A DNA stretch of 64,000 nt from a virus (lineage: Duplodnaviria > Heunggongvirae > Uroviricota > Caudoviricetes). Every line of letters starts with the position of its first letter. Position 1 is the stretch's first letter. The notes beneath the pieces are model-generated. The model was given only the letters and a program-made list of their open reading frames with translations. It made no database searches and had not been told where the DNA came from. This document shows, in pieces, positions 1 to 64,000 of this stretch. The position numbers were made by a program, and so were the translations under genes. The DNA is taken from IMG/VR virus record IMGVR_UViG_3300029998_000014; one strand, written 5' to 3'.

Positions 1-24
1 CAATTACGCCATTGGGGAATTTAG

Positions 25-113
25 TGGGGGCGGAGGGCTTCGAACCCCCATGTCTCACGACCGCTATGGTCTAACCTATATTTAGCTGCGGCTACCAATT
101 TCGCCACACCCCC
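25..113 (-). tRNA. Type II tRNA with long variable arm. The anticodon loop reads AUAUAGG, so the apparent anticodon is AUA (Tyr-like, unusual A34).
   Basis: Reverse complement folds as follows: acceptor GGGGGTG/CGCCCCC; 3-bp D stem with loop containing GG; anticodon stem CTAA/TTAG with 7-nt loop ATATAGG; 22-nt variable arm with CCAT/ATGG stem; T arm GGGGG-TTCGAAG-CCCTC; discriminator A. No encoded CCA. Confidence 0.6.
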
Positions 114-129
114 GATTGTTTTTTTTTTG

Positions 130-202
130 TGATCTGACTGGGATTTGAACCCAGAACCCCCGCCTTAAAAGGGCGATGCTCTACCAGTTGAGCTATCAGA
201 TC
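130..202 (-). tRNA. tRNA-Lys(TTT)
   Basis: Reverse complement GATCTGA TA GCTC AACTGGTA GAGC A TCGCC CTTTTAA GGCGG GGGTT CTGGG TTCAAAT CCCAG TCAGATC A. Perfect cloverleaf; anticodon TTT. Confidence 0.85.
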
Positions 203-356
203 TTGTAAATAACCACTTGGTTGTAGCGACACTACCAAGTGGTTTGTTGCCGAAACAACAACGGTCCTAAACCGTAAGTGGACTCTGTTGGTTTTGATCC
301 AACCTCTCATGCTCTTCAGGCATACGCTTTCACCAGATTAGCTTAGAGTCCTTAAA

Positions 357-1100
357 TTATATTTTATCCCATTCATCATCAGACAAACTATTTATTTCTT
401 TCTTTGAAGAAGGTATATTAAAATGTTTACACCATTTTCTAATAGCATTATCTGATCTATTGTATAATTTACCAATATTAATAAATGTTTCTGTGCGAAC
501 TAAAGTTTTTAAATATTCACGAGTTATACCAAGTTCATCGTAAAAATCATTAGCTATTCGTTTAGCAGAACAACTTAAACATAAACCACTTACAGAAGAA
601 CTTGTTATAGTATTACCACAAGAATTACAATATAATGCATCTATAACTTTATCTTTAACATTTTTACCTTTATAATTATCAGTAAAAGCATGACAGTTTG
701 GACATAATAATTTAAGATTATTTAATTCATTATTAGTTTTAATACCATCTATGTGGTGTGTTTCTAATGGAATAGGTTCTCCCATTCATTTAGTATTATC
801 ACAACATTCACATTTATGTTCTTTTAGATTATTTTTTAATAATTTATCTCTTAACTTACTTGTTTGTGTATATGCTGAATCTTTACAAAAGATTGTATCT
901 AAAGTGTACACATTCTTAGTTTCATTTGAAGAATTTCTTTTAAAATGAATTGTGCTAATTTGATGTTTTTTTATCTTAGTTTGAATTGTTTCATAATTAC
1001 CAGCAGTTAAAGGCAACCCATAATATCTACACACATCTGCAAAAGAATAACTTTCTTTTACAATTTTTTCTAAATTTTCTTTTGAATATTTGTTTTCCAT
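357..1100 (-). CDS. HNH endonuclease with CxxC zinc finger. Continuous only if the in-frame TGA at 786-788 is read as sense.
   Basis: Track ORFs 786..1136 and 357..785 lie in the same frame and are separated only by TGA (plus-strand tca at 786-788). The joined protein reads ...KCECCDNTK-W-MGEPIPLETHHIDGIKTNNELNNLKLLCPNCHA, i.e. the HNH motif spans the TGA. Likely start at MENKYSKE (1100). Confidence 0.7.
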
Positions 1101-1206
1101 AAATTGAACTATTATATTAATAGTACAAAGATACAAAAAATTTTCGAAAGTGCAAAATATATTTAGTTAAATATTGTTAATAGCAGAAAGAAACCACCGA
1201 AGTGGT

Positions 1207-1743
1207 TTATTCAAATAATCCTGAAGGTGTATTATGAAATTTATTATATAAAACATCTAATGTATAGGATTCATTATCTTTATTAACAAATAATAATTCT
1301 TCATCAATTATTGTCGGAGTGTAATTCTCCTTTAATACTTGTAAAAATGATTTAGTTCTTGTTACTGTGCCCCCAAATCTTGGATCATCTCCATAATTAA
1401 TGATATAAGTTCCTGACGATGGTGTCATACTAGCAAGAACATCATTATGAACATATTCTGATCTACCATCATGAGTTATTGTTTGACTAAATTCTTCAAG
1501 TAAACCTCTAATCATATCATTACTGATATTAAATTCATTAGCTCCTGATATTTTATATTTATCCTCATCATTCATAGATTGACTACTCATAGTAATTGTT
1601 TGAACTTTTCCAAACAATCTACGCATGCTTTCAACAACTCCAAAAAGAGGTCTTGGACCTCGTCCATTTAATGCATCTTCAAACCATTCTAAAGACTGCA
1701 TTAATACTTTATCACCTACTTTATATCGCTCTGTACCTCTCAT
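1207..1743 (-). CDS. Paralog family A, member 1 (unknown function)
   Basis: Shares N-terminal KVGDxVxxxSLxWF, mid FNISNDMIxG and C-terminal ENYTPxIDxxxLxFxxxDNxSYTL motifs with the next three ORFs. Confidence 0.6.
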   Translation of the reverse strand: MRGTERYKVGDKVLMQSLEWFEDALNGRGPRPLFGVVESMRRLFGKVQTITMSSQSMNDEDKYKISGANEFNISNDMIRGLLEEFSQTITHDGRSEYVHNDVLASMTPSSGTYIINYGDDPRFGGTVTRTKSFLQVLKENYTPTIIDEELLFVNKDNESYTLDVLYNKFHNTPSGLFE

Positions 1744-2098
1744 ATATTTCTTTTAAACTATATGCATCATTATTATCATTTATAAAATACAATCCACCTT
1801 CATCAATAAGTGGTGTATAATTCTTTTCTACATATTCAGGAAAAGATGAAGCTATTCCTTCAATCATATCATTACTAAAATTCCAATGACGTGGATCATC
1901 TACTAAGTGATATAAAGGTATATATGCATAACCTGCTTCATTATTTGAAATTACTTGTTCTTTACCAAAAAACTGACGCATATCATAAATTAATCCACCT
2001 TCAACAGCTACATGATTTTCCATCATTTCATCAAACCAAGCTAATGATTTTAGTCTAACAACATCACCAATTTTATACTTCTTTAAAGAACTCATCAA
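1721..2098 (-). CDS. Paralog family A, member 2
   Basis: KIGDVVRLKSLAWFDE ... WNFSNDMIEGI ... KNYTPLIDEGGLYFINDNNDAYSLKEIYERY. Overlaps neighbours by about 25 nt. Confidence 0.6.
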   Translation of the reverse strand: MMSSLKKYKIGDVVRLKSLAWFDEMMENHVAVEGGLIYDMRQFFGKEQVISNNEAGYAYIPLYHLVDDPRHWNFSNDMIEGIASSFPEYVEKNYTPLIDEGGLYFINDNNDAYSLKEIYERYRAI

Positions 2099-2531
2099 AT
2101 ATTTCTTTTAAAGTAAATGAATTATTATCTTTATCAGTAAATGTTAAAGTTTCACCATCAAGAAATGGAGTATAATTCTTTTCAAGATGTTCAGGAAATT
2201 TATTTGGAGTAATAACATCCCATGAATATTGATCAGGATCAATTATATTTTCATGTCTATGTATTAATTCAGAAGTTTTTATATTATCAATCATTTGATC
2301 AGTATACGTATATTCATTATCACTACCACCACTGCAACCTGCTAAAACATATCCACAATAATTTGTATCAACATGAGTAATAACTTGAATTGTTCCAAAA
2401 TAAGGTCTCATATCACTAGCTAAACCTAATCTAACATCACCTCTATCGTCATGTACATCAAACCAATCTTTAGATTTCAAATGTACACATTGTCCTACTT
2501 TATACTTAACTGTTGGTAGTGAATCTCTCAT
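2073..2531 (-). CDS. Paralog family A, member 3
   Basis: KVGQCVHLKSKDWFD ... YTDQMIDNI ... KNYTPFLDGETLTFTDKDNNSFTLKEIFDEF. Confidence 0.6.
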   Translation of the reverse strand: MRDSLPTVKYKVGQCVHLKSKDWFDVHDDRGDVRLGLASDMRPYFGTIQVITHVDTNYCGYVLAGCSGGSDNEYTYTDQMIDNIKTSELIHRHENIIDPDQYSWDVITPNKFPEHLEKNYTPFLDGETLTFTDKDNNSFTLKEIFDEFFKEV

Positions 2532-3075
2532 ATAACTGTGTTAAAGTAAATGAATTATTTTCATTATCTGTATAAGTTACAACTCCATCATAAGCAAATG
2601 GAACAAACTTCTCAACATATTGTATAAATGCTTTAACGTGAATTGAAAGACTGTTTGAAAAACCTAATAATCCACTAAAATCAGTAGTACCTCTCATTCT
2701 ACCTCTCAATTCTTGTAATGAAAGTTGTTCATACATACTTAAAGCACTTGACATACTTGAAGTACCTGAAGTTAAACTAGATCCTATGGTATTATACATA
2801 CTTACTAATCTATCATATCCATTAGTTGTAATTGGCATATCATAATACTTATCAACCATATCTATTGAGAAATACCAACCTTTAGAATCACTTTCAATAT
2901 TAAATAATTCAACACCTCTTAATTGAGATCCTCCAATTTTTACAGATTTTATAATATGTTCTTTACCAAAATATTGTTCCATATCATTAGTCAATATTGG
3001 CAAGAAATCTGCTTTTTTCTCATCATACCATTCTTTAGGTTTTAATAAAACCTTCATTCCTTGTTTTAAAATCAT
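2506..3075 (-). CDS. Paralog family A, member 4 (divergent, longer)
   Basis: GMKVLLKPKEWYDE ... FNIESD ... FVPFAYDGVVTYTDNENNSFTLTQLYERF. Confidence 0.55.
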   Translation of the reverse strand: MILKQGMKVLLKPKEWYDEKKADFLPILTNDMEQYFGKEHIIKSVKIGGSQLRGVELFNIESDSKGWYFSIDMVDKYYDMPITTNGYDRLVSMYNTIGSSLTSGTSSMSSALSMYEQLSLQELRGRMRGTTDFSGLLGFSNSLSIHVKAFIQYVEKFVPFAYDGVVTYTDNENNSFTLTQLYERFTTNS

Positions 3076-3128
3076 TTTCCATCTTCATTTAACTTGGGTA
3101 ATCATCCCAATTTTACCTAATTTATTTG

Positions 3129-3200
3129 TAAGAGCAGAGAGAATTGAACTCCCGACATCTTCCATGTAAGGGAAGCGTTCCACCACTGAACTATGCTCTC
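3129..3200 (-). tRNA. tRNA-Val(TAC)
   Basis: Reverse complement GAGAGCA TA GTTC AGTGGTG GAAC G CTTCC CTTACAT GGAAG ATGTC GGGAG TTCAATT CTCTC TGCTCTT A. G1-U72 wobble; anticodon TAC. Confidence 0.8.
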
Positions 3201-3258
3201 GGTTGTATTGTAGACAGTACTATCTTGTAGAACCAATACTAATTTTATATCTACTTTG

Positions 3259-3332
3259 TGTTCACAACAGGACTTGAACCTGTGACCCCCAACTTATCAG
3301 GCTGGTGCTCTAACCAACTGAGCTACGCAAAC
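3259..3332 (-). tRNA. tRNA-Ile(GAT)
   Basis: Reverse complement GTTTGCG TA GCTC AGTTGGTTA GAGC A CCAGC CTGATAA GTTGG GGGTC ACAGG TTCAAGT CCTGT TGTGAAC A. Anticodon GAT. Confidence 0.8.
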
Positions 3333-3424
3333 AGTTAAACAGTAACTATTCTTAGACTTTCGACATCCTTAATAGCTTTCCAATGATAACTAATTGCTGT
3401 TTACCAATTAGCTTCTTCGAAGAG

Positions 3425-3498
3425 TGGAATCTGTGGGTTTCGAACCCACCACCTATTGCTTGCAAAGCAATCGCTCTAGCCAAATGAGCTAAGACCCC
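3425..3498 (-). tRNA. tRNA-Ala(TGC)
   Basis: Reverse complement GGGGTCT TA GCTC ATTTGGCTA GAGC G ATTGC TTTGCAA GCAAT AGGTG GTGGG TTCGAAA CCCAC AGATTCC A. G3-U70 Ala identity pair present; anticodon TGC. Confidence 0.85.
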
Positions 3499-3663
3499 GA
3501 TTTAAAGTTTTTTGTGCCACGGTGATTGTATGCCAAACTGGTAAAAACTTAATAATACCCATGCGCCAAATACGATGCGCGAGACAAGTATGCATAAACT
3601 ATCAAACTTTCGTTATTAAGTTCCTAGGCCTTCTCAATCTACGTTCAGTTGTTCCTACTGGTT

Positions 3664-3879
3664 TTATTTAATTATTTCAAGTTCTTCTGGAGAATAACCA
3701 TATCTTAATTTAGAAGGTAACCATCTAACATTCCATTCATCACCTTCACCATCAGGATATACTAAATCTTCAACTATACCTATACACTTTCCAAATTCAT
3801 CAACATGATCTTTACAATCATTTGCAATTAATCCTCTTTTAAAGGATTTAGTCATTTTAACTATATCTCCTGATTTCAT
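3664..3879 (-). CDS. Hypothetical small protein (KOW-like GDIVKM and WNVRW motifs)
   Basis: The track ORF 3664..3954 overlaps tRNA-Cys. The internal ATG at 3877-3879 (MKSGDIVKMTKS...) avoids the overlap. Confidence 0.45.
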   Translation of the reverse strand: MKSGDIVKMTKSFKRGLIANDCKDHVDEFGKCIGIVEDLVYPDGEGDEWNVRWLPSKLRYGYSPEELEIIK

Positions 3880-3895
3880 AATTTTATTTATTTTG

Positions 3896-3968
3896 AGCCC
3901 ATACCAAGATTCGAACTTGGGCGTGCGATTTTTGCAGAATCGAATGTTAACCACTTCACCATACGGGC
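3896..3968 (-). tRNA. tRNA-Cys(GCA)
   Basis: Reverse complement GCCCGTA TG GTG AAGTGGTTAA CAT T CGATT CTGCAAA AATCG CACGC CCAAG TTCGAAT CTTGG TATGGGC T. Anticodon GCA; discriminator U73 as expected for Cys. Confidence 0.8.
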
Positions 3969-4448
3969 TTATCTATTATTAATAATATTACTAATGGTTC
4001 CTTTACTACTAATATTATATTTTTCCATAATTTCTTTATAAGTATGCCCTAAATTTCGGTATGCTTTAATTTCTAAAACTAATTCATCAGAATATTTTTT
4101 ATTAGCATTAGATGCAATTCTAATTCTTTCTTCTTTAGGTTTATCCATCATATTATCACTATATGATCCAATTTCAATATTATCCCAAGAATTATTTAAT
4201 CCGTTACCATCTAAATGTCTAACTACTATATCTTCGTTAAAAATAATTTCTCCAAATTTTTGATATGCTTGTAATCTATGTACTTTAACTGGAATATGTT
4301 TTTCATTTAATCTAATATTAAATTTTTTATAATTTTTATTATAAATAGTTCCTGTTAAAATTTTTTCTTTAGGATTTAAAATATCACCATTTATAGTTAT
4401 TTTATATCCTTTTTCAATTGCTAATAATTCATTTTTACTTCTTTCCAT
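3969..4448 (-). CDS. HNH_3/AP2-type homing endonuclease
   Basis: Motif VHRLQAYQKFGEIIFNEDIVVRHLDGNGLNNSWDNIEIGSYSDNMMD. The track ORF N-terminus overlaps a tRNA-like gene, so the start is placed at MERSKNELL (ATG 4446-4448). The gene sits between tRNA genes. Confidence 0.75.
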   Translation of the reverse strand: MERSKNELLAIEKGYKITINGDILNPKEKILTGTIYNKNYKKFNIRLNEKHIPVKVHRLQAYQKFGEIIFNEDIVVRHLDGNGLNNSWDNIEIGSYSDNMMDKPKEERIRIASNANKKYSDELVLEIKAYRNLGHTYKEIMEKYNISSKGTISNIINNR

Positions 4449-4452
4449 ATTG

Positions 4453-4529
4453 TACCTACTCCTGGGATTGAACCAGGCTGTCACCAAATAACCTTTCAAC
4501 AAGATATAAGCTTGAGGGTATAAGTAGGC
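4453..4529 (-). tRNA. Atypical tRNA-like gene; anticodon unresolved (candidate hairpin CAAG-CTTATAT-CTTG gives UAU). No normal D arm.
   Basis: Good acceptor (GCCTACT/AGTAGGT) and T arm (CCTGG-TTCAATC-CCAGG, 77 nt), but the internal region does not fold into a canonical D arm plus anticodon arm. Confidence 0.4.
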
Positions 4530-4559
4530 ATAAAAAATCTCTTTATTCACTTTAAGCAG

Positions 4560-4920
4560 AGTGGAATAATTATATTGACTTAGGTCATAACGAAGGCTTT
4601 TCTGCGAACACTAACCATATCATAACTACATTTACCAAAACATTCAACCACTGCTATGGTTTATAACCTACGTACTCAACTTTCGTCCTTACCCCTTATT
4701 GGGTTGGGTGTCTCCCCCTGGTTACCGTTTTGCTTCAATTAAAGAGATTTTATTTGTTCAACTTAGAGTAGTCACGGCTACCTCTGATCTCTAAGTCTAA
4801 TACTAACAGTGGCAAAATGTAGCTCGACCCTAGTTAGTTTTGTTAATTGGTATGGGCAATAACTTTATAAGTTAAGACTACAACCCCATCTTTGATGGTT
4901 TATTCTATCGTAGCTAATAA
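4560..4920. ncRNA. ORF-free, GC-richer block; candidate structured RNA of unknown class
   Basis: No ORF of 60 aa or more on either strand across ~360 nt in a densely coded genome. Local GC is clearly above the genome average, and tRNA genes flank the block. Confidence 0.25.
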
Positions 4921-4936
4921 TAAATAAACCTAGTTG

Positions 4937-5009
4937 TACTCCAAGCTGGACTTGAACCAGCGACCCTCGGTTTAGAAAACCGATGCTCTATCCACTGAGC
5001 TACTGGAGC
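4937..5009 (-). tRNA. tRNA-Arg(TCT)
   Basis: Reverse complement GCTCCAG TA GCTC AGTGGATA GAGC A TCGGT TTTCTAA ACCGA GGGTC GCTGG TTCAAGT CCAGC TTGGAGT A. Anticodon TCT. Confidence 0.8.
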
Positions 5010-5014
5010 ATTTT

Positions 5015-5500
5015 AAAAATGAGTAACGGGAGGGACAATTACACGCATGTTATCCACGGGACTACACCTACATCTTTTCGTTAGGGATATCTGGACTTAA
5101 TTCCTCATTCTAAGTCAGCATTGGGTTCCCCTCTTACCTGACTCACCGACCATTCTCGGATGTTACTCATTTAATTTTTAAAAATATTGATGTGCTATTA
5201 CGCCAAAGGGATTTCAGTCCTTACCAGTTACGGGGTGACCTCCAACTTACCTTACCACATTAAATTCCAACTTGAATTGGTTTATCAACGTAGTCTCGTC
5301 CCACTCTTTAGATGATTGCTGCTTCCAAGCCAACATTTCAATATTTTATATTTTAAAAAAGATATACTAATTGCGATTGTATATTATAGAAACATCATCG
5401 ACGATAATAAATTACCATTCTAGATATAACATTCACCAATACTTTAAATACGGAGGAATTCCAGAGTCACTTCCCTCATATACAATTAGAGCCCTCTGGA
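5015..5500. ncRNA. ORF-free, GC-richer block; candidate structured RNA of unknown class
   Basis: About 480 nt with no ORF on either strand, flanked by tRNA-Arg and a small membrane-protein gene; locally GC-rich segments are present. Confidence 0.25.
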
Positions 5501-5501
5501 C

Positions 5502-5717
5502 CTAGACTGTTTCTTCTTTTAATTTTTTATTCCATTTTAAAAATCCTCTAATATTTAAAACTGTAAATGCTAAATACATTATAACTATTGAAATCATATT
5601 CCAGAATAATATTATTCCAAGAATACTTCCAATTGCTCCAAGTATGAAGCCAATTATTCTCTTATTACTTATCAAATAATAAGCGTATAAGTTTAAAATC
5701 ATTAAAATCCAATCCAT
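5502..5717 (-). CDS. Small integral membrane protein (2 TM helices)
   Basis: 71 aa, hydrophobic; sequence ...IIGFILGAIGSILGIILFWNMISIVIMYLAF.... Confidence 0.5.
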   Translation of the reverse strand: MDWILMILNLYAYYLISNKRIIGFILGAIGSILGIILFWNMISIVIMYLAFTVLNIRGFLKWNKKLKEETV

Positions 5718-5920
5718 TATCTATTTGTTTAAGTTTTAAAAAGGGTTGGGTATATAGTAGAACTTTAATCAACTTATACGTTTATGAATTACACATAATT
5801 GCTATCTACCACCCTTTATTTTAACATCCCTCTCTGCCGCAATCAAGTTTCGGCTGTCTTGTGCTTTGTTTGAACCATTATCAATTGCCGATTTATGGTC
5901 ACAGAGTTGAGGATATTTAG

Positions 5921-5993
5921 TTGCGAAGGAGGGAATTGAACCCCCGACCTCAAGGTTATGAGCCTTGCGAGCTACCACTGCTACCACTTCGCG
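5921..5993 (-). tRNA. tRNA-Met(CAT), possibly initiator-type (C1xA72 mismatch)
   Basis: Reverse complement CGCGAAG TG G TAGC AGTGGTA GCTC G CAAGG CTCATAA CCTTG AGGTC GGGGG TTCAATT CCCTC CTTCGCA A. Anticodon CAT; 1-72 unpaired as in bacterial tRNA-fMet. Confidence 0.7.
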
Positions 5994-6003
5994 ATATATT
6001 TTG

Positions 6004-6076
6004 TATAGATGGTGAGACTCGAACTCACGACCCCTTGCTCCCAAAGCAAGAACGCTACCAACTGCGCCACATCTAT
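6004..6076 (-). tRNA. tRNA-Pro(TGG)
   Basis: Reverse complement ATAGATG TG GCGC AGTTGGTA GCGT T CTTGC TTTGGGA GCAAG GGGTC GTGAG TTCGAGT CTCAC CATCTAT A. Anticodon TGG. Confidence 0.8.
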
Positions 6077-6079
6077 ATT

Positions 6080-6298
6080 TTAATTATTGAATATTTCACA
6101 AATTAATTCTTCAGAAATCCATTCTTCAATTACATCTTTACTATCATTTTCAGTAATAAAAAATATTTCATGATCTTCTATAGCATCTTTTAAATATCTT
6201 GAAACTTTATTAAGATCTGATATGCTTGAAGACTTAAAAATAAGTCTTGGTGTTTCACGATTACTTATTCTAAGTAAATAATATTTTTTTTCTATCAT
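6080..6298 (-). CDS. Hypothetical protein
   Basis: 72-aa ORF co-directional with its block; no recognisable motif. Confidence 0.4.
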   Translation of the reverse strand: MIEKKYYLLRISNRETPRLIFKSSSISDLNKVSRYLKDAIEDHEIFFITENDSKDVIEEWISEELICEIFNN

Positions 6299-6318
6299 AA
6301 TTAATTTATCAATATTTT

Positions 6319-6391
6319 GTATTCGGACGGGGAATCGAACCCCGCTTGCTGGGATGAAAACCCAGATTACTAGCCGCTATAAGACCCGAAC
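6319..6391 (-). tRNA. tRNA-Glu(TTC)
   Basis: Reverse complement GTTCGGG TC TTA TAGCGGCTAG TAA T CTGGG TTTTCAT CCCAG CAAG CGGGG TTCGATT CCCCG TCCGAAT A. Glu-type D arm; anticodon TTC. Confidence 0.75.
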
Positions 6392-6510
6392 ATATATTTT
6401 TTATTGGGACTACAAAAGTACAACAATAAGAACAATAAAAACCCATAAATTATCAATTTATGATAAAATAATGATCTAACTGTTCTTATTGTTATATCTT
6501 TCAATAAATT

Positions 6511-6897
6511 TTACTTCACATCGATATCGTATATCTTATAAAGTAGTTGTGCATCTTGGTAAGTTAATGACATATAAATATCACCATTATTTAAAATAGT
6601 AATAGTCAGTTGTCCAACTTCTTTGTGGTGATTTATAAATTTTCCACTAAATATAGTACTTTCATTAAACTTTTTTATTTCTAATTGGTTATAACTAATA
6701 TACTGAATATCAGTAGAATAAATCGTAATCTTGTCTCTAACATTATCCCATACTAGAACAACATTAGATTTTTGCCATCCACCCCATTCTCCATTTAAAA
6801 CTTTAGCATTAAATAATTCAGTTTTAAACCGTTTAATTTCTGCTGAAGCTGAACATAGTGATATCAATAAGGCAATAATTACCAAGATTCTTTTCAT
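6511..6897 (-). CDS. Secreted/periplasmic protein with signal peptide
   Basis: N-terminus MKRILVIIALLISLCSASAEI. Confidence 0.5.
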   Translation of the reverse strand: MKRILVIIALLISLCSASAEIKRFKTELFNAKVLNGEWGGWQKSNVVLVWDNVRDKITIYSTDIQYISYNQLEIKKFNESTIFSGKFINHHKEVGQLTITILNNGDIYMSLTYQDAQLLYKIYDIDVK

Positions 6898-7136
6898 TAC
6901 TCAACTAATTTAGTAAGATTTTCGATAAATCGAGTGTTTTGAGCCTGAATAGATGAATGATCATCAATTTCTTTCAGAATAGCAGCGCGTTTGGCTTCTT
7001 TTTCATCAATACTTGCTTTTAATTCAGCGTCGAGTTTTTGAGCATCAGATAATGCTTTTGTAAAAGTTCCCATAATTTTAGCACGTTTAGCACCAAAATC
7101 AACTGACTTGAACAAGTTTGTAATAAATTTAAACAT
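6897..7136 (-). CDS. Hypothetical coiled-coil protein
   Basis: 79-aa ORF; K/E-rich helical sequence. Confidence 0.4.
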   Translation of the reverse strand: MFKFITNLFKSVDFGAKRAKIMGTFTKALSDAQKLDAELKASIDEKEAKRAAILKEIDDHSSIQAQNTRFIENLTKLVE

Positions 7137-7161
7137 TTTGTTAAATTTTTAAAAGTTAATA

Positions 7162-7500
7162 CTATTGAACGAAGTCATACTTAACTCCGAAACCTTCATC
7201 ATATCGATTGACATGAGATTTAAATCTTTGATCTTTCGACATAGATTTCCATTGAGCAGGTTTCTCCCAATGTGGACAGTCCGGTTTGTTCCATTCATTT
7301 ACCACTTCTTCAGAAATTCGCACTTTACGAACGCATTCCGAAGGATAGCGATCAGAGTGTTTGATTTTTCTGGAAATGAAATTTGGATGTTTTGCTCCAA
7401 CTTCTGAGACGTCAACAGTGACAATTTGATTGTCAACATGTTTTTGAAAACCCATAAGGTTTCCTTTAAGATTAACGGTTAATAATACACCTAAACCCAT
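7162..7500 (-). CDS. Hypothetical protein
   Basis: 112-aa ORF; no recognisable motif. Confidence 0.45.
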   Translation of the reverse strand: MGLGVLLTVNLKGNLMGFQKHVDNQIVTVDVSEVGAKHPNFISRKIKHSDRYPSECVRKVRISEEVVNEWNKPDCPHWEKPAQWKSMSKDQRFKSHVNRYDEGFGVKYDFVQ

Positions 7501-7897
7501 TTTGTTTTCTCATGCCCTTGAGATATTTTAATTAGTGGCCAAATTACAGTTCTTAATACTGTCAAGCACATGTGTTTTCATCTAGAGCTACTATTGTTCA
7601 CTCAAACACACAAAAGATCATTTTTCAGAATCTAGAAATTCATATGGTTCAGTATGATTATTAAATACTTCAATAATTTCAGCAATAATAACTTGATCAG
7701 AACCGGTCGCAATTATTTTATATTTGCGAAAGATTTTTAAAAGTTCTTCTTCCATATTTTATATATAAAGTCTTATTTCAAATTTACCAATCGCAAACTT
7801 ATATCCAATACACTGTATATTCATCATTTTTTCAAATCTGAACCATTTACCACCAATTAGATATTTTCTATTTACTATTCGAATTCGCATAAGATTA

Positions 7898-8140
7898 TTA
7901 TGGTACAAATGGTTTAAACGTTACGCTTACACATTTACCACTTTCCCAAACAGGAATCATTTCACTTAACTCTTCTTCTGAGTCTATGTAAACTACACGC
8001 ATGTCGGTAATTTCCTCAGAATCATTTATTTCAGTTAAAACATTCTCTGCATCATTTGTTACAGACATGTTTCCTAAATTTAAGTCGACAATATTAATGA
8101 TACCATCGGCGTTTGTGTATACGTAATCAGCTTTTACCAT
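7898..8140 (-). CDS. Hypothetical acidic protein
   Basis: 80-aa ORF. Confidence 0.4.
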   Translation of the reverse strand: MVKADYVYTNADGIINIVDLNLGNMSVTNDAENVLTEINDSEEITDMRVVYIDSEEELSEMIPVWESGKCVSVTFKPFVP

Positions 8141-8153
8141 TTTATTTTATTTG

Positions 8154-8561
8154 TTAATGAATTGTTTGTAATATACTCACACAATCAGCAGCTTCTTTTA
8201 AACCAAAACGTGATATTTCTTTAAGAATCTTTACAGCTGCAAGTTTAGAACCAGCATCAAATTCTGTTATTATTCTATCAAGTTCTTTATTATCAACACT
8301 ATAACCAAAATCAGTATTGACTTTTGTGATTTCTTTTCTTAATGCAGAACGTTTTGTAATACGTAAAGATAATACAGCATCAAGACCTGCGTCAACTTCA
8401 GGTTCTGTGTTATTAGCATTATTAGCTTCAGTTAAATCCAATGGAATTCCTGCAGCCATACCTTTAAGTAATGTGATTAATGCGGAATTAAATCCAACAT
8501 CCTTATCATTCTTAGGATTCGTAATCAACGCTCCTATTATATATTTCTCAATATCAGTCAT
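8154..8561 (-). CDS. Ribosomal protein L7/L12 (bL12)-like protein
   Basis: C-terminus ELDRIITEFDAGSKLAAVKILKEISRFGLKEAADCV resembles the bL12 C-terminal domain (EFDV...[27 protein letters not shown]). The N-terminal Ala/Gly-rich helix is also bL12-like. Confidence 0.5.
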   Translation of the reverse strand: MTDIEKYIIGALITNPKNDKDVGFNSALITLLKGMAAGIPLDLTEANNANNTEPEVDAGLDAVLSLRITKRSALRKEITKVNTDFGYSVDNKELDRIITEFDAGSKLAAVKILKEISRFGLKEAADCVSILQTIH

Positions 8562-8565
8562 TATT

Positions 8566-9066
8566 CTATTCTTTAGGGAATTCTAGTTCTTGTTGAACTT
8601 TTTTTGGTGGAACTTTATAGTTCATTGGCATCATTGTTATAATACCATTTCTTACATACATCTCAGCACAACGATTATCATCATCAAATGCCATAAGAAT
8701 GTCATACTCTTCTTGAAGCTTCTTTAAAGTAGCTTCTTTCGATAAATATGATTTAGTATAGTCTATACCTTGTTTCATGAATAATTTATATTCATCATCA
8801 TACAGAAGTCCTCCGTCTTCTAGTTTTTCAATTAACCATGCTTCGGTTTGAGGTCTTACTCGTTCAGGTCTCCCTGTAACAAGTAAAATCATATATCCTT
8901 GCATAGCTAGTGATTGCATTAGTTCACCAACACTTTTAATAAGCACGTCACCTGATAAATCACTCCAATCAAAAGGACTTCTGTTAGTATGATACAAAGT
9001 AGTAAGATCTAAATCAAAGATTACTGCTTTTTCTTTTTCCATAAGTTTTTTAAACTTGGTTTCCAT
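8566..9066 (-). CDS. HAD-superfamily phosphatase
   Basis: HAD motif I in FDLDLTT. Downstream LLVTGRP and FDDD are assigned here as HAD motifs III/IV (less certain than the DxDxT motif). Confidence 0.6.
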   Translation of the reverse strand: METKFKKLMEKEKAVIFDLDLTTLYHTNRSPFDWSDLSGDVLIKSVGELMQSLAMQGYMILLVTGRPERVRPQTEAWLIEKLEDGGLLYDDEYKLFMKQGIDYTKSYLSKEATLKKLQEEYDILMAFDDDNRCAEMYVRNGIITMMPMNYKVPPKKVQQELEFPKE

Positions 9067-9248
9067 TTAAATATTTTTGATATTGTAATAATGTAATAAA
9101 TACTAAAAATTACAACAATCCAACTCATGAAAGCCCAGGCAACTTCACATTTTTCATAATCATGATCACACAAATCATTAACAAATGATAACATGAATAT
9201 TGATAATATTACTCCGATAAAATACCAGATTAAAAATGTTATAAACAT
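9021..9248 (-). CDS. Small membrane protein
   Basis: 75 aa, two hydrophobic helices. Confidence 0.4.
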   Translation of the reverse strand: MFITFLIWYFIGVILSIFMLSFVNDLCDHDYEKCEVAWAFMSWIVVIFSIYYIITISKIFKWKPSLKNLWKKKKQ

Positions 9249-9297
9249 AATGTTAGTATAAAAATTACACTGGGAAATTAATCCCAGTGTAATTTAG

Positions 9298-10728
9298 TTA
9301 TTTACTTGTTTTTAAATCGGCTTCAAGATAACTCTTAGCAATAGTGCGAATTTCTGTCCAATGTTGATCTCTCATTAATTTACCATTACGATAAACTATT
9401 TCAAGTTCATCAGCATATCCATTATTAATACCATATTGTTCTTTAGAACTTTCGATAGTAATGAATTCTGATCCGGCTTTATGAAGTTTCAAAATACCAG
9501 CTTTTGAAGCTTTAGTCATATCTCCTTTAGGAGATTTACGAATATCTTTTGATTCTCCATCAATTACAGCGAAACAGCATTTTACTGCCCAACGATCTGT
9601 ATCTCTGGTCAATCCTTCAACAAGCAAACCACCACCTGAACCAACCGCAAAGTTTTCACAAGACCAACCAGTTTTAATGTATTCTGAATAAATATCAACG
9701 ATTGAATTTTCATTCATACCATCTCCTTGAATTAAGCCTACATTATGATTAATTACTCTGTAATCTACTTCATTTAAGTGATATCCAAAAATATTACCAA
9801 GCATTTCAGAATACTTAATCATATTTGTTAACGGAACACCAGAATCCGGACGTAAAATAGTTCTACCTGGACGTGCGATAATACGTTGTTTGATTGCTTC
9901 TGAACCAATAACATTTTTAATGAAATTAGTATCATCATAAGAATCAATAACAATTGATACCATAGCATCGTCACCAGCGCGATCAAATTGAGCATTGACA
10001 TAATCAAATTCTCCCTGACCAGGACCAAATACAGTTGCTACTGAGTGTTCAGTTGCCCATACAGATTTTCCTACGGTTGCATCTCCGTAATAGTCTTCAA
10101 TAAATTCCATTGCTGGAACATTATCAGAACCATCAGAAAAGATTAAAGCAGCAGAACCACCTAAACAAGCAGCTTCATGACCTTGAGCACCTCTTAATCC
10201 AAAATCATTAACTACATAATCCAACATAGCGTTGTTAGTAGAGATTTTGAATGATGGAGTAATACCTTTATGAATATTATACATACGAGTAGCAACGGCA
10301 ACTGGATACCAATTCCACATTAACCAAGGTTCGAAGTGACTAACCATTGGTGCAAACCACTCTTCAGTAGCTTCAATTGTATAACAAACATTACCAGTTG
10401 GAACAACAGTTCCTTCTTTTACAGCTTTGATTTCTAAAGGATAATATCCTAAATCGCGAACTTTTTCCCAAATTTCTTGAGGGAAATAACCAGGGTTACC
10501 AAAAGTATTTAAACTTCTACGAGCACCACGTTCAATATCTTCATTAGTGACAACAGTCATAAAATATTCTTTTATGAAATATTGTATACCATAGAAAACA
10601 ATATGAGAGTGTTGACCTCCTACACGAGGTTCTCCATAAGACATAAGTCTTGTCAATCCCGAAGGACGTTGCGTCCAATGCACAAATTTATATGCATCAG
10701 TTGCGGTTGTTGGATGAAATTTTGGCAT
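9298..10728 (-). CDS. nadV: Nicotinamide phosphoribosyltransferase (NAMPT/NadV)
   Basis: 476 aa. Motif DFGLRGAQGHEAACLGGSAALIFSDGSDNVPAM aligns with the NAMPT active-site region [33 protein letters not shown]. Confidence 0.85.
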   Translation of the reverse strand: MPKFHPTTATDAYKFVHWTQRPSGLTRLMSYGEPRVGGQHSHIVFYGIQYFIKEYFMTVVTNEDIERGARRSLNTFGNPGYFPQEIWEKVRDLGYYPLEIKAVKEGTVVPTGNVCYTIEATEEWFAPMVSHFEPWLMWNWYPVAVATRMYNIHKGITPSFKISTNNAMLDYVVNDFGLRGAQGHEAACLGGSAALIFSDGSDNVPAMEFIEDYYGDATVGKSVWATEHSVATVFGPGQGEFDYVNAQFDRAGDDAMVSIVIDSYDDTNFIKNVIGSEAIKQRIIARPGRTILRPDSGVPLTNMIKYSEMLGNIFGYHLNEVDYRVINHNVGLIQGDGMNENSIVDIYSEYIKTGWSCENFAVGSGGGLLVEGLTRDTDRWAVKCCFAVIDGESKDIRKSPKGDMTKASKAGILKLHKAGSEFITIESSKEQYGINNGYADELEIVYRNGKLMRDQHWTEIRTIAKSYLEADLKTSK

Positions 10729-11175
10729 TTATTTAAATTTATTTTTAAATTCTTCAATACTATTGTATAAAGGAATATTATATTTAGAACATACAATTTC
10801 TATATTACCTTTTCTCCAAAATCCTTCAGGACAAATTACATGTAACTTTTTAGAAGTTGCATATAAACCTAATTCTAATAAACTAATTGGAGACATAGTT
10901 TTAGGATCAAAATACATAATAATTATATCAGAAAAATCTAATGCGTGTAATTCCCAAGAAACTTGTTGAAAAAATTCAGGATTATCAAAAGATTGAACCC
11001 AAGAACTATCCCAATTATCTCTACGAGGATTAAATATATTAAAATCTTTTTCAAAATATTTTGTCATAGTATCTTGCCAATTTTCAGCTTGACCCATTTC
11101 AATACTACCTGCTAAAAACATAGAAGGTTTATGTATATCTCGTTGATTTATATTATTTGGAGCTTTAATTACCAT
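10729..11175 (-). CDS. Nucleoside 2-deoxyribosyltransferase-like (NDT/DNPH1 fold) protein
   Basis: N-terminal MFLAGSIEMG... motif typical of the NDT-fold family. Sits between nadV and natV. Confidence 0.55.
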   Translation of the reverse strand: MVIKAPNNINQRDIHKPSMFLAGSIEMGQAENWQDTMTKYFEKDFNIFNPRRDNWDSSWVQSFDNPEFFQQVSWELHALDFSDIIIMYFDPKTMSPISLLELGLYATSKKLHVICPEGFWRKGNIEIVCSKYNIPLYNSIEEFKNKFK

Positions 11176-11303
11176 TGTTTAAATATGATCGTTAATGTTT
11201 TTAATGAATGTACCTAATACAATTATTACAACGATACAAATACCTGTAAAAATTATACCTTCTTGTAAATTCATTGTAGTAATTGCGTTAAAGTACGTTT
11301 CCA

Positions 11304-11642
11304 TTATAGTTTTATTAATTTAATAAATTTTGAAGTGTCTTGTTTAATAACATCGTGTTGAAATCTTTCATAAAATTTAATATCAACTGCTTCAAATTCA
11401 TGAACAAACCATCCAAATTTTTGAAGTTTAATAATATCTGCTTTAGGAAACCATTGATATAAACCCTCTAATGATTCAGTAACTGATAACCAGCCTACTA
11501 ATTTAGGATCAAAATCCATTTCAAGTTTTGAATTTAAACAAAAATTAAAATCATTATGAATTAATCCTGTAAAAATACCTTTATAATCATACCATAAACC
11601 TTGATGGGTATTTATGTTACATACTCTGTAGTATTTTTTCAT
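11304..11642 (-). CDS. Hypothetical protein
   Basis: 112-aa ORF; overlaps natV by ATGA. Confidence 0.45.
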   Translation of the reverse strand: MKKYYRVCNINTHQGLWYDYKGIFTGLIHNDFNFCLNSKLEMDFDPKLVGWLSVTESLEGLYQWFPKADIIKLQKFGWFVHEFEAVDIKFYERFQHDVIKQDTSKFIKLIKL

Positions 11643-12538
11643 TTTTCAGTATTTTTTAATAAGTCAACTAATAACTTTTTATGTTCTCCAACCAAGATTT
11701 TGTCTAGCTCAGGACCGTATGGGAACCATTTTAAGGCAGCAATATCATCTTGAGGTTGTGGACTACCAAAAGTATATTTACATTTGTATAAATGCGTCAT
11801 AATTTTAGCATCATGTGAATTCTTATATCGCCAATCTTCTACACGTTTTGAACAAACGAATTCAAAGTCAGCAAGTTCAAGACCTGTTTCTTCTCTACCT
11901 TCACGACGAGCAGCAGCTTCATCGGATTCATCAGTAACATCAACAAATCCTCCAACAAAACACCATTCTTTTTCATCAGGTTTTTGACCTAATAGAATTT
12001 CACCTTTTTCATTAAAGATTGCAACATCAACTGTTGAAAATGAGCGGGGATATTGTGAAAAAACCGAATAAATTATACCAGCTCTGAAATCAGATGATGC
12101 TAATATACGTCCGGCAACTTTCTTTCTAATATCTGTTGCAGATATATAGACTTCTGGTTCAAGTTCAGTTGTTTTCCAATTTCCAGTATAATATGGAATA
12201 AACGAATCTTTACCTCCATAAAGAGTAACTGTTCCAGATGGAAAAATATCTCTTACTTTAGTACGAATTTGAGTAGACCATACTTCATTGGATTTACAAT
12301 CAGCAAGTGGTACAATTGAAGATATTCTATTTCTAAAATGTGCTTCGATCATAGCTTTACGGGTAATAAAATCCAATGGATTTCTTTGAGTACCCATTGC
12401 AGATGTAGTTCCTAAGAATAAAATTACCTTTTCGTGGTTTGCAAGAACATGTTCAATTAACTTGATATGTTCAGTATGCAATTCGTGTAGCTGAAATCTC
12501 CCGATAACAACTCCAATTTCTGTTTGAGTTTCGTTCAT
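11639..12538 (-). CDS. natV: Bifunctional NMN adenylyltransferase (NadM-type) + Nudix hydrolase (NatV-like)
   Basis: N-terminus GVVIGRFQLHELHTEH resembles the NadM nucleotidyltransferase motif (GRFQPxHxGH). The C-terminal half has the Nudix box REGREETGLE... Confidence 0.8.
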   Translation of the reverse strand: MNETQTEIGVVIGRFQLHELHTEHIKLIEHVLANHEKVILFLGTTSAMGTQRNPLDFITRKAMIEAHFRNRISSIVPLADCKSNEVWSTQIRTKVRDIFPSGTVTLYGGKDSFIPYYTGNWKTTELEPEVYISATDIRKKVAGRILASSDFRAGIIYSVFSQYPRSFSTVDVAIFNEKGEILLGQKPDEKEWCFVGGFVDVTDESDEAAARREGREETGLELADFEFVCSKRVEDWRYKNSHDAKIMTHLYKCKYTFGSPQPQDDIAALKWFPYGPELDKILVGEHKKLLVDLLKNTEK

Positions 12539-12906
12539 TATGGATTTAAAAATTGTTTTAGCAATTCATCATTTAATATTGTGTCTGAATTATTTGCATA
12601 AAATTCCGCAAAATCAAACATTTGTTGTTTAGTAAATTTAGGAATATTAATAAAATATAATTCTTTAAATTGTTCAAAAGTAATTTCTTCTCCTCTAAGT
12701 TGATCAAATATACCTTGTACAATATCTGATCCAGATCTCGCCTCAAGATTATTTACTACAATAGAAATATCATTACTATCTGAATGTTCTTTAATGTTAG
12801 TTGTGTGTGATCCTACCCATGAACAATTATTTTTAAATATTATTTCTTGAACAAATTTAAATTGATCCCTAGTAAGATGATGTATTTTAAAATTTTCGAT
12901 TATCAT
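12538..12906 (-). CDS. Paralog family B, member 1 (unknown function)
   Basis: N-terminus MIIENFKIHHLTRDQFKFVQEIIFKNNCSW; C-terminus FAEFYANN. Confidence 0.55.
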   Translation of the reverse strand: MIIENFKIHHLTRDQFKFVQEIIFKNNCSWVGSHTTNIKEHSDSNDISIVVNNLEARSGSDIVQGIFDQLRGEEITFEQFKELYFINIPKFTKQQMFDFAEFYANNSDTILNDELLKQFLNP

Positions 12907-13274
12907 AATTTTAAGAAGTCAGTTAATACATCATCTGGAGATGATGCGCCAACTATATTGTTAGTGTAATATTCAGCAAATGCAAGGATTTTCTCTCTAG
13001 ATATACGTAAAGTATTAGCATATTTTTCTTTAAATTGATCATATGTTAATTCTTCTCCTTCAAGACCATCAAATGTACTTTGGGTAACTACTACACCGGA
13101 TCTTAACATACCTTTAGATGTCATACATAAAGTAATAGTATTACTAGGACTAAACATTCTTAAATCTTTATCTAAGCTGCTTCCCCATCCACCACCATCG
13201 CGAAATACCATATTTTGAACAATTTTAGATTGTTCATTATCAAGATGATATATTTTAAAAGGTTTTATTTCCAT
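12903..13274 (-). CDS. Paralog family B, member 2
   Basis: MEIKPFKIYHLDNEQSKIVQNMVFRDGGGW ... FAEYYTNN. Confidence 0.55.
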   Translation of the reverse strand: MEIKPFKIYHLDNEQSKIVQNMVFRDGGGWGSSLDKDLRMFSPSNTITLCMTSKGMLRSGVVVTQSTFDGLEGEELTYDQFKEKYANTLRISREKILAFAEYYTNNIVGASSPDDVLTDFLKL

Positions 13275-13647
13275 TTTTTGGTTTTATAAAGTTATCAAAT
13301 AATTGTTCTATTGTTAATTCATCATTTAAATGATCCATACAATATTTAGCAAAATCAATACAAGTTTGTCTACTTGTTTCACCTTTACCAAAATATCTAA
13401 TTTTAAATTCTTCTAATGTTATTTCAGGATTATCATGATTATGAAAATATCCTCCAATAGTTGCATCACCAGTTATAGTATTATTTAAATAATGATATAA
13501 CCCTTTCCACGAACTACCTTGGCTATCAACAAGATTAACTTCTGATTTACCATTTCTCCATTTTGAACCATTTTGAAATAATAGTTTTTGAACAAATATG
13601 GACTCTTCTGGATTATTTACTCTTATTTTAAAATTCTCATTTATCAT
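13255..13647 (-). CDS. Paralog family B, member 3
   Basis: MINENFKIRVNNPEESIFVQKLLFQNGSKW ... FAKYCMDHLNDELTIEQLF. Confidence 0.55.
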   Translation of the reverse strand: MINENFKIRVNNPEESIFVQKLLFQNGSKWRNGKSEVNLVDSQGSSWKGLYHYLNNTITGDATIGGYFHNHDNPEITLEEFKIRYFGKGETSRQTCIDFAKYCMDHLNDELTIEQLFDNFIKPKNGNKTF

Positions 13648-14032
13648 TTTTCAGATTTAATATATATTCATCATATAATTCTTCAAATGTTTTTTCATCA
13701 TTTAAATGGTTCATACAATATTGTACAAACAAAACATATTTATTTTTTTCTGAATGAATAGAGTCAGTTACATATTTACTACAAAAATCTGCAAATGATA
13801 TTTCATTTTTATCATGTCTATTAAACGATGATGTAGAAGTTATATCAGTAAATCCTCCAATTTTTTTAGTTACAGAATTATATTCAAGTCCATTCCAATT
13901 TATATTTGGATTAGGTCCAAATAAAACTGTTTCTTGACCTTCTCTCCATTTAGCTCCATTAGAAAACAAAGTTTCTTGAACTATTTTATGTTCTCTTTCA
14001 TCTGCAATTTTAATTTTAAAACTTTCAATCAT
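13637..14032 (-). CDS. Paralog family B, member 4
   Basis: Start placed at MIESFKIKIADEREHKIVQETLFSNGAKW ... VQYCMNHLNDEKTFEELY. Confidence 0.55.
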   Translation of the reverse strand: MIESFKIKIADEREHKIVQETLFSNGAKWREGQETVLFGPNPNINWNGLEYNSVTKKIGGFTDITSTSSFNRHDKNEISFADFCSKYVTDSIHSEKNKYVLFVQYCMNHLNDEKTFEELYDEYILNLKNDK

Positions 14033-14393
14033 TTTTCCAATCTTTAAATAGTTCTTGTGGCGTTTTTTCATCATTAAGGTGATCCATGTAATATTCAATG
14101 AATTTAAACATGATATCAGTAGTAATTATAACATTTTTAGTTGAAACATTAAAAATATCATATTTTTCAATAAATTCATCATAAGTAATTTCTTTATGCT
14201 CATGATCATCAAAATGTACATTAGTATTTCCAAAACCAGTCATTTGTTTTGAATGATATCTATAACAAATTCCTTCATAATAAAATGAAGATAAAAATTT
14301 CTCTAATAAACCCATACTACTTAATATTCTCTGAACAGTTTTTATTTGATCAGGATTACTAACTTTCATCTTAAAATTTTCTACTATTTCCAT
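14025..14393 (-). CDS. Paralog family B, member 5
   Basis: MEIVENFKMKVSNPDQIKTVQRIL ... IEYYMDHLNDEKTPQELF. Confidence 0.55.
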   Translation of the reverse strand: MEIVENFKMKVSNPDQIKTVQRILSSMGLLEKFLSSFYYEGICYRYHSKQMTGFGNTNVHFDDHEHKEITYDEFIEKYDIFNVSTKNVIITTDIMFKFIEYYMDHLNDEKTPQELFKDWKND

Positions 14394-14408
14394 TTAATTT
14401 CAATTTAA

Positions 14409-14815
<407 letters not shown>

Positions 14816-14836
14816 GAGTATTTTAAAAAGAACAAC

Positions 14837-15109
14837 CTATCGGTTGTTCTCTCTATGTGCTAATTCTAATTCAAAAAAATCTTGAAGACTTTTATCACAT
14901 TTAATATCACCACGTTGCATTGCTGCAATAATGTTACTAACGTGTTTATCGTCTAAATCAGGAACTTTAACTTTTTTACCAGCTTTAGTTATCCAATTCA
15001 TACGATCTCTATCTTCTAGACTATAAGGTCCAACAGTACTAGCTGTTGCTACACCTTCGAGTAATATAATTTCTTTACTCATGTTCTTTGGATATGGTAA
15101 TAGTTTCAA
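14837..15109 (-). CDS. Hypothetical protein
   Basis: 90-aa ORF. Confidence 0.45.
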   Translation of the reverse strand: MKLLPYPKNMSKEIILLEGVATASTVGPYSLEDRDRMNWITKAGKKVKVPDLDDKHVSNIIAAMQRGDIKCDKSLQDFFELELAHRENNR

Positions 15110-15362
15110 TAGGTTTCTCTTTATTTACTTGTTTTACAAGTTCAATAGTATCATCGGAACCTTTTTTGTAACCTTCTTTATATCCTTTAAGATTCTCATT
15201 AACACCTAAAATAGCTAGTGCAATAGAAAGTACTATCCATCCGATTACATTTAACCAGTTTGGTGCAGAAACACTAAAAGGTTTAAATGATATTTTTAAT
15301 TCAGACATTAATACTAATGCTGCAACTGCTAAAATAATTGTAATAATTGTTCCCATTTTCAT
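15075..15362 (-). CDS. Membrane protein (2 TM helices)
   Basis: 95 aa, hydrophobic N-terminus. Confidence 0.45.
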   Translation of the reverse strand: MKMGTIITIILAVAALVLMSELKISFKPFSVSAPNWLNVIGWIVLSIALAILGVNENLKGYKEGYKKGSDDTIELVKQVNKEKPIETITISKEHE

Positions 15363-15363
15363 T

Positions 15364-15681
15364 TTAATGAAGTTTTAATTTAAGTGTATCCTTTTGTAAT
15401 TTTAACGTCTTGATTAATTCTTTATGACGTTGAATATTATCCCAAAGATCTTGGGATTCTCCATCACCCCAATAATACTGACGTTTAATTTTACATATGT
15501 ATATTTTTGCTTTAACGTATTTTTTCAACAATTCACAATAATCACAGTCGCAAAATTCATTGTGAGCATCTATCATTTTCAGATAGACGCCCACAATTAT
15601 TTCTTGTGACGATTTTTTAACGATAGCATCTACTTTTCGTTGTAAAGTCGCCAGTTTCATACTACTTTGATGCTTCCGCAA
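15364..15681 (-). CDS. Hypothetical Cys-containing protein
   Basis: 105 aa; contains CDCDYC. Confidence 0.45.
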   Translation of the reverse strand: MRKHQSSMKLATLQRKVDAIVKKSSQEIIVGVYLKMIDAHNEFCDCDYCELLKKYVKAKIYICKIKRQYYWGDGESQDLWDNIQRHKELIKTLKLQKDTLKLKLH

Positions 15682-16138
15682 GTTTGTTGTACGAGTCAGC
15701 TGTGTTAGCTGCTAAAGCAATTTCAATAGCTTTAGTAAGTTTTTCCAAACTTTCTTTAGCTTTTTTGATTTCTTTATAACGAGCTTCTGACATTTTAGTC
15801 TTTGGCTCGCCATCAACATATTCAGTAATATCATCATAATTGATTTTACTTAATGCGGCTTTAGCAGCATCTTGTTTTTCAATTGATTTAAACAAAATAT
15901 CAACACGTTTGTTAATTTCAGTATTAGCCATTTTGTCTATTACTGCGGCTGAGATAGTATCGTTACTTCCAGCAATTTTTTCTGCTACTTTTTCTTGAAT
16001 AGTCATCTTTTTTTGTTTTGATTTTTTAGAATGATAATGCGTAAGAACTTTTTGAAAGTTTAATTTCAACACCTTCAGCATATTTACAAACAACCACACC
16101 ATCAATAATAGAATATGGTCGTTCGAATAATTTAACAC
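15662..16138 (-). CDS. Hypothetical coiled-coil protein
   Basis: 158 aa; lysine-rich helical C-terminal half. Confidence 0.45.
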   Translation of the reverse strand: MLNYSNDHILLLMVWLFVNMLKVLKLNFQKVLTHYHSKKSKQKKMTIQEKVAEKIAGSNDTISAAVIDKMANTEINKRVDILFKSIEKQDAAKAALSKINYDDITEYVDGEPKTKMSEARYKEIKKAKESLEKLTKAIEIALAANTADSYNKLAEASK

Positions 16139-17045
16139 TGGTATAATCCGGCAATAATTTTGTCAATTCTTTTGGATAACCAGATTGATAATATGCAATA
16201 ATTACAGGGTTCTTACGATAATTTACAAATTGACCATCACATTTATAATCAGTTCCTTTATAAGTAACTGTAATATTGAAATATTCAGGTTCAGCGGTCA
16301 AGTTAAGGAACTTGGCGCATTCAAGAGCAGATTCATCAAATAAATTTACTTCCCGGATAATAGATGTAAGTACATCCATTGTCAACATATCAACAGTTTC
16401 AACAAATTTGTCAACTGAATCACGATATGCAGGTTTTTTAAGTAAATCATCAACAATTTCAGCAACTGTAGCGGCATCAAGTTTACTGTAAATTTTGTGA
16501 TATTTAACACGATTCAAACGATTTTTCAATTTGTTATTAATTGAAGAAGGATCGTTTGCAGTTAATAAGAAAATCAATTTAGTATGATACATACCATCCA
16601 TTAATGTCAATAATGAATTTGATTCTTCATCACGACGATATACTTTCTCAAATTCATCAATAAAGATAATAGAATCAGAAAAGTGTGGATCAGAAATGAA
16701 TGCTTCAAAACCGGGACCATTGTATGCTTCAGTGATAAAAATAACAGGTTTGTTCATTCTTTGACAGAATAACTGAGCAGCTACTGTTTTACCTGTTCCT
16801 TTTGTACCAGATAATAAAATACCAAGATTTTTAGCACTATTGTGTTCGTAAGATTTAATCCAACGATCAATAAAGTTGAAATCACCATAAAGTTTTGAAG
16901 GTAATTTAAAATCAATTTGTTGAGTAAGGAAAAATTGTTCATTACTTTCATTAAATTGTAAGGCATAATTACCAACGGGTAATTTATCGTGAGAACCAGT
17001 AATATTGCCTATAGTATAGACTTTATTATTTTGAATAATTGGCAT
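16026..17045 (-). CDS. AAA+ ATPase
   Basis: Walker A GTKGTGKT and Walker B IIFIDEFEK. Confidence 0.65.
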   Translation of the reverse strand: MPIIQNNKVYTIGNITGSHDKLPVGNYALQFNESNEQFFLTQQIDFKLPSKLYGDFNFIDRWIKSYEHNSAKNLGILLSGTKGTGKTVAAQLFCQRMNKPVIFITEAYNGPGFEAFISDPHFSDSIIFIDEFEKVYRRDEESNSLLTLMDGMYHTKLIFLLTANDPSSINNKLKNRLNRVKYHKIYSKLDAATVAEIVDDLLKKPAYRDSVDKFVETVDMLTMDVLTSIIREVNLFDESALECAKFLNLTAEPEYFNITVTYKGTDYKCDGQFVNYRKNPVIIAYYQSGYPKELTKLLPDYTSVKLFERPYSIIDGVVVCKYAEGVEIKLSKSSYALSF

Positions 17046-17078
17046 ATCTAATATTTTATTTGTTTTTGTTTTTGATTT

Positions 17079-17119
17079 AAAAAAGATCCGCTCTCACACA
17101 TAGGAGAGCAGATCTTTAC
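17079..17119 (-). terminator. Rho-independent terminator downstream of the SPFH gene
   Basis: Minus-sense sequence GATCTGCTCTCC-TATGTGT-GAGAGCGGATC followed by TTTTTT. Confidence 0.6.
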
Positions 17120-17136
17120 AATTTTTCAATTTATTA

Positions 17137-18012
17137 TTACTTCATTTGCATCATGAAGCTATTACCGGCAGCACCAGTAACATAAGTAGGAACGTGTGAA
17201 CCACCTTCTTGCCATGCTTCAATCCAACGCATTTGAACCAACAACGGAGTTAAAGTAGAATTCTTAAGTTTATTAGCTTCAGCTTCTGCACGTGCATTAG
17301 TAAGCATAGCTTCAGCATCACCTTGTGCTTTAGCTACTTTAATTTTAGCTTCTGCTTCGGCTTTAACAACCTCATTTTGCGCACGTTGCGCATCTTGTGT
17401 CATCTGAACTTTAGAATTCAACGCATCTTTAATAGATTGAGGTATACGTACTGATCCAATTAAAGATAGACGATCTACTACAATTCCATTAGGAGCGAGT
17501 TGAGCTTTAACAAGTTTTGATACTGTGTCAATTAGTAAACCTTTACCGTTACCATAAACAGATTCAACCGGCATATTACCAGCTACTCTATTCAAAGCAT
17601 CACGAATGGCATTACGAACTACAGTACCACGAATTTCTTCTACGCCTTTACGATAAGTTGTATACATTTTCGGCAATTTATCCATATCAAAGTGCATAGC
17701 AAGACCTAAATCTACTCCACATTCCATACCTTCTTTGGTTTGAAATGTAAATTCTTCATTAGTGTCAGAGCCTTCAGATTTGTCATGAGTAAATGTCCAG
17801 TTTACTTGGAAAGTAGGAAAATCGAAATAATCCTGACCAAAACCAGAGTAATAAGTACCGGGGCCTACTGGAACTGGTTGAACACCTTTGTCTGAACCAT
17901 AACGTTCATTAATTACAGAGGCATAACCCGGATCAGTTGTGTGCATACAAGAAGTTAAAGACATTGAGAGAACAGCAATTACGCAAATTGCTAAAAACTT
18001 GAAGTTTTTCAT
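17137..18012 (-). CDS. SPFH/Band-7 (prohibitin/HflK-like) lipoprotein
   Basis: Lipoprotein signal MKNFKFLAICVIAVLSMSLTSC; Ala/Glu-rich QDAQRAQNEVVKAEAEAKIKVAKAQGDAEA segment typical of the SPFH C-terminus. Confidence 0.6.
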   Translation of the reverse strand: MKNFKFLAICVIAVLSMSLTSCMHTTDPGYASVINERYGSDKGVQPVPVGPGTYYSGFGQDYFDFPTFQVNWTFTHDKSEGSDTNEEFTFQTKEGMECGVDLGLAMHFDMDKLPKMYTTYRKGVEEIRGTVVRNAIRDALNRVAGNMPVESVYGNGKGLLIDTVSKLVKAQLAPNGIVVDRLSLIGSVRIPQSIKDALNSKVQMTQDAQRAQNEVVKAEAEAKIKVAKAQGDAEAMLTNARAEAEANKLKNSTLTPLLVQMRWIEAWQEGGSHVPTYVTGAAGNSFMMQMK

Positions 18013-18023
18013 TTTTTGTTGTT

Positions 18024-18236
18024 TTAATTAAGAAATTGTTTAGAGAATTTTTGAATTGTTCTGATAATAGAATATAGCCAAAAAAACATTACTGCGATTG
18101 TGCCGATAAAACCGACAGCTACCAAAGTATTGCTTGGATAACTCACAAGAAAAGGTGCGACAATGCCGAACCACGCAAATAAAATAAGGAGATACCCTAT
18201 AATTTTTGCTACGAAAATAAAAATTAATTTTACCAT
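18024..18236 (-). CDS. Small membrane protein (possible NfeD-like partner of the SPFH protein)
   Basis: 70 aa, two TM helices, immediately downstream of the SPFH gene. Confidence 0.4.
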   Translation of the reverse strand: MVKLIFIFVAKIIGYLLILFAWFGIVAPFLVSYPSNTLVAVGFIGTIAVMFFWLYSIIRTIQKFSKQFLN

Positions 18237-18568
18237 TTTTTGTTTAAAAATTTAAGGATTCGACCTGGCTTGTAATAGATTTCTTCATCAAGTAATAACC
18301 TTATCAGCATATACATGAAAAAACATACTCCAAGAGTATTTATAATAGGAATAAATGTAATCACCATTCCTAATGCATAAAATCCTATTGTACCTTGAAC
18401 TTTTTCAAGATAATTAGGATCTTCATAAAGTTTTACTTTTACGATATACATTATATATATCATTAAAAGAATTGAAATAAAATAAATTAACCACATATAA
18501 TTAAATTTAGTTTGAATTTGAAGTTCCGTTTGGATTAATAAGATCGTCCATACGTTTAAGATCATCAA
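18230..18568 (-). CDS. Membrane protein
   Basis: 112 aa, multiple hydrophobic helices. Confidence 0.4.
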   Translation of the reverse strand: MMILNVWTILLIQTELQIQTKFNYMWLIYFISILLMIYIMYIVKVKLYEDPNYLEKVQGTIGFYALGMVITFIPIINTLGVCFFMYMLIRLLLDEEIYYKPGRILKFLNKKW

Positions 18569-18782
18569 TCTTTTTAGTCATTAATACAGCAGTTTCTGGA
18601 TTAGGTGCAATGTTTTTAGCCATGACTAATGAACATACTACTTCTAATCTTTTATAAGCTTGTGCTTTATCGGTTGCTGTTTTATACCCATTTAGAGCAC
18701 CATCAAGCAATTCAATAATTTTTTCTACAGACATAGTTGATGCTACCATCAATATTGTCTTTCCGTTATCGTTATTCGTCAT
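18507..18782 (-). CDS. Hypothetical protein
   Basis: 91-aa ORF. Confidence 0.4.
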   Translation of the reverse strand: MTNNDNGKTILMVASTMSVEKIIELLDGALNGYKTATDKAQAYKRLEVVCSLVMAKNIAPNPETAVLMTKKIDDLKRMDDLINPNGTSNSN

Positions 18783-19119
18783 CTTTTTCTTTAATTACTT
18801 TATAAATTTCTTTTAATACTTTCTGTAATTCAATTAATTGTTTTTTAGAACTAACTACTAAGTATGCTAATTCTCTTTTGTTAAAGATAGATTCAATCAA
18901 CTCTGTTTCTTCTGACAATGTTGAACAATCTATATCTTTTAATTTTGCAAACTTATCAGGTGATGGTTTTTCAACTCCACACCCTCTCAATGAACTATCT
19001 TCTTCATGATTATAAGGCTTGCTGTTTGCAATAAAATTTTCTAATGCTGTAATTAAATCATTATCAGTTGCTGATTGATTATCTAAAATTACATCAATTA
19101 ATTTAATTCTGTTTAACAC
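18772..19119 (-). CDS. Paralog family C, member 1 (unknown)
   Basis: The C-terminal motif IESIFNKRELAYLVVSS matches IEEIEKTLTKRELALCIAK (22729..23196) and VEQIEKTMTKRETAYALVCS (23623..23985). Confidence 0.5.
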   Translation of the reverse strand: MLNRIKLIDVILDNQSATDNDLITALENFIANSKPYNHEEDSSLRGCGVEKPSPDKFAKLKDIDCSTLSEETELIESIFNKRELAYLVVSSKKQLIELQKVLKEIYKVIKEKDDE

Positions 19120-19224
19120 GTATTACGCTCTTTAATATTTTTTTCATCTTTATCTATGTGTTTTTTAATTATTTTTGTTCCGCACCGTATTTCTACGGAT
19201 TGGAATCAAAAACAAAATGAAATG

Positions 19225-19283
19225 GAGGGATAGAGAGATTCAAACTCCCGACCCTAGGCTCTTTTCGGCTGAGCTATATCCCT
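19225..19283 (-). tRNA. Truncated tRNA-like element lacking an anticodon arm (pseudo-tRNA?)
   Basis: Perfect acceptor (AGGGATA/TATCCCT), D arm GCTC-AGCCGAAAA-GAGC and T arm GGGAG-TTTGAAT-CTCTC, but only 8 nt lie between the D and T arms. Confidence 0.3.
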
Positions 19284-19600
19284 CTTTTTAATTGATTCAC
19301 TAATGCATCAAAAGCACTAATACGTGGTTTAGCATTATGTACATCCCACCAATAAGTGATAGTTATTAACTGACACTTAGGTTCTTCGAAATTATACTGT
19401 GATGCTAATTTACACACGTTTTCATAAGTAAATGTTGGAAGAAAATCATCTATCTCAAAAATTGAGGATTTATAACCCTTATCTTTAAGAGTGATATTCA
19501 AACTCCAACACATACTACAGAAATTCAAAGCATTCTGATAGATTAAATACCTAGCTTTAGCTTCTTCAAATATTGCTATTTGATCATTTACGGGAATCAT
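19274..19600 (-). CDS. Hypothetical protein (3' end overlaps the tRNA-like element)
   Basis: 108-aa ORF. Confidence 0.4.
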   Translation of the reverse strand: MIPVNDQIAIFEEAKARYLIYQNALNFCSMCWSLNITLKDKGYKSSIFEIDDFLPTFTYENVCKLASQYNFEEPKCQLITITYWWDVHNAKPRISAFDALVNQLKRGI

Positions 19601-19931
19601 TCTTTTTTGGTTTAACGAGTTCTTTGTTTAAAAACTTACCAATAGGAGTAAATATAGTCGGTTTATCAAATTTACCAAATACTTCACTCCAACCTTCTAA
19701 TGATATTTGTACAGCCAACCAAATTAATGAAACGAATATACAAGCAACATTGGCAAAAGGTATAATTGATATGCTTACAATTAACATTAATGTCCAAACT
19801 TTTAAACCTATAGGTTTAAATTCATCTGGACTATAATAATCAAAATCATCTGCAACTTTGGGTACTCTTACGTACCAAATAAAATAAATAAGTGCGATAA
19901 ACGGAAATCCAAATAACATAAATACTCCCAT
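19584..19931 (-). CDS. Membrane protein
   Basis: 115 aa, 3 hydrophobic helices. Confidence 0.45.
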   Translation of the reverse strand: MGVFMLFGFPFIALIYFIWYVRVPKVADDFDYYSPDEFKPIGLKVWTLMLIVSISIIPFANVACIFVSLIWLAVQISLEGWSEVFGKFDKPTIFTPIGKFLNKELVKPKKNDSRK

Positions 19932-19944
19932 AACTTTTTAAATT

Positions 19945-20370
19945 TTAAAAACGTTCTTTTTTACGCACATTAAAACGTTCACCATCAGTAGACGCTAACG
20001 TGTGTTGAGCTTCTGCAGCAGTGTTATCTGATGCATCACCTTCACTACTGTCGTCATAAGGATCTCCCCCATTCAGACCTTCTAATTGTTCACGCGCTTC
20101 TTGAATTTTCCTCAAGAATTCTGACATATCGCCAACTCCACCTTTACCTGTACCTTCACCTTCTCCATCACCTTGTCCGTCTCCTTCCTCAGGTAAATGA
20201 ATATAGTCTCTTGTAATTGTAATTTTACGGGGGATAATAGCAATAACTTCTTCTACTTGTTCTTCAACAACATCTTCACTTTCAGATAAAGCAATTCCAT
20301 CATCTTGAACTATGACAGCAGGAAACGTATCAAACGTTTCAACTGCGTCATATACAACTTCTTCTTCCAT
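19945..20370 (-). CDS. Acidic hypothetical protein
   Basis: 141 aa; D/E-rich with a GDGEGEGTGKGG segment. Confidence 0.45.
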   Translation of the reverse strand: MEEEVVYDAVETFDTFPAVIVQDDGIALSESEDVVEEQVEEVIAIIPRKITITRDYIHLPEEGDGQGDGEGEGTGKGGVGDMSEFLRKIQEAREQLEGLNGGDPYDDSSEGDASDNTAAEAQHTLASTDGERFNVRKKERF

Positions 20371-20382
20371 AATTTTTACTTG

Positions 20383-21207
20383 TTAACGGAGCATGCCGAT
20401 TTTTAATATTTTACTTACTAAAGGTGATCCTTCTTGATGTCCAGCTTGATCTAACAAGATATTTCCACCAATAACATCATACATAGTACCTAAATCTCTG
20501 ATAATTCTACTTTGATCTAGGAATGTTCCAATACGTCTTTGATCTCCAGATGCCGAATATCCATTGAATAATGTCATTCTGAAGAATTCTCTATGAGATG
20601 CTGCTAAGATCTCCCGAAAGTTTAATTTTTCAGAAGATTTAGCAACATTTACCATAACGTAAGAAGCTTTGTTACCAATTGCTTGTGTATCTGAATCAAA
20701 CATATCAATGTTAACACTTATGTTCATTGCTTGACACATAAGAATGGTTTTCAAAATCTTAGTAAACGAACCACTATAGTTACCTCCAACGAAGGTACCT
20801 ACTTGGAATGCCATATTAAGAGTTTGTTTTTTAGCTCCAGGCATAGATTTCTTAAAAATCTTATCACAATTAGAAGCATAATGAGACATTGACAAATTAC
20901 CACTAAATTTATTTAAGTCGAACTTACGTTTCTGACTCTTACCTTTATAAACAAGTTCAAGAAATTCCTTGTCAATAGACAATTCTTTCTGAGCCTTATT
21001 TACAAGAGCTATTTTACTTTTAGTAAATGTCGCACGTTCTTCAAAATATCTCCTTGCCGATTCTGGTTCTTCTCTGACTGTACTCATACCTAAACCTCTA
21101 GGGTTTGTAGTAATATCGTCAAATTCAAAGATAGCTTGTAAAGATTCAAATCTTACAAAGTTAGCTCCAGATGGAAGTACTTTTGATACAAACTTTGGCG
21201 TACTCAT
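20383..21207 (-). CDS. Hypothetical protein
   Basis: 274-aa ORF; abuts the AAA ATPase gene. Confidence 0.5.
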   Translation of the reverse strand: MSTPKFVSKVLPSGANFVRFESLQAIFEFDDITTNPRGLGMSTVREEPESARRYFEERATFTKSKIALVNKAQKELSIDKEFLELVYKGKSQKRKFDLNKFSGNLSMSHYASNCDKIFKKSMPGAKKQTLNMAFQVGTFVGGNYSGSFTKILKTILMCQAMNISVNIDMFDSDTQAIGNKASYVMVNVAKSSEKLNFREILAASHREFFRMTLFNGYSASGDQRRIGTFLDQSRIIRDLGTMYDVIGGNILLDQAGHQEGSPLVSKILKIGMLR

Positions 21208-22463
21208 TATGCTACAACTTGCATTTCACGGTTAACAGCTTTTGCACCTTCTTCATCCATATCTTCCAATACCATCTTCAAAATAGTTTGAGTTGTTACA
21301 CCCGCTCTAATTAAGTTAGACATATCTTCAATATTTCTGGTAGATAAATAACTACCGGTCTTTTCTAATGATGCTCTCAATTTAGTTGCGAAATTATGAT
21401 GAGGTCCCATTAATTCTTTTTCAAGACTTAAGTGATACCCAACATGATGACGACAAAAACGGAACCTGTCCATTAATGCTAAATCTTGAAAGTCACGACC
21501 AGAATACTCGATAGACCCTTTACCCCAGGTATTACCACACATTACAAGATGGAAGTCTTTGTGTTTCTGTGCAATAGGTTTGTCATCGCGGTGAGGAATA
21601 GAAATAAACTTTGATGAATCTGCGATACCATTAAAGAATAAGGCCATATCACCTGACATTGCATCATACTCATCCACCAAGAAAATACCTCCATTTTCAT
21701 AAGCTTTCAAGAACGTAGTTTCCAAATATGTTTCAGATCTTGGTTGTTTATAACCAATCAAATCATGCACAGATGAATCTCTCGAACAAGAATACTTGTA
21801 AAAATCTAAGCCCATTCTATCGGATAAAGATGCAATCATATAAGTTTTACCAGTACCTGCAGGACCAACTAACATAGCTTTGTGGTGTAGGTTAAGTGAC
21901 TTAACTACATCAGCTAATACAGGGTGATCTGAATGCTGGATACTAACATCAACCATACCAGGCATAGTAATAGTGGTGTGACCACGTCTTACTTCAGCAA
22001 GTAAACTTGTTCTGATATCACGGAAAATAAGATCTACTTGATTCTTATATTCCTTTACTCGTTGTTCAGTGACTGTGTTTAAGTTAGTTGTTAACTCAAC
22101 ATATTTTTGGTCCGTTTCATCCAAACGTTCCGCAAACATTTCATCAATCTCTTTAGACAAGCGTTGTAAATCAAATTCAGGAACAGGGATAGATTCAATA
22201 GGACCTCTCACAGGTATATTCTGCCGTGCAGGTGGTCTTGATGAAACTTCTTCACCAACATAATACTTAGGTGTGATGGTCCAAGAGTCAAATCTAAAAG
22301 ATTGTCCTTGTTCACAAGACGTAATAAACGCACCATCAATGGTTTTACCCAATAAATAGTTCATTTTCTTTTGTCCATTCCATCCCACGGGAGTACCAGT
22401 TGTTGTTGCCCACAATCCTTCTCTCGTAAATTCTTCCTCTGTTTTAAATCTCCACTTTTTCAT
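21207..22463 (-). CDS. AAA (MoxR/AAA_5-like) ATPase
   Basis: Walker A LVGPAGTGKT and Walker B FLVDEYD. Confidence 0.6.
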   Translation of the reverse strand: MKKWRFKTEEEFTREGLWATTTGTPVGWNGQKKMNYLLGKTIDGAFITSCEQGQSFRFDSWTITPKYYVGEEVSSRPPARQNIPVRGPIESIPVPEFDLQRLSKEIDEMFAERLDETDQKYVELTTNLNTVTEQRVKEYKNQVDLIFRDIRTSLLAEVRRGHTTITMPGMVDVSIQHSDHPVLADVVKSLNLHHKAMLVGPAGTGKTYMIASLSDRMGLDFYKYSCSRDSSVHDLIGYKQPRSETYLETTFLKAYENGGIFLVDEYDAMSGDMALFFNGIADSSKFISIPHRDDKPIAQKHKDFHLVMCGNTWGKGSIEYSGRDFQDLALMDRFRFCRHHVGYHLSLEKELMGPHHNFATKLRASLEKTGSYLSTRNIEDMSNLIRAGVTTQTILKMVLEDMDEEGAKAVNREMQVVA

Positions 22464-22514
22464 TAATCTTCTTTCTTTTATTTATAATCATTATTTTTTC
22501 TGTTCATGTGATAA

Positions 22515-22727
22515 TCAGTCACATGTAATATTTGATGGGGGCATAAACCACCCTTTATACCTAAATCCTCCGAAACGTATATCATACTCAATAGTATCAT
22601 CAATAAGTTGTCCTATTAATGGATTCATAAGTTTTCTAATGTTCCAGTGTAAGGGAGTTTCATATTCATAGTTCCATAAACAATCTCGTATGAATTCCTC
22701 TTTAGTTTTAATTCTTATTATACTCAT
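22515..22727 (-). CDS. Hypothetical protein
   Basis: 70-aa ORF. Confidence 0.35.
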   Translation of the reverse strand: MSIIRIKTKEEFIRDCLWNYEYETPLHWNIRKLMNPLIGQLIDDTIEYDIRFGGFRYKGWFMPPSNITCD

Positions 22728-22728
22728 T

Positions 22729-23196
22729 TTAATTCAAATTGAAACCTTTAAATTTTGTACAAGTTGGTTTCTTTCTGCATTTCCAGCATTCAGAATCATC
22801 TTCTTCTTTACAGTCAGATGAAGAATTACGCGGTGTTCCAAACATTTTATCTTTACCTTCTCTTGAATTCATGATTTCAGATAAAAGTTGTTTTAGTTCT
22901 TCAGGCATATCATCTTCGTCAACTACAACTTTACAGTGTTCTTTTGCGATACAAAGTGCAAGTTCACGTTTGGTAAGAGTTTTTTCAATTTCTTCAATTG
23001 CATGTGTAATAGAACCTCTTGTTTCTAATTTAAGAATAATAGGTTCGTGTAATCCACATGACTCAAATCCAGGTTTATCACTATTGTGATCAAAAGGTCT
23101 AACTTTAGCTAATTCAGCTTCAATAGCCACAACTAGATCTTTACCTTCTAAACTTGAATTACATAGTTCGATAATTTTTTGTTTTTCTTTTGACAT
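22729..23196 (-). CDS. Paralog family C, member 2, with a C-terminal Cys cluster
   Basis: IEEIEKTLTKRELALCIAKEHC; the C-terminus carries CWKCRKKPTC. Confidence 0.5.
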   Translation of the reverse strand: MSKEKQKIIELCNSSLEGKDLVVAIEAELAKVRPFDHNSDKPGFESCGLHEPIILKLETRGSITHAIEEIEKTLTKRELALCIAKEHCKVVVDEDDMPEELKQLLSEIMNSREGKDKMFGTPRNSSSDCKEEDDSECWKCRKKPTCTKFKGFNLN

Positions 23197-23561
23197 TATA
23201 ATAATGTTTTAAGTTTATTATTTGGTGTGAAATCATATTTGTCTAATTCAACAATCATATCTTTAAGTATTTCAGAAGTTAAAGGTTCAGAACCAATAAC
23301 TTCTACAATACCTGCTTCTGCAGTATCAAACATAATATGCAGTTTTATTTTTAATTGTTGACTATGAACATACTTAGCAATCATATTGTTTTTCTTAGTA
23401 TATCCACAGAAATATAAACTTCCCATTATGATATAAAACGAACAACAGTTTTGGACACTTGTAAAACAAAAACAGCACCAAAGAAAGCAACCAATAAGAT
23501 TGGATATTTTTCTGGATGACATGCTGCAAATACAGTAATTAAGCCCATTAATAATGACCAA
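23196..23561 (-). CDS. Membrane protein
   Basis: 121 aa, Cys-rich hydrophobic N-terminus. Confidence 0.4.
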   Translation of the reverse strand: MVIINGLNYCICSMSSRKISNLIGCFLWCCFCFTSVQNCCSFYIIMGSLYFCGYTKKNNMIAKYVHSQQLKIKLHIMFDTAEAGIVEVIGSEPLTSEILKDMIVELDKYDFTPNNKLKTLL

Positions 23562-23622
23562 AATACTTCGATAATTTTAATTTTTGTTGTTGACATTTGT
23601 TTTATATTTAAAAAGTTAAATA

Positions 23623-23985
23623 CTATTCATCTCTAAAATCTTCACCATCTTCTTGTTGTGATTTCATAATCATTTTAACAAGTGGATGTTGTGATATTTT
23701 TGTTATTTGTGCAATTGAACAAACTAATGCATACGCAGTTTCACGTTTGGTCATTGTTTTTTCAATTTGTTCAACGGCAACTGAAAGTTTACCGGCAAAT
23801 TCACCTTGTGGTAAAACATTACGTAAATCACGAATACCTAATGCTTCTTCTGATTTTCGTTCTTCATGTTTAATTGGGTGAAGTTTTGTTAATTCTTTTT
23901 CAACTAATAATGTGAATTCATCAATTGGGGTTTCACATTCATGGGCTAATTTAATAACCTCTACTAAATTTGTTACATCATACAT
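23623..23985 (-). CDS. Paralog family C, member 3
   Basis: VEQIEKTMTKRETAYALVCSIAQ. Confidence 0.5.
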   Translation of the reverse strand: MYDVTNLVEVIKLAHECETPIDEFTLLVEKELTKLHPIKHEERKSEEALGIRDLRNVLPQGEFAGKLSVAVEQIEKTMTKRETAYALVCSIAQITKISQHPLVKMIMKSQQEDGEDFRDE

Positions 23986-24065
23986 TTCTTTTTATCATTT
24001 TGTGTTTAACCTACACGAATTGTGTAACGCACTAAGCTTAATAACTTTATACTCCCTTAGTGGAG

Positions 24066-24107
24066 TTAAAACGAGGATGCTATAGAATCGTGATCCCATA
24101 GCATCCC
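24066..24107 (-). terminator. Candidate rho-independent terminator
   Basis: Minus-sense GGATGCTAT-(14 nt loop)-ATAGCATCC followed by TCGTTTTAAC. Confidence 0.45.
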
Positions 24108-24115
24108 TATTCTAT

Positions 24116-26269
24116 TTAGATAATTGTTGAGATTTTCAACAACTTTTTCTTCTTATCAATACTTTTAAAAGCATTAGGTGATAACATTTCACAAGTTGTT
24201 CTATATAAACCACCTACTTTACGTAATTTCTCTAATTGAACTTTTAATTCTTCAGTAGATAAAACTGTGGTTGGCTCAAAAAAAGGTTTAATGTGCTTAA
24301 CTTCTTGTTTTTCATACTCATCTTTATTAATAAAGAAAGTTTGATTTCCAACAGATACTGGAATAGAATCTAAAGTTCTAGCAAAAGCTTCTGCTTCTCC
24401 TAAAGTTTTAAACCATTTTAATCCAATAGAATCTTTATTTCCAGACCAATTCACACCTTTAAGATGAATTGCTTTAGGAGAATCAAATTTAAAACATGAT
24501 TCACTAATACCAATTCCAATATCACCTTTTTTCATAATAGATACACCTACAGGATCATTATCAATTGCAACAAAATAACCAAATTCACTAAGTTTTTCAA
24601 TAATGATTTTATCAGGATGTTCTTTAGGAAGATATTGTTGAATTTCAGATAAATCAGTAATTAAAACTGGAGTATAATCTTTTAAACTTAAATATCCTTT
24701 TTTATCATGAAATTTAGAATCTGTATTTATATTTTCACCCCAAAACTGATAAGAATTTTCTAAATGTGAAAATTTACTAATCCAAACACCTAATTTATAC
24801 CATTTACCAACTTCAAATCTAGATACTTCTTTAGCCCAAACACCGTTATTAAATATCCTTGCACTAGCATTAGCACGTACAGGATTTGGATCAACAGGAA
24901 TATAAATTTGAGTACTTTTATTATTGAAACTAAGATTATAATTCTTAATATCAAAATCTAAAGTATTACGTAAATCAGTAAATCTTTTAAGAGGATATCT
25001 CTTTAGTATTTCTGTTTTAAATAACTCATGAGAATCATATTCAGAAGTTGGAATTAAACCTTCTTCAGAAAATCCTTCAGATTCAAACCATTGTCCTTTA
25101 TGAAATCCCCAAACAGAGTTTCTATGATACAAATGAACGATGTAATCTTTCTTTTTATACCATTGCCCCCAAGGTAAATCTTTTTTAATAGGTTCAACAA
25201 ATGGAGTAGTATCTTCAGGAATTTTTTCAGCCCATTTACCAGTATAAGCATTATAAATAATACCATTAGTGCCATTATCTTTAGTACCGATATTTCCACT
25301 ACTATTAAATTTAGGAATATCTTTAACACATATACCTGTAATTGAAACTAAACCTGAAGTTGCAGAATTAAATTTAGTACCAATAGGATATTCTTTAATG
25401 GCACGTTCTAATAATGCAATTTTTGGATCTATAGGTTTTTCATCAGTTAAACGAGAAACTAATTCAAATTCCTCAAAAAATGTAGATGAATCACCAGCAA
25501 AACTAATTTTTTTACATTTTGAAAAATCAATATCAATTGTAAGAATTTCTCCAATTTTACGAGAAACATATCCATTTACATTACCAATACATTTTACTTT
25601 ATCACCAATTTTAAGAGTTTCATACCATTTAGGTTTATTGACTGAATAATTATTCTCTTTACACCAAACTTCAAATGATAAAATTTCATAAGAACTAGCT
25701 TTATTAGAAGTACTAAAAAATGAATTATTAGGAGAATTAATATCAATAATATCACCACACTCTCTATAACCAACTTTATCAATTCTTTTGAGCTTTGAAG
25801 CAGCAAAATCCCATTGTTGTTGATTAGCACAGTGAACACCTTTAGGTTTATCAATAAATTCAGTAAGTTTACACATTTGTTCATAATTCATATCAAATTC
25901 AAACGTGTTGACACAAACTGCACCAATTCTTGTTTTATTACAAATACGAACATTAATTTGTTCCATTTTTATAAAAACAAACTCTCTTTTAAGATAATTG
26001 ATAATAACAATTGTTTTTTTGCTTTTTTCTTTTTCCCATTTTTTGATTGCTTTGTATTGTCCACGTCCAACAGTTATTCTTGGAATAACATCACAACCTT
26101 CTGGTGGAATAATATATAGCAGATCACAGCCCAACATCTGCTCATTAGGATCAGCAGGATCATATTCAAATACGAGACATCCTCTTTTTTTAAGAATGTC
26201 TCGTATAATTTGAACATTAATCGGATTAGCAGATTTGGATGCTGAAAGAAATACTTTCAACTGTCCCAT
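24116..26269 (-). CDS. Large protein of unknown function with repeated YPIGT-type modules (paralog of 37726..40383)
   Basis: 717 aa. Shares EYPIGTKF.../RYPIGTKY... and ...KWFKTLGEAEAFARTL / KWFATKSEAEAFAKTQ motifs with the 885-aa ORF. Confidence 0.6.
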   Translation of the reverse strand: MGQLKVFLSASKSANPINVQIIRDILKKRGCLVFEYDPADPNEQMLGCDLLYIIPPEGCDVIPRITVGRGQYKAIKKWEKEKSKKTIVIINYLKREFVFIKMEQINVRICNKTRIGAVCVNTFEFDMNYEQMCKLTEFIDKPKGVHCANQQQWDFAASKLKRIDKVGYRECGDIIDINSPNNSFFSTSNKASSYEILSFEVWCKENNYSVNKPKWYETLKIGDKVKCIGNVNGYVSRKIGEILTIDIDFSKCKKISFAGDSSTFFEEFELVSRLTDEKPIDPKIALLERAIKEYPIGTKFNSATSGLVSITGICVKDIPKFNSSGNIGTKDNGTNGIIYNAYTGKWAEKIPEDTTPFVEPIKKDLPWGQWYKKKDYIVHLYHRNSVWGFHKGQWFESEGFSEEGLIPTSEYDSHELFKTEILKRYPLKRFTDLRNTLDFDIKNYNLSFNNKSTQIYIPVDPNPVRANASARIFNNGVWAKEVSRFEVGKWYKLGVWISKFSHLENSYQFWGENINTDSKFHDKKGYLSLKDYTPVLITDLSEIQQYLPKEHPDKIIIEKLSEFGYFVAIDNDPVGVSIMKKGDIGIGISESCFKFDSPKAIHLKGVNWSGNKDSIGLKWFKTLGEAEAFARTLDSIPVSVGNQTFFINKDEYEKQEVKHIKPFFEPTTVLSTEELKVQLEKLRKVGGLYRTTCEMLSPNAFKSIDKKKKLLKISTII

Positions 26270-26271
26270 AA

Positions 26272-26619
26272 CTACTCAGCTTTAGGTGCTTTTTCTTTAC
26301 CTTCTGAAAACCAATTTGTATAAGTTTTCTTAGCGACTTTCAAGTCAACTTCAGCGGCAAGTAATTCCACTTCAAGATCGTGAAGTTCAGCAGCCCATTT
26401 TTCTGCGTTGAAACCTGGTTTTACAACTTGTAGAGATAAAGTTGTTTCCGGTGATAAATCAGATAATTGAGTAATTTGACGTTTGATGTCACGAACTTTC
26501 TTTTCGTTGGCACGTACGATTTCTTCAGTAGCGATTTTACAATCTTCTGCTACGTCTTTGGCTCTTTGAGCTTGAATTGCTTCTGGCTTACCAGCCAACA
26601 TTGCTTCAAATTTATTCAT
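26272..26619 (-). CDS. Hypothetical coiled-coil protein
   Basis: 115-aa ORF. Confidence 0.45.
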   Translation of the reverse strand: MNKFEAMLAGKPEAIQAQRAKDVAEDCKIATEEIVRANEKKVRDIKRQITQLSDLSPETTLSLQVVKPGFNAEKWAAELHDLEVELLAAEVDLKVAKKTYTNWFSEGKEKAPKAE

Positions 26620-26628
26620 TGTTTTTAA

Positions 26629-27561
26629 TTATTTAAGAGAATTAATAATGTTTTCTTTTTTCGATTTAAACACTTGTTCTGTGTGATCAGATGTAAATCC
26701 GTATTCAGCAACTAAGTGAGGACATTTCATAACCTTATTATACAAATTGTTAGGAAATGTATCTAACATAATATTGTTAGCTGCGGCAATAGTTTGACAT
26801 TCTTTTTCAAGATTAAAATAGCCTTCACGTTGAGATTCAATAAAGTTACTTAGGTCTACATAGAATCGAGTAAATTGATCATAAGGAATTTGTTGATTTT
26901 CTTGCATCCATTTCCAGGTTACATTTTGACCATCTTTACGATTTTCCATAATGATTTTAGTTACTTGAATGAACATATCTTTGTCCATACCGGTAATCTT
27001 TTCTTTAGTTGAATAAGTTTTCCACATTTTATCAAAAAAACCTTTCTTTTCTTTAACCTTTTGGTCAAGAGCGTGTGTATAAGTTACATTTTGATTATAA
27101 ACAACGGATGCTTTTTCAAAGTGACCATAAGCGATAGTACCAATCCAATATAGACCAAATATAATCACTAAACCAATAAAGTATTTCTTAACTGAAAACT
27201 TTTTATCGGGAACATCATCATCATCATCTTCAATTATATTATCTGTAAACGGTCCATCTTCACCTGTTCCATTACAGATCAGTTGAATTACATACAACAT
27301 ACAAGCAACACCTGAGAAGATGTACCAAACGATGTTAAACATGATATGAAATGCCCCAAAGGAACCATTTAAATCATGAGGGAATTCCATGTAATAAGTT
27401 AAACACGAAATAAAAAGAATCACTGAACATATCAATCCACCTAATAAGGCAAATTGACCTTTTGTAAATTTTGTTTTCATTGTTTTTGTTTTGTTTTGTT
27501 TTGATTTAAAAATTGAAATGCATTCCATAGCCTTACATAGTGGCAGTATAAAGAGTTTCAC
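26629..27561 (-). CDS. Integral membrane protein
   Basis: 310 aa; 4 or more hydrophobic helices in the N-terminal half. Confidence 0.5.
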   Translation of the reverse strand: MKLFILPLCKAMECISIFKSKQNKTKTMKTKFTKGQFALLGGLICSVILFISCLTYYMEFPHDLNGSFGAFHIMFNIVWYIFSGVACMLYVIQLICNGTGEDGPFTDNIIEDDDDDVPDKKFSVKKYFIGLVIIFGLYWIGTIAYGHFEKASVVYNQNVTYTHALDQKVKEKKGFFDKMWKTYSTKEKITGMDKDMFIQVTKIIMENRKDGQNVTWKWMQENQQIPYDQFTRFYVDLSNFIESQREGYFNLEKECQTIAAANNIMLDTFPNNLYNKVMKCPHLVAEYGFTSDHTEQVFKSKKENIINSLK

Positions 27562-27631
27562 CTATATACCAAACCATCCACTATTCAGAGGGTTCCTATA
27601 TGCTAACCGAGAGTTACGCGCTTCCTTTCAA

Positions 27632-28374
27632 TTAAATTTCGACAGCTAAATACATATTAAGTAAGGATTGATGTCCATTACCTAATGATCCAACTGGTCG
27701 TGTATTATTTTGTAAATCAATATACGAGAATTTACCGGATGTTTCATCATATAATAATGATACAATGTTTAATCCATCTTCTTTAAGTTTTTCAGTTAAT
27801 CCTGCTGAAAGATCTTTAACAGTCATTGCAAAATTCTGAATAGTAAGACAATGAAGTAAATCAAATAACATACAATGTTTAAGAATTTCACCTTTTGGTA
27901 ATACTTTAAATAATGTAAGAATTGATTCCATTGCAGTAAATAATCGAGTTGTGGTTGACATGTATTTTGGATAGGTGCCCTCTTTAACATCAGCATTATA
28001 TGTTACAAGAAGTTCTTTAACTTTGCCTTCTACAATACGACAACTAAATGTTCCATTTTCAAAAACACAGTCATTTTACCTGATATTTCTTCAGGATTAA
28101 TAAACGTATGATTGAATATAAATTGACACAAATCTTCACCAGTTTCACCAATATAACCTAAGTCAGCAAACATTCCTGAATACTTACCTAAATCAATAAA
28201 TGTAAACATTGAAGAAAAATATACAATTTTATTAATCATTGTTTTACCTGAACCATTTTCACCACACATTAAAGACAATGATCTTAATTCCATTGTACTT
28301 ATATGCATTTTTAATGGTTGATCAAGCTCGCATTCAATGTTACGAGCTTGACCTAATGCTGTTTTGTCAACCAT
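27632..28374 (-). CDS. Walker-A NTPase split across two frames (candidate -1 frameshift or homopolymer error at the T5 run near 28050-28060)
   Basis: The upstream ORF (28030..28374) has GENGSGKT. The downstream ORF (27632..27961) continues in the -1 frame, which is open back to 28075. The two frames overlap at GTG TTT TTG AAA. Confidence 0.45.
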
Positions 28375-28748
28375 TACTTACGTAATTTTTCCAATTCTTC
28401 AATTGAAAGACCTTCACGAGCTTCACCTTGTTTCTTAGCAATAAGGGCATCGATTTCAGCATTATGTTTTTTGACATCAGCAGCAGTTTTACGTGCTTCT
28501 TGTTCTGCAACAAGGGTATCAAGAACATCGCTTACAATAGCTAATTTCAATTTTAAAATTTCAGTATCTTTTGATTTAACTTGAGTAGCTCTACGAGAGG
28601 TCTTTTCAAGTTTTGATACTTCTTCTTGAAGTAATTCTTCTGTGTTAATAAGGTCATTAACATTAGCAGACCATAACTGCTCAACTGATAATAAACCTAC
28701 GCCAATAACGGCGATACGTAATTTTGCTTTACTCGCTTGTTTGTACAT
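28374..28748 (-). CDS. Coiled-coil protein
   Basis: 124-aa ORF. Confidence 0.45.
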   Translation of the reverse strand: MYKQASKAKLRIAVIGVGLLSVEQLWSANVNDLINTEELLQEEVSKLEKTSRRATQVKSKDTEILKLKLAIVSDVLDTLVAEQEARKTAADVKKHNAEIDALIAKKQGEAREGLSIEELEKLRK

Positions 28749-28937
28749 AAGCTTTTTTGTTTTAATTAATAATTGTGTATTTTAAAAAATGGTGTGTATT
28801 TTCACTCACATCTAATATAACCCTAAGAAGATTACTAAGTTAATGTGTGAGTATCGATCAATTGTTTCCAATTGGCTGAATCCAGCAGCGACGTCTTCCC
28901 GTTTTATACACATACGCGTTTTTACCATTTTATTTTG

Positions 28938-29023
28938 TATGGATAAAAGGATTTGAACCTCCGACCTCCGGCTAATGTTTTTGTCTTGCTGCCGACGCTC
29001 TAACCAGGCTGAGCTATATCCAA
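28938..29023 (-). tRNA. tRNA-like gene with a normal D arm, T arm and acceptor but an 18-nt anticodon loop (decoding unresolved)
   Basis: Reverse complement TTGGATA TA GCTC AGCCTGGTTA GAGC G TCGGC [AGCAAGACAAAAACATTA] GCCGG AGGTC GGAGG TTCAAAT CCTTT TATCCAT A. Confidence 0.4.
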
Positions 29024-29192
29024 AGGGTTTTTATGCTTCAGAGTACTTCTTACCCATTTGTACCATAAGTACGCAATCGGTATTAGTTACTCCATTAGCA
29101 ATCGCGTGAGCGGATACATTAGATCCTGATGCAACATATGCATTGTAAAAATCAACTAATTGTTTTTTCATTTGTTTGAATTATTTTAGAAT

Positions 29193-29483
29193 TTAATTTT
29201 TAAGTTCACTATATGTTGCAACTCCATCTTTAATGGTTACTACAACTTTAATATCAATTCCTCTTACTCCTTCTTCAGTAGTAAGTTCGTAATTTTTGCC
29301 ATTGAATTTAATATCAATAACATAACCACCCCAAGTTCCACTATAAATTCCATCAGGAAGTGTTACTTCCTGTGGAACTTTTACTGTTATTTTTGTGATT
29401 TTTCCCATCTTAAAACTTAATTTTAAGCATACGTTTAAATGAACCTTGTACTTTGACAATAAGTTCATCACGAACAGTTGCAT
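29193..29483 (-). CDS. Hypothetical protein
   Basis: 96-aa ORF. Confidence 0.4.
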   Translation of the reverse strand: MQLFVMNLLSKYKVHLNVCLKLSFKMGKITKITVKVPQEVTLPDGIYSGTWGGYVIDIKFNGKNYELTTEEGVRGIDIKVVVTIKDGVATYSELKN

Positions 29484-31566
29484 TGAAACCTAAACCAGAT
29501 AACTGCTTATCTGCCGGTGCTATCATAGTGGTGTTACCCAATACTTCAAGTACTTTACGATGTTCTGCTAATTCAGGTATTAAGTTCTCTGCGTGGAAAC
29601 TACGAATAGAAGATGGAGATTTACATTTGTCTAACATGAAGAAGTAATGTTTGTTTCCAACATTATTATCTCCCCAATGATTCGGACTCAAGCAAACTAA
29701 GTTTACTTTATGAAATTCATTGGTTTGTATATTGTAAAGTTCTCTTGAACCATTAACTGGTTCAATTTTATGATCAATAGTAAATTTACCATTTTTCAAT
29801 GTAACTTCAGCAATAGTAACCCATTGATGACATTTAGTTGCAGGATATTCATATTGAAAGATTTCTCCATCAAATTCAATTTCTGCTTTACCACGACCAC
29901 CTGTTGTTCTAAAATTCCAATTATGAATTTTACAAATATACTTACCTTCTGGCATTTTGTTAATGTCAGGAAAAGTAATATTCTCAACAGGAATATATCC
30001 TGCTGGGGCTGCTGAAGTATAATCAACATCTTGAACGCCACCAGATTGACTATCAGTACGATTATTCCAACCAACACGTCGTCCAGAACCATATGTATTA
30101 TGAACAATATCATCGGCACGATGAGAATTACCAGGCATGAATACATGTAAATCCATTAATGATTGATTAGGTTCTAGTTCATTCCAAGAATGACTAAAAC
30201 GAAATACACCATCAACACGACCACCTGATGCAGAAACTGCTTCACGTAACTGAGATTTACCAGCTAAATTACCATTGAACGTCCAACTATAGTTGTTATC
30301 CCATTTAAATATTGACTTAGAATCCGGATTATTAGCAGTAGTTAATGACACCATATTACCACCGTGATTGTTTGCTAAGAAAGCTTCAACTGATATACAA
30401 GCAGGAAGGATATCCTTCATAAATGATTCAATAGATACTTCTTTAACATCATCAAACTCGCTACGTTTGTGACGAGTTGACACAGCCGGTTTAACAGAAT
30501 CAAAAATTGATACAGATGGAATACTACCATCACCTACATTACTATGGAGAATTTCAGCAACTTTGATGTCGTCGAGAATTGCAAAACGTCGATTAAACGA
30601 TTCAGTGTATCCGTTATTTTCCACAAACTTTTGAGCTTCCTCAATTTGTTTCTTAGTAATAGGTGCGACAGCTTTCATATAGTTAGCCGGATCAACACGT
30701 TTGTTCCAAGATTGGACAGCAGCATTTAACTCTTTACCTTCTGATAACTCCGAGCATAACACTCCAAGTAACTCATTTCTGAATTTTGCAATAGGTAAAT
30801 TGTAAGATTTTATCCAACACCATGCAGCACGTTTGTTAGCAGCAAGAGCATCATATTCTTTTTTCAAAGGTATGAATTGCTCAACTTTATACAAATGTGT
30901 TTGACCATCAAGTAATGAACCTTGAATAATCAAATCTTTTACAAGATTCAATGTATCAATGTGAATTTCTTGCATGGCGCGTTCAAATACTTCTTTCGAA
31001 GATCTGAAATCAGCCATAATTGTTGCACTTGACTTACCAGTCTTATCAACATACATAGCTGGAATATCCAGGTGCATATGATTGAATGTAACTACTTCGT
31101 TAGGTTTAACAACACCGAATTTTTCAGCTTCTTCTCTGGTATAACGTTTATCGTTTTTGTCAATACCTAAACGAAACTTAGTAAGAGTTTTCTTACATTG
31201 TTCATAAGGTAATGAATTCAATTCATCATACGTTTCCGTGAAAATGTTTGCTATTGGAGCTTTACTTAAAGCAGCAGACAACGCGATTGTTACAGGTAAG
31301 AATTCACCAGGGCCTTCAAAATCAAATAATGAAAGAATTCCATTAGCTGGTGTGATTGCTACGATATTACCGTAACGACGAAGGAAATTCTTACACAAAT
31401 TACAATTGTGTTCAGAACTTTCCGGATCTCTAAACATAGGATCATCTTCAAATGATTTGAGATATAAATCCCACACTTGATCACCCGTCATTTCAGACCT
31501 GAAAAGTTTACCCACTTCACACATTAGTGCAAGTTGGGCTTGAAGTTGTTTGTTAAAATTTAACAT
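29410..31566 (-). CDS. Large hypothetical protein
   Basis: 718-aa uninterrupted ORF; no motif recognised by eye. Confidence 0.6.
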   Translation of the reverse strand: MLNFNKQLQAQLALMCEVGKLFRSEMTGDQVWDLYLKSFEDDPMFRDPESSEHNCNLCKNFLRRYGNIVAITPANGILSLFDFEGPGEFLPVTIALSAALSKAPIANIFTETYDELNSLPYEQCKKTLTKFRLGIDKNDKRYTREEAEKFGVVKPNEVVTFNHMHLDIPAMYVDKTGKSSATIMADFRSSKEVFERAMQEIHIDTLNLVKDLIIQGSLLDGQTHLYKVEQFIPLKKEYDALAANKRAAWCWIKSYNLPIAKFRNELLGVLCSELSEGKELNAAVQSWNKRVDPANYMKAVAPITKKQIEEAQKFVENNGYTESFNRRFAILDDIKVAEILHSNVGDGSIPSVSIFDSVKPAVSTRHKRSEFDDVKEVSIESFMKDILPACISVEAFLANNHGGNMVSLTTANNPDSKSIFKWDNNYSWTFNGNLAGKSQLREAVSASGGRVDGVFRFSHSWNELEPNQSLMDLHVFMPGNSHRADDIVHNTYGSGRRVGWNNRTDSQSGGVQDVDYTSAAPAGYIPVENITFPDINKMPEGKYICKIHNWNFRTTGGRGKAEIEFDGEIFQYEYPATKCHQWVTIAEVTLKNGKFTIDHKIEPVNGSRELYNIQTNEFHKVNLVCLSPNHWGDNNVGNKHYFFMLDKCKSPSSIRSFHAENLIPELAEHRKVLEVLGNTTMIAPADKQLSGLGFNATVRDELIVKVQGSFKRMLKIKF

Positions 31567-31570
31567 GATT

Positions 31571-31777
31571 TTACTTGTTACGAGTTAATCGATTTTTTAA
31601 CGTTTCAAGTTCTTTTTGAATACGTGCACGATCAGCATCAGTAAGTGGTACAATACCAGCAGTTTTAGTTTGCTTAGTACCAGCTTTTAACTGTGTTTCC
31701 AATCTTTCGATTACTGATTTGCGACGTATAATTACTTTCAACTCCATTGAGTGGTTAACTCCATTCTTCTTCTTCAT
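31571..31777 (-). CDS. Small basic protein (ribosomal-protein-like?)
   Basis: 68 aa, K/R-rich. Confidence 0.4.
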   Translation of the reverse strand: MKKKNGVNHSMELKVIIRRKSVIERLETQLKAGTKQTKTAGIVPLTDADRARIQKELETLKNRLTRNK

Positions 31778-31861
31778 AAGAACTTCTTTGTTAATTTATT
31801 AATAATATTGATTTGTTTTGAAAAAACCTATTAGCACAAAGTCCTTTCGGTATCTCTGACT

Positions 31862-31948
31862 TCAAAGACAGGCTAGGACTCGAACCTATATCTCACTTTC
31901 ATGTATGCTATTGTAGCGACTCTACAGCTACTCCATTTACTTAACCAC
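31862..31948 (-). tRNA. tRNA-like element (T arm GG-TTCGAGT-CC) with no canonical acceptor pairing found
   Basis: Contains ATAGG-TTCGAGT-CCTAG and the hairpin GTAGC-TGTAGAGTC-GCTAC, but no complementary 5' acceptor strand. Confidence 0.25.
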
Positions 31949-32159
31949 ATGCCCAACTAATAAGTTTAAAAAAAGAATTGTCAATCCTTTCCAAAGAGAT
32001 TGAAATTATATTAACCATAAAAATAATATATCTATAACTCTAATATTTGATCTATGGAATTAATGAACTCATACCATTTCAAGTATAATGCTAAGGTGAG
32101 GACTTTGGTTTCTCACAATATTTATTCACGATCAACTAATTAGCAATTCTCTTATTTGT

Positions 32160-33266
32160 TTACTGAATGATATGAGGTACAAAATACGACATGTTGTCAG
32201 TAATTCTTGACGATGTTTCACGGATACCAAAACCACAAGACTCTCCACCAATAACCCACGATCCTAAGATCGGATACATTCCATCAAAAGACGGTATATC
32301 AACAAGTTCTTGGAAGATAAATCCTTCTTCTCCATATTCACCTTCAGTTTCTTCAAGAACTTCACCATTTTTTACAAGGGTTACGTTAGCACCTTCTCTT
32401 GAGAATATTGGTTTTTTACAATAGTTACCAGGAAGCGGTTGATCAGAAGCTTTTAATACGTATGGAGAATTAGGAAACAATTTGGCTACAATAGTAAGTA
32501 AATACTTGTTGCTCATAACGGCTTTCCAAAGAGGTTCGATGAATGTTGTTGCACATACAGGAATAGTTTTTCCAAACTCTTCGTTGAACATCCATTCATA
32601 TGGATACAATTTAAAAAGAACATCAAGGTTATTACCATCAGCGTCAGTAAACAATTCATCATTCGAATGAATTTCTTCAACATCCATCAACGTTACATTC
32701 AATCCAGCTTCAGCAGCAGTTGATAGTATGTATGCAGTGGTAGTATGATCTTCAAGATTTTCTTTACCACATGCAAAATAATACATATCCGATTGATATT
32801 GTGTATGAATGTCTTTCCAACTTTGAATAAGGGCTTCATGAATTGAATTGAACTGATCATTACCAGGATATACTTCTTCTTTCCACATCCATTGTACAAT
32901 GGCTGCTTCAAATAGAGATGTCGGGGTATCAGCATTAAATTCAAGACATTTTGGAACACCATTGATAAATGCAAAATCAAAGCGACCATACAGTGACAAT
33001 TCATCACTATTCCACGAGTCAACGATTACTGGAATCATTTCAGCGGGGATATGTAATTTGTCCCAAAGATTATTATCAATAACATGTTGTACGGCAGCAC
33101 AATACATTTGATAACATTCAACAGTTGCTTTTTCAATTTCTTCAATTTCTTTTGATGAAAAAGAATACACGGCATTTTCGAGCCAATAGTTTTCATTGAA
33201 TTCGAAACCTAAATCAGATAATTTTTGTTTATAATCTGATCTAGGATTTATTTTAAGTCTAATCAT
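32160..33266 (-). CDS. Glutathionylspermidine synthase-like (GspS family) ATP-grasp enzyme
   Basis: Motif RFDFAFINGVPKCLEFNADTPTSLFEA (GspS family hallmark E(Y/F)NADTPT). Confidence 0.6.
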   Translation of the reverse strand: MIRLKINPRSDYKQKLSDLGFEFNENYWLENAVYSFSSKEIEEIEKATVECYQMYCAAVQHVIDNNLWDKLHIPAEMIPVIVDSWNSDELSLYGRFDFAFINGVPKCLEFNADTPTSLFEAAIVQWMWKEEVYPGNDQFNSIHEALIQSWKDIHTQYQSDMYYFACGKENLEDHTTTAYILSTAAEAGLNVTLMDVEEIHSNDELFTDADGNNLDVLFKLYPYEWMFNEEFGKTIPVCATTFIEPLWKAVMSNKYLLTIVAKLFPNSPYVLKASDQPLPGNYCKKPIFSREGANVTLVKNGEVLEETEGEYGEEGFIFQELVDIPSFDGMYPILGSWVIGGESCGFGIRETSSRITDNMSYFVPHIIQ

Positions 33267-33342
33267 TTTATGTTTTGTAAATGTTTTTGTTAAATAATTG
33301 AGGGATTTAACAATGTAAATCCCTCATTTTCTTTATCGAAAA

Positions 33343-33753
33343 TCAACCACCGAAACCGTGACCACCACCGAAGCTATGACCTGATGATCCAAATCCACCT
33401 GAGCGAGATGATGAACCAGTACTATGTGAACCACTGAACATTGATGAACGAGTTGGTGCTGCAGTACGGAAAGCCGGTACAGATGACGGACGAGTAATTA
33501 CATGATTTGCAGAATTACGATAAGTTCCAGAAGAAGGATAATAATGGGTTACACCTGAAGGACGACCGTTCATAGATGAATAAATCATCCAATAACCAGC
33601 GCTATTCCATACAGAGCGATTACCACTTTCATCATAGTATTCTTGCCCCGCTGTTGGTGACATAGGATACCCTGAATTTCTTCTACAAGAAGTTGCGCTT
33701 CCTGCTACCGCTAAAGCTACTAAAGCGGCAAAAATTGCATGCGTTTTTTTCAT
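33343..33753 (-). CDS. Secreted Gly/Ser-rich protein
   Basis: Signal peptide MKKTHAIFAALVALAVAGSATSC; C-terminus GGFGSSGHSFGGGHGFGG. Confidence 0.5.
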   Translation of the reverse strand: MKKTHAIFAALVALAVAGSATSCRRNSGYPMSPTAGQEYYDESGNRSVWNSAGYWMIYSSMNGRPSGVTHYYPSSGTYRNSANHVITRPSSVPAFRTAAPTRSSMFSGSHSTGSSSRSGGFGSSGHSFGGGHGFGG

Positions 33754-33784
33754 AAAAACTTTATTTAATTAAACTTAGAATTTT

Positions 33785-34921
33785 TTATTTAATAATGAAA
33801 AGATCACATCGTCTATTAGGACGATATTTCATTTTTGGATCATTAAGTTTACCACGTCCATCAGTACAAATCCTTTTAGGATCTATTCTCCAGATTTCAA
33901 CCAACTCTTTTTTAACACGAGCAACACGTTTGTCACTTAGTTTAAAATTGTAAGGTTCGTTACCAATATAATCACAATAACCTAAAATATCAACTTTAAA
34001 TTTAGGATTATCTTGTAGAATTTCTGCAAATTTAGATATAGTAATAAGAGCCCAATCATCAAGATCAGCTTTATCAAAATCAAAATATACTGCGGGAATG
34101 TCTTCAACAAGAATATTAGTATCTTTGATACAAGTATTTTCTGTCCGGTTTAACACATAAGAAGTTAAAGTATCCAATTTATCCGATTGTTTTTTAACCT
34201 TTTTATTAAGATCATAAACACGTGCAGATACTTTTGATAATTCTAATTGTAATGTATTATCTTTAACAGGATAACGTTTAGGGTTAAATTTATATGAAAT
34301 AAATATAGTTCCTAAACCTACTCGGTCATTAGTAACACCTTTCCATCCATGTAATCCTTCTAAGTTATCTTTATTAAAACATATATAAGATACCTTAGCG
34401 CCAACATCAATCCGATCTGAAGCATTATACTTCAGAGAAATTGATGTTGGCATGGTAACGGCATTGCCGTATGAATCAGGTAATGAATGAAATCCATATT
34501 TATAATATGCATAACCAATTCCTATAGACCCATTAACAGTCCATTTAGTTTTAGTATATGGAAACATTAAATGTGTAAAATCAACAGTACCATTAATAGC
34601 TATTGTAGATATTTTAGTTGTAACATTAATCAAAGAACTTTGAGCTAATGGTATAATATAATATTGAGTATTAGCATTAATAGGTACATAATATCCATTT
34701 AAACTTAAACCATATACTGGAGTTAGTTTATATTCAATATTACCACCAATTGTAGGATTCCAATTTGAGGTTGGAAATGTGTTTACAAGAGCTTGATTGA
34801 TGTCACCATCAAAACGATTAACACCAGCTTCTACTGTTGCAGTCCATTTGGAATACATTGGTTTAAAAGCGAACATACTCATACTTAATGAGAGTAATAC
34901 AATGATTAAAACTTTTTTCAT
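33785..34921 (-). CDS. OmpA-family outer-membrane protein (beta-barrel N-terminal domain + OmpA C-terminal domain)
   Basis: Signal peptide MKKVLIIVLLSLSMSMFA; C-terminus FDFDKADL...ILGYCDYIGNEPYNFKLSDKRVARVKKEL matches the OmpA_C peptidoglycan-binding motif. Confidence 0.65.
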   Translation of the reverse strand: MKKVLIIVLLSLSMSMFAFKPMYSKWTATVEAGVNRFDGDINQALVNTFPTSNWNPTIGGNIEYKLTPVYGLSLNGYYVPINANTQYYIIPLAQSSLINVTTKISTIAINGTVDFTHLMFPYTKTKWTVNGSIGIGYAYYKYGFHSLPDSYGNAVTMPTSISLKYNASDRIDVGAKVSYICFNKDNLEGLHGWKGVTNDRVGLGTIFISYKFNPKRYPVKDNTLQLELSKVSARVYDLNKKVKKQSDKLDTLTSYVLNRTENTCIKDTNILVEDIPAVYFDFDKADLDDWALITISKFAEILQDNPKFKVDILGYCDYIGNEPYNFKLSDKRVARVKKELVEIWRIDPKRICTDGRGKLNDPKMKYRPNRRCDLFIIK

Positions 34922-35200
34922 TTATTTTGTATTTTTAGGCCAAGTTAAGGCTGTTAGAATTGCTTTTAATTTTTCTTCGGTTAATAAACCATCATGATCA
35001 AAATTATGAATACAAATTAAATCTGTAATCTTTTTAGGATCTTTATGATCAGAAGAACAAATCCATATCATTTCATTTGCTTCACCAACACATCCTAATG
35101 ACAGATGCCTATCACGACCTAAGTCATAGATTAAAGCACCTGTTATTGTAAAATGTGGGAGTGGATTAAATCCTAAAGCTATTGCTTCGTCTTTAGTCAT
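34922..35200 (-). CDS. Hypothetical protein
   Basis: 92-aa ORF. Confidence 0.4.
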   Translation of the reverse strand: MTKDEAIALGFNPLPHFTITGALIYDLGRDRHLSLGCVGEANEMIWICSSDHKDPKKITDLICIHNFDHDGLLTEEKLKAILTALTWPKNTK

Positions 35201-35202
35201 TA

Positions 35203-35427
35203 TTAAGAAAATTTATATTGTTTATTAAGAAAATTATTTAAATCATTTAAAGAAATATTATTATCTTTATAAGGAAATGCTAAACCTTGTCTTTCATCTT
35301 CAATATAATAATTTCCTAACCAAAGAATTCCATTAATCCATTTATATTGAACATAAGTTTGTTCAACAATTCCTGTTTCAATTGCTTCAATTTCTTTTAA
35401 AGCAAGTATTACTTCATCTTTGGACAT
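35203..35427 (-). CDS. Hypothetical protein
   Basis: 74-aa ORF. Confidence 0.4.
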   Translation of the reverse strand: MSKDEVILALKEIEAIETGIVEQTYVQYKWINGILWLGNYYIEDERQGLAFPYKDNNISLNDLNNFLNKQYKFS

Positions 35428-36100
35428 AATTTAAAATTTTTGAATAAAACATATATCATAGCTAAAGCTACTAGTATGAAAATACCATCACCAACAGGTA
35501 CACCTGGAGGACAATCTTCATAAACATATTCCCAATATCCATCAACCCAATGTTTACCTTGACATCCCCACCAATAACTCCAATAACCTTCATGCCAAAC
35601 CCAACGACCACAATCTTGTGAATGATCGTTACATCTTTGAGCTATGTTCAATGCTTCTACTTTATCTTCAGATTTAGTTTCTGATAAAGATACAGCTGAT
35701 TCAGTAGGAGTAGATTGTGACATAGATTGACTATGTGAAGTATTAGTTAATAAGGGAATATTTGGATAATTTGGAGATGTTACAGAAGTATTTTCATGAC
35801 TATAGTTTGAAACACTTTGTTGTTGTGTTGAAACTTGTGATGAAGTAGAATTCATATGTGAAGTTATATTAGATACATTCACATTAGATGTTTGAATAGG
35901 TTCAGCTTGATATTCTACAGTAGTACTAGCTTTATAATTTAAACCAGCACTTGAGGGCAATGCTTCATACTTTGGAGTATGATAAGTAATCGTATGAGAA
36001 TCCGATTGGTAATTCGAAGGACTACCAATTGGTGAGTATAATATTACAAGTAAAATAATACTTAATAAAATACCTAAAATAGTTAAGAGTTTTTTCATAT
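35409..36100 (-). CDS. Ser/Thr-rich membrane-anchored protein with a Cys/Trp-rich C-terminal domain
   Basis: Start placed at MKKLLTILGILLSIILLV (ATG 36098-36100). Long S/T/Q low-complexity segment, then CNDHSQDCGRWVWHEGYWSYWWGCQGKHW and a C-terminal TM helix. Confidence 0.5.
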
Positions 36101-36598
36101 TATTTTGTATCAGGTTCGTAATAAACTTTGTCTGGAGTTGATGGTCCACTAAAGATTTTAACCGCAGCAAAGCCAAATACAAGTGCACCAAGTGCTACTA
36201 ATACTATAAACAGAAAAGAGTAAACAGATTTCTTTTTAAATTTTGTCATGATTAATTAGTTTTAAAAGTAAAACGGGGTGAAGATTTTATTGCCATTGTT
36301 ATTTAATTCATTCAATGCATGGACTTATATCTTCACCCCTCAATAGTTTAATAAACAACCTACGCTTAGGTTGAGTGAACTTCAAAGCTACCAACTTTTT
36401 TATATTCAAATAATGTCTTTACTCTTAAAGACCAATTTCTGAACTTTTTAGCACCCTTTTCATTAGCTACATACTTTATCAGTGTACTGCTTATGAAGTT
36501 AGGGTCTTGCTGAGAACTTCCAATAGTTTAATAGTTGCATATCTCATACAGCAACATCTATTCTTTATATTACTATAAAGTTTCTAATCAGGATTTAG

Positions 36599-37009
36599 TT
36601 ATTTATATCGAGGTAAATCTTGTTTAATTTTACTATATTCATTTCCTCCAATCATTAATCCATTTTTGTAAGCATGAATTTTATTTTCAGAATCAGTACA
36701 CCATTCAAGATTTACTAATGAATTATTTAATTTATTTCCATCTATATGATTTACTTGTAAATTTTCAAAGATTGGTCTAAATGTTAACATTACTATTCTA
36801 TGAACATGTAATGTTTTTATTCCATTTCTATTTTCAGCAGTAAATCTTAAATATCCAAATTTATTAGGAGATAATTTTAATATTTTCCCTTTTAATTTTC
36901 TTCCAATTTTAGATATTCTATTTAAACTTCTTATTCTTCCTAAATTAGAAACTTGATATATTTCTTCATATTCAGGAATGTCTTTTCAGATTTCTTCTAT
37001 TTCTTGCAT
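36599..37009 (-). CDS. HNH_3/NUMOD4 homing endonuclease with in-frame TGA at codon 8
   Basis: Minus-sense ATG CAA GAA ATA GAA GAA ATC TGA AAA GAC ATT CCT GAA TAT ... gives MQEIEEI-W-KDIPEYEEIYQVSNLGRIRSL...HVHRIVMLTFRP...NHIDGNKLNNSLVNLEWCTDSEN. Stops with TAA. Confidence 0.65.
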
Positions 37010-37216
37010 AATTATTATTTCAGGAGGTATCCTGTATGTTTTATTTAAATGTATAAGCAGTATCCTTGTGCAAAGGGCTGGTGATATACATCGAGAATAT
37101 ATTAACGACATGCCTTATGGCGGAATCGAATATACTATCTCATATAGCTTCATACGCTATACTACCTATTTATACACTGTATGAACGAGTATTTATCAGG
37201 ATTTTTTGTTGTATTT

Positions 37217-37675
37217 TTAAACTAATTCGCTAATTTTAGCGATCCGGGCTTCATACTTAGCGATTTTTTCTTGACGATTTTTCAATTCTTCGTCATAAGC
37301 TTCTTGTTTAGCTTTCATGGTTTCTTTCAAAGCTGTAATATCATCTTCTTTCGATTTGATATTATTCCAATAAATATCGGAAAATGCTTTGATCGCATCA
37401 TTCGAACTGATTTCATCCGGCTTAATAGCAAGATAAGCTTCTTCCAATGCTTCTTCAGCATCTTCTAAAGCATCGGCATGTTTGTCGGTAATTAGCGCGA
37501 ATTGAGTTTTGGCAGATGACATGTTTTGTTCAACTGCTTTGATTTTGTCGCGGAACATTTTGATTTGTTTATCAAAGAACTTGTCAACACGACCACTGTC
37601 GTCTAACTTCAAAAATGCCATTACTTTGGCTACTACTTTTTTCAATACTGGAGCTGATTCTTGTTGTTCACTCAT
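37217..37675 (-). CDS. Coiled-coil protein
   Basis: 152 aa, E/K-rich heptad-like. Confidence 0.45.
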   Translation of the reverse strand: MSEQQESAPVLKKVVAKVMAFLKLDDSGRVDKFFDKQIKMFRDKIKAVEQNMSSAKTQFALITDKHADALEDAEEALEEAYLAIKPDEISSNDAIKAFSDIYWNNIKSKEDDITALKETMKAKQEAYDEELKNRQEKIAKYEARIAKISELV

Positions 37676-37725
37676 AACTTTAATTTTTAAAAATTTAATT
37701 GATTTATTTTAATTATTTTTATTTG

Positions 37726-40383
37726 TTAATCTTCTGAAAGATAAATAAAATCGATTTCATCATCAAAATTCTTTGATGCTATAACAGAATGTTCTGATGC
37801 AAATTTATAAGGAATATTCAATAATTTATTCATTTCATTGTGGATTAAATTACCAATCTCTTCAGATGTAGCTTTACGAACGCAACTATTTTTAAGCATG
37901 TGATCTAAAGACCAACCACCATCACCAGCTTCAATATGACAATCGAAACCGTCTATTTTAATTCTAGTAATTTTTGCTGTAAATGGATATGATACTTTAG
38001 TAAGTAGATTTTTACGATTACAACGACTTGACCACAATTTAGGTTCTCTAGTAATTGTAATATAATCACCAACAGTATAACCTTCATATAATTTTGATTT
38101 AGGTTCAGTTCGTGAAATATGATCATTAATAATCTTATTAACAACTTCCATATCAGCTAAATGCGGAGTATCCCAATAAGTATGTGCTGAATCTTTTTTC
38201 CATACTCCACGATTAATACATTCATCATATTCAAAATGATCTGTATGAACCTTAAAACATTTACGAAAATTCTTAGCATTTCCACTAGCATCTTGCGAAT
38301 ACCATTTACTTACTTCGAATTTTGATGGTGTTTCAGATTTTGGTTGAGTATATATCTTACAATACAATTCAGAATAATCACGTTTTACTGTTTCAAATGG
38401 AACTCGTTCACATACAGTTATATCTTTTAAATAAATAAATCCACCGTTCTCAAGACATTTTTTATTACAACAATCATAATAAATTATTGTATCTATTCTT
38501 TCTTTTTCTAATTTTGCATCAGTAAATAGAAAGATATAACTATACTTTGATAAAGTTACCCTATAAAATTCATTATGTTGAAAATTCAAATTAGGTGATG
38601 TACTTTCTGGTTTATAATCCTTTGGTAACACTTCAAAATCAGATGAAGTAGAATTGTTTGTTGTATAAGTCCAACCTTTTTCAATTTGATAAGAAACAAG
38701 TGAAAATTGATCAAGAATTTTAATAATATCACCTTTTTTTAATGATGTACTTTGTGGATGATCCACAGTTGCTCTTAAATATCGACCGGTTAAATCGTCT
38801 TCTGTTGACATAGGTTCTTCAAATTGAGTTTTTGCAAATGCTTCAGCTTCAGATTTAGTAGCAAACCATTTAGCTTCACTAGCTTTAGATAAATTACAAT
38901 AATCAGTTCCATTATAAGGAAGTGATACTTTAACAGTTACTGGACCATTATCTCTTATTATTTTATCAATAGTTCCTTTAGGATGTCCACCATAATCTTT
39001 TAAAAGCACAACATAAGTGCCAACAGACCATTTTTCAGGTTGAGTTTCTTTAACAATTTCTGCCCAAGTATTTTTATCAAAGTCAAATAATGTAACTTTT
39101 TTGTCACCATCTGTTATAACTCTTTTATTTTCTTTAAAAAATGCAGGAGTTTTTAAAACAGTATATTTATCATTTGAAACCACAGGAGACATAACAATAG
39201 TACCAATAGGATAACGACGAATTGCTTCGTCTAAAACTTCTTGAGTATCACGTTCATTCCAATCTTTTTTCGCTAATTCAACTATTTCAGCCCATTTACC
39301 ACAAAGAAATACATGACATTGTCTAGCTTCATCACATACATTATTTCTTGGATCAATTGTTAATTTAGATCCTAATGTATATATTGATCCAGTTGGTTTA
39401 TTTCTGTATTTAGTTCCAATAGGATACCTTTTATTAGCTTCAGCAAGAAGTTCTTCTTTAGAAACTTTAGTCCAATCCTTTTCTGTATTAGTTGAAGTTT
39501 CTTTCAAAACATATTGTTTGAATTGAGTAAAAGTTATTTCTTCATATTCACTAAGCTTATCAGTATTTTTTGACAAACTATTAAACTTACCAGGACTTAT
39601 ACATAACCAATAATTTTGTACATTACTGTTAGTCCACCCTTTTGATTTAAATAATTCATTAGCATAAGGAATAAGAAGTTTACCTTCAGCTTCAGAAGTA
39701 GCTATAACACGCCATTTTAATGGTAATGTGAATTCTTTAGGTTTAAATACCCATTTTTTAAACTGATCCATTGTGAGTTCAGGAACTTCTAAATGATTTA
39801 TATTATTCCAAGCACCATCTTCAAATAAATAACCGGCAGTTCCTCTATATTCATCATCATAACGAGATGTTTTTTTTCGCCATTCACTAATCAATTCAAA
39901 ATCAGGCATAAGTTTATTAACAGCAATACACCATTTTTTAGGTAATGAAGTTAATTCAGAATTCCATAAATCATAAAGAATTTGAGCTCTTTCTTTAGGA
40001 TTACTTCCTTTTAATTTTAAATAAACTTCTTCATATGGACAAGTTGCACCTAATGAAATATGATTTTCTAATCCGTATAAAGAAAATGATCTTTCTTTGG
40101 TTTCTTTAAGCCACCTTTCTAATAAATCATCAGAAACAAATGGATCATAACCTAAAAGTTCTTGAATAGTTATTTCTGTTTTATTATTACTATTATGTCT
40201 TGAATAAAATTCTTTTTCTCTAGTATTAACTATATAAGGCCATGTTCCTCCACTAAATTGACGATATAAAGTATCTTTAGGAACAGAAGTATTCCATCCT
40301 TGACCTATTAATTTATCATATACTTTTTCAAATATTTCAAAAGTAATAGACGGATTATATTTTAAATATTTATTCTTTAACAT
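37726..40383 (-). CDS. Very large protein with repeated YPIGT modules (paralog of 24116..26269)
   Basis: 885 aa; RYPIGTKYRNKPTGSIYTLG, RRYPIGTIVMSPV, KWFATKSEAEAFAKTQ. Confidence 0.6.
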   Translation of the reverse strand: MLKNKYLKYNPSITFEIFEKVYDKLIGQGWNTSVPKDTLYRQFSGGTWPYIVNTREKEFYSRHNSNNKTEITIQELLGYDPFVSDDLLERWLKETKERSFSLYGLENHISLGATCPYEEVYLKLKGSNPKERAQILYDLWNSELTSLPKKWCIAVNKLMPDFELISEWRKKTSRYDDEYRGTAGYLFEDGAWNNINHLEVPELTMDQFKKWVFKPKEFTLPLKWRVIATSEAEGKLLIPYANELFKSKGWTNSNVQNYWLCISPGKFNSLSKNTDKLSEYEEITFTQFKQYVLKETSTNTEKDWTKVSKEELLAEANKRYPIGTKYRNKPTGSIYTLGSKLTIDPRNNVCDEARQCHVFLCGKWAEIVELAKKDWNERDTQEVLDEAIRRYPIGTIVMSPVVSNDKYTVLKTPAFFKENKRVITDGDKKVTLFDFDKNTWAEIVKETQPEKWSVGTYVVLLKDYGGHPKGTIDKIIRDNGPVTVKVSLPYNGTDYCNLSKASEAKWFATKSEAEAFAKTQFEEPMSTEDDLTGRYLRATVDHPQSTSLKKGDIIKILDQFSLVSYQIEKGWTYTTNNSTSSDFEVLPKDYKPESTSPNLNFQHNEFYRVTLSKYSYIFLFTDAKLEKERIDTIIYYDCCNKKCLENGGFIYLKDITVCERVPFETVKRDYSELYCKIYTQPKSETPSKFEVSKWYSQDASGNAKNFRKCFKVHTDHFEYDECINRGVWKKDSAHTYWDTPHLADMEVVNKIINDHISRTEPKSKLYEGYTVGDYITITREPKLWSSRCNRKNLLTKVSYPFTAKITRIKIDGFDCHIEAGDGGWSLDHMLKNSCVRKATSEEIGNLIHNEMNKLLNIPYKFASEHSVIASKNFDDEIDFIYLSED

Positions 40384-40622
40384 GTCTTTTTAGATTTAAT
40401 TAATAACTCTGGTACATAATACCGTTGAATACACGCATGAAATTGATTTCTACTATTAGATACTCGAGCAAGATCAGCTTCATTACAATTAAATTGCAAC
40501 ATAACATAATCAGGCAAAAGTTCTAAGTTCTGTAACTGACGACACACTATTTGGGATAACGGAGCAACAGCTTCGTCAGTCCAAATAGCATTAGTGTCAT
40601 TAAATGTTATGAGTTTTATCAT
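40377..40622 (-). CDS. Hypothetical protein
   Basis: 81-aa ORF. Confidence 0.4.
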   Translation of the reverse strand: MIKLITFNDTNAIWTDEAVAPLSQIVCRQLQNLELLPDYVMLQFNCNEADLARVSNSRNQFHACIQRYYVPELLIKSKKTC

Positions 40623-40624
40623 AT

Positions 40625-41041
40625 TTAAAAATTATCGTACCACCATTTTTTGGTGAACACATGACTACCACAAATTAACCACAATAAAGTTATTCCAAAT
40701 AAAAGTATAGATGATATAATACCACATATATAAGAACATTTAAAAATAATTGGAAGTTCTATCTCTTTGGTTTTATTACCAATATATGAATCTTTAAGTT
40801 TTATTTTATTAAATTCTTTACGAGGAACATCAATAAATTCACCAAAATCATCTTTATATGTAACAAAAATTTGTAAATCATTGTCACCAAGATCCCACAT
40901 TCCAGTAACAGTACCTTTTTGATGAATAATCGTACCTTGACAACTTGGATTATAACAAAAATATCCAAATGAAAAACACATAAAAAAGAATATTGCAATA
41001 AATATTCCTTGTCTTACGTAATCTAATATTTTAATTATCAT
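40625..41041 (-). CDS. Membrane protein
   Basis: 138 aa, N- and C-terminal TM helices. Confidence 0.45.
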   Translation of the reverse strand: MIIKILDYVRQGIFIAIFFFMCFSFGYFCYNPSCQGTIIHQKGTVTGMWDLGDNDLQIFVTYKDDFGEFIDVPRKEFNKIKLKDSYIGNKTKEIELPIIFKCSYICGIISSILLFGITLLWLICGSHVFTKKWWYDNF

Positions 41042-41121
41042 ACTATCTAGATTTAATGATGTTAGTTATCATCACTGCAGCTATCGCTACAATGATGATG
41101 ATTCCTAAGGATAATTGCATG

Positions 41122-41442
41122 TTACAATTTATTAATGAATTTGTAATAAGAATCAAAATTAGAATTACCTCGATCAGGAGACATATATTCACATTCCCAA
41201 CCAGCTTTGTGATAAAGAGATTCGAAATCTAAATATTTTTTATCATATAAATGTCTTTCAAATGATGAACGATTTTCATATTCAGTTTGATCCGGATGAT
41301 TAAAAGCTTTAGTAATGATTTCTTTCTTTGTAATTGTAAAAGACCCACCATTATATCTTTCTTCAATCAATTGATTCACTGAATCAATGATATAATCAGG
41401 TAAAATACGTTTAACCTGATTTGGTCTAATTGGTTCAATCAT
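41122..41442 (-). CDS. Hypothetical protein
   Basis: 106-aa ORF. Confidence 0.45.
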   Translation of the reverse strand: MIEPIRPNQVKRILPDYIIDSVNQLIEERYNGGSFTITKKEIITKAFNHPDQTEYENRSSFERHLYDKKYLDFESLYHKAGWECEYMSPDRGNSNFDSYYKFINKL

Positions 41443-41595
41443 TTTACTTGTAAGATATTAAAGTATCAGACTTTGCATTCCATGCTTTACGCATAATTTG
41501 CTTTTCATTTTGAGATGAGGTTAATATTTTACCTGCTTTAACCTTTTTGTGTTTAGTAACCACTTCGGATAATACAATAGTTTTTTCCATTTTTA

Positions 41596-41665
41596 ATTTG
41601 TTTTGAGTTTATACATAATGTGTTTCGTCCAGCCTCTTCAGTAAACTTTTTAGCCTCTTCTGGAT
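41596..41665 (-). promoter_or_regulatory. Conserved upstream element, copy A (putative phage promoter/leader)
   Basis: Plus strand TTTTGAGTTT...TTTCGTCCAGCCTCTTCAGTAAACT; lies 5' of a small minus-strand ORF (ATG 41593). Confidence 0.45.
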
Positions 41666-41671
41666 GAGGTG

Positions 41672-41706
41672 AATAAAAACGCAGCGGACGTTATAACCGC
41701 TGCGTT
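41672..41706 (-). terminator. Candidate rho-independent terminator
   Basis: Minus-sense CGCAGCGG-TTATAACGT-CCGCTGCG followed by TTTTTATT. Confidence 0.45.
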
Positions 41707-41795
41707 TAAATCAAATAATAATACTAATATACTTCACATTTCACAATGTTCTGTATAAATCCAATAAAAATTTACAAATACTAACTATGGCTTAA

Positions 41796-42284
41796 TTATT
41801 TTAAGAGAATTTTAGCAAATGATGTATCATTCTTCATTTTCTCAATGAGTTCTTTAGAAGACATTTTCTTGGCTTCATCAAGTAATTTATTTTGTTGATC
41901 GACAACACCTAAGCTTGTTTTAGCATCCGCAGACATTGCTTTTAATTCGGATATAACAAATGTACTTAGTTCTTTAGGAATTTGTTTACATGTTGAATCA
42001 GTTGTAACATAATTCATAGCAGTTCCACCACCAATGATTAACAACGTATCTTTTTTACTTGGTATGAATGCATGAGCAAGTAAACAAATTGAGAATATTG
42101 GAATTATCCAACGTAAAGGTTTACTACAACGATCATTTAAATCTTCATCACTTTCGATAAATGAAACCAGCTTCAATATAACATTGAGTGCTAAAAGAAT
42201 TCCGAAGATAATTAATACTCCTAAAAGTACATGTTTGAAACCATCGACTACTGTGAGCCAATAAAAGAGTTTAATATAATCCAT
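41796..42284 (-). CDS. Membrane protein
   Basis: 162 aa, two N-terminal TM helices. Confidence 0.45.
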   Translation of the reverse strand: MDYIKLFYWLTVVDGFKHVLLGVLIIFGILLALNVILKLVSFIESDEDLNDRCSKPLRWIIPIFSICLLAHAFIPSKKDTLLIIGGGTAMNYVTTDSTCKQIPKELSTFVISELKAMSADAKTSLGVVDQQNKLLDEAKKMSSKELIEKMKNDTSFAKILLK

Positions 42285-42291
42285 TTTGTTT

Positions 42292-42600
42292 TTATTTATT
42301 TAATAATTTATTCATATATAAATCAAAATTTTCTTTACATGAAGTGAGAACTCCAACTTGATATGGTAATTCATTAGAAATATGAATATTATAATTTTTA
42401 TCTTCTATTTTTAATAGTTCAGAATTTATAAATTCAGCAATACCTTTTGGAAGCCAAGCAGATGCTCTAATATGAGGTTTATCTTTAAATAAAACTTCAC
42501 CTACAATTTGATCACTTTCAGGTACATTTGGATTTTGTGATTCATATACTCTAATTAATATATCACATTCATAACTTTTATTTAATGTAATTTTATTCAT
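42292..42600 (-). CDS. Hypothetical protein
   Basis: 102-aa ORF. Confidence 0.45.
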   Translation of the reverse strand: MNKITLNKSYECDILIRVYESQNPNVPESDQIVGEVLFKDKPHIRASAWLPKGIAEFINSELLKIEDKNYNIHISNELPYQVGVLTSCKENFDLYMNKLLNK

Positions 42601-43020
42601 ATTTTAAGTTTTGAAATAAGTGTGAAAGGTTGCACCTTTTATAAGAATTACCAACTGTAGCGCGTACACCTAATGTACCTATCTTACACACTAATTAGAT
42701 TAAAAGAGTTTCCTCCCCATATTTCTATGGTTTGGAAACTCGAAAGAGTTTACTTTAAATAAAGACCGGTTAACATAGCAAATACAAACATTACTTCACA
42801 AAAATGAAATAATCCTATAAATATTACGAAAATCTCGAATTCTTTAAGTACGACACGATGTAACCAATTAAATAAATGGGTTATTATTGTATGAGCGATA
42901 ACAATCAACAATACTCCAAATGCGGGTTCGAATGTGATATGCATTATTTAAATAGTGTTAAGATAAATAATCCAACTGACACACACATTATTACAATAGC
43001 AATAGCTTTAAATAGTTTCA

Positions 43021-43197
43021 TTACTTACAAGTTTTAGTACGATAAATTGCACATGTTTTACCTAACATATCAAAGTTTTCTTCGGATGTAGCAAGCTCTC
43101 TTCTTTGATAAGCTGCTTGTCTTGGAGTTAAACCTGATATTATTTCTACTTTTACATTGTTACCTGTTATGGCGATGATTGATTTAGTTTTTGACAT
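43021..43197 (-). CDS. Small hypothetical protein
   Basis: Start placed at MSKTKSIIAITG (ATG 43195-43197), immediately downstream of conserved element copy B. Confidence 0.4.
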   Translation of the reverse strand: MSKTKSIIAITGNNVKVEIISGLTPRQAAYQRRELATSEENFDMLGKTCAIYRTKTCK

Positions 43198-43280
43198 AAT
43201 CTTATTTGTTTTTGAGTTTGATATGTTTAAACATATTTCGTCCAGTCTCATCAGAAACTATTTTATACTCTACTGGTTGA
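43198..43280 (-). promoter_or_regulatory. Conserved upstream element, copy B
   Basis: GTTTTTGAGTTTG...TTTCGTCCAGTCTCATCAGAAACTATTTTATACTCT. Confidence 0.45.
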
Positions 43281-44738
43281 GTTAATAAAAAAGAGAGTAC
43301 ACACTATATGTCCAAATGCGACGATGTGTACTCCCTTAGTGTTTGTTATCAAAATTAATATGATAACCATTGTTTACTTCGCGGTACATCACCGATAAAA
43401 TCGGTGAATCTAACCGGGAAGCATTCTTTCGTAATAAAGAGCTTCACCCTTTTGCTCCCATAGCCAGTTTCAGGACGATATTACGTTGGCTTGTTTTTGA
43501 CACCAGCAATTAGCACGGCATCGGTTTTAGTATACCTATCTTTTATTAATTTGTCTTCAAGGATTGACAGAATGGATGCTATTTGTACATATAGCCGTTA
43601 TACCTTACACTCGGAAGTTCCACACTTTCATCGGAGGATTGCGCACAGGTTTTCATTATACTTATTTGCAGTTAGTATTATACTGTTTAAAGGCATCAAA
43701 CCACCATACTGAATCTCTTCTTGATTAGTTATTCAGATATGCTTCTTATATAAGAGATTATATTATTTATAACGTTATTATATAGAGAATATACATATCC
43801 AACCGTTTATCTGATGAAAGTTGCTTGATGCTAAGAGTTTAAAGTATATTTACAATAATTGCAGCTAATAAAAATCCAGCTGCGGCAGCATATAAATGCG
43901 ACATAATATGATTTTCTTTATCAAAACATATTAATCCCATAAATATATCAAATGCTAAACATAGACTGAGTATAATTACCATTAGCTTATGTATTTAAAC
44001 ATTAATATTCCACAATCAATAAGTAAAGAAAGCATTACATATCCCATTCGTGATTCTTCTTGCCATTTGATAATATTGAATTGTAGTCCAATAAATGAAC
44101 CTAACAAGTAAAAGATAATCCATGGTGCAATGTATAATAGAGTTTTTTCAGTTTTAGTCATGTTTTTTGATTTTACATTCTATTGATATAAACATTGCAC
44201 ACAATTCTACAAATAAATAGAAGATTAAGAACGGTGATAAACAAATTACTATTGCTTGAGTTTTAGTTAACATTATAGATCTTCATTTTTAAATTTGGTG
44301 ATGAAATTATCTAACCATTTAAATCGGATATTAAAGCGAACTCTTTTTATGAGTTTATCGCATAACATACAGATAAAAACAATTAATAATAATCCAATCA
44401 TAAATATCACTATTAATGTATTTATTCCAGGAATAAACCACATAAAATCACATTCAGCTTCATATTTACTAAATATATCTAAATACTTCGGAGATGCAAT
44501 TCTATATAAGACACTACACAGAACAATGGATAATAAATATCCAACAATTAATAAGAATAGTACCATGATTATTGTAATGGAATGTGAAACTTAATACACA
44601 ACATAAGTACAATCCCACACATTATAAATCCACACGCAAAACCTCCAAGTAATACACCTGTAAGATCTTTTTCAATATAATATTTTCTTGTTAGAAATAT
44701 ATCGAAACATAATAAAAGTAATAATAATATTATCATGA

Positions 44739-45011
44739 TTATTTGATTTTAAATTTATCAATTGGATACTCGTACGATGTTATATCATCATCATACACAT
44801 AAACCTTGATTTTATCCCGAGATTTAATGTGTGTGATGTAATATGTGTAAACCAATTTATGTTTTGGTTTAGTTATTGATTCAACTTGTGTAGCAATTGT
44901 GGGTTTTGTAGCTTGATGCATATGCCCACTTCTTGCTTCACAAGATGTTAATACTCGTAAAAGAATAATAACCAAAACTATTACAATAATATTAACAATA
45001 ATTTTAATCAT
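44739..45011 (-). CDS. Small membrane/lipoprotein-like protein
   Basis: 90 aa; N-terminal TM/signal ending in a Cys (LTSC). Confidence 0.4.
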   Translation of the reverse strand: MIKIIVNIIVIVLVIILLRVLTSCEARSGHMHQATKPTIATQVESITKPKHKLVYTYYITHIKSRDKIKVYVYDDDITSYEYPIDKFKIK

Positions 45012-45280
45012 TATTCTTTAGGTCTAATTGAGTTAACACTAATACTATCGAATCCAACAAACGTTTGTTCTTTAAGTATTTGTACAGCTTCAATTGGAGT
45101 ACGAGCACTAATGAATGTAGAACGTTTTAGAAACTTACCAGAAAGATATCCTTTGTAAGTTATTGTGTAAGTTTTTGATAATACTGGAGCATGTCTTCTT
45201 GATTGAGAATTACATGCAGTAAAAGAAACAATTAATACTATTGCTACAACAATATTAATAATAAAGATTTTTAATTTCAT
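45011..45280 (-). CDS. Small lipoprotein-like protein
   Basis: 89 aa; N-terminus MKLKIFIINIVVAIVLIVSFTAC. Confidence 0.4.
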   Translation of the reverse strand: MKLKIFIINIVVAIVLIVSFTACNSQSRRHAPVLSKTYTITYKGYLSGKFLKRSTFISARTPIEAVQILKEQTFVGFDSISVNSIRPKE

Positions 45281-45281
45281 T

Positions 45282-45503
45282 TTAAACTGATTTTTCTAAA
45301 TGAATAGCAATGTTAACAATTAATAATAGTATTATAATACCATATAATATACATATCTTTGGTAATTTAAAGTATGTAAATACATCAACTATAAGAGCTA
45401 CTAAAATTGCAACCATTACCACTATTAAAATGATAACGATTGTAATTAATATTATGTTTAGCATTTGATTAATTTTTATGAATATTAGATGCAATATGAT
45501 CAA
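45282..45503 (-). CDS. Small membrane protein
   Basis: 73 aa, two TM helices. Confidence 0.4.
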   Translation of the reverse strand: MIILHLIFIKINQMLNIILITIVIILIVVMVAILVALIVDVFTYFKLPKICILYGIIILLLIVNIAIHLEKSV

Positions 45504-45687
45504 ATAAAAATATTGCCATTATTATTAAACCTATTGGTCAAATTAATGATGTTGTAAAAATGCTCCGATATTTTGACCGTTATTTAAATACATACTACCA
45601 GGAAAATTATATTCTAATACAAGTAATAATATTGGACATAATATTAATCCAATAATATAAATAATGATTAATGTTATCATAATAAAT

Positions 45688-45780
45688 AAGTTTTTGAGTT
45701 TGACGGGAGTGATGAGCTCCCCGTTTCGTCCTAGTCTCTTCAGAAACTGATGTTATACTCTCCTAGGCTGAGTCATATTG
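45688..45780 (-). promoter_or_regulatory. Conserved upstream element, copy C
   Basis: TTTTTGAGTTTG...TTTCGTCCTAGTCTCTTCAGAAACTGATGTTATACTCTCC. Confidence 0.45.
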
Positions 45781-46047
45781 TTCTTACATCACTGTAATAC
45801 TAAATATAGTTGGGATAGAAATAATGATAATTAGAAAGAAATACAGACTGATGAGGAATGTATATTGTAAAAAAGACTCATGATAGGCTCCGGACTATTA
45901 TGCACCGTATGCAACACCGTCGGACGACGGTTAATCAAATCATAAGTCTTTTATGAAAGTAAACATAATTGAACCCGGGATATCTGTACCGTACTAAAAA
46001 CCATCAGATCTAATGATTTTTTCAATTATGTTTATGAGAGAGTATTG

Positions 46048-46275
46048 CTACTTTTTATGTTTATCTATAGTATTTATCATTTGATAAAACTTATAATAGA
46101 TTATACCTATTGATGCAACAAATAATACAAATGGCCAAAATAATGACATCATTCCATAACCCAATGCATAATCAGCAGGATCATCACATTCTAAAACATT
46201 TGGAAAGAACTTTGTGAAAAGCATAATAATGAATGGGAATAACGGAATTCCAATGAGATAAATTGTTATTATCAT
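46048..46275 (-). CDS. Small membrane protein
   Basis: 75 aa, two TM helices. Confidence 0.4.
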   Translation of the reverse strand: MIITIYLIGIPLFPFIIMLFTKFFPNVLECDDPADYALGYGMMSLFWPFVLFVASIGIIYYKFYQMINTIDKHKK

Positions 46276-46339
46276 AATTTAATAAGTTTAATAAATCTCC
46301 TAATCACCTTACGGCTTTCGGAGACTCAAAAGTGTGTGA

Positions 46340-46669
46340 TTAAATACCTAATTCTTTTAGTTTACGATAAACTGTTCGTTCACTTAATCCAAGTTTTTCA
46401 GCAATTACTTTATTTGTATAATAACCTAGACTCTTAAGAATTATAATATTCTCAGATTCAGTTCTAACACCTGTAATTTCAAGCTTATTTATTGAACTAA
46501 TTATTGTAAAACTTGAAAGATCAACAGCATTTGTAATAGCTAATAACTCTTTTACAGTTATATTAGATATAATCTCTAAAGTTTGTGATTTGAAATCAAC
46601 CTTAATTTTTTCCATTATTACCTGGTTTATAAGATTTATAAACTTTGTGTAATGTGTGACGTGCATCAC
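46340..46669 (-). CDS. HTH DNA-binding protein
   Basis: C-terminus KVIAEKLGLSERTVYRKLKELGI (helix-turn-helix). Confidence 0.5.
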   Translation of the reverse strand: MMHVTHYTKFINLINQVIMEKIKVDFKSQTLEIISNITVKELLAITNAVDLSSFTIISSINKLEITGVRTESENIIILKSLGYYTNKVIAEKLGLSERTVYRKLKELGI

Positions 46670-46689
46670 TAGATGATGCTAAATATACA

Positions 46690-46800
46690 GTTTTATTCAT
46701 TGTGATATGTGTTTTGAGTTTTACGAGAGTTTTAGAGTTTCCTCTTATTCTCTCGTTTCGTCTAGATCTCATCGGAAACCAATGTTATACTCTCTCTAGC
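46690..46800 (-). promoter_or_regulatory. Conserved upstream element, copy D
   Basis: GTTTTGAGTTTT...TTTCGTCTAGATCTCATCGGAAACCAATGTTATACTCTCTC. Confidence 0.45.
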
Positions 46801-46874
46801 TGAGTTGTATGTTATCATTTTACAATGACTAATACCAACGTTCAAAATTACTTAAATGAATAATATATATTGTT

Positions 46875-47168
46875 TTATTTTTTAGAATTATGATTATAAA
46901 CTTGTTGCATTTTCATAGCTTTATCAAGTTCTTTTTGAATAATTCCATAATATATTGGTTGAGTTGTAGTAAATATATATTTACCTCGTGATATATTTGT
47001 GATTAATTCACAAGATTTGAGAAGATTAAATATACTTGACGAATAAGGACATTTAGTTTCTTTTAAAATTTTTGTTAATTCAATTTTACTAAAAGAATCA
47101 ATTTCTTTTGATATGATATTATTAACACATGATATAACTAATTTAGCATTTTCTTCAGATGTTTTCAT
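46875..47168 (-). CDS. Hypothetical protein
   Basis: Start placed at MKTSEEN (ATG 47166-47168), directly 3' of conserved element copy E (partial, 47169-47230). Confidence 0.4.
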   Translation of the reverse strand: MKTSEENAKLVISCVNNIISKEIDSFSKIELTKILKETKCPYSSSIFNLLKSCELITNISRGKYIFTTTQPIYYGIIQKELDKAMKMQQVYNHNSKK

Positions 47169-47728
47169 TATGATGTTTTTGAGTTTGAGCATCGCGTAGG
47201 ACCTAAACTTATACCAATTGTATAAATCTATTGTAACTGAATTGTTACAATATGCACTCTGTTAATAATATTACATAATCAATCCAAATATGTTTTGTCA
47301 TATGTAGGGTTTTCAATGTAAAATTTGGTTGGAATGATTATTGGGATTATTTTTGGAGTGGTTGAGAGTCGTTGTCAGTGCTCGTTTACTCTCAATCAAC
47401 CCAAATATTTTTTTAAATAATCATCTCTATCTTAATACCACATTAGTTATGATATCATTTCGTGTTTGGATATAGCATTCTATGGGGAAAAATGGCTCAT
47501 ATTCTTCTAATCTCATCTTGTATGGATATACTTTATGTTCATGTCCAAAGACATCTTCGAACTTATTGCATGATATCCAAGTGCCTTTCATACATTTCCA
47601 TGTGCTCACAATTATACTCAATATTTGGTAATACATAATTATACTAAGTTGAATACTATAATATATAATTACGTAGTAAAAAAAAGAGAAGTACAAAAAT
47701 GTACTTCTCTTATAACATTGTTAAAATG

Positions 47729-48226
47729 TTATTTCTTTTTGGCTGGTTTAGCCGTATCAACTGTAACATCCTCAGTATCAACTGATTCGTTAACAAGTTC
47801 AAAGATAGGCATATTTTTTGCAACCTCTTTGATTTCTTTACCCTCGGCGATTTCGTCAGCAGTACGGAAAGCATTAACAGTTACAGTTTCGTGGTCTACA
47901 ACTTTGATAGTTTTACCTAACAAGTCCTTAACACTCAAATTTAAACCGTTGTCAATCACGGCACGTTTTGATTGTTCGCCACTTGTGAAATAAATTCCCA
48001 TTAACGTATTAGCACCAACCACGGCAACTGAACCGTTAACAAGTGCAGAGATACCGAGCCACGGTTTTCCACCCTGTGAAATAGCTTCCATTTCAACAAC
48101 GGCGTCCAATTCAATTACAGTATCTTTCGCATAAGTATCGCCACCAATTGAGGCAAAACGAGCAGGAATTTCTGAGGTTGTTAAAATACGTTTACAACCT
48201 GGAATTTGTCTTTTTTCAATATTCAT
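47729..48226 (-). CDS. Hypothetical protein; first gene of the minus-strand block next to the divergent region
   Basis: 165-aa ORF with Lys-rich C-terminus. Confidence 0.5.
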   Translation of the reverse strand: MNIEKRQIPGCKRILTTSEIPARFASIGGDTYAKDTVIELDAVVEMEAISQGGKPWLGISALVNGSVAVVGANTLMGIYFTSGEQSKRAVIDNGLNLSVKDLLGKTIKVVDHETVTVNAFRTADEIAEGKEIKEVAKNMPIFELVNESVDTEDVTVDTAKPAKKK

Positions 48227-48299
48227 AATGATAGAGTTTTGTTTGTTAGTAGTTTACTTTCCATTCAAGACCTGCTGGGGGTAGAAGAGATGACTGTCC

Positions 48300-48766
48300 A
48301 CCCACTCGATTCATAAAAATAAAAAAATTTTTTCAAAAAAAATTATTCAGAACTTCCTAAAAATTATTTTCAATACTTTTTATATCTTCTACCTTTTAAT
48401 AAAATTAATTTTACTACGCGCGCGTTCGTATATATAGTAAACTTTTGCGTTTGATACAACAAATTTTGCGTATCAATATGTAAAGTTTTACGGACAGCCA
48501 CATTAAGTATAGAATTATTAAGTATATATTAAGTATATGGAAACCTTGTAATTCACTGTGTCACAATAACTTAACCGTTTTCATACAAACTCGAGCGTAT
48601 CATTTGAAAATTCCGACGTATCATTTGAGATTTTTTGCGTATCATTTGGAGTTATCTTATTGACTATTAACCGATTACAAATGATATGCTCGAAGTAATT
48701 GTATATCAGTGACTTAACATTTTTTAACTATGTGTATAGTATTTTTGTCACACAAATTTCTTATCT
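48300..48766. promoter_or_regulatory. Divergent intergenic region with A/T tracts and iteron-like repeats (candidate origin / early promoters)
   Basis: ATTAAGTATA x3 (48502-48540). GCGTATCATTTG x3 direct (48595-48648), one inverted copy (48678-48689), and further GTATCA/TGATAC copies at 48450-48475. A8/T8 tracts at 48310-48345. Confidence 0.45.
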
Positions 48767-48787
48767 TTGTGTATCAAATTTAATACG

Positions 48788-49561
48788 ATGAGTGAAGAAA
48801 AAGAAAAGAAAACAAATAGACACGTCCAAGTGCCAAACTCTGTCGCTAACAATGTAGACAGTGATAAGAAATCTAAATACAAAAAGCACTATACTGATGT
48901 CTTAGTTTATGGTTTTCTTCGAAAAAATATGGACGGAAAAACAATGGTGGCATTTATATCCTTAAAAATTATAGCAGACTCGATTGACATGTCGGTCGGT
49001 GGTGTATCAGCTGCAATTAAAAGATTAGAAGAAGCAGGAGATGTAACAAAAATTAAAATGGAAGGTGGACGAAATCAAAATGGATATAAATTTAATCCAC
49101 ATTCCGACAAGTTTGAAATGTATGATTTAAGTTTCCTCGAAAATAAAGAACTTAATAGTTTACAGAAATCATATTATATGATTATGCAACCTTATTTATA
49201 TATTGATAAAGAAACTGGAATAGGTAAAACTACTTATAGTGATATTGAAATTTCAGAAATAACAGGTATATCTAAAACAGTAGCACAAGAACGTAGACGA
49301 GAATTAGAATCACTTGGTTTTATAAACAGAAGAACAACTACAGATATGGAAGGTAACTCTTGTGAAGCACTTGAATTTAATCTTCCTAAGTTTGGACAAT
49401 TTGTTATGTGTAAAATTAAAGAACACGATGTTGCAATAACTGATTTAAATATAAAAGTAAATCAATTAGAACAAGAACTAAATCATCTAAGAAAACAAAT
49501 GAAACTTAAAGGAGAATATACTCCTTACGAAGAAAACACTAATAACGAAATAACATTATAA
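48788..49561 (+). CDS. DNA-binding protein with two winged-helix-like domains (candidate replication initiator or early regulator)
   Basis: First gene right of the iteron region; ISLKIIADSIDMSVGGVSAAIKRLEEAGDV and SDIEISEITGISKTVAQERRRELESLGFI resemble wHTH recognition helices. Start at MSEEKEK. Confidence 0.5.
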   Translation: MSEEKEKKTNRHVQVPNSVANNVDSDKKSKYKKHYTDVLVYGFLRKNMDGKTMVAFISLKIIADSIDMSVGGVSAAIKRLEEAGDVTKIKMEGGRNQNGYKFNPHSDKFEMYDLSFLENKELNSLQKSYYMIMQPYLYIDKETGIGKTTYSDIEISEITGISKTVAQERRRELESLGFINRRTTTDMEGNSCEALEFNLPKFGQFVMCKIKEHDVAITDLNIKVNQLEQELNHLRKQMKLKGEYTPYEENTNNEITL

Positions 49562-49872
49562 TGTCTGGAAAAGAATTAACAATAGAAATAATAAATAAAT
49601 TAAATAATATTCAAACTAAATATAATCCAACTAATTATAAATTTGAATTGAAAGAATATAATGATACAGATAAAAAGCAAATATATGCAAAAATAGTTCA
49701 TTATAATCACGATGAAGAAATCATTGTTGTAAATGCATTAATATATTATAAAGAGTATGATGATACTGTACATAAACTTTTATATGAGGAATTAAATTCA
49801 AGTTTATTTAATAAATTATTATTTACAAATATATTTAAAAATACTATAGCAACTATAGATTTATTAAAATAA
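49561..49872 (+). CDS. Hypothetical protein
   Basis: 103-aa ORF. Confidence 0.45.
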   Translation: MSGKELTIEIINKLNNIQTKYNPTNYKFELKEYNDTDKKQIYAKIVHYNHDEEIIVVNALIYYKEYDDTVHKLLYEELNSSLFNKLLFTNIFKNTIATIDLLK

Positions 49873-50244
49873 ATGGAAGTAATACAACACTTCGTTCGTA
49901 ATGACGACCATGATGAATTATACATTATGGAAATTGAAGGGAAAGCTTATGCTAGGATGTATTGATTCCATGATGATCCAAAATCAGTTTACTTAAACTC
50001 TTTAAGTGTTGAGAATAACGAAAGAGAACAAGGACTTGGAACTAAAATGCAGGAACTAAGAGAGAAAATAGGAATAGAACTCGGAGCTACACAATCCTTT
50101 TTATGAGTTAAACGGGATAGTTGAATGTATGAATGATATACCCGAAGAGGTTATAACGATTTCTCAGATTACACAGATGATGATAGTATGATATGAATGA
50201 TTAAAATGTTAAATGATAACAATACTAAATACAAAGAAGACTAA
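49873..50244 (+). CDS. GNAT-family N-acetyltransferase containing 5 in-frame TGA codons (read as Trp) and no TGG
   Basis: ATG 49873, TAA 50242. The translation with TGA=W reads MEVIQHF...YIMEIEGKAYARMYWFHDDPKSVYLNSLSVENNEREQGLGTKMQELREKIGIELGATQSFLWVKRDSWMYEWYTRRGY...SMIWMIKML. The Q/RxxGxG/A GNAT motif (QGLGTKM) is present. This gene is absent from the standard-code ORF track. Confidence 0.7.
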
Positions 50245-50499
50245 ATCTACAATAACATTATTTCTATCTAATTATCAAGAAATAATAATTACAAGATCAA
50301 CTCCAGAGAATGATGAATATTATATAAATAAATGGACTAATTTTTACAAAGAATATGGACAAACAATTAAAGAGAACTCTCAAGAAGCTTAACAATTATA
50401 AGATTAGATTACTTATCGAATTAGAATGTGATCCAGATCTTAATGTTAACGATGCATTACGTAAACTAAATAAAGTAGACAAACTAATAAATAAATTAA

Positions 50500-50721
50500 A
50501 TGGAGAATAACTTAGACAAAGCAACAGTACAACACTATAATAAACTAACAGTAGAAGATGTAGAAAAAGTTCTAGCTTCTATGCCAGATAATCCATTCGA
50601 CTATCCTAAGTATTTGGGAGAAGGAATCTATGAAATATCCAAAGGATGTTTCACAGGACAAAGAGGAATGGAAGAATTTAATAAATCACTAACAGACCAC
50701 ATAAAACAATGGCACTTATAA
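50500..50721 (+). CDS. Hypothetical protein
   Basis: 73-aa ORF. Confidence 0.4.
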   Translation: MENNLDKATVQHYNKLTVEDVEKVLASMPDNPFDYPKYLGEGIYEISKGCFTGQRGMEEFNKSLTDHIKQWHL

Positions 50722-50972
50722 AAGAAGATCTAACAGCAGAGGTTAGACTATATGAACTAACAGATGATATACTAGATAAAATATATAATATTGATTGTAT
50801 ACTTTCTAAAGTTAGATCAGAAATGACAAGACTATCAGAAGCAAGTCTTATTGATTTAGACTTATCTACAAAAGATGTAAACAAACTATATAAATTTAAA
50901 CAAGTAACAGATAGTTTATATGCAGCACTCCAAGAACTTCGAGGAGAAATAGAAGAATTTAATAATGAATAA
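50709..50972 (+). CDS. Hypothetical protein
   Basis: 87-aa ORF. Confidence 0.4.
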   Translation: MALIKEDLTAEVRLYELTDDILDKIYNIDCILSKVRSEMTRLSEASLIDLDLSTKDVNKLYKFKQVTDSLYAALQELRGEIEEFNNE

Positions 50973-51402
50973 TAAATATTATACACCAAAAGTAGAAGAA
51001 TTTCATGTAGGATTTGAATACGAAGAATTTATAAATTTTGATATGTTACTTATTAGATCAATAGATCATGAAGATGATATTATATGGATTAAAACACATC
51101 TTGATGTAAATATGACTTTTGAATTTATGGAGATTCCATTTAAAATAATGAGAGATTGTATAAGAGTTAAATACTTAGATAAAGAAGATATAGAAGATTT
51201 AGGGTTTAAATTTCATGAACATTTATACGGAGCATCTCAATATTTTTATAAAGATATAAAATTACATGATAGAGGATTTGGATTAAGTATATATTCATCT
51301 AAACATATAATAGATGCATCACAAGATGAATGTTTATTTAATGGACTAATTAAAAATAAATCGGAACTAAAAGTATTACTTAAACAATTAAATATTTCTT
51401 AA
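50965..51402 (+). CDS. Hypothetical protein
   Basis: 145-aa ORF. Confidence 0.45.
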   Translation: MNNKYYTPKVEEFHVGFEYEEFINFDMLLIRSIDHEDDIIWIKTHLDVNMTFEFMEIPFKIMRDCIRVKYLDKEDIEDLGFKFHEHLYGASQYFYKDIKLHDRGFGLSIYSSKHIIDASQDECLFNGLIKNKSELKVLLKQLNIS

Positions 51403-51507
51403 ATGCAAAACGATCTTAAAAACTTTTACGACAACTGGTACTTCTACCAAGAATATAAAGATAAACCGCACTACCCTGGTGCACACACAATTATATATAA
51501 ATAAACT

Positions 51508-51873
51508 ATGGAAATAATTTCTTATCAAAACTACACAACAGTTGCACGATTAAATTCGATACTAAAAGAAGTTGGTATTAATGATAGATTCTTACTAGAA
51601 CCTATTGAAACACTAAACGAACTTGGTGTAAAAATTACAATCCCATCATTAATCACAAACAAAGCTCCTTATTCTATTGAGATTAAGTTAGATTATAAAC
51701 AAAATAGTTTAACCGTTTCACAAATAATAGGGTCTATAAACAAAGATTTATCCGACTTACTTAGATCTATTAAACCATCACTTACTAGTTTACTAACTCT
51801 ACAAAAAGCAATAAATGGTATAGTAACTATAACAGACATTAACATTACAAACGAAAACTTTAATGCAAACTAA
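51508..51873 (+). CDS. Hypothetical protein
   Basis: 121-aa ORF. Confidence 0.45.
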   Translation: MEIISYQNYTTVARLNSILKEVGINDRFLLEPIETLNELGVKITIPSLITNKAPYSIEIKLDYKQNSLTVSQIIGSINKDLSDLLRSIKPSLTSLLTLQKAINGIVTITDINITNENFNAN

Positions 51874-52324
51874 ACTTAAACTAATTACATTATACGCAGT
51901 ACTTAAAGAAGCTTCTAAAATTGGAGGAGCAAAATTCAGATATGCAGTTCTTAAGAATTTAAAAAGTATTGATAGTGAAATCGAATCACTTAAAACAATT
52001 GAGAAAGATATTGAAGAAATTATTAAAGATTTCAATGAAGCTAAAAATATTATCATTATGGAACACGGAACTCCAGATGAAAAAGGTATACACGTAGTTA
52101 AACCAGGTGACGAGAACTTTGAACTAGTTAATAAGAAAATTAAAGATCTAGTTAAAACTCATGAAACTTCTCTAGATCTTTATAGACTTAAACGAGAAGA
52201 GTATGAAAAACTTTTAAAAGAAGATGCTGAATTTGATTTTAATTTATTTGAAATCAATATTGATAATATTCCAGATGAGTTAAAAGATCTAGAAATCTTA
52301 ATGGACTTCGAGATAGTAAAATAA
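51863..52324 (+). CDS. Hypothetical protein
   Basis: 153-aa ORF. Confidence 0.45.
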   Translation: MQTKLKLITLYAVLKEASKIGGAKFRYAVLKNLKSIDSEIESLKTIEKDIEEIIKDFNEAKNIIIMEHGTPDEKGIHVVKPGDENFELVNKKIKDLVKTHETSLDLYRLKREEYEKLLKEDAEFDFNLFEINIDNIPDELKDLEILMDFEIVK

Positions 52325-52429
52325 TAAACATAAAATTACATATACTGCTAATTTTCAATAATATTTATATTATAGATTTTTATTGAATTTTTAGCAGTAT
52401 CTTTGTAGTATAGAAAATGAGAATGATAT

Positions 52430-52858
52430 ATGGAAGAAATACTAAAGAAATTTAATTACAAACCCACAGAAGAAAATACTTGGGTTAAAGGTGAATGGAC
52501 TGTTAGATTTGATGATGAACTCGTCGAAGTTTTTAACGATCCTAATAAAAGTGCAGGCGAATATTATAGTTCACCAATTGCAACAGTAGATTTAGAATTA
52601 ATATTAATGGAAGTTGATAGGAAAAATCGCTGACCAATCGTTACTATGGTTACTGATATGATTACCGATGTAAATGCAGAATCAGAAAATGCAACTGGAA
52701 ATACTTATATAATGTTTACTCCTCATAGAGTATGGTTAAAAGATTGGTTAAGGTTATGGGGTCAAGAAGAAAATGGAAGTTATTCTATTACAGGTAACAA
52801 TATCTTTGTTGTTGATTCAACACTAAGTAAAGTAATAGATATTACAAAACTAATATAA
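52430..52858 (+). CDS. Hypothetical protein, continuous through TGA at 52631-52633
   Basis: Track ORFs 52430..52633 and 52646..52858 are in the same frame, separated by TGA plus 4 sense codons (...EVDRKNR-W-PIVTMVTDMI...). Confidence 0.45.
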
Positions 52859-52887
52859 AAGTTAGAGGTTCTTTAAAACCTCATCAT

Positions 52888-52960
52888 ACCTTTGTAGTGT
52901 AATGGTTAGCACACAAATCTTCAAAATTTGTAAGTGTGAGTTCGAGTCTTACCAAGGGTG
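52888..52960 (+). tRNA. Opal-suppressor tRNA, anticodon UCA, tRNA-Trp-derived (tRNA-Trp(UCA))
   Basis: ACCTTTG TA GTGT AATGGTTA GCAC A CAAAT CTTCAAA ATTTG TAAGT GTGAG TTCGAGT CTTAC CAAGGGT G. The anticodon loop is C-U-UCA-A-A. A1-U72, G73, the D loop and the T loop UUCGAGU match the E. coli tRNA-Trp architecture. Confidence 0.9.
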
Positions 52961-52978
52961 CAAAATGATAGAATAAAT

Positions 52979-53545
52979 ATGAATAGAACAAGTAAAGAAG
53001 AATTAGAAAAACTAATATTAATAGATAAGTTATCATATGCTGAAATAGCAAGAACATTTGGTGTATCTGATGTTACTATTAGAACCTGGGCAATTAAACT
53101 AGGGATAAATATTCCTAGCCGAAAAAAAATATTGGAAAATAAGATATGTTTAAATTGTAATAATGAATTTAAACCATCTGGAACTACAAATAAATATTGT
53201 AGTCAACAATGTTCAAATGAACATAAAATAATTTTAAATTATGAAAAATATAAATTAGATAATTCCATACTTTATGGACAATCTAATATGTCAAATTATA
53301 AAAAACATTTTTTAAAAGAACAAGATTATAAATGTACAATTTGTGGAAATCCGAATACTTGGAATGATAAAGAATTGGTATTTGTTTTAGATCACATTGA
53401 TGGTAATGCTGATAATAATGAACGTAGCAATTTAAGGTGTATATGTCCTAATTGCGATAGTCAACTTGATACATTTAAATCTAAAAATAAAAATAGTGCT
53501 AGAGCAAAATACAGACAAACTTTAAAGGTGGAGGAATGTGTATAA
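52979..53545 (+). CDS. HNH homing endonuclease with N-terminal HTH
   Basis: LDHIDGNADNNERSNLRCICPNCDSQ (HNH) and LSYAEIARTFGVSDVTIRTWAIKLGI (HTH). The track ORF starts at GTG 52958 inside the tRNA; the ATG at 52979 is preferred. Confidence 0.75.
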   Translation: MNRTSKEELEKLILIDKLSYAEIARTFGVSDVTIRTWAIKLGINIPSRKKILENKICLNCNNEFKPSGTTNKYCSQQCSNEHKIILNYEKYKLDNSILYGQSNMSNYKKHFLKEQDYKCTICGNPNTWNDKELVFVLDHIDGNADNNERSNLRCICPNCDSQLDTFKSKNKNSARAKYRQTLKVEECV

Positions 53546-53724
53546 TGACCGAACTAGAACAAAAAATAATAGAATTAAGAAAAGAAGGATTAAGTTATAG
53601 AAATATTCAAATAAAATTAGGTAATCCTTCTAAAAAATTTATAAGAGAAACACTTTTACAATACACTCCGGATTTAGTTGGAGATATAGTAAAAAATTAT
53701 AATAAACTAGAACCTAAATGGTAA
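53536..53724 (+). CDS. Small HTH protein (sigma-70 region-4/LuxR-like)
   Basis: ELRKEGLSYRNIQIKLGNPSKKFIRETL. Confidence 0.45.
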   Translation: MCIMTELEQKIIELRKEGLSYRNIQIKLGNPSKKFIRETLLQYTPDLVGDIVKNYNKLEPKW

Positions 53725-53800
53725 CTAAGAAATAGTGTAAGGTATATGACAACAGGGATTCTATATCCATTAAATGATAATCTCATATCAACCAAGCACC

Positions 53801-53832
53801 AAGCCCATTATCAAAAGTAGTGGGCTTTTTTA
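53801..53832 (+). terminator. Rho-independent terminator
   Basis: AAGCCCA-TTATCAAAAGTAG-TGGGCTT followed by TTTTT. Confidence 0.6.
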
Positions 53833-53892
53833 ATAATTAAATAAACAATTAGAGGAAACAAACAGAAACTCTTAATTAAAATTAAACAAAGA

Positions 53893-56157
53893 ATGAACGC
53901 AGGAAAGAAATTTTTGAGTGACTTAAAACTTCACTCTGACTACTTAAAGTGGAGACCAGAAGAAGGTCGATACGAAACATGGAATGAAGCATGTGAGTCT
54001 ATAATCAATGGTCATAAAGATCATTATGCAGATGTAGACCTAAGTAAAGAATTAGAATACGCATTGAAATATATGCAATCTAAAACGGTACTAGCTTCAC
54101 AACGAAATCTACAGTATAGAAATGAGCAGATCGAACGTAACAATGCAAGACTTTATAATTGTTCATCTATGTATGCTGCTAGAAATAAAATATTCCAAGA
54201 AGTATTTTACTTAGCATTAAGTGGTTGTGGTGTAGGATTAGGATTACTTATTCCTTTTGTGAATAACATTTCACAAGTAAATAAAAGAACTAAAGGGACT
54301 AAAACATTTATTGTTCCCGATTCAATTGAAGGATGGTCTGATGCATTTGGTGTATTGATGTCATCATTCTTCATTGATAAACAACCTTTTCCAGAGTATG
54401 CAGGATACGAAATTAAATTTGACTATTCAGAAGTAAGAGAAAAAGGTGCATTCATTAGTGGAGGATTCAAAGCTCCAGGACCTGATGGTTTAAAACAATC
54501 ATTTGAAAAGATCGAAGAGTTCTTAAATAAATGGATTACATCAGAAGGCACTAAACTAAGACCAATCGCTGTATGTGATATTCTATGTCACATCTCAGAC
54601 GCAGTATTATCAGGTGGAGTTAGACGTTCTGCTCTTAACATGATTGTTGATCCAAATGATGATGAAATGATTAATGCTAAAGTTGGTAACTGGAGAACTA
54701 ATAACCCACAACGTGGAAGAACAAATAATTCGGTGTTACTTCTTAGAAGTTTAACCGGAAAAGAAGAATTTGAAAAGCTTGTTAAAATGAATGATGGATA
54801 TTCTGACATTGGTTTTGCATTTGCTAACTCATGGTTTGATATGTTCAATCCTTGTTTCGAAATTCTTAAACACCCAATTCTTCATTCAAAAATTAGTACA
54901 AAAATAAATGATGTATCTTATGATAAGATAGAAGAATTTATTAGAGATAATGAAGACAAACTAGGTGTAGCATTCTGTAATCTTTGTGAGATTAATGCAG
55001 AACAATGTGATATAGTTGAGAATTTTTATTCTGCGTGTATTGCTGGTGCAATCATTGGAACACTACAAGCAGGTTATACATCATTTCCTTATCTTGGAGA
55101 AACCACTGAAAAGATTGTAAGACAAGAAGCTCTATTAGGAGTATCTGTTACAGGATGGATGAATAACCCAATGTTGTTTAACACCGACATTTTAAAACAT
55201 GGTGCATCTTTAGTTAAAGAAACAAACAAGACAATAGCTGAAAAGATTGGAATTAATCAAGCTGCTAGAACGACATGTGTTAAACCATCGGGTAATGCAT
55301 CTGTAGTATTGGGAACTGCGTCAGGTATTCATCCTGAACATTCTCAAAAGTATTTTAGAATCATGCAACTAAACAAAGAAAACGATACAGCCAAATGGTT
55401 GAACAAACATATGTCTTATCTTTTAGAAGAAAGTGTTTGGTCAAGTACTGGATCTGATTATGTTGTATTTGTTCCTATTGAGAATCCTATTGAGGGATTA
55501 TATAAGAAAGACGTAAAAGGTGTTAAACATCTTGAACTAATAAAACTAGTACAATTAAATTGGGTAAATGAGGGAACTAATCGCGATCTATGTGCATATC
55601 CTGATGTGAATCATAATACATCTAATACTGTTATTGTTGATGATCAAAAAGCTGTTATAGATTATATTTGGAATAACAAACATGACTTTACAGCAGTATC
55701 CTTTATATCTGATTACGGAGATAAAGATTTTACACAAGCTCCATTCACATCTGTATCTTCATTAGATCAACTAATGAGTGACTATGGAAAAGGTGCATTA
55801 TTCGCATCTGGATTAATTGTTGATGGACTACATTATTTTAACGACAATCTTTGGATTGCTTGTGATATGATTAAAGATAAATCAGTTCCTATTACTGGAA
55901 CAAGAGAACAAGTAATGCTTAAGAAATATTGGTTGGCTAGAGCAAAGAAATTTGCTAACAACTTCTTTGGAGGAGATTTACAAAAGACTGTATATTGTTT
56001 AAAAGATGTACATCTATTTCATAAATGGGAAGTAATTAATAGACAATTTAAACCAGTTGACTTTGGAGAGATTCTAAACAAGCCAACATATAAAGACATT
56101 AGTGACACAGCGGCCCAAGCTTGTAGCGGAGGTTCATGTGAGATCACTAGATTATAA
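53893..56157 (+). CDS. nrdJ: Ribonucleotide reductase, class II (adenosylcobalamin-dependent, NrdJ-like)
   Basis: 754 aa. Thiyl-radical motif FCNLCEINAEQC (compare SNLCTEI in class I/II RNRs). C-terminal redox Cys pair ACSGGSCEI. 14 Trp, all TGG, and no in-frame TGA. Confidence 0.7.
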   Translation: MNAGKKFLSDLKLHSDYLKWRPEEGRYETWNEACESIINGHKDHYADVDLSKELEYALKYMQSKTVLASQRNLQYRNEQIERNNARLYNCSSMYAARNKIFQEVFYLALSGCGVGLGLLIPFVNNISQVNKRTKGTKTFIVPDSIEGWSDAFGVLMSSFFIDKQPFPEYAGYEIKFDYSEVREKGAFISGGFKAPGPDGLKQSFEKIEEFLNKWITSEGTKLRPIAVCDILCHISDAVLSGGVRRSALNMIVDPNDDEMINAKVGNWRTNNPQRGRTNNSVLLLRSLTGKEEFEKLVKMNDGYSDIGFAFANSWFDMFNPCFEILKHPILHSKISTKINDVSYDKIEEFIRDNEDKLGVAFCNLCEINAEQCDIVENFYSACIAGAIIGTLQAGYTSFPYLGETTEKIVRQEALLGVSVTGWMNNPMLFNTDILKHGASLVKETNKTIAEKIGINQAARTTCVKPSGNASVVLGTASGIHPEHSQKYFRIMQLNKENDTAKWLNKHMSYLLEESVWSSTGSDYVVFVPIENPIEGLYKKDVKGVKHLELIKLVQLNWVNEGTNRDLCAYPDVNHNTSNTVIVDDQKAVIDYIWNNKHDFTAVSFISDYGDKDFTQAPFTSVSSLDQLMSDYGKGALFASGLIVDGLHYFNDNLWIACDMIKDKSVPITGTREQVMLKKYWLARAKKFANNFFGGDLQKTVYCLKDVHLFHKWEVINRQFKPVDFGEILNKPTYKDISDTAAQACSGGSCEITRL

Positions 56158-56173
56158 ACTTAACAAACAATTT

Positions 56174-56884
56174 ATGGGAAAAGGCACACGAGAAAAGCGT
56201 ACTGAGAAACGCGAGAAAAACAGATTACCCGAAAAACAATCTAACTTAGTAAATGATTTCAAACCAAAGAATGAGAAACAACAAGAGTTTATTAACCTTA
56301 TAAATGATAGAGAGATTATCATTGCTACAGGTCCTGCTGGAACAGGTAAGACATATGTAACATTAGCAACAGCTTTATCATTATTAGGTTCAATCTATAA
56401 AAAGGTTATTCTTGTAAAGTCAGTAACTACTATTCCCGGAGAAGAAATAGGATTCCTTAAAGGTGGAATGGAACAGAAAATGGAACCATTTATAATGTCT
56501 TATATGTGAAATATTGATAAGATCTGCGGAGATAAATCTGCACAGAACTTACTTGATAAAAAAATAATTGAAGTATTACCACTAGCTTTTATTAGAGGTT
56601 TATCAATTGATAATGCTATTGTAATAATCGATGAAGCACAAAACATAGATAATCATACTTTTAAAACAATGATGACTAGAATTGGAGAAAACTCAAAATA
56701 CATTCTTCTTGGAGATAGTGAACAAATAGATAGACGTAAGAAAAGCGAATCGTGTTTAGCGAAAGTTATTGAGATATTTACTGATTCAGATATTATTGGA
56801 TCAATAGAATTTAAAGATGAGGATTGTGTGAGAAATCCAATCATTCCTATAATTTTATCTAAACTAAGAGAGAACGGAATCTAA
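56174..56884 (+). CDS. phoH: PhoH-like ATPase with one in-frame TGA (56507-56509)
   Basis: ATGPAGTGKTYVTLATA (Walker A) ... LAFIRGLSIDNAIVIIDEAQN (PhoH signature). The frame is continuous only if TGA is sense (...FIMSYM-W-NIDKICGDKS...). Start at MGKGTREKR. Confidence 0.85.
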
Positions 56885-56890
56885 GTTATA

Positions 56891-56918
56891 AGGGAGCATG
56901 TAAATGCTCCCTTTTTTC
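56891..56918 (+). terminator. Rho-independent terminator after phoH
   Basis: AGGGAGCAT-GTAA-ATGCTCCCT followed by TTTTTT. Confidence 0.7.
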
Positions 56919-57102
56919 TGTATATACTAAAATGTGATTTGTGAGATATATCTTACAATTTTATTTTAAATTTATACATGGTTATTATTTTTATGACAAA
57001 AATTATTAATACCTTTGTACAAATATAATGGAGATATGAATATGTATAAATGAAAAATTAAAGTTAAAGACAAACAATTTATTACATAAATAAAGATTAA
57101 AA

Positions 57103-57561
57103 ATGACAGAATTACTAGTAGGCGGTGCAGTAACAATTGCAGTATCAGCATTTACTTTCCTTTTAGGAAAGGGTAAAAATCAAGCTGAAACAGAAAAGCT
57201 TGAAAAAGAAACAGAGAAAATAGAAATCGAGACTAAGTTCGATGAGGTTAAATTACTTAAAGAAATTAATCAAAACTTATCAGATCAATACGAAAAAAAT
57301 GATAAGAGATGGACTGAACGTTACGCCGAAATGGAAAAAAAGTGAATGACTATTGTAAGCCAATATGAAGTTTATAAAACTCAAACTGAAAAACGTATTT
57401 GTGAACTTGAAGAAATTGTAAAGAATCAAGATAGAGATAAATGTTTAGGTGATTTATGTCCTACTAAAATAGAATATAATAAGATCCTAGCAAAAAGATT
57501 AGAGAGAAAAAGAAACTCCGCTATGAAAAAATTTAATCAAAGCGGTACAAAACAGGAATAA
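57103..57561 (+). CDS. N-terminal TM + coiled-coil protein, continuous through TGA at 57343-57345
   Basis: Track ORFs 57103..57345 and 57346..57561 are in the same frame (...EMEKK-W-MTIVSQYEV...). TM helix LLVGGAVTIAVSAFTFLLG. Confidence 0.45.
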
Positions 57562-57565
57562 GAAT

Positions 57566-58492
57566 ATGGATAATGCGAATGTAAAATTTAATGAATTGAA
57601 AGTAGATAAGGAAGATAGCTGCGTAATGTATAATGACGAGCTCCACAAATATTGGACAAAGAAAACCAATCAAGCGTGTATATCAGCAACTACACTAATC
57701 CATAAATTTGGAACATTCGATCCAATCTTCTGGAGTGCTTATAAAACATTAGAATCACTCATAACAGAAGATGAATTTAAAACAATTAAACCAACTCTTT
57801 TAGATAGAAAAAATTTTAAAGATGAACACTACGAATCCTTTGGTATAACTAAGGAAACGTTTGAAGAAAGAAAAGCCGAAATTCTAAAAGAATGGGATAG
57901 AAAACGAGATGAGTCTTGTATAAGAGGTACAGCAATCCATAAGCAAATGGAAGATGGACACTTAGATGGAAAGACTGCTGAGTTACAATATTTAAATTTG
58001 GGAGGTTCGTTTAAAACAGACATTACTAACAATCTAAAACCTGGAGAACAAGGTGTTTATCCAGAATTACTTTTAAGTAGAGTATCCGATGATGGGGAAC
58101 TTAGAATTGCAGGTCAAGCAGATTTAATAATAGTAGACGGATATGATGTCTACATTTTAGATTATAAGACTGGAAAGAAGATGGATACTAAATCTTATTT
58201 CGACCGTAAATTAAAGAGATCATCTAAAATGAAATATCCTTTAAACAACCTTGATGATTGTAACTTCATGCATTATTCTATGCAATTAAGTTTATATGCT
58301 TGGATGATTCAAAAAGCTAATCCTCTTTTTAATATAAAGATGCTCTTACTTATTCACATTGATCACGACGGTAATGTAAAAAACTATGAGTGCGATTATT
58401 TAAAAGCAGATGTGGAAAGAATGCTTGGATATTATAAAACCCAAATTAAAAATGAAGAATTTAAAAAATCCAGAGAAAAAATTGTATTTTAA
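57566..58492 (+). CDS. PD-(D/E)XK nuclease (RecB/YqaJ/lambda-exonuclease-like)
   Basis: Motif AGQADLIIVDGYDVYILDYKTGKK (D...(D/E)xK). Confidence 0.6.
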   Translation: MDNANVKFNELKVDKEDSCVMYNDELHKYWTKKTNQACISATTLIHKFGTFDPIFWSAYKTLESLITEDEFKTIKPTLLDRKNFKDEHYESFGITKETFEERKAEILKEWDRKRDESCIRGTAIHKQMEDGHLDGKTAELQYLNLGGSFKTDITNNLKPGEQGVYPELLLSRVSDDGELRIAGQADLIIVDGYDVYILDYKTGKKMDTKSYFDRKLKRSSKMKYPLNNLDDCNFMHYSMQLSLYAWMIQKANPLFNIKMLLLIHIDHDGNVKNYECDYLKADVERMLGYYKTQIKNEEFKKSREKIVF

Positions 58493-58823
58493 AATAGCCG
58501 TCGGAATTTTTGTATTCCTATTGGTGTGTATAGCATTCTCAATACAGAACGACAAATACAAAGTCTTAGATAATAATTATAAGATTGAACAATTAAAGGT
58601 TGACAGTTGTAATAAGAAAATAAAAGCATATGAATTATTGAACAGAAAAGCAGATAGCACTATATGAGTACTAGAGAAAAAGAATGATTCTCTTGGAGAT
58701 ATAAAACCAATAATATTAATGTACTATGATAAGAAAATTAAAAGTATTAACAGTGCTTCTGCTTATGAGCACGCTCGTTGGATGGACTCAATCGTCACCA
58801 AAGTGAACAGTATGAAAAAGTAA
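58410..58823 (+). CDS. Small TM protein, continuous through TGA at 58665-58667
   Basis: ...KADSTI-W-VLEKKNDSLGDIKPIILMYYDKK...ARWMDSIVTKVNSMKK, then TAA. TM helix FKIAVGIFVFLLVCIAF. Uses both TGG and TGA. Confidence 0.4.
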
Positions 58824-58863
58824 TCCTGATACTATTATTACTTACAATTACACAAAAACTGAT

Positions 58864-59178
58864 TTGACTAACGTTAGATTATATGTTACTGGATTGGAAG
58901 AAACTCGAGAGTTATATAACATCGAAATACAACAATCTAAAATAAAGGATTCTATAATTATTGAAAAAAATAAAAAATTAGATAACTTTAAAAATATAGT
59001 AATAGAAAAAGATTCTATTATAGGTTATACTGTTACAGAGTTTAATAAAGCAGACAAATGGGGAAAATCTCAAGAAGTCTTAAAAACTAAATATAAAAAA
59101 CAAGCTGCAAGAACTCCATTATTTATGGGTATTAGTAGTGCAATAGGATTTATATTATGTCTATTATCAATAAAGTAG
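58864..59178 (+). CDS. Hypothetical protein with C-terminal TM anchor
   Basis: 104 aa; C-terminus TPLFMGISSAIGFILCLLSIK. Confidence 0.45.
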   Translation: MTNVRLYVTGLEETRELYNIEIQQSKIKDSIIIEKNKKLDNFKNIVIEKDSIIGYTVTEFNKADKWGKSQEVLKTKYKKQAARTPLFMGISSAIGFILCLLSIK

Positions 59179-59429
59179 CACAAGGGTTCTTCAATGAACT
59201 AATGAATAAAGAAGCAGAAACACACACCAAACGAATGATTCATTGTAAACAATGTAAATTGTTATATAATGATAGTTTGTTTGGAGAAACATGTAATTCT
59301 GAATTATATGTAAATCCGGAAACAAATGAAGTTTCTACAACAGATAAACCAGGATTTAAGAATGGATGCGGATGTATCCTTAGATCCAAGACACGAGTAC
59401 CAGATGCACACTGCCCTTTAGGCAAATGA
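59157..59429 (+). CDS. Cys-rich zinc-finger-like small protein
   Basis: CKQCK ... CNSE ... CGC ... HCP. Confidence 0.4.
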   Translation: MSIINKVAQGFFNELMNKEAETHTKRMIHCKQCKLLYNDSLFGETCNSELYVNPETNEVSTTDKPGFKNGCGCILRSKTRVPDAHCPLGK

Positions 59430-59445
59430 TAACAATGAAAATGTA

Positions 59446-60894
59446 ATGATAATGAAAAATGTTTTATTTAATGGAGATGCAAAAGACATCTTAATTGAAG
59501 GAGTGAATTTAATAGGCGATGCTGTGTCAACAACATTCGGACCTAATGGAAAAAATGTTATAATCAAAGGACTCTCAGGAGTGTATATAACAAAGGATGG
59601 AGCAACCGTTGCAAAATATGTAAACGATGATGATCCATTTATTAGTACAGGTATTGAACTTATAAAAGGTATTGCAACTAAAACAGCAACTGATGTTGGA
59701 GATGGTACAACCACTGCAACTATTCTTGCTCAAACTTTAGTTAATACTTTAAAAGATAAGACTGAAAATCCAATTGCTATAAGTAGAGAGTTAGATAAAG
59801 AACTCAAACAAGTTATAGAATATTTGGAAAAGAATAAAAGAACAATCACAAGTGTAGAAGACTTAATTAAAGTTGCCACAGTATCTACAAATAATGATAT
59901 TGAACTTGGTAAACTTGTAGCTGAAACTTATTTTAAAGTTACAAAAGATGGAGTAGTAACTATAGAAGATTCACAAGATACACATAATTCAGTTGTGTTT
60001 TCACAAGGAGTTAAAATTGAATCAGGATATAACTCACCATACTTTGTTAATACAACTAAGAGTACATGTGAACTAGAAAATGTATTAATTGCAGTTTTTA
60101 GAATACCTTTAACTGAGATTAAAGATATTGACGAAGTATGTAGTAGAGCTATGAGAGAAAAGAAAGCACTTCTTATTATTGCTCCAAAAATGGAATCCAC
60201 AATACTAAGAACTCTAGTACATAATAATAATACAGGAAATCTAAAGTCTTGTTTTATTAGTTCACCCGGACATGGTATCTATAGAGAAACTTTACTTGAT
60301 GATATCGAATGTATTGCTTCTACTTCAGTTTGTGAAAAAATTATAGTATCAAAAGATACTACATATCTAATAGGATGTGAATCTAACCAATCGGTTATTG
60401 ATGCTAAAATATTAGAAGTAAAAAATACACTTAGTTGTAGTACAACTGAGTTTGAAATGACGTTTCAAAGAAAGAGATTAGCTAATTATATTGGTGGTAT
60501 AGCTACTATATTTGTTGGTGGATATTCTCAAGTTGAAATACAAGAAAAGAAAGATAGATTAGAAGATGCTATTTGTGCGGTTAGAGCTGCTATGACAGAT
60601 GGTATATTACCTGGTGGAGGTTTCTCATTACTTAGAGCTGCTAAACTTTTAGACTTAAAATATTTAAGTAAAGTATTGGTAATGCCTAATTTAATACTAT
60701 CTGAGAATAAAGCAGATGGTATAGATATTTTCAATTTCTGGGAAGGTAAAGACTATAAGACTAGACAAATTGGAGACATGTATGAAATGGGAATCGTAGA
60801 TCCTTTCCTAGTAACAAAGATAGCTTTAGAAAATGCAGTATCAGTAGCATCACTGATCTTAACTAATGGATGCACAATATTAAATATAAATTAA
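59446..60894 (+). CDS. groL: GroEL-like chaperonin (Cpn60)
   Basis: TTFGPNGKNVIIKG...ITKDGATVAK...ATKTATDVGDGTTTATILAQTL matches the GroEL equatorial ATP-binding motifs; 482 aa. Confidence 0.85.
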   Translation: MIMKNVLFNGDAKDILIEGVNLIGDAVSTTFGPNGKNVIIKGLSGVYITKDGATVAKYVNDDDPFISTGIELIKGIATKTATDVGDGTTTATILAQTLVNTLKDKTENPIAISRELDKELKQVIEYLEKNKRTITSVEDLIKVATVSTNNDIELGKLVAETYFKVTKDGVVTIEDSQDTHNSVVFSQGVKIESGYNSPYFVNTTKSTCELENVLIAVFRIPLTEIKDIDEVCSRAMREKKALLIIAPKMESTILRTLVHNNNTGNLKSCFISSPGHGIYRETLLDDIECIASTSVCEKIIVSKDTTYLIGCESNQSVIDAKILEVKNTLSCSTTEFEMTFQRKRLANYIGGIATIFVGGYSQVEIQEKKDRLEDAICAVRAAMTDGILPGGGFSLLRAAKLLDLKYLSKVLVMPNLILSENKADGIDIFNFWEGKDYKTRQIGDMYEMGIVDPFLVTKIALENAVSVASLILTNGCTILNIN

Positions 60895-60897
60895 AAA

Positions 60898-61254
60898 ATG
60901 ACAATGATTATGGAAAAAGAAATTATGCCCCTTGGATTAAATATATTTGTACAGCCTTATGCTGTTAATCCTTATTTGCAAGTAGTATCTGCTGGTGGAC
61001 TACAATTAACTAATGGAGAGTTTCAAAATCCTGATAGTGGAGAAGTTGAACAACTAACATCACATATTAAATGTGGAATAGTTTTAGAAGTTGGAAAAGA
61101 TTGTAAACAAGTAAAAGTTGGAGATGATGTATTTTATAATGCGCATACAACTACACCAATTCCTTTTATGGGAAGGGGTTTTATACTAACACACGAACCT
61201 GGTGTTATGTGTATTATAAATGAAGGGTTAAAAGAAAGATTTAAAAACAATTAA
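60898..61254 (+). CDS. groS: GroES-like co-chaperonin (Cpn10/gp31-like)
   Basis: VVSAGGLQLT...GIVLEVGKD...VKVGDDVFYN parallels GroES SAGGIVLT...GEVLAVG...VKVGDIVIFN. Sits immediately after groL. Confidence 0.55.
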   Translation: MTMIMEKEIMPLGLNIFVQPYAVNPYLQVVSAGGLQLTNGEFQNPDSGEVEQLTSHIKCGIVLEVGKDCKQVKVGDDVFYNAHTTTPIPFMGRGFILTHEPGVMCIINEGLKERFKNN

Positions 61255-61279
61255 ACTATACAATTATGTATAATAATGA

Positions 61280-61555
61280 ATGATTACAATTTGTAATAAT
61301 GCAAAAAGAAACACTATGATTAATGAACAACGAAACAACGATAAGCAGTTTTTCCTACCTGGAGATGTAGTAAGTCTTAGACAAGATGTACCAAATAAAC
61401 CCACTATGATTGTGGTAAAAAAAGTTACTAAAACTATTAGAACTTCTGATGTAAAGAATGATTTCTTCCAAGGAATTCAATGTATGTGATTCACAACAAC
61501 TGGGGAGATTGTAAAAGATACTTTTAATACTAAAGATCTTTTGAAAATACAATAA
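61280..61555 (+). CDS. Hypothetical protein, continuous through TGA at 61487-61489
   Basis: ...GIQCM-W-FTTTGEIVKDTFNTKDLLKIQ, then TAA. Confidence 0.35.
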
Positions 61556-62151
61556 TGAGATCTGGAATATATTTAATTAGAAATATAAATAACAATAAAT
61601 GTTATATTGGAAGTTCTAATAATTTAGAGTATAGAAAATGTATGCATTTTTCTAAATTAAAACATAATAAACATATAAATCAACATCTTCAAAATTCATA
61701 TAATAAATATGGAAAAGAATCTTTTATATTTACTATTATTGAAGAATGTGAATGTATGAAAGAAATTCTATTAGATAGAGAACAATATTATATTAATACA
61801 ATGAATCCTGAATATAATATTTTAAAAATTGCAGGAAGTACATTAGGTTTTAATCATTCTATTGAAACTAAACTTAAAATTAGTAATTCTACAATAGGTA
61901 TTAAAAAATCTAAAGAACATTGTGAAAATATAAAAAATTCTCAAAAAGGTAAAACTTTAACAGATGAACATAAACAAAAATTATCAGAATCTGCAAAAAA
62001 TAGAACTAAACAAGGACATACTACTAAAATAAATATAGATGGAATTAACTATGATTCTTTAAAAGAAGCATCAGAGTTATTAGGAATAAAATATAACACT
62101 CTTCAAAGAAGATTAGTTAATCCTAATTTTCTAAATTACATTAAATTATAA
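61555..62151 (+). CDS. GIY-YIG homing endonuclease with NUMOD3 repeats
   Basis: GIYLIRNINNNKCYIGSS...R...H (GIY-YIG); ETKLKISNSTIG / HKQKLSESAKN NUMOD3-like repeats. Confidence 0.8.
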   Translation: MRSGIYLIRNINNNKCYIGSSNNLEYRKCMHFSKLKHNKHINQHLQNSYNKYGKESFIFTIIEECECMKEILLDREQYYINTMNPEYNILKIAGSTLGFNHSIETKLKISNSTIGIKKSKEHCENIKNSQKGKTLTDEHKQKLSESAKNRTKQGHTTKINIDGINYDSLKEASELLGIKYNTLQRRLVNPNFLNYIKL

Positions 62152-62167
62152 TCACTAAACAATTAAA

Positions 62168-63355
62168 ATGACCGACGAAAAGAAACAAGAATTATTTCCG
62201 TATTTCGCTTACACTTATTCTAAACAAATAAATCCAGAGAAATACGGAAATTTATCTTCTGATGAATGACAAACTGTAATACAGGATAGTCCAGAAGATA
62301 TAGATCAGATTAGCCAGGCTGCTGGACAACTTGCAGATGAAGATTGAGATGCACTCGATCAACAATACTCTCAAGAACAACCTCAAGAAAATCAAGCGCA
62401 ATATGCTGCAAAAGGAGCCAAAATTAAAAAACTAAAATCTATGAAATGTGGATGTGGTTGTAATATGGTTACTGTTAAAGAAGAAGGTGGTAAAATGTCA
62501 TCTAAATGTGCTTGTAAATGTGGAGGTAAAATTAAACATCAAAAAGGTGGAAATGTTATACCATTAAAAAATGATGCAACAACTATAGCAAAAAATAAAG
62601 AAAGAATTAAATCACGTCCTGCTATTGCAACTAAAGATAGTACAGATGAATTATCTGAAAATTTAGCACATTTATCAATGGATAGTTATACAAGTTCTGG
62701 AGATTTAAAAAATCAATATGATAAAAAATTTGATGCAACTGCTTCTGCTTTAACTCGTCAAAAAAATAAAGGAAAATCTGGCTTTGATGCTAATGGATTT
62801 CCTAAAAAACAAAATGGTGGAATAATAAACAATAAAAAATCAAACAACATGAAAGAAAATTTAGGATCTATTCAAAGTATATTAGATTCATTTAAAAAAG
62901 GTGGTAAAATGAAATGCCAAAATGGTGGAGATCTAAGTCCTAAATCAGCAATAGTTGCTAAGAATGGTTCTAAAGCTCCTAAAAGAATTACAACAGAAAA
63001 TAAATCTGTTGAAATAGAAACCGCTAAATGTGGAAAAAAATTAGCTAAGAAACAAGTTGGTGGTAAAGTTAAAGCATCTATTAATACTGCTGCTTCTGCA
63101 ACTAGTAAATTACCAAAAATGAATTCTCAAAGTGGAGCTAATTCAAGTACTGTGCCAACAAATCCTGATGGATCTGCAAAAGCTCCAGCAAGAATTAAAA
63201 AAGGACAAACTGGAATTACAGCACCAGCACCCAAAAAAAATAAATTGCCAATTGTAAATGGTAAAAAAGTTCCTGATGATGGAGCTGACTACTCTGTACA
63301 AGGTCCAGCAAATAAATCTGAAAAGGTAAAAAAATCTTTTTCTCCTAAAAAATAA
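62168..63355 (+). CDS. Lys-rich low-complexity protein with repeated K-x-(Q/K)-GG modules and 2 in-frame TGAs
   Basis: ATG 62168 is in frame with track ORF 62441..63355. TGAs at 62267-62269 and 62342-62344 (...SSDE-W-QTVIQ..., ...ADED-W-DALDQQ...). Repeats KHQKGG, KKQNGG, FKKGGK, CQNGG, KKQVGG. Confidence 0.55.
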
Positions 63356-63360
63356 AAATT

Positions 63361-63936
63361 ATGAAATTTTTTGTATATGATAATGTAAATGGAAATGTAT
63401 CTCTCGAAGACACAAGTATACTTTTAATAAAGGAATTTGAAGCTTTGTTAGAAGATAATAGAAATAAAAGTAGTGCCGACAAAACGGGTAAAAAACGGTT
63501 GAGAGCATTTAAAGAATTTAAATTTATATATCTGTTCTTTGATTGAGAAAGTCCTTATTTTCAATATACAGAACAAGATAAACATGCAGAGGCTATGAAA
63601 GATTCAGGATTGTCAGACGAAGAGTTTGACGATCCTAAATTTAGAATGGCGTGTCAAAAATATGATGAAATCCAAAATTCATCATTAGACATAAAATTAT
63701 TAAAGGCGGCAATGAATGCTGTTGATAATCAAATATTTTATTTAAGTAATGTAGATTTACAAGAAAGAGATCCTATTACGGGAAAACCAATCTTTAAAAG
63801 TAAAGACTTAATTGCTGAGATTAAAGGCTGTAAAGATTTAATATCTACTTTACGTGAATTACAAGTTCAAGTTAAGAAAGGATTAGAAATTGAAAGTAAC
63901 GTAAGAGGTAATACTGAAATTGGATTATTCGATTAA
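63361..63936 (+). CDS. Hypothetical protein, continuous through TGA at 63544-63546
   Basis: Track ORFs 63361..63546 and 63595..63936 share a frame (...FIYLFFD-W-ESPYFQYTEQDKHAEAMKDSGL...). Confidence 0.45.
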
Positions 63937-63937
63937 T

Positions 63938-64000
63938 TATGAAAGGATTTATATATAAATTAATATCACCAAGTGGTAAATGTTATGTTGGACAAACAGT
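63938..64000 (+). CDS. GIY-YIG endonuclease (5' fragment; runs off the window)
   Basis: MKGFIYKLISPSGKCYVGQT. Confidence 0.5.

Follow-up and report, generated by a model that had tools for sequence, protein, structure and literature searches.

Partial, block-wise recoding of TGA as tryptophan, with a phage-encoded tRNA(UCA), in a large phage with crAss-like packaging genes

Several genes of the phage DNA considered here are open only if TGA is read as a sense codon, while long stretches of the same DNA contain no such codon at all, which raises the question of where, and by what means, this phage reads TGA as tryptophan. The window, i.e., the whole stretch of DNA that was analysed (64,000 nucleotides), belongs to a phage contig of at least 175 kb with 30% GC; together with its flanks, about 81 kb of the phage genome was covered. 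The best explanation, to which a probability of about 80% is assigned, is that the window is a piece of a large phage with crAss-like packaging genes, in which TGA is partially recoded to Trp by gene block, the recoding being served by the phage's own tRNA(UCA) at 52888–52961. Other phages with such a block-wise arrangement have been described before.

The two blocks are separated by a divergent intergenic region (48227–48766), and both the sign of the GC skew and the coding strand switch at about 48.6 kb. The leftward, minus-strand block includes a tRNA array, tmRNA, NAD salvage genes, AAA ATPases and a gene for a protein that neighbours ribonucleotide reductase (RNR) and DnaB genes in Cellulophaga phages; another of its proteins (26629–27561) gives a weak "virion structural protein" match (E = 1e-8). 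The rightward, plus-strand block begins with a replication-initiator-like winged-helix gene (48767–49561), followed by a GNAT acetyltransferase gene, tRNA(UCA), RNR, PhoH and small membrane proteins, and it leads to the terminase, portal and further genes.

In the minus-strand block (1–48.6 kb), 209 TGG codons stand against two credible cases of TGA read as sense, each in a gene for an HNH homing endonuclease; the orthologues of minus-block genes in the relatives L096 and L094 use TGG for Trp throughout. For the plus-strand block (48.7 kb onward) the counts are 16 TGA and 34 TGG within the window and, when it is followed 8 kb past the window end, 42–44 TGA and 40–42 TGG, i.e., roughly half of the Trp positions are TGA. 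With these 8 kb included, the two blocks differ at p = 5.7e-26 (Fisher test). Coding density, compared under codes 11 and 4, gains little from code 4 in the minus block (0.84 vs. 0.86), more in the plus block inside the window (0.86 vs. 0.93) and much in the 8 kb beyond it (0.44 vs. 0.84). The recoding is partial and not genome-wide, as the sequence-only reading had held; its gene-by-gene partition gives way to the gene block as the main unit, and this partition is conserved in relatives. Inside the recoded block the TGA share is uniform (about 60%), with RNR as the sole departure. The remaining "TGA-only" and "TGG-only" genes there, with 1–5 Trp codons each, fit small-number sampling noise. 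Orthologous codons switch freely between TGA and TGG, either way, among relatives with 75–90% nucleotide identity.

TGA is likely a stop codon in the minus block, where seven genes appear to terminate at it. Four of these lie together on the minus strand (11639–14393; stops 11639–41, 12903–05, 13637–39 and 14025–27), and sequence context and paralogue alignment place all four stops over the start of the next gene, two of them as ATGA overlaps; the NUDIX orthologue in L032 terminates three residues ahead of the TGA found in this group. The other three, also on the minus strand, are the TGA at 19584–19586, apparently ending gene 19584–19931, with the next gene starting 14 nt upstream, at 19600; the TGA at 22515–22517, apparently ending a 70-aa ORF (22515–22727); and the TGA at 33343–33345, apparently ending a GC-rich lipoprotein gene (33343–33753) and followed by a hairpin with a T-rich tail. 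The distance to the next in-frame TAA or TAG beyond the seven TGA ends is the same as after ordinary stops. Late in infection these codons could be read through, with predicted tails of 0–11 additional residues.

All ten genes that had been listed as continuous only if TGA is sense are open solely under that reading, and each, compared with relatives, is a single conserved gene. Two further recoded genes, missed earlier (58726–59178 and 59157–59432), are likewise conserved as single genes. TGA means Trp here, as had been proposed: in orthologues the TGA sites either alternate with TGG or coincide with Trp columns that do not vary, and at variable sites TGA occasionally faces Tyr, Gln, Lys or Asp. 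That every listed gene ends in TAA or TAG is true and uninformative, since it follows automatically from reading TGA as sense.

The GNAT gene (49873–50244, plus strand; weak matches to Pfam Acetyltransf_1 and Acetyltransf_7) has five sense TGA (49963, 50104, 50122, 50134 and 50194) and no TGG. All five positions are invariant Trp in four homologues, the relatives also have TGA at these sites except for TGG at position 31 in L093, and four of the five codons are retained as TGA down to 60% protein identity. The sole Trp codon of the PhoH-like ATPase gene (56174–56884, plus strand; Pfam PhoH, E = 2e-57, the domain spanning the TGA) is the TGA at 56507–56509, matched by TGG in L001 and L003–L005 and by TGA in L002, L094 and L095. 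In the gene of a 152-aa protein (57103–57561, plus strand), with an N-terminal hydrophobic stretch that by eye resembles a membrane span plus a coiled coil, the single TGA (57343–57345, position 81) is TGG in L094 and L095, and the single TGG (position 70) is TGA in both. The 142-aa gene at 52430–52858 (plus strand) has one sense TGA (52631–52633) and five TGG; its full-length homologues are of 141–142 aa, and L094–L096 have TAT (Tyr) at the TGA position.

Three small overlapping plus-strand genes (58452–58823, listed earlier as 58410–58823, 58726–59178 and 59157–59432) have sense TGA at 58665, 58804, 58813 and 59427. Relatives are uninterrupted over all these sites, those of the first gene with CAA, AAA or GAT at its TGA; site 58804 is TGA or TGG in relatives, and site 59427, directly ahead of the TAA stop, reads TGG in L001 and L003. 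The 91-aa gene at 61280–61555 (plus strand) has a sense TGA at 61487–61489, which is TGA in L001–L005 and TGG in L094 and L095. The last two plus-strand genes of the window (62168–63355 and 63361–63936) have sense TGA at 62267, 62345 and 63544 and no TGG, and TGA and TGG interchange there in L001–L003.

The most heavily recoded genes are the terminase, the portal and their neighbours beyond 64 kb. In the DNA directly following the window, there are 10 TGA and 4 TGG in the large terminase gene (phrog_6681), 2 TGA and 1 TGG in the portal gene (phrog_6547), and 4 TGA and no TGG in a GIY-YIG endonuclease gene. The earlier view that recoding maps partly onto small accessory and mobile genes was an impression produced by the window end, terminase and portal being more heavily recoded. 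The likeness then drawn to the split of recoded crAss-like phages is borne out by the terminase, the best database matches of which are crAss-like phages of Bacteroides, Flavobacterium, Cellulophaga and Azobacteroides (27–44% identity); its identity to any match listed in the phage collection is at most 44%, and Lera, discussed below, is not among the 12 matches listed. The crAss-like assignment is a tentative one, drawn from terminase and portal homology; neither the capsid protein nor RNA polymerase was seen.

Inside the recoded block, the gene of the class II RNR (754 aa; 53893–56157, plus strand; phrog_367, E = 6e-78; PDB match 1L1L, a class II reductase) stands out as the single significant TGG-only case, with 14 TGG and no TGA (Fisher p = 1.1e-5 compared with the remainder of the block). 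The earlier count is thereby confirmed, and so is the absence of in-frame TGA from the genes of GroEL (1 TGG), NadV (10), the 885-aa protein (23) and the 717-aa protein (15). The RNR genes of L094–L096 and L001 have no TGA, and the gene is TGG-only in four relatives at 88–90% identity; that of L002 has three TGA, thus RNR is not strictly kept TGA-free. It is absent from L003–L005, and its composition is ordinary for the genome (GC 0.33, GC3 0.19).

One true exception to the block rule is found, namely sense TGA in two of the three HNH genes of the standard-code block. In the first (357–1100, minus strand), the TGA at 786–788 encodes Trp105, invariant in 20 homologues; homologues with 79% and 75% identity translate fully under table 11 and therefore have TGG at this site. 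In the second, a NUMOD4-HNH gene (36599–37009, minus strand), the TGA at 36986–36988 encodes the first, conserved Trp of the NUMOD4 motif (Pfam NUMOD4, E = 2e-17, starting there) and aligns with TGG in five homologues. Two endonuclease genes of the plus block are insertion polymorphisms: the GIY-YIG gene (61555–62151) is missing in L001–L005, L094 and L095, and the HNH-like gene (52979–53545) in L094–L096.

Decoding is probably performed by a tRNA with anticodon UCA, an opal suppressor, encoded at 52888–52961 (plus strand) and also missed earlier. It was found by ARAGORN, scores 62.9 bits with the Rfam tRNA model and folds as a cloverleaf; it is 74 nt long, its variable loop is short, and it has an A1–U72 pair and G73, features by which it looks like a Trp tRNA. 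The gene lies at the equivalent syntenic place in L002–L005 and L094–L096. A search of the window and 10 kb on each side revealed neither the class-I release-factor motif GGQ[HNS][VI]N nor any gene for a release factor or TrpRS, in agreement with the earlier statement on release factors. The related cultured phages that were found infect Bacteroidota (Cellulophaga, Flavobacterium and Bacteroides), which are not known to depart from the standard code. From these hosts, the TGA stops and the TGG-only minus block, we infer that the host uses the standard code.

Other readings of the interrupted frames fare poorly. That they are pseudogenes, adjacent split genes, selenoprotein genes or genes with TGA = Gly (code 25) can scarcely be entertained: ARAGORN labels the tRNA "SeC", a label given because of the anticodon only, and an ATG directly follows the TGA in two genes (786–788 and 57343–57345), but protein-level conservation continues over every TGA, the catalytic HNH motif spans the TGA, and homologues align a Trp there instead of Cys, Sec or Gly, which contradicts all four readings. 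Selenocysteine decoding is ruled out, the 74-nt standard cloverleaf fitting the general tRNA model and not tRNA-Sec; code 25 is ruled out too, with no Gly codon aligned at any tabulated site. A uniform code 4, under which phage and host would read TGA as Trp everywhere and the uneven spread would be chance, is very improbable. The AT-rich genome suits it, and some public gene callers picked code 4 for these contigs; in such a genome, however, TGA would be expected to dominate throughout, and the codon counts (209 TGG and 2 TGA in the minus block vs. 42 TGG and 44 TGA in the plus block, p = 6e-26) show a code that is not uniformly code 4. The seven minus-block genes ending at TGA, with their start–stop overlaps, the minus-block coding density hardly altered by code 4, the phage's own tRNA(UCA) and the Bacteroidota hosts of cultured relatives also speak against it. 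Of the two outcomes that the sequence-only reading named as refuting it, a uniform code 4 and joined ORFs that relatives do not keep as single genes, neither was observed.

The partial recoding by block probably acts through the timing of translation. On entry into a standard-code host, only TGA-free genes would be fully translatable; as the phage tRNA(UCA) builds up, TGA would be decoded as Trp and the recoded genes would become translatable. Genes needed before the switch, e.g., RNR, would remain TGA-free, and selfish homing-endonuclease genes could tolerate TGA at any location. The expression timing and any regulatory benefit are likewise what we infer, and which genes count as "early" or "late" is a guess based on gene content and synteny. 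Counting against the timing model, the recoded block holds GNAT and PhoH, usually regarded as early or middle genes, the minus block encodes the protein with the weak virion match, the RNR gene of L002 has its three TGA, and the search for release-factor and TrpRS genes in the window and 10 kb on each side gave none; the free TGA/TGG flipping in close relatives is as compatible with near-neutral drift as with tuned regulation. Quite possibly, then, though with less than even odds, a neutral ratchet operates with no timing function: once tRNA(UCA) is present, AT-biased mutation makes TGA from TGG where this is harmless, i.e., in genes whose products are needed only at high tRNA levels or in dispensable selfish genes, and the block pattern is a side effect of purifying selection acting on pre-switch genes and has no regulatory role. 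The two-way flips, the TGA share that is statistically uniform outside RNR, the 30% GC and the TGG in the closest homologues of HNH 357–1100, where TGA therefore arose in place, favour it; the four GNAT codons kept as TGA to 60% protein identity could point to selection for TGA, or to AT bias. All demonstrated steps are common to this account and the best explanation, which differ on adaptive value only. It is unlikely that codon choice records ancestry and not present function, with TGG-only RNR and GroEL recently imported from standard-code sources and TGA-bearing HNH genes from recoded DNA. The patchy presence of RNR, the lack of GroEL/GroES in L001–L005 and the endonuclease insertion polymorphisms would suit such a mosaic, but RNR is of ordinary composition and TGG-only in the four close relatives, and TGG in the closest HNH homologues argues against import of ready-made TGA; GroEL, because of its single Trp codon, is uninformative on origin.

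Partial TGA-to-Trp recoding by block may be compared with several known systems. Mycoplasma and Spiroplasma code-4 phages (PMC11210395) also encode Trp by TGA, but share the host code genome-wide, whereas about 48 kb here are without sense TGA bar the HNH genes and TGA is likely a stop there. TAG-recoded crAss-like and Lak phages (code 15; PMC9523058, PMC11210395) have in common partial stop reassignment, a suppressor tRNA and a standard-code host, the last being presumed for the present phage; their codon is TAG and their amino acid Gln instead of TGA and Trp, and code 15 has proteomic validation, whereas the present recoding is known from DNA.

Agate and Jade, TGA-recoded phages of animal and human guts, have recoded structural and lysis genes and standard replication genes (Borges et al., bioRxiv 10.1101/2021.08.26.457843). 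By description they share in-frame TGA = Trp, a phage tRNA(UCA), low GC, few TGA stops, a concentration of recoding in the structural/lysis region with a standard replication region, and a proposed code switch during infection. Unlike in Agate and Jade, no lysis cassette was identified in this phage, its recoding extends to PhoH, GNAT and homing endonucleases, and its terminase is crAss-like; two Jade genomes carry RF1 or TrpRS genes, and none was found here in the window and 10 kb on each side. The zeta crAss-like phage Lera, in the published model of which recoding affects structural and lysis genes and leaves replication genes standard (PMC12386605), differs in a tRNA-Sup(CTA), not seen in this window or its flanks, and in TGA that also interrupts helicase and RNA polymerase genes, while the metabolism block here is TGA-free save two HNH genes. 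In common with Lera are a large genome, about 26 tRNA genes, a tRNA-Sup(TCA), two opposed blocks (nucleic-acid metabolism and tRNAs vs. virion and packaging), a large terminase and structural genes with TGA = Trp, and several homing endonucleases, variable from one close relative to another. The pattern described here matches the partial TGA recoding of Agate, Jade and zeta crAss-like phages.

TGA appears to have two meanings in this genome, stop in one block of genes and tryptophan in the other. The window has a GC content of 30%. Up to ~48.6 kb almost every gene is on the minus strand, and from 48.7 kb onward almost every gene is on the plus strand; the sign of the GC skew flips at the strand switch. 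Minus-block genes of at least 50 aa contain 209 TGG codons and two credible internal TGA codons, both in HNH endonuclease genes. The plus block has 16 TGA and 34 TGG within the window, or 42–44 TGA and 40–42 TGG with the 8 kb beyond it (minus versus plus block, Fisher p = 5.7e-26). Replacing code 11 by code 4 leaves coding density nearly unchanged in the minus block (0.84 versus 0.86); in the plus block it rises both within the window (0.86 versus 0.93) and beyond it (0.44 versus 0.84). The codon counts, together with the alignments described below, exclude uniform code 4, pseudogenes, selenocysteine decoding and code 25.

Other in-frame TGA codons of the minus block were rejected, being located upstream of real starts, in overlaps with tRNA or tmRNA genes, or in small low-complexity ORFs judged non-coding. 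The latter judgement was applied to minus-strand ORFs of 51–63 aa with internal TGA (41.6–48.6 kb and 32.06 kb) on the basis of low-complexity translation and conservation at the nucleotide level.

A look-up of exact protein matches led to the source contigs, ENA ERZ27248704 k141_285602 (175 kb; 174,982 bp) and JGI 3300037257 Ga0397553_0000002 (88.7 kb), which supply 8.8 kb of flanking sequence on the left of the window and 8 kb on its right. Directly past position 64000 the right flank encodes a GIY-YIG endonuclease, the large terminase (phrog_6681) and the portal protein (phrog_6547), followed by further genes; the top database matches of the terminase belong to crAss-like phages of Bacteroidota (27–44% identity). 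The sequence-only reading had described small accessory and mobile genes as the recoded class, an artefact of the window edge, since terminase and portal lie just beyond it. Partial TGA-to-Trp recoding of the crAss-like type stands, but the gene-specific grain assigned to it was too fine, the pattern being mostly block-wise. The pattern itself is real and far beyond chance.

The block partition is also seen in relatives. In the contigs L096 and L094, minus-block orthologues carry TGG at every Trp, and plus-block orthologues are TGA-rich. The minus-block comparison covers 41.8–48.4 kb (L096, L094) and one NUDIX orthologue (contig L032). Neither IMG/VR scans (885-aa and NUDIX proteins as queries) nor a metagenome scan (NUDIX protein) returned relatives, which are therefore wanting for most of this block.

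The minus block comprises 11 tRNA genes, one tmRNA gene, and genes for NadV, a NUDIX protein, AAA ATPases, glutathionylspermidine synthase, and OmpA-like and SPFH proteins. A 718-aa minus-block protein has a homologue in Cellulophaga phage phi17:2, placed amid RNR, tRNA and DnaB genes. PDB sequence searches and Pfam gave nothing for the 885-, 717- and 718-aa proteins. The strand switch, the cumulative GC-skew minimum and a replication-initiator-like winged-helix gene (48767–49561, zero Trp codons) come together at 48227–49561, a probable replication origin region. A scan for sigma-70 promoters yielded fewer sites than shuffled sequence did and was therefore left unused.

The ten genes named by the sequence-only reading are indeed open only with TGA as sense, and relatives and codon alignments confirm the joined ORFs as conserved single genes. 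Two further recoded genes (58726–59178 and 59157–59432) and the suppressor tRNA discussed below were absent from that reading. Syntenic relatives were available at two distances, L001–L005 from IMG/VR (~75% nucleotide identity) and L094–L096 from Logan (88–90%). In the codon alignments, TGA of the window corresponds to TGG or TGA of the orthologue, and some TGG of the window to TGA. Such sites are found in PhoH (position 112), 57103–57561 (70, 81), 58726–59178 (27, 112), 59157–59432 (91), 61280–61555 (70), 62168–63355 (34, 60) and 63361–63936 (62), and at many positions of terminase and portal. The Pfam domain of PhoH spans its TGA. The five TGA codons of the GNAT gene are invariant Trp columns, at which relatives keep TGA, except for one TGG in contig L093.

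In the HNH gene at 357–1100, TGA falls at a Trp invariant among 20 homologues; homologues with 79% and 75% identity translate fully in table 11 and therefore have TGG there. A single 247-aa HNH protein of contig L091 was rejected as evidence for TGG, because it contains the same TGA and was called with code 4. The TGA of the HNH gene at 36599–37009 is the conserved first Trp of NUMOD4, aligned with TGG in five homologues. The gene at 52430–52858 was doubtful at first, as distant relatives align only as far as the TGA; full-length homologues of 141–142 aa, with Tyr at the TGA position, identify it as one gene. Relatives of 58410–58823 are likewise uninterrupted, with Gln, Lys or Asp at the TGA site. 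At the level of sequence, this interchange, the invariant Trp columns and the full-length homologues show that the joined ORFs are single genes and that TGA is decoded as Trp in them.

In the minus block TGA likely serves as a stop. Read with code 11, eight ORFs of at least 60 aa there terminate at TGA. The N-terminal half of the HNH gene at 357–1100 accounts for one of them; the other seven appear to end truly at TGA (11639–41, 12903–05, 13637–39, 14025–27, 19584–86, 22515–17 and 33343–45), and minus-block stops thus amount to 61 TAA, 12 TAG and 7 TGA. Two of the seven form ATGA stop-start overlaps (11639/11642 and 12903/12906), another three extend past the start of the next gene, and one is followed by a terminator-like hairpin. 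The next in-frame TAA or TAG lies 0–11 codons after these seven ends, as it does after ordinary TAA/TAG stops (control median 8), versus 142 codons in the HNH fragment. Backup TAA/TAG codons after the TGA stops were not significantly enriched (Mann-Whitney p = 0.08), and the base following TGA did not differ visibly between sense and stop. The NUDIX orthologue in L032 stops three residues short of the TGA of the window. Immediately ahead of the window start, the formyltransferase ORF has TGA at codon 315, where the code-11 gene call ends (314 aa).

Four or five tandem paralogues of ~125 aa sharing an N-terminal M-I-x-x-F-K-I are located at 12538–14393 (minus), each overlapping the next by a stop-start junction; three end in TGA. 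The tmRNA (14407–14815, minus; Rfam 107 bits) adjoins this family with its TGA-ending members, and its predicted tag is GNKTISFARTAFMAAA, ended by TAA TAG. A locally GC-rich gene at 33307–33753 (minus), ending in TGA before a hairpin, encodes a lipoprotein-like product (signal peptide with Cys, Gly/Ser-rich C-terminus) and may have been acquired from a host, given how its composition differs from that of the surrounding DNA (30% GC). Two RAGATH-1 hammerhead ribozymes (43215–43283 and 45697–45774) and one Pistol ribozyme (24005–24066), all on the minus strand, score above Rfam gathering thresholds; a Pistol ribozyme also occurs in the relative L003 (3376–3439, minus). The strongly conserved stretch at 43336–43509 (minus; L096 1031–1187; 96% over 25 codon-equivalents), adjoining a hammerhead ribozyme, does not look protein-coding; it could be a regulatory element or form a structured RNA.

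ARAGORN identified a UCA-anticodon tRNA of 74 nt at 52888–52961; its 'SeC' label is due solely to the anticodon. It scores 62.9 bits as an ordinary tRNA in Rfam, folds into a cloverleaf, and carries the A1-U72 pair, G73, C35 and A36, which are bacterial Trp identity elements. A tRNA(UCA) is present in the same syntenic place in all relatives covering the locus. No release-factor motif was found in the window or in 10 kb on each side, as had been noted for the window. No HDV-like or theta ribozyme, as reported for recoded gut phages, adjoins the suppressor tRNA at E <= 1.

A different tRNA(UCA) occupies this locus in L094 (6158–6250), L095 (4849–4941), L096 (10623–10715) and L002 (3564–3656). 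It is 92–93 nt long, with a variable arm of ~21 nt, A1-U72 and G73, and some of the phages having it share 88–90% nucleotide identity with the window. The suppressor thus seems, from these sequences, to have been swapped for a non-orthologous tRNA in close relatives. The long-arm form is closest to the phage's own 82-nt tRNA-Trp(CCA) (11811–11892 of L088, a contig overlapping the window start; just upstream of the window), and their T arms are near-identical. A long variable arm is the usual mark of Ser, Leu or Tyr tRNAs; the relatives with this tRNA nonetheless interchange TGA with TGG. The tRNA array (24–6391 and 28938–29023, minus; L088 5353–17579) comprises 11 genes within the window; the region of the window start, together with the preceding 8.8 kb, has 24. 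Odd calls include a 90-nt 'tRNA-Tyr(ata)' at 24–113 and an 82-nt tRNA with a 2-nt 'anticodon'; an 86-nt tRNA at 28938–29023 was found by Rfam and missed by ARAGORN.

When each plus-block gene is compared with the rest, the class II ribonucleotide reductase (RNR, 53893–56157) is the sole deviant, with 0 TGA and 14 TGG (p = 1.1e-5, surviving correction for ~22 tests). GNAT (5 TGA/0 TGG), an exonuclease (0/4) and 52430–52858 (1/5) do not reach significance, and the others have 1–2 Trp codons. The RNR is TGG-only in L094–L096 and L001; in L002 three of its 14 Trp codons are TGA. Its composition is ordinary for this genome, and megablast against the phage collection gave no match. Strong terminator-like hairpins of 10–11 bp with T runs (53801–53827 and 56890–56913, plus) bracket RNR and PhoH, which suggests a separate transcription unit within the recoded block. 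Further along, a short GroEL (482 aa; PHROG match to residues 3–297) is followed by a GroES-like gene (59446–61254, plus), the reverse of the bacterial operon order. The pair is present in L094 and L095 and missing from L001–L005; a GroEL scan of the genome collection, aimed at identifying a donor or a host, yielded a single match at 32%, to a Gastranaerophilales MAG, and was uninformative.

In the minus block, sense TGA occurs in two of three HNH genes versus none of ~80 other genes (hypergeometric p ~9e-4, our own arithmetic); the third HNH gene, 3969–4550 (minus), has no TGA. The homing-endonuclease load is heavy. A GIY-YIG gene (277 aa, plus) running from 63939 past the window end has 4 TGA and 0 TGG. 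Another at 61555–62151 (plus) is missing from L001–L005 and L094/L095, and an HNH-like gene adjoining tRNA(UCA) (52979–53545, plus) is missing from L094–L096, both being insertion polymorphisms.

A host using the standard code would translate the TGA-free genes first, and the phage tRNA(UCA) would then enable the recoded ones, above all those for packaging and structure. That codon choice also serves as a translational timer, adjusted for individual genes on top of the block pattern (RNR, HNH genes, TGA-ended genes), is considered unlikely. Under such a timer, the RNR between its two strong terminators would stay TGA-free because its product is required before the code switch. The minus-block HNH genes, with TGA at an essential Trp, would be completed only late with tRNA(UCA), even if transcribed early; in phage T4, the homing endonuclease I-TevI is comparably confined to late infection. 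The seven TGA-ended genes, presumed to be early, would acquire short C-terminal extensions once the code had switched. A neutral ratchet could account for the codon distribution with no timing role: AT-biased drift from TGG to TGA would be tolerated in genes that are dispensable or whose product is required only once the tRNA is present. Since TGA and TGG flip freely, this explanation carries real weight. The TGA-bearing HNH genes of the minus block, the TGA-free RNR and the long-arm tRNA(UCA) of close relatives bear on the choice between timer and drift.

With the standard code, gene calling breaks about a dozen genes of the window into pieces and cuts the apparent coding density just past its end by half; code-4 calling over-extends genes in the minus block. 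Such genomes call for block-wise, two-code annotation. Public gene calls of near-identical contigs conflict (L091 2035–2778; L094): code 4 gives whole plus-block genes and over-extended minus-block ones (the formyltransferase, for example, is called at 345 aa rather than 314), and code 11 leaves plus-block genes in fragments, so no single code is right genome-wide.

The data fit the published model of partially recoded phages, in which the code is switched during infection (bioRxiv 10.1101/2021.08.26.457843); a host with the standard code, the order of expression and any adaptive benefit are inferred. Partial TGA-to-Trp recoding is already known from Agate, Jade and zeta crAss-like phages, and the present genome is a well-conserved further example. 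The layout recurs in the zeta crAss-like phage Lera (PMC12386605), which likewise has two opposed gene blocks, a tRNA block, variable homing endonucleases, and TGA codons within its large terminase gene.

Follow-up and report, generated by a model that had tools for sequence, protein, structure and literature searches.

The phage represented by the window, which here means the whole 64,000-nt stretch of DNA that was analysed, very probably follows genetic code 4: TGA is read as tryptophan through a Trp-like tRNA(UCA) of the phage's own, its use is split between gene modules, and the TGAs in the homing endonuclease genes (HEGs) are ordinary Trp codons rather than lesions. The window appears to be part of a phage genome of ~175 kb in which TGA serves as a Trp codon, with a GC content of about 30%; complete contigs of the phage are Ga0302286_10000016 and k141_285602, and samples that carry it include JGI 3300030047, JGI 3300037257, and ENA ERZ27248704. 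As such, the phage would be a clean case of two-phase genetic coding in an uncultivated lineage outside the gut clades in which it was described earlier. TGA is evidently a Trp codon in this phage, because both TGAs in its HNH genes fall on conserved Trp positions and because TGA and TGG replace each other among the orthologues of ordinary genes.

At least five non-mobile genes within the window spell Trp as TGA where orthologues have TGG:
56174–56884, plus strand: PhoH-like ATPase, TGA-Trp at 56507–56509
59157–59432, plus strand: g59157, small Cys-rich protein, final codon TGA-Trp at 59427–59429, followed by TAA
61280–61555, plus strand: g61280, small conserved protein, TGA-Trp at 61487–61489, true stop at 61553–61555
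62168–63355, plus strand: g62168, Lys-rich protein of 395 aa, two TGA-Trp codons at 62267–62269 and 62345–62347
63361–63936, plus strand: g63361, conserved protein of 191 aa, directly upstream of the terminase, TGA-Trp at 63544–63546

In alignments, the in-frame TGAs of PhoH, g59157, g61280, g62168 (two sites), and g63361, like those of the two endonuclease genes HNH#1 and HNH#2, were located at conserved Trp residues of the homologues. Codon comparison of the window with three relatives (L001, L002, and L067) revealed TGA/TGG interchange at the same codon in all five ordinary genes, and comparison with L196–L198 revealed it for HNH#1 as well. The PhoH Trp is TGA in L001 and TGG in L002 and L067; with Trp at the TGA, the peptide reads MEPFIMSYMWNIDK, and the Pfam PhoH match (2.4e-57) spans the codon. 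The orthologues of g59157 end in TGG-TAA in L067 and in TGA-TAA in L001 and L002. In g61280, the 21 codons past the TGA were retained in all three relatives, and the site is TGG in L002 and L067. The g62168 orthologues have TGG or TGA at either site, and three of three g63361 orthologues have TGG, within 'LFFDW(E/N)SPY'. Translation with code 4 yielded full-length genes for PhoH in the window and for GIY-YIG#2, the large terminase (TerL), and the portal protein in L189, a contig that is 100% identical to window positions 62412–64000 (the last 1589 nt) and runs on into the TerL (phrog_6681, 1.8e-70) and portal genes. Three candidate sense TGAs (49963, 52631, and 57343) were not confirmed, the orthologues being missing or divergent there. 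The base at +4 did not differ significantly between sense and stop TGAs (T in 5/7 versus 17/48, P = 0.10), and a TGA-specific nucleotide context as the discriminator between the two was rejected.

The decoder of TGA would be the following gene:
52888–52961, plus strand: suppressor tRNA(UCA), 74 nt, class I, Trp-like (A1-U72, G73, anticodon loop CUUCAAA)

This tRNA has a 7-bp acceptor stem, a 7/5 cloverleaf, and a 4-nt variable loop with no long variable arm. It was assigned to the general tRNA family of Rfam (RF00005, 62.9 bits) and not to tRNA-Sec (RF01852), and it shares A1, U72, G73, and the anticodon loop with phage tRNA-Trp(CCA) genes in the alignment. As far as can be judged from these sequences, the amino acid inserted at UGA is Trp, and the tRNA would compete with RF2 for the codon.

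The use of TGA differed strongly along the genome. The minus-strand block of about 47 kb, comprising the tRNA array, a tmRNA, NAD salvage, and other auxiliary genes, appears to follow the standard code, TGA being a terminator there: its 69 non-HEG genes contain 180 TGG codons and no internal TGA, and some of them terminate at TGA.
7618–33345, minus strand: span of seven genes with a TGA stop (stop starts at 7618, 11639, 12903, 13637, 19584, 22515, and 33343)

The next TAA or TAG follows within 0–11 further codons in these seven genes. The expectation for code 4 that TGA is no longer a terminator thus failed here, and the TGA stops fit the mixed or two-phase coding described for code-4 phages, not a uniform code 4. 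On the plus strand, the proportion of TGA-Trp would rise with proximity to the packaging and structural genes, in which most Trp codons are apparently TGA. The late genes in L189, which cover about 11 kb just past the window end and include GIY-YIG#2, contain 43 TGA and 10 TGG codons (~80% TGA), "early" and "late" being labels given from gene content only. The extent of recoding varied widely among the relatives.

The preprint by Borges and colleagues on such phages reportedly appeared later in Nature Microbiology (2022). Borges et al. (bioRxiv 10.1101/2021.08.26.457843) described code-4 phages with suppressor tRNAs, including the Agate and Jade clades. The present phage resembles these in having TGA at Trp positions, a phage tRNA(UCA), and low GC, in that the recoded genes are chiefly those for packaging and structure, other modules keeping to the standard code, and in that close relatives are recoded to unequal degrees. 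It differs from them in belonging to another, unclassified lineage, for which INPHARED yielded short HNH or tRNA matches but no close relative, in having its suppressor tRNA directly beside a homing endonuclease gene, and in that TGA also occurs in some replication and nucleotide-metabolism genes (PhoH).

The window has six free-standing genes for homing endonucleases (three HNH, one HNH_3, and two GIY-YIG). They appear to have been inserted beside tRNA genes, upstream of nrdD, and in the surroundings of the terminase genes, and their products presumably act as homing nucleases:
357–1100, minus strand: HNH#1, HNH homing endonuclease of 247 aa, one in-frame TGA (786–788) read as Trp
3969–4448, minus strand: HNH_3 endonuclease of 159 aa, no TGA, abutting tRNA-Cys (3895–3968), Pfam HNH_3 at 4.6e-8, above the gathering score
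36599–37009, minus strand: HNH#2, NUMOD4 plus HNH_3 ORF of 136 aa, one in-frame TGA (36986–36988) at a conserved NUMOD4 Trp
52979–53545, plus strand: HNH#3, HNH#1 homologue of 188 aa, no TGA, its ATG 18 nt past tRNA(UCA)
61555–62151, plus strand: GIY-YIG#1, 198 aa, zero Trp codons, Pfam GIY-YIG at 6.3e-14
63939–64000, plus strand: first part of GIY-YIG#2, which runs on beyond the window, beginning 'MKGFIYKLISPSGKCYVGQT'

The original prediction placed one in-frame TGA in each of two minus-strand HNH genes, inside or near the HNH motif. The single TGA was found in both; the proximity to the motif held for HNH#1, in which the codon lies 11 codons ahead of HH ('KCECCDNTK[TGA]MGEPIPLETHHIDG'), and not for HNH#2, in which it lies in NUMOD4 near the N-terminus ('MQEIEEI[TGA]KDIPEYEEIYQVSNLGRI'). 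The HNH#1 peptide with Trp at the TGA reads CCDNTKWMGEPIPLETHHIDGIK; the peptide across the HNH TGA is NTKWMGEPIPLE, and that of HNH#2 is 'MQEIEEIWK'. The residues C97, C100, H116, N128, C133, and C136 of the HNH motif (CxxC ... HH ... N ... CxxC-H) are invariant in the alignment; the Pfam HNH/HNH_3 matches of HNH#1, with W at the TGA, and of HNH#3 were weak and below the gathering score. With W at the TGA, the Pfam matches of HNH#2 were clear (NUMOD4 2.2e-17 and HNH_3 6.9e-11, the latter above the gathering score).

The TGA of HNH#1 is opposite W in the HNH proteins of phages Cronus and KP13-7 and in HNH#3 of the window, and opposite TGG in 15 IMG/VR homologues; overall, W or TGG occupies the site in >20 homologues. 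The three closest homologues (P0001, P0002, and P0005; 79%, 75%, and 46% identity) are uninterrupted and have TGG there, so the TGA appears to be a recent, lineage-specific synonymous change rather than a signature of the element. A TGA is found at the same Trp in the L164/L165 homologue and, in an equivalent form, at the HNH Trp of the HNH#3-type homologues in L205–L208; these are the only ones. The closest homologues and the wider family have TGG, so TGA at this Trp is not a conserved trait of HNH proteins. The 3' end of HNH#1 lies 6 nt from tRNA-Phe(GAA) (278–351), and the homologue in L196 likewise abuts tRNA-Phe. Further homologues are located inside the tRNA arrays of Erwinia phage Cronus, Klebsiella phage KP13-7, and many IMG/VR phages.

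The homologues of HNH#2 all have TGG-Trp at the TGA site and are all longer (170–200 aa). HNH#2 is about 40–60 aa shorter, lacking their C-terminal HTH (DNA-binding) region, and the 407 nt that come after it are non-coding. Judging from this truncation, it may be a decaying copy that is non-functional whatever the code.

An obvious alternative is that HNH#1 and HNH#2 are pseudogenes, inactivated by nonsense mutations in the decay that usually follows fixation of a homing endonuclease gene. The truncation of HNH#2 and the non-coding DNA behind it would accord with this, as would a 1-nt homopolymer deletion that shifts the frame of HNH#1 in one assembly of the same phage, and none of the same-phage contigs read was a strain variant with TGG or without the HEGs; all of them carry HNH#1, HNH#2, and the HNH_3 gene. 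However, random nonsense mutation would produce both stops as TGG-to-TGA changes at conserved Trp codons with a joint probability of only 0.0005–0.005, so the pattern is unlikely to be due to chance, and PhoH and other genes of the same genome read TGA as Trp. Apart from the TGA, the HNH#1 frame is open and unshifted in the window; the gene keeps all its domains and shows dN/dS values of 0.27–0.34 against its three closest homologues, indicating purifying selection. We therefore regard the pseudogene reading as improbable overall: it is rejected for HNH#1 on account of the conserved Trp, the intact ORF, the purifying selection, and TGA-Trp elsewhere, and survives as a minor possibility for HNH#2. 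Still less credible is a split HNH#1, in which ribosomes would terminate at UGA and reinitiate at the adjoining AUG, so that a DNA-binding N-terminal part and a nuclease C-terminal part cooperate. An ATG does follow the TGA directly, both here and in the L164/L165 homologue; however, 'W-M' belongs to a conserved family sequence (EWMG), making the ATG simply a conserved Met, the closest homologues are uninterrupted, and the TGA falls between the first and the second CxxC of the zinc site, so that a split would halve the catalytic domain. This arrangement is highly implausible.

Two other readings concern the codon itself. The phage might merely follow a code-4 host (Mycoplasma or Spiroplasma-like), its TGAs having no regulatory or selfish meaning; low GC and TGA as Trp accord with this, and hosts of that type normally decode the codon with a tRNA-Trp(UCA). 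Yet the lack of internal TGAs in the 69 non-HEG minus-strand genes and their seven TGA stops would be unexpected if TGA were freely Trp, the phage has its own tRNA(UCA), and its relatives differ widely in recoding. A code-4 host is accordingly very unlikely, and we reject it on account of the standard-code minus-strand block. Selenocysteine is suggested by ARAGORN, which calls the tRNA(UCA) 'tRNA-SeC', and by the long-arm tRNA(UCA) of L002, which lies just at the Rfam tRNA-Sec threshold (47.2 vs 47 bits). The label reflects the anticodon only, however, and the window tRNA, a 74-nt class I molecule, does not show the hallmarks of tRNA-Sec (an 8/5 or 9/4 acceptor/T-arm, a 6-bp D stem, and a long variable arm). 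At all TGAs for which orthologues provide evidence, the aligned residue is Trp (or the codon TGG), once Phe, and never Cys, and SECIS-dependent insertion is implausible for late genes that contain 43 TGAs within about 11 kb. The tRNA structure and the Trp alignment rule out selenocysteine, the chance of which we consider negligible.

With TGA read as Trp, the consequences for the endonucleases can be considered. Because their TGAs are sense Trp codons, full-length HNH#1 and HNH#2 would be made only where a UGA-decoding tRNA is present, and in this respect, as in the linkage of HNH#3 to tRNA(UCA), the originally predicted tie between the selfish genes and the suppressor holds. As a trait of the endonucleases, TGA does not hold up. 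Non-mobile and late genes use it, three of the six endonuclease genes (HNH_3, HNH#3, and GIY-YIG#1) lack it, and the closest HNH#1 homologues have TGG; accordingly, the suppressor dependence of the endonucleases is explained in general terms by their residence in a code-4 phage. The sole signal specific to HEGs comes from HNH#1 and HNH#2: in a block that otherwise follows the standard code, no other gene has an internal TGA. The HEGs of that block have 2 TGA and 4–5 TGG codons, and the difference from the non-HEG Trp codons (Fisher P = 0.0012), like the location of both sense TGAs within the HEGs' 6 of 186 Trp codons (hypergeometric 8.7e-4), is counted on two codons only. Without the suppressor, a ribosome would halt after 104 codons in HNH#1 or 7 codons in HNH#2, so that the full-length nucleases would be produced only once tRNA(UCA) has become active. 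Either such a delay in expression is selected, or non-essential selfish genes tolerate a TGG-to-TGA drift that would be barred to their essential neighbours. TGA-recoded selfish endonucleases are an already described pattern with an explanation: in Agate phages, a homing endonuclease in an early gene prefers TGA, which was read as delayed production (bioRxiv 10.1101/2021.08.26.457843). That one earlier report of selfish endonucleases as exceptions in a standard-code block concerned an intron-encoded enzyme, whereas the TGA-bearing HNH genes here are free-standing and lie in or near the tRNA array.

The predicted position of an HNH gene immediately after the suppressor tRNA was confirmed for HNH#3, and a further small gene accompanies the pair:
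53536–53724, plus strand: small HTH-like ORF of 62 aa, co-occurring with tRNA(UCA) and HNH#3

The tRNA(UCA) and HNH#3 are side by side in all relatives bearing the 74-nt tRNA type (the window, L199/L200, and L201), and each of the three closest HNH#3 homologues (59–61% identity) begins 15–43 nt after a 74-nt tRNA(UCA). Homologues of the 62-aa ORF follow HNH#3 in L199, L200, and L201 and are absent in L001 and L002. Homology between the window and L001 is interrupted at 52579–53777; L001 lacks HNH#3, and the gap from tRNA to nrdD there is 145 nt. The closest relatives have a structurally different, long-arm tRNA(UCA) instead, without an endonuclease or with another one, as in L002, which has a different GIY-YIG at the same site upstream of nrdD.

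Free-standing HNH endonucleases occur in the tRNA region of phage T5. In T4, SegB recognises a tRNA T-psi-C motif and drives its own inheritance together with that of the neighbouring tRNA genes (PMC2330249). The endonuclease genes of the window are likewise wedged among tRNA genes; SegB differs in being a GIY-YIG enzyme of a standard-code phage, the window genes being putative homing genes, one of which has a stop suppressor as its neighbour tRNA. By analogy, the suppressor tRNA and the endonucleases could be mutually dependent, with HNH#3 homing co-converting tRNA(UCA) and the TGAs confining the endonucleases to suppressor-bearing phages and gating their expression until after the switch; we regard this as a speculative and rather doubtful proposal. 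If it were true, homing of HNH#3 into a HEG-less co-infecting relative would carry tRNA(UCA) along, and the code-change machinery would spread in the phage population. A homing endonuclease beside a suppressor tRNA suggests, at the least, a testable route for the movement of that machinery between phages.

HNH#3, GIY-YIG#1, and GIY-YIG#2 are evidently mobile insertions because the originally proposed comparison with endonuclease-free relatives showed them to be absent at the same junctions there. Both GIY-YIG genes were found where predicted, with Pfam matches. The genes flanking GIY-YIG#1 are adjacent in L001, L002, and L067, and in the same relatives, TerL comes straight after the g63361 orthologue, at the place that GIY-YIG#2 occupies here, flanked by g63361 and the large terminase gene. 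The complete GIY-YIG#2 in L189 (1528–2361) has 277 aa, GIY-YIG and NUMOD1 domains (Pfam), and 4 TGA and 0 TGG codons. No syntenic relatives were found for an insertion-site comparison of HNH#1, HNH#2, and the HNH_3 gene: searches with the 885-aa protein and NAMPT of the minus-strand block returned none or only distant loci, and none of the 80 loci found with its 718-aa protein had conserved neighbours. The HNH_3 endonuclease shares 59% identity with an ORF of the L164 tRNA array. It adjoins tRNA-Cys as predicted; on its other flank, where a tRNA-like gene had been proposed, the next RNA gene is tRNA-Arg(UCU) (4936–5009), and no extra tRNA-like gene was found between the two.

In T4-like phages, free-standing HEGs such as mobE flank nucleotide-metabolism and packaging genes (PMC2790892). 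The window shares with these the intergenic insertion by conserved genes (nrdD and terminase), the presence/absence polymorphism among relatives, and, in L002, the occupation of the same site by another endonuclease family. It differs in the phage lineage, in the Trp codons of GIY-YIG#2, all of which are TGA (4/4), and in that the nuclease activity of the window HEGs is a predicted one. Annotation in the standard code breaks TGA-bearing genes into pieces. Public gene calls of the same phage conflict with one another, some using code 11 and others code 4.

TGA is predicted to encode tryptophan (Trp) in this AT-rich phage (window GC about 30%), and the decisive evidence lies in alignments of ordinary genes, not in the endonucleases. 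Minus-strand genes fill the window from position 1 to about 47 kb; plus-strand genes take over at about 47.6 kb and continue to its end. The plus-strand block contains a replication-initiator-like gene and genes for class III ribonucleotide reductase (nrdD), PhoH, an exonuclease, and GroEL. For codon comparison, we used three relatives found through nrdD (L001, L002, and L067), which share with the window the gene order PhoH, exonuclease, g59157, g61280, g62168, and g63361 (the last four being non-mobile genes named by start coordinate). At conserved Trp positions, TGA and TGG alternate among these loci.

Codons at conserved Trp positions (window; L001; L002; L067)
PhoH W: TGA; TGA; TGG; TGG
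g62168 W34: TGA; TGG; TGG; TGA
g62168 W60: TGA; TGA; TGG; TGA
g63361 W62: TGA; TGG; TGG; TGG

The apparent TGA stops of g59157 and g61280 are likewise best read as Trp codons: g59157 ends in 'GK-TGA-TAA' and its L067 counterpart in TGG-TAA, and g61280 has 21 codons past its TGA that every relative conserves, with TGG in place of the TGA in two of the relatives. In-frame TGAs at 49963–49965, 52631–52633, and 57343–57345 (plus strand) each link two ORF halves, both of good coding potential; no orthologue confirming these was found. One of them lies in a protein of 152 aa whose N-terminus carries a transmembrane segment. Public gene calls for the same phage (L192–L195, window 52–58 kb) conflict between code 11 (TGA as stop) and code 4 (TGA as Trp): code 11-type calls in some assemblies split PhoH into 111 + 71 aa and g57103 into 80 + 71 aa, and code 4-type calls in others give 248 and 152 aa.

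The large terminase and portal genes are situated just past the window end, as seen in L189, a contig of the same phage that is 100% identical to window positions 62412–64000 and adds 10.9 kb.

TGA and TGG counts in the late genes of L189
Terminase large subunit: TGA 10; TGG 4
Portal: TGA 2; TGG 1
Four ORFs downstream: TGA 4, 6, 9, 6; TGG 0, 1, 1, 3
GIY-YIG#2 (the endonuclease gene cut by the window end): TGA 4; TGG 0
All late genes: TGA 43; TGG 10

In the minus-strand block, internal TGA is absent from all 69 non-endonuclease genes, which have 180 TGG codons between them. Seven of these genes stop at TGA, with TAA or TAG only 0–11 codons further; the block thus follows the standard code. Sense and stop uses of TGA could not be told apart by the base that comes next (P = 0.10). 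The extent of recoding varies among relatives: L001 and L067 have TGA even within nrdD or widely in TerL, and L002 uses it sparingly.

The phage fits the description by Borges et al. (bioRxiv 10.1101/2021.08.26.457843) of low-GC, TGA-to-Trp phages carrying suppressor tRNAs, with recoding found mainly in structural and lysis genes and different codes among close relatives; the differences are of degree. Unlike those phages, it represents a different, unclassified lineage, uses TGA ahead of the packaging module too, in PhoH among other genes, and carries a suppressor tRNA that directly adjoins an endonuclease gene. The sharp split between modules in codon use and the tRNA–endonuclease linkage are the points of interest.

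All the features listed in the original prediction were present, and Pfam recognized both HNH_3 and GIY-YIG#1:

357–1100, minus: HNH#1, '...KCECCDNTK[TGA]MGEPIPLETHHIDG...', TGA at 786–788
3969–4448, minus: HNH_3 gene
36599–37009, minus: HNH#2, 'MQEIEEI[TGA]KDIPEYEEIYQVSNLGRI...', TGA at 36986–36988
52888–52961, plus: tRNA with anticodon UCA
52979–53545, plus: HNH#3, its ATG 18 nt past the tRNA
61555–62151, plus: GIY-YIG#1
63939 onward, plus: GIY-YIG#2

HNH#1 and HNH#2 each contain a single TGA, which had been placed inside or near the HNH motif; that of HNH#2 lies in the NUMOD4 motif instead, where it aligns with the invariant Trp of all homologues. With Trp at this position, Pfam recognized NUMOD4 (2.2e-17) and HNH_3 in HNH#2. 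In alignments, the TGA of HNH#1 falls on a Trp of HNH#3 and of the HNH endonucleases annotated in Erwinia phage Cronus and Klebsiella phage KP13-7, and on TGG in 15 IMG/VR homologues. Since the closest homologues (79%, 75%, and 46% identity) have TGG, it is a recent synonymous change in the window lineage.

Disruption of the endonucleases as pseudogenes, which would have argued against the prediction, is rejected for HNH#1 because its domain set is complete relative to its 247–274 aa homologues, dN/dS is 0.27–0.34, and a random nonsense mutation has only a 2–7% chance per gene of being TGG-to-TGA at a Trp codon (0.0005–0.005 jointly for HNH#1 and HNH#2). HNH#2 is without the helix-turn-helix region found at the C-terminus of its homologues, has 407 nt of non-coding DNA after it, and may be decaying whatever the code. 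The endonucleases are special in one respect only: sense TGA occurs in the standard-code block in HNH#1 and HNH#2 alone (TGA versus TGG, 2 vs 4–5, against 0 vs 180 in the rest; Fisher P = 0.0012; hypergeometric 8.7e-4), an excess that is real, though just two codons underlie it. Both a precedent and an explanation have been published: a homing endonuclease embedded in an early gene of Agate phages favours TGA over TGG (P = 1.3e-3), read by Borges et al. as delaying endonuclease production (bioRxiv 10.1101/2021.08.26.457843). In contrast to that intron-encoded enzyme, the window has free-standing HNH genes beside tRNA genes, and relaxed selection on non-essential genes is a simpler alternative. 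The predicted tie between endonucleases and suppressor tRNA was supported in part: TGA is read as Trp, but the endonucleases share their need for the suppressor with the whole phage and have no special tie to it; three of the six (HNH_3, HNH#3, and GIY-YIG#1) have no TGA, and GIY-YIG#2 uses it as its late-gene neighbours do.

In another contig of the same phage (L225:3144–3886, JGI 3300030047), codon 45 of HNH#1 has A6, not A7, a frameshift (window about 966) representing a decaying allele or an assembly error in the homopolymer. Same-family HNH genes of two other phage groups have TGA at the Trp position immediately ahead of the HNH motif ('CEKCNNTE*MEEPIPLELHHIDG', L164/L165:6001–6786; 'ICGMKPE*NGKELVFVLDHIDG', L205–L208 around 3001–3600); genes beside them use TGG, and tRNA(UCA) was not found within these loci as compared.

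Comparison with endonuclease-free relatives gave insertion sites for part of the set. GIY-YIG#1 and GIY-YIG#2 are missing from L001, L002, and L067, in which g61280 adjoins g62168 and terminase directly follows g63361. HNH#3 is missing from L001, and in L002 an unrelated GIY-YIG gene occupies this position upstream of nrdD. No syntenic relative was found for HNH#1, HNH#2, or HNH_3, and all strain-level contigs carry these three, TGA included. Many phages have HNH#1 homologues within their tRNA arrays, and the closest homologue also abuts tRNA-Phe.

The window tRNA(UCA) forms a normal 74-nt cloverleaf with A1-U72, discriminator G73, and anticodon loop CUUCAAA, which are marks of bacterial tRNA-Trp identity; the acceptor end and loop are the same in phage tRNA-Trp(CCA) genes from related loci. 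ARAGORN labels it 'SeC' from the anticodon alone; tRNA-Sec was rejected, as Rfam assigns it to the general tRNA family. The three closest homologues of HNH#3 (L199, L200, and L201; 59–61% identity) all lie 15–43 nt downstream of a 74-nt tRNA(UCA) and precede a homologue of the 62-aa ORF at 53536–53724, in phages that are likewise recoded. The window–L001 homology break at 52579–53777 corresponds exactly to this tRNA–HNH#3–ORF unit, in place of which L001 has a 93-nt tRNA(UCA) with a long variable arm. The syntenic genes of L001 and L002, the closest relatives (L001:3564–3656 and L002:8540–8634), are 93–95 nt, with A1-U72 and G73; that of L002 folds with an 8-bp acceptor, a 4-nt D loop, and the long arm, scoring 47.2 bits against the Rfam tRNA-Sec threshold of 47. 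Despite these long-arm tRNAs, TGA aligns with Trp or Phe in both phages. By analogy with T4 SegB, an endonuclease in a tRNA cluster that can drive inheritance of neighbouring tRNA genes (PMC2330249), we infer that HNH#3, on homing, would take the suppressor tRNA with it. No paper tying homing endonucleases to suppressor-tRNA spread was found in the literature searched.

The phage has no close relative among the deposited phage genomes searched. Numerous metagenome assemblies contain it, and a genome size of about 175 kb is suggested by two contigs of that length from different samples. The auxiliary genes of the minus-strand block encode NAMPT, an NMNAT-NUDIX fusion, AAA ATPases, glutathionylspermidine synthase, an SPFH protein, and an OmpA-domain protein. 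Further features are as follows:

24–6391, minus: tRNA array
1207–3075, minus: four tandem paralogous small genes, 125–189 aa each
14409–14815, minus: phage-encoded tmRNA (Rfam 107 bits)
24005–24066, minus: Pistol ribozyme
28938–29023, minus: tRNA (Rfam 47.5 bits)
43215–43283 and 45697–45774, minus: two RAGATH-1 hammerhead ribozymes
59446–60894, plus: GroEL-like gene, 482 aa (phrog_5725, 4.6e-107)

The tmRNA has an unusual tag, GNKTISFARTAFMAAA, and could bear on ribosome rescue where a phage alters stop-codon meaning. The GroEL-like gene is also in L067 and is missing from L001 and L002, where its flanking genes are about 230 nt apart. The paralogues, between HNH#1 and the tRNA array, have N-terminal 'K.GD.V.L.S..W(F/Y)' and C-terminal 'NYTP' motifs in common, with no family match and no homologues among the loci compared. 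All three ribozymes score above Rfam gathering thresholds, and the hammerheads are in gene-poor stretches (43252–44738 and 45281–46047). The tRNA at 28938–29023 is missed by a default ARAGORN run and, with introns allowed, is called tRNA-Leu(CAA), its anticodon loop carrying an insertion of 11 nt. The ARAGORN 'tRNA-Tyr(AUA)' at 24–113 (minus; 90 nt, 59% GC, atypical anticodon loop), unreported by Rfam at gathering score, could be a tRNA-like element or a class II tRNA called in error.

Follow-up and report, generated by a model that had tools for sequence, protein, structure and literature searches.

Fast-evolving accessory clusters beside counter-defense genes have in the past been a good source of anti-defense proteins. 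Tad1, Tad2/DUF2829, Acb2, and the anti-CRISPRs are small, acidic, restricted to phages, and fast-evolving, and they often cluster with counter-defense genes. Iyer, Koonin, and Aravind reportedly described in 2002 the Bro-N and KilA-N multigene families, which occur in large DNA viruses and in phages, and Iyer et al. are said to have described in 2017 the polyvalent proteins that phages and conjugative elements encode. The NARP2 pathway, in which Nampt and Nmnat are encoded together, has been demonstrated experimentally to reconstitute NAD+ as a counter-defense, and it counters Thoeris and DSR2 (bioRxiv 10.1101/2024.02.11.579819).

The array of five small genes described here, found in a 64,000-nt stretch of viral DNA that was analyzed as a whole (the window), resembles each of these systems in part. 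Its products are likewise small, acidic, phage-restricted, and fast-evolving, as are the sponges and inhibitors listed above. With Bro-N and KilA-N it shares a conserved N-terminal domain (~100 aa) with shuffled C-terminal modules and several copies per genome, but its proteins are acidic and without a sequence match to those families, and here it is the N-domain that is exchanged and the C-tail that is kept stable. As in polyvalent proteins, the N-domain can be repeated within long proteins, one of which (P0137, 1029 aa) carries ART-PolyVal (PF18760, 8e-9); the array, however, consists of separate genes for ~125-aa products with a single domain plus a tail, rather than one giant multidomain protein. 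The array lies in the same gene string and on the same strand as the NARP2 genes, with overlapping start and stop codons. Whereas NARP2 consists of two enzymes, the array proteins are not pathway enzymes and they persist after the loss of NARP2 in a related locus (L003).

ORF calling over the window gives five co-directional genes on the minus strand, arranged head-to-tail from 12538 to 14393 and encoding products of 122–131 aa (Table 1), as the original prediction had proposed. The start of g4 was taken to be the ATG that gives MIESFKI, which gene calling on other contigs also uses; the TTG at 14098, the mechanical choice of start, extends the frame upstream. Gene overlaps of 20–35 nt had been predicted, but those measured for g5/g4, g4/g3, g3/g2, and g2/g1 were found to be 8, 11, 20, and 4 nt, respectively, and the stop of g1 overlaps the start of the NMNAT-Nudix gene by 1 nt.

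Table 1. Features of the array and its neighborhood, in 5'-to-3' order of the minus strand (positions in the window).
Feature	Coordinates	Strand	Length	N-module	C-module	Basis
Terminator-like hairpin	14825..14850	-				AGAACAACC-GATA-GGTTGTTCT then TTTT; read directly from the sequence
Phage tmRNA gene	14407..14815	-				Rfam RF00023, 107 bits vs threshold of 47, full length; ARAGORN 14409-14815
g5 (paralogue 1)	14025..14393	-	122 aa	14160-14393	14028-14159	array HMM E 2e-44
g4 (paralogue 2)	13637..14032	-	131 aa from ATG at 14032	13772-14032	13640-13771	blastp and array HMM
g3 (paralogue 3)	13255..13647	-	130 aa	13393-13647	13258-13392	blastp and array HMM
g2 (paralogue 4)	12903..13274	-	123 aa	13020-13274	12906-13019	blastp and array HMM
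g1 (paralogue 5)	12538..12906	-	122 aa	12655-12906	12541-12654	blastp and array HMM
NMN adenylyltransferase/Nudix, bifunctional (NatV-like; Nmnat of NARP2)	11639..12538	-				Pfam NUDIX; PDB 2qjt 6.7e-11, 2qjo 3.7e-6
NadV, nicotinamide phosphoribosyltransferase (Nampt of NARP2)	9298..10728	-				Pfam NAMPT_N and NAPRTase

Judged by sequence similarity, the five genes are true paralogues, and the phage accessory region does hold a genuine paralogous family, as had been claimed. With the database size set at 20,000 residues, the blastp E values range from 1e-23 to 1e-2 (g1-g2, 1.7e-23; g3-g4, 1.1e-22; g3-g5, 4e-13; g4-g5, 3e-11; g1-g3, 4e-9; and g1-g5, the weakest pair, 0.011). An HMM built from g1-g5 matches each of the five at E 1e-44 to 1e-55, and none of the 507 stop-to-stop ORFs of at least 40 aa in the window otherwise beats E 0.05 with this model. 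A broader N-domain HMM run over the same 64 kb likewise finds no additional copies, and none of either module. The paralogues are 20–37% identical in amino acid sequence, and the closest nucleotide match between any of them reaches 77% over 100 nt. This identity is too low for a recent tandem duplication, which was ruled out as the origin of the array; on sequence grounds the paralogues are old, and the description of the array as rapidly duplicating does not hold. The N-terminal motif that had been ascribed to all five genes is present in g1-g4, but g5 has ENFKM...VQ without the NG..W loop; the HLNDE motif at the C-terminus is sharp in g3, g4, and g5 but degenerate in g1 and g2. The genes are coding: chance ORFs in AT-rich DNA were ruled out by conservation across contigs, by purifying selection on the C-modules, and by confident structure models. 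Identical or near-identical proteins recur across several projects, on as many as 36 contigs, and all five reading frames are intact across many independent contigs.

Each protein is composed of an alpha/beta N-domain of ~85 aa followed by a two-helix (helix-loop-helix) C-tail of ~40 aa. The AlphaFold2 models of g3 (pLDDT 88.7) and g1 (pLDDT 90.7) have one common topology, with confidence falling at the linker, and a confident shared fold is predicted from these two models. The conserved elements of the N-module are beta1 (FKI), helix 1 (VQ..LF), a G..W turn, and a closing EITF..F...Y strand plus helix. In the models, these elements appear to build a scaffold that presents a hypervariable insert of ~35 residues with a beta-hairpin; residues 1–30 and 75–85 form the conserved blocks and residues 31–67 the variable one. 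The positions conserved throughout the family are mainly hydrophobic or structural (F6, V19, F24, G27, W30, F68, F81, and Y85), together with K7, Q20, E75, and T77, and the family profile is without a catalytic signature.

No Pfam family, including Bro-N and KilA-N (PF02498 and PF04383), matches g1-g5 at E ≤ 1; 106 relatives match 39 Pfam families, and neither of these two is among the 25 matched most often. Searches of Pfam, NCBIfam, and PADLOC with g1-g5 and up to 106 relatives returned no match that spans the N-domain or the tail; the 8 PADLOC matches (E 0.0017–0.0088) each fall in one of the 106 members, with no recurring family. A sequence-profile search of the PDB gave chance-level matches only (E 0.18 or worse). 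Characterized anti-defense and host-takeover proteins gave no profile or fold match to g1-g5. For Tad1, Tad2/DUF2829, and Acb2, no profile match and no fold similarity to solved structures were found; the PDB presumably includes the sponge proteins Tad1, Tad2, and Acb2. SmpB and SspB gave no Pfam match and no PDB sequence or fold match. As candidates, SmpB, SspB, Bro-N, KilA-N, and the SUKH-type immunity families were dropped because no profile matched.

The profile phrog_17589, which carries no functional annotation, is equivalent to the array N-domain and covers that domain only, without the tail. It matches g3 at 2.2e-7, g5 at 0.0089, and g4 weakly at 0.097, with no direct match to g1 or g2. 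All five are linked through their own profile to relatives that do match it, namely, 61 of the 106 relatives of at most 200 aa (best E 2e-13) and 46 of the 85 multidomain ones. A literature search found no mention of phrog_17589. The N-domain was found in at least 177 clusters at 50% identity, none with an annotated function; among 168 relatives it stands alone in 48, heads a longer protein in 67, and occurs two or more times in 19. Only this jumbo-phage group has the helix-loop-helix tail and the five-gene array (about 26 of 5.8 billion proteins). Foldseek against BFVD returned 8 matches at E ≤ 1e-3, of which three are nameless and the named ones are all uncharacterized phage proteins; the N-domain-sized alignments have a TM-score of about 0.5, normalized by query length. 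These fold matches are from Rheinheimera Barba19A, Pseudomonas phiPMW, Nonlabens P12024S, Leuconostoc 1-A4, and Acinetobacter phages. The phage itself is known solely from metagenomes. Megablast found no counterpart of the locus among 50,697 phage records, and scans of IMG/VR and JGI metagenomes added one distant locus each. The pattern PEQS[KRA]IVQ found no relative in 185,579 representative bacterial and archaeal genomes, which is weak evidence against prophage carriage because the pattern is narrow.

The original prediction placed the array against a tmRNA gene, and both ARAGORN and Rfam support this assignment, with g5 starting 13 nt past the 3' end of the tmRNA. A tmRNA is also found upstream of the array in L003, L004, L005, L006, L015, and L016, and the gap is only 13–30 nt in each relative possessing both. 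Directly downstream of the array is the NMNAT-Nudix gene; its PDB matches, 2qjt and 2qjo, are both NMNAT or NMNAT-Nudix proteins. A Nudix gene follows the array in L006-L009, L016, L017, and L019. This synteny of tmRNA, array, and Nudix is kept in three lineages, and in L019 the family members lie beside a Nudix gene with no tmRNA on the 3.5-kb contig. NadV lies on the strand of the array and within one gene string with it, and it gave tblastn matches to annotated phage Nampt genes at 35–38% identity. The neighbors of the array thus encode both Nampt and Nmnat, as in NARP2, and g1-g5 carry neither domain. An obligatory role of the array in NARP2, judged by co-inheritance, was not upheld. L003 retains four array genes while its NatV is shortened to 85 aa and its NadV is absent; the array and NARP2 are therefore separable. 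A consensus scan found no terminator-like sites on the minus strand between the tmRNA and NadV, and the array is probably co-transcribed with the tmRNA and the NARP2 genes. The hairpin of Table 1, at the end of the upstream ORF and 10 nt before the 5' end of the tmRNA, was missed by that scan because only 4 T follow its 9-bp stem.

In five related phages the C-tails are conserved and their order is kept, and the interiors of the N-domains are swapped as cassettes. Typed by module, the window reads N4C4-N7C5-N5C1-N2C2-N8C3, L006 reads N4C4-N1C5-N5C1-N3C3, L007 reads N6C4-N1C5-N5C1-N3C3, and L003 reads N1C1-N2C2-N3C3 preceded by L003_1. The latter was left untyped by the junction-motif script and was assigned by eye to N6-C4, the types of L007_1; its C-module is 72% identical to that of g5. 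The cassette edges are sharp, with nucleotide identity dropping from 90–98% to 33–57%, and replaced N-modules that are 23–42% identical in amino acid sequence stand beside C-modules that are 72–89% identical. The scaffold residues are conserved even within the replaced modules. The N-module of g5 is of an unrelated type in L003 and L007 (23% amino acid identity), while the C-module is still at least 72% identical. For g4 compared with L006, the N interior (13731-13970) is only 43–57% identical in nucleotides and the C-module 93–97%; for g1 compared with L006_4 and L003_4, identity is 34% over the N-module but 78% over the C-module. The N1-C1 gene of L003 is 97% identical to the N-module of L006 gene 2 and 93% identical to the C-module of L006 gene 3, and it is therefore the product of an unequal crossover. 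Copy number was compared among the related phages, as the original prediction had suggested, and it does vary: there are 5 copies in the window, 4 in L003, L006/L007, and L016, and 2 in L019. The changes seen are loss or fusion at the module junction, and none is a fresh duplication. The g2 gene is missing from L006, L007, L008, and L009 and present in L003 at 85% amino acid identity.

The suggested dN/dS comparison separates the two halves of the proteins. In pairwise Nei-Gojobori estimates of 50–75 codons each, omega was determined to be 0.10–0.17 for the flanking genes, 0.16–0.23 for the C-modules, and 0.53–0.81 for orthologous N-modules; between g3 and L006_3, omega is 0.81 in the N-module and 0.18 in the C-module. 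Purifying selection acts as strongly on the C-modules as on the flanking enzymes, and turnover is much faster in the N-terminal halves than in the flanking genes. Relative to its flanks, the array shows N-modules with raised omega or outright replacement, as would be expected of a diversifying, arms-race-like accessory array. Values of omega above 1 occur only between nonorthologous, replaced N-modules and never in true orthologues (pairwise, 50–75 codons, few genomes). The pattern of the N-modules may reflect relaxed constraint, since no true-orthologue omega exceeds 1.

Genomic context and evolutionary pattern together suggest a possible anti-defense role, in line with the original prediction. 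We propose that the array encodes a panel of nonenzymatic binding proteins within a counter-defense or host-takeover operon, a reading to which we assign a probability of roughly 40%. The five small, mildly acidic, soluble two-module proteins would act through binding, without catalysis. Each paralogue would recognize a different target from the host or from a rival element via its variable insert, the putative recognition surface, and the conserved C-tail might supply a common function such as docking or oligomerization, which is a guess. The panel would be part of the counter-defense or host-takeover equipment because its gene string is shared with the tmRNA and the NARP2 enzymes; the adjacency to NARP2 is circumstantial support. 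Diversity would arise by two routes, one being the replacement of N-module cassettes through recombination between related phages and the other being unequal crossing-over at the conserved module junction, which would fuse or delete copies. The fast turnover is also compatible with superinfection exclusion, inter-phage competition, or simple dispensability. More tentatively, the N-domain of phrog_17589 might be an unrecognized phage recognition module with a fold unlike solved structures, and the array a cassette-exchange system in which interchangeable heads on fixed tails retarget inhibitors against host immune or nucleotide/NAD-directed factors; this is possible, if somewhat unlikely. Such an array would be a protein-level counterpart, for intracellular counter-defense, of the cassette swapping of receptor-binding proteins.

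A binding panel has to be weighed against the alternative that the ligand of the N-domain is a nucleotide or derives from NAD. In that case the proteins would be sensors, regulators, or sponges of nucleotide/NAD metabolism, which might buffer or sequester ADP-ribose-type or signaling nucleotides or regulate the neighboring Nudix/NMNAT enzyme. The sole annotatable fusion partners of the N-domain do handle nucleotides or NAD (DUF3310 in four proteins, and a dATP/dGTP pyrophosphohydrolase and ART-PolyVal in one each). In three lineages, among them the distant L019 with its stand-alone Nudix, a Nudix gene comes immediately after the array or its relatives, and the 1-nt overlap of g1 with the NMNAT-Nudix start and a size as small as that of known sponge proteins fit as well. 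Such a partner is annotated, however, in only 6 of ~86 multidomain relatives, and no phage domains are annotated more readily than those of nucleotide enzymes. DUF3310, of the T7 gp1.7-type nucleotide kinase, is absent from g1-g5 at E ≤ 1 and follows the N-domain only in four distant relatives, for example P0024. There is no conserved nucleotide-binding motif (the polar or aromatic candidates are only Q20, K7, E75, and W30) and no fold or profile likeness to solved sponge proteins in the PDB. With wholesale replacement of the insert more in keeping with changing protein targets than with one constant small ligand, and with L003 carrying the array without NARP2, we consider ligand binding unlikely. 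A role as dispensable, weakly selected cargo, either remnant paralogues or genes that serve competition between phages or superinfection exclusion, with the mosaicism due to recombination in a plastic region, is a little more doubtful still. The low omega of the C-modules, comparable to that of the flanking enzymes, the five intact frames on many independent contigs, the retention of at least 4 copies in all five related lineages sampled, and the scaffold residues held in replaced N-modules all argue against it. Yet copies are lost or fused while the array persists, a frameshift splits one copy in L015, the GC content of the array is 25%, below the 30% of the window, and the neighborhood also shows an intron/homing-endonuclease insertion along with the loss of NARP2.

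Two further functions appear less probable than these. Regulators that bind nucleic acid and control gene expression in the phage or its host, analogous to Bro-N and KilA-N, would account for an N-terminal domain of ~85 aa with varied C-terminal regions, for multiple copies per genome, and for domain shuffling. They are nonetheless very unlikely, given that no DNA-binding family of Pfam, be it Bro-N, KilA-N, HTH, or another, matches at E ≤ 1 and given the acidity of g1-g5 (pI 4.95–6.07, net charge -2 to -7) and of the family N-domains (median pI 5.5, with 75% below pI 7); a RemA match was not repeated with the g1 model. That the proteins work with the adjacent tmRNA, as SspB-like adaptors or modulators of trans-translation or tag-directed proteolysis, seems hardly credible: neither Pfam nor the PDB shows similarity to SmpB, SspB, or Arf, the L019 members sit beside Nudix on a contig that carries no tmRNA, and in other phages most N-domain proteins are not encoded beside a tmRNA gene. 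This is so despite the conserved tmRNA-then-array adjacency, with its narrow gap, and a layout of variable head and conserved tail that is adaptor-like; in SspB, a variable head binds the substrate and a conserved tail does the docking.

Assigned functions are lacking for most phage genes, and the array is a well-defined candidate family with a confidently predicted fold that has no solved relative and with a conserved scaffold set against a variable insert. The natural head swaps among related phages point to the part that is likely to bear specificity. If the heads bind host defense or metabolic proteins, the array would provide a set of natural binders and a case of inhibitor diversification by cassette exchange. 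If they bind NAD-derived or nucleotide ligands, the NAD+ counter-defense toolkit would be extended beyond enzymes. The N-domain merits a curated family entry under either reading.

Other members of the family lie in accessory regions as well: a protein with six repeats adjoins a SAM lyase gene, and the Barba19A homologue is at the head of a cluster of small genes. The C-terminal helices of the array (for example, EQLFDNF, EELYDEY, and QELFKDW) may bear a loose resemblance to the acidic-hydrophobic tails with which T4-type phage proteins bind the clamp; AlphaFold2 puts those of the array in a packed helix.

Five consecutive paralogous ORFs were indeed found in 12538-14393, running from g5, next to the tmRNA gene, to g1, the last of the array. 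Pairwise blastp matches ranged from E = 1.7e-23 (g1-g2) and 1.1e-22 (g3-g4) to 0.011 for the weakest pair (g1-g5), with identities of 20-37%, and a profile built from the five recovered all of them with E-values between 1e-44 and 1e-55. The possibility that these are not genes is effectively excluded. The same profile, run on the window's 507 stop-to-stop ORFs, gave no further member below E = 0.05; with a broader profile of the family, no extra copies came up either. The motifs quoted in the original prediction are present, but the NG..W loop is missing in g5, and only g3-g5 have a sharp HLNDE motif in the tail. Overlaps of 20-35 nt had also been quoted, incorrectly: successive genes overlap by 8, 11, 20, and 4 nt, and g1 overlaps the NMNAT-Nudix gene by 1 nt. 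For g4, the ATG giving MIESFKI was chosen as the start, since it fits the N-terminus of the family and is also the start called on other contigs; a mechanical TTG start at 14098 was rejected as an upstream extension. The adjoining tmRNA gene is genuine, and its 3' end lies 13 nt ahead of the g5 start.

Features of the tmRNA-array-NAD region of the window and of the insertion in the tmRNA gene of the related contig L006
Feature	Coordinates	Strand	Details
tmRNA gene	14407-14815	minus	ARAGORN; Rfam RF00023, 107 bits over full model
g5	14025-14393	minus	ORF, 122 aa
g4	13637-14032	minus	ORF, 131 aa, from ATG giving MIESFKI
g3	13255-13647	minus	ORF, 130 aa
g2	12903-13274	minus	ORF, 123 aa
g1	12538-12906	minus	ORF, 122 aa
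Bifunctional NMNAT-Nudix gene	11639-12538	minus	PDB 2qjt at 6.7e-11, also 2qjo; downstream of array
Two small ORFs		minus	Downstream of NMNAT-Nudix gene
Nucleoside 2-deoxyribosyltransferase-like gene	10729-11175	minus	PDB 4mcj at 1e-27
Nampt	9298-10728	minus	
HAD/PNKP-type phosphatase	8566-9066	minus	
Group I intron in tmRNA insertion	L006 3979-4210		Rfam RF00028, 89 bits
HNH endonuclease ORF in tmRNA insertion	L006 4134-4658	opposite	

Each protein is composed of an alpha/beta head of ~85 aa (the N-domain) and a two-helix tail of ~40 aa. The AlphaFold2 model of g3, using a 106-sequence alignment, had a mean pLDDT of 88.7 and a pTM of 0.67, and an independent AlphaFold2 run for g1 (pLDDT 90.7, pTM 0.70) gave an identical order of elements. 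The head is predicted to contain a strand (6-9), a helix (13-25), a short strand at the G..W turn, a beta-hairpin (~47-61), a short helix, a strand at EIT, and a helix (77-86), and a linker of lower confidence then leads to the tail helices (~93-106 and 112-121). Residues 1-30 and 75-85 are conserved across the family (F6, K7, V19, Q20, F24, G27, W30, E75, T77, F81, and Y85), and residues 31-67 are variable. Fold matches in BFVD (Foldseek) were to uncharacterised phage proteins only, among them proteins of Rheinheimera Barba19A, Pseudomonas phiPMW, Nonlabens P12024S, and phages of Leuconostoc and Acinetobacter; in several matches the N-domain is present in two copies.

On related contigs with flanks 80-98% identical, the same tmRNA-array-Nudix order was found with 4-5 array copies, and copy number thus varies among related phages, the more distant phage L019 having two. 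In L019 (41-1548), a full-length member of 117 aa and a head-only copy of 93 aa are immediately followed by a stand-alone Nudix gene of 160 aa and by a HAD phosphatase; the array-Nudix link therefore reaches beyond the NMNAT-fused form. In L015, a frameshift splits the second array gene (2027-2430) into overlapping ORFs at 2027-2227 and 2206-2430, through either pseudogenisation or an assembly error.

When head (N) and tail (C) types were defined at 60% identity, the module order was N4C4-N7C5-N5C1-N2C2-N8C3 in the window, N4C4-N1C5-N5C1-N3C3 in L006, N6C4-N1C5-N5C1-N3C3 in L007, and (N6C4)-N1C1-N2C2-N3C3 in L003, where the first gene was missed by the junction-motif script and was typed by eye after L007_1 (its C-module is 72% identical to that of g5). 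L016 has four additional N types, and its last gene retains C3. The tail order is thus constant while the heads change. The g2 gene is wholly missing from L006 and L007. The N1-C1 gene of L003 matches L006 gene 2 in its head (97% identity) and L006 gene 3 in its tail (93%), as expected from unequal crossing-over at the conserved EIT(F/L)E(E/Q)F junction. In a 60-nt sliding profile, flanks and tails were 82-98% identical and head interiors 33-57%, with abrupt edges; the profile indicates that the heads turn over by allelic replacement and not by gradual drift. Pairwise Nei-Gojobori omega values, indicative only at 50-75 codons each, were 0.10-0.17 for flanking genes, 0.16-0.23 for tails, and 0.53-0.81 for still-orthologous heads. 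The array had been described as rapidly duplicating, but the paralogues are old, with no recent duplication; within one genome, their nucleotide similarity reaches at best 77% over 100 nt.

In an exhaustive profile search covering 1.84 billion representatives, 177 proteins were identified at E <= 1e-3. The complete head-plus-tail architecture was found in only ~26 proteins, all from the phage group of the window, and the remaining relatives match only profile positions 1 to ~90. Among the 168 proteins in hand, 26 have the full architecture, 48 are stand-alone N-domains, 67 are longer proteins with an N-terminal N-domain, 19 contain at least two N-domains, and 8 have another arrangement. The annotatable partners are few and of three kinds: a DUF3310/T7 gp1.7-type nucleotide kinase (four proteins), a dATP/dGTP pyrophosphohydrolase (one protein), and ART-PolyVal (one 1029-aa protein). 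A hand-made consensus of the N-domain matched only 130 of 50,697 cultured-phage records, 115 of the 130 being one Rheinheimera phage population, and no match came from representative bacterial genomes scanned with a narrow pattern. The Barba19A homologue opens a series of small genes that follows a divergent intergenic region. In L020 (5453-11569), a 1647-aa protein of multiple N-domain repeats directly follows an S-adenosylmethionine lyase gene (PF23780) and lies near a YpsA/SLOG gene, close to the contig end; the locus resembles an early anti-restriction region.

The best-supported reading, at a probability of roughly 0.4, is that g1-g5 may be a cassette-diversified panel of non-enzymatic binding proteins within a string of counter-defence or host-takeover genes. 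A conserved scaffold would present the variable insert, with the conserved tail behind it, and a panel of paralogues would be maintained while diversity would be generated by cassette exchange. The main rival is putative binding of a nucleotide or NAD-derived ligand; the fusion partners of the N-domain and its conserved synteny with Nudix genes both hint at such a role, and we consider this possible but doubtful. Less probable still is that the genes are dispensable cargo or cargo for competition between phages. Putative nucleic-acid binding is disfavoured by the charge of the proteins, which are mildly acidic (pI 4.95-6.07 for g1-g5; family N-domain median 5.5), and we regard it as improbable. 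A putative adaptor role linked to the adjacent tmRNA appears very improbable.

As a candidate panel of binding proteins, the array is clean and testable, and it is known here from sequence and predicted structure. It is alike in kind to fast-evolving phage accessory gene clusters and is similar in its style of domain shuffling to Bro-N/KilA-N; the profile and fold tests for membership in named families were all negative. Only the N-domain was previously catalogued, as phrog_17589, a PHROG of unknown function of which no mention was found in the literature searched. To judge from these searches, the tail, the array, and the pattern of fixed tails and swapped heads are undescribed.

Nampt and Nmnat together form the NARP2 pathway, which overcomes Thoeris and DSR2 (bioRxiv 10.1101/2024.02.11.579819). 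The NAD module of the window exceeds NARP2, since 8566-11175 also holds the deoxyribosyltransferase-like gene and the phosphatase, and a faint match to PnuC, an NMN transporter, lies further on (L001 17931-18146). Phage phosphatases and PnuC/NadR have been tied to NAD counter-defence in recent papers. Because no terminator-like site was seen on the minus strand from the tmRNA to Nampt, and a hairpin followed by a T-run lies directly upstream of the tmRNA, it is plausible that the tmRNA, the array, and NARP2 form a single transcription unit. In the close relative L003, compared with 9298-12538 of the window, the NMNAT-Nudix gene is cut to 85 aa (5037-5294) and the Nampt gene is gone, so that NARP2 is lost, with the tmRNA and four array genes kept; the array is thus no obligatory part of NARP2.

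A search of 50,697 phage records gave no near match to the window, the identity of its Nampt to known phage Nampts does not exceed 38%, and metagenomic contigs as long as 213 kb carry the same sequence; we therefore assign it to an uncultured jumbo-type phage. Its other genes include ribonucleotide reductase, GroEL-like, glutathionylspermidine synthase, and CobS-like AAA genes. The GC content is 30%. A Shine-Dalgarno-like sequence was seen in none of seven genes in the 30 nt upstream of their starts (14393, 14032, 13647, 13274, 12906, 12538, and 11642), and the leaders are rich in A (...aaaa ATG); taken with the GC content, this is a hint that the host may not depend on SD pairing, as in Bacteroidota.

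ARAGORN called 11 tRNA genes and one UGA-reading tRNA in the window. The latter, labeled tRNA-SeC (52888-52961, plus strand, anticodon TCA), is 74 nt long, too short for a typical selenocysteine tRNA, and may be a UGA-reading suppressor. TGA is the stop of 2 of the 32 longest reading frames and TAA of 28, and the window shows no sign of recoding, its long ORFs being uninterrupted under code 11. The tRNA-Tyr called at 24-113 (minus strand, 90 nt) has an unusual anticodon, ATA, and could be either a miscall or an atypical tRNA. For the tmRNA, ARAGORN predicts the tag peptide GNKTISFARTAFMAAA. The center of the tmRNA gene (14451-14630, minus strand) is 67-78% identical to L006 and L007, and both ends are 92-98% identical. 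At L006 3609-4753, and also in L009, an insertion of ~758 bp interrupts the gene close to the 3' end, at a site equivalent to ~14422 of the window; the window and L003 do not have it, and the interrupted tmRNA is no longer called by ARAGORN. With its group I intron and HNH endonuclease ORF, the insertion resembles a mobile intron lodged in the tmRNA gene of a phage.
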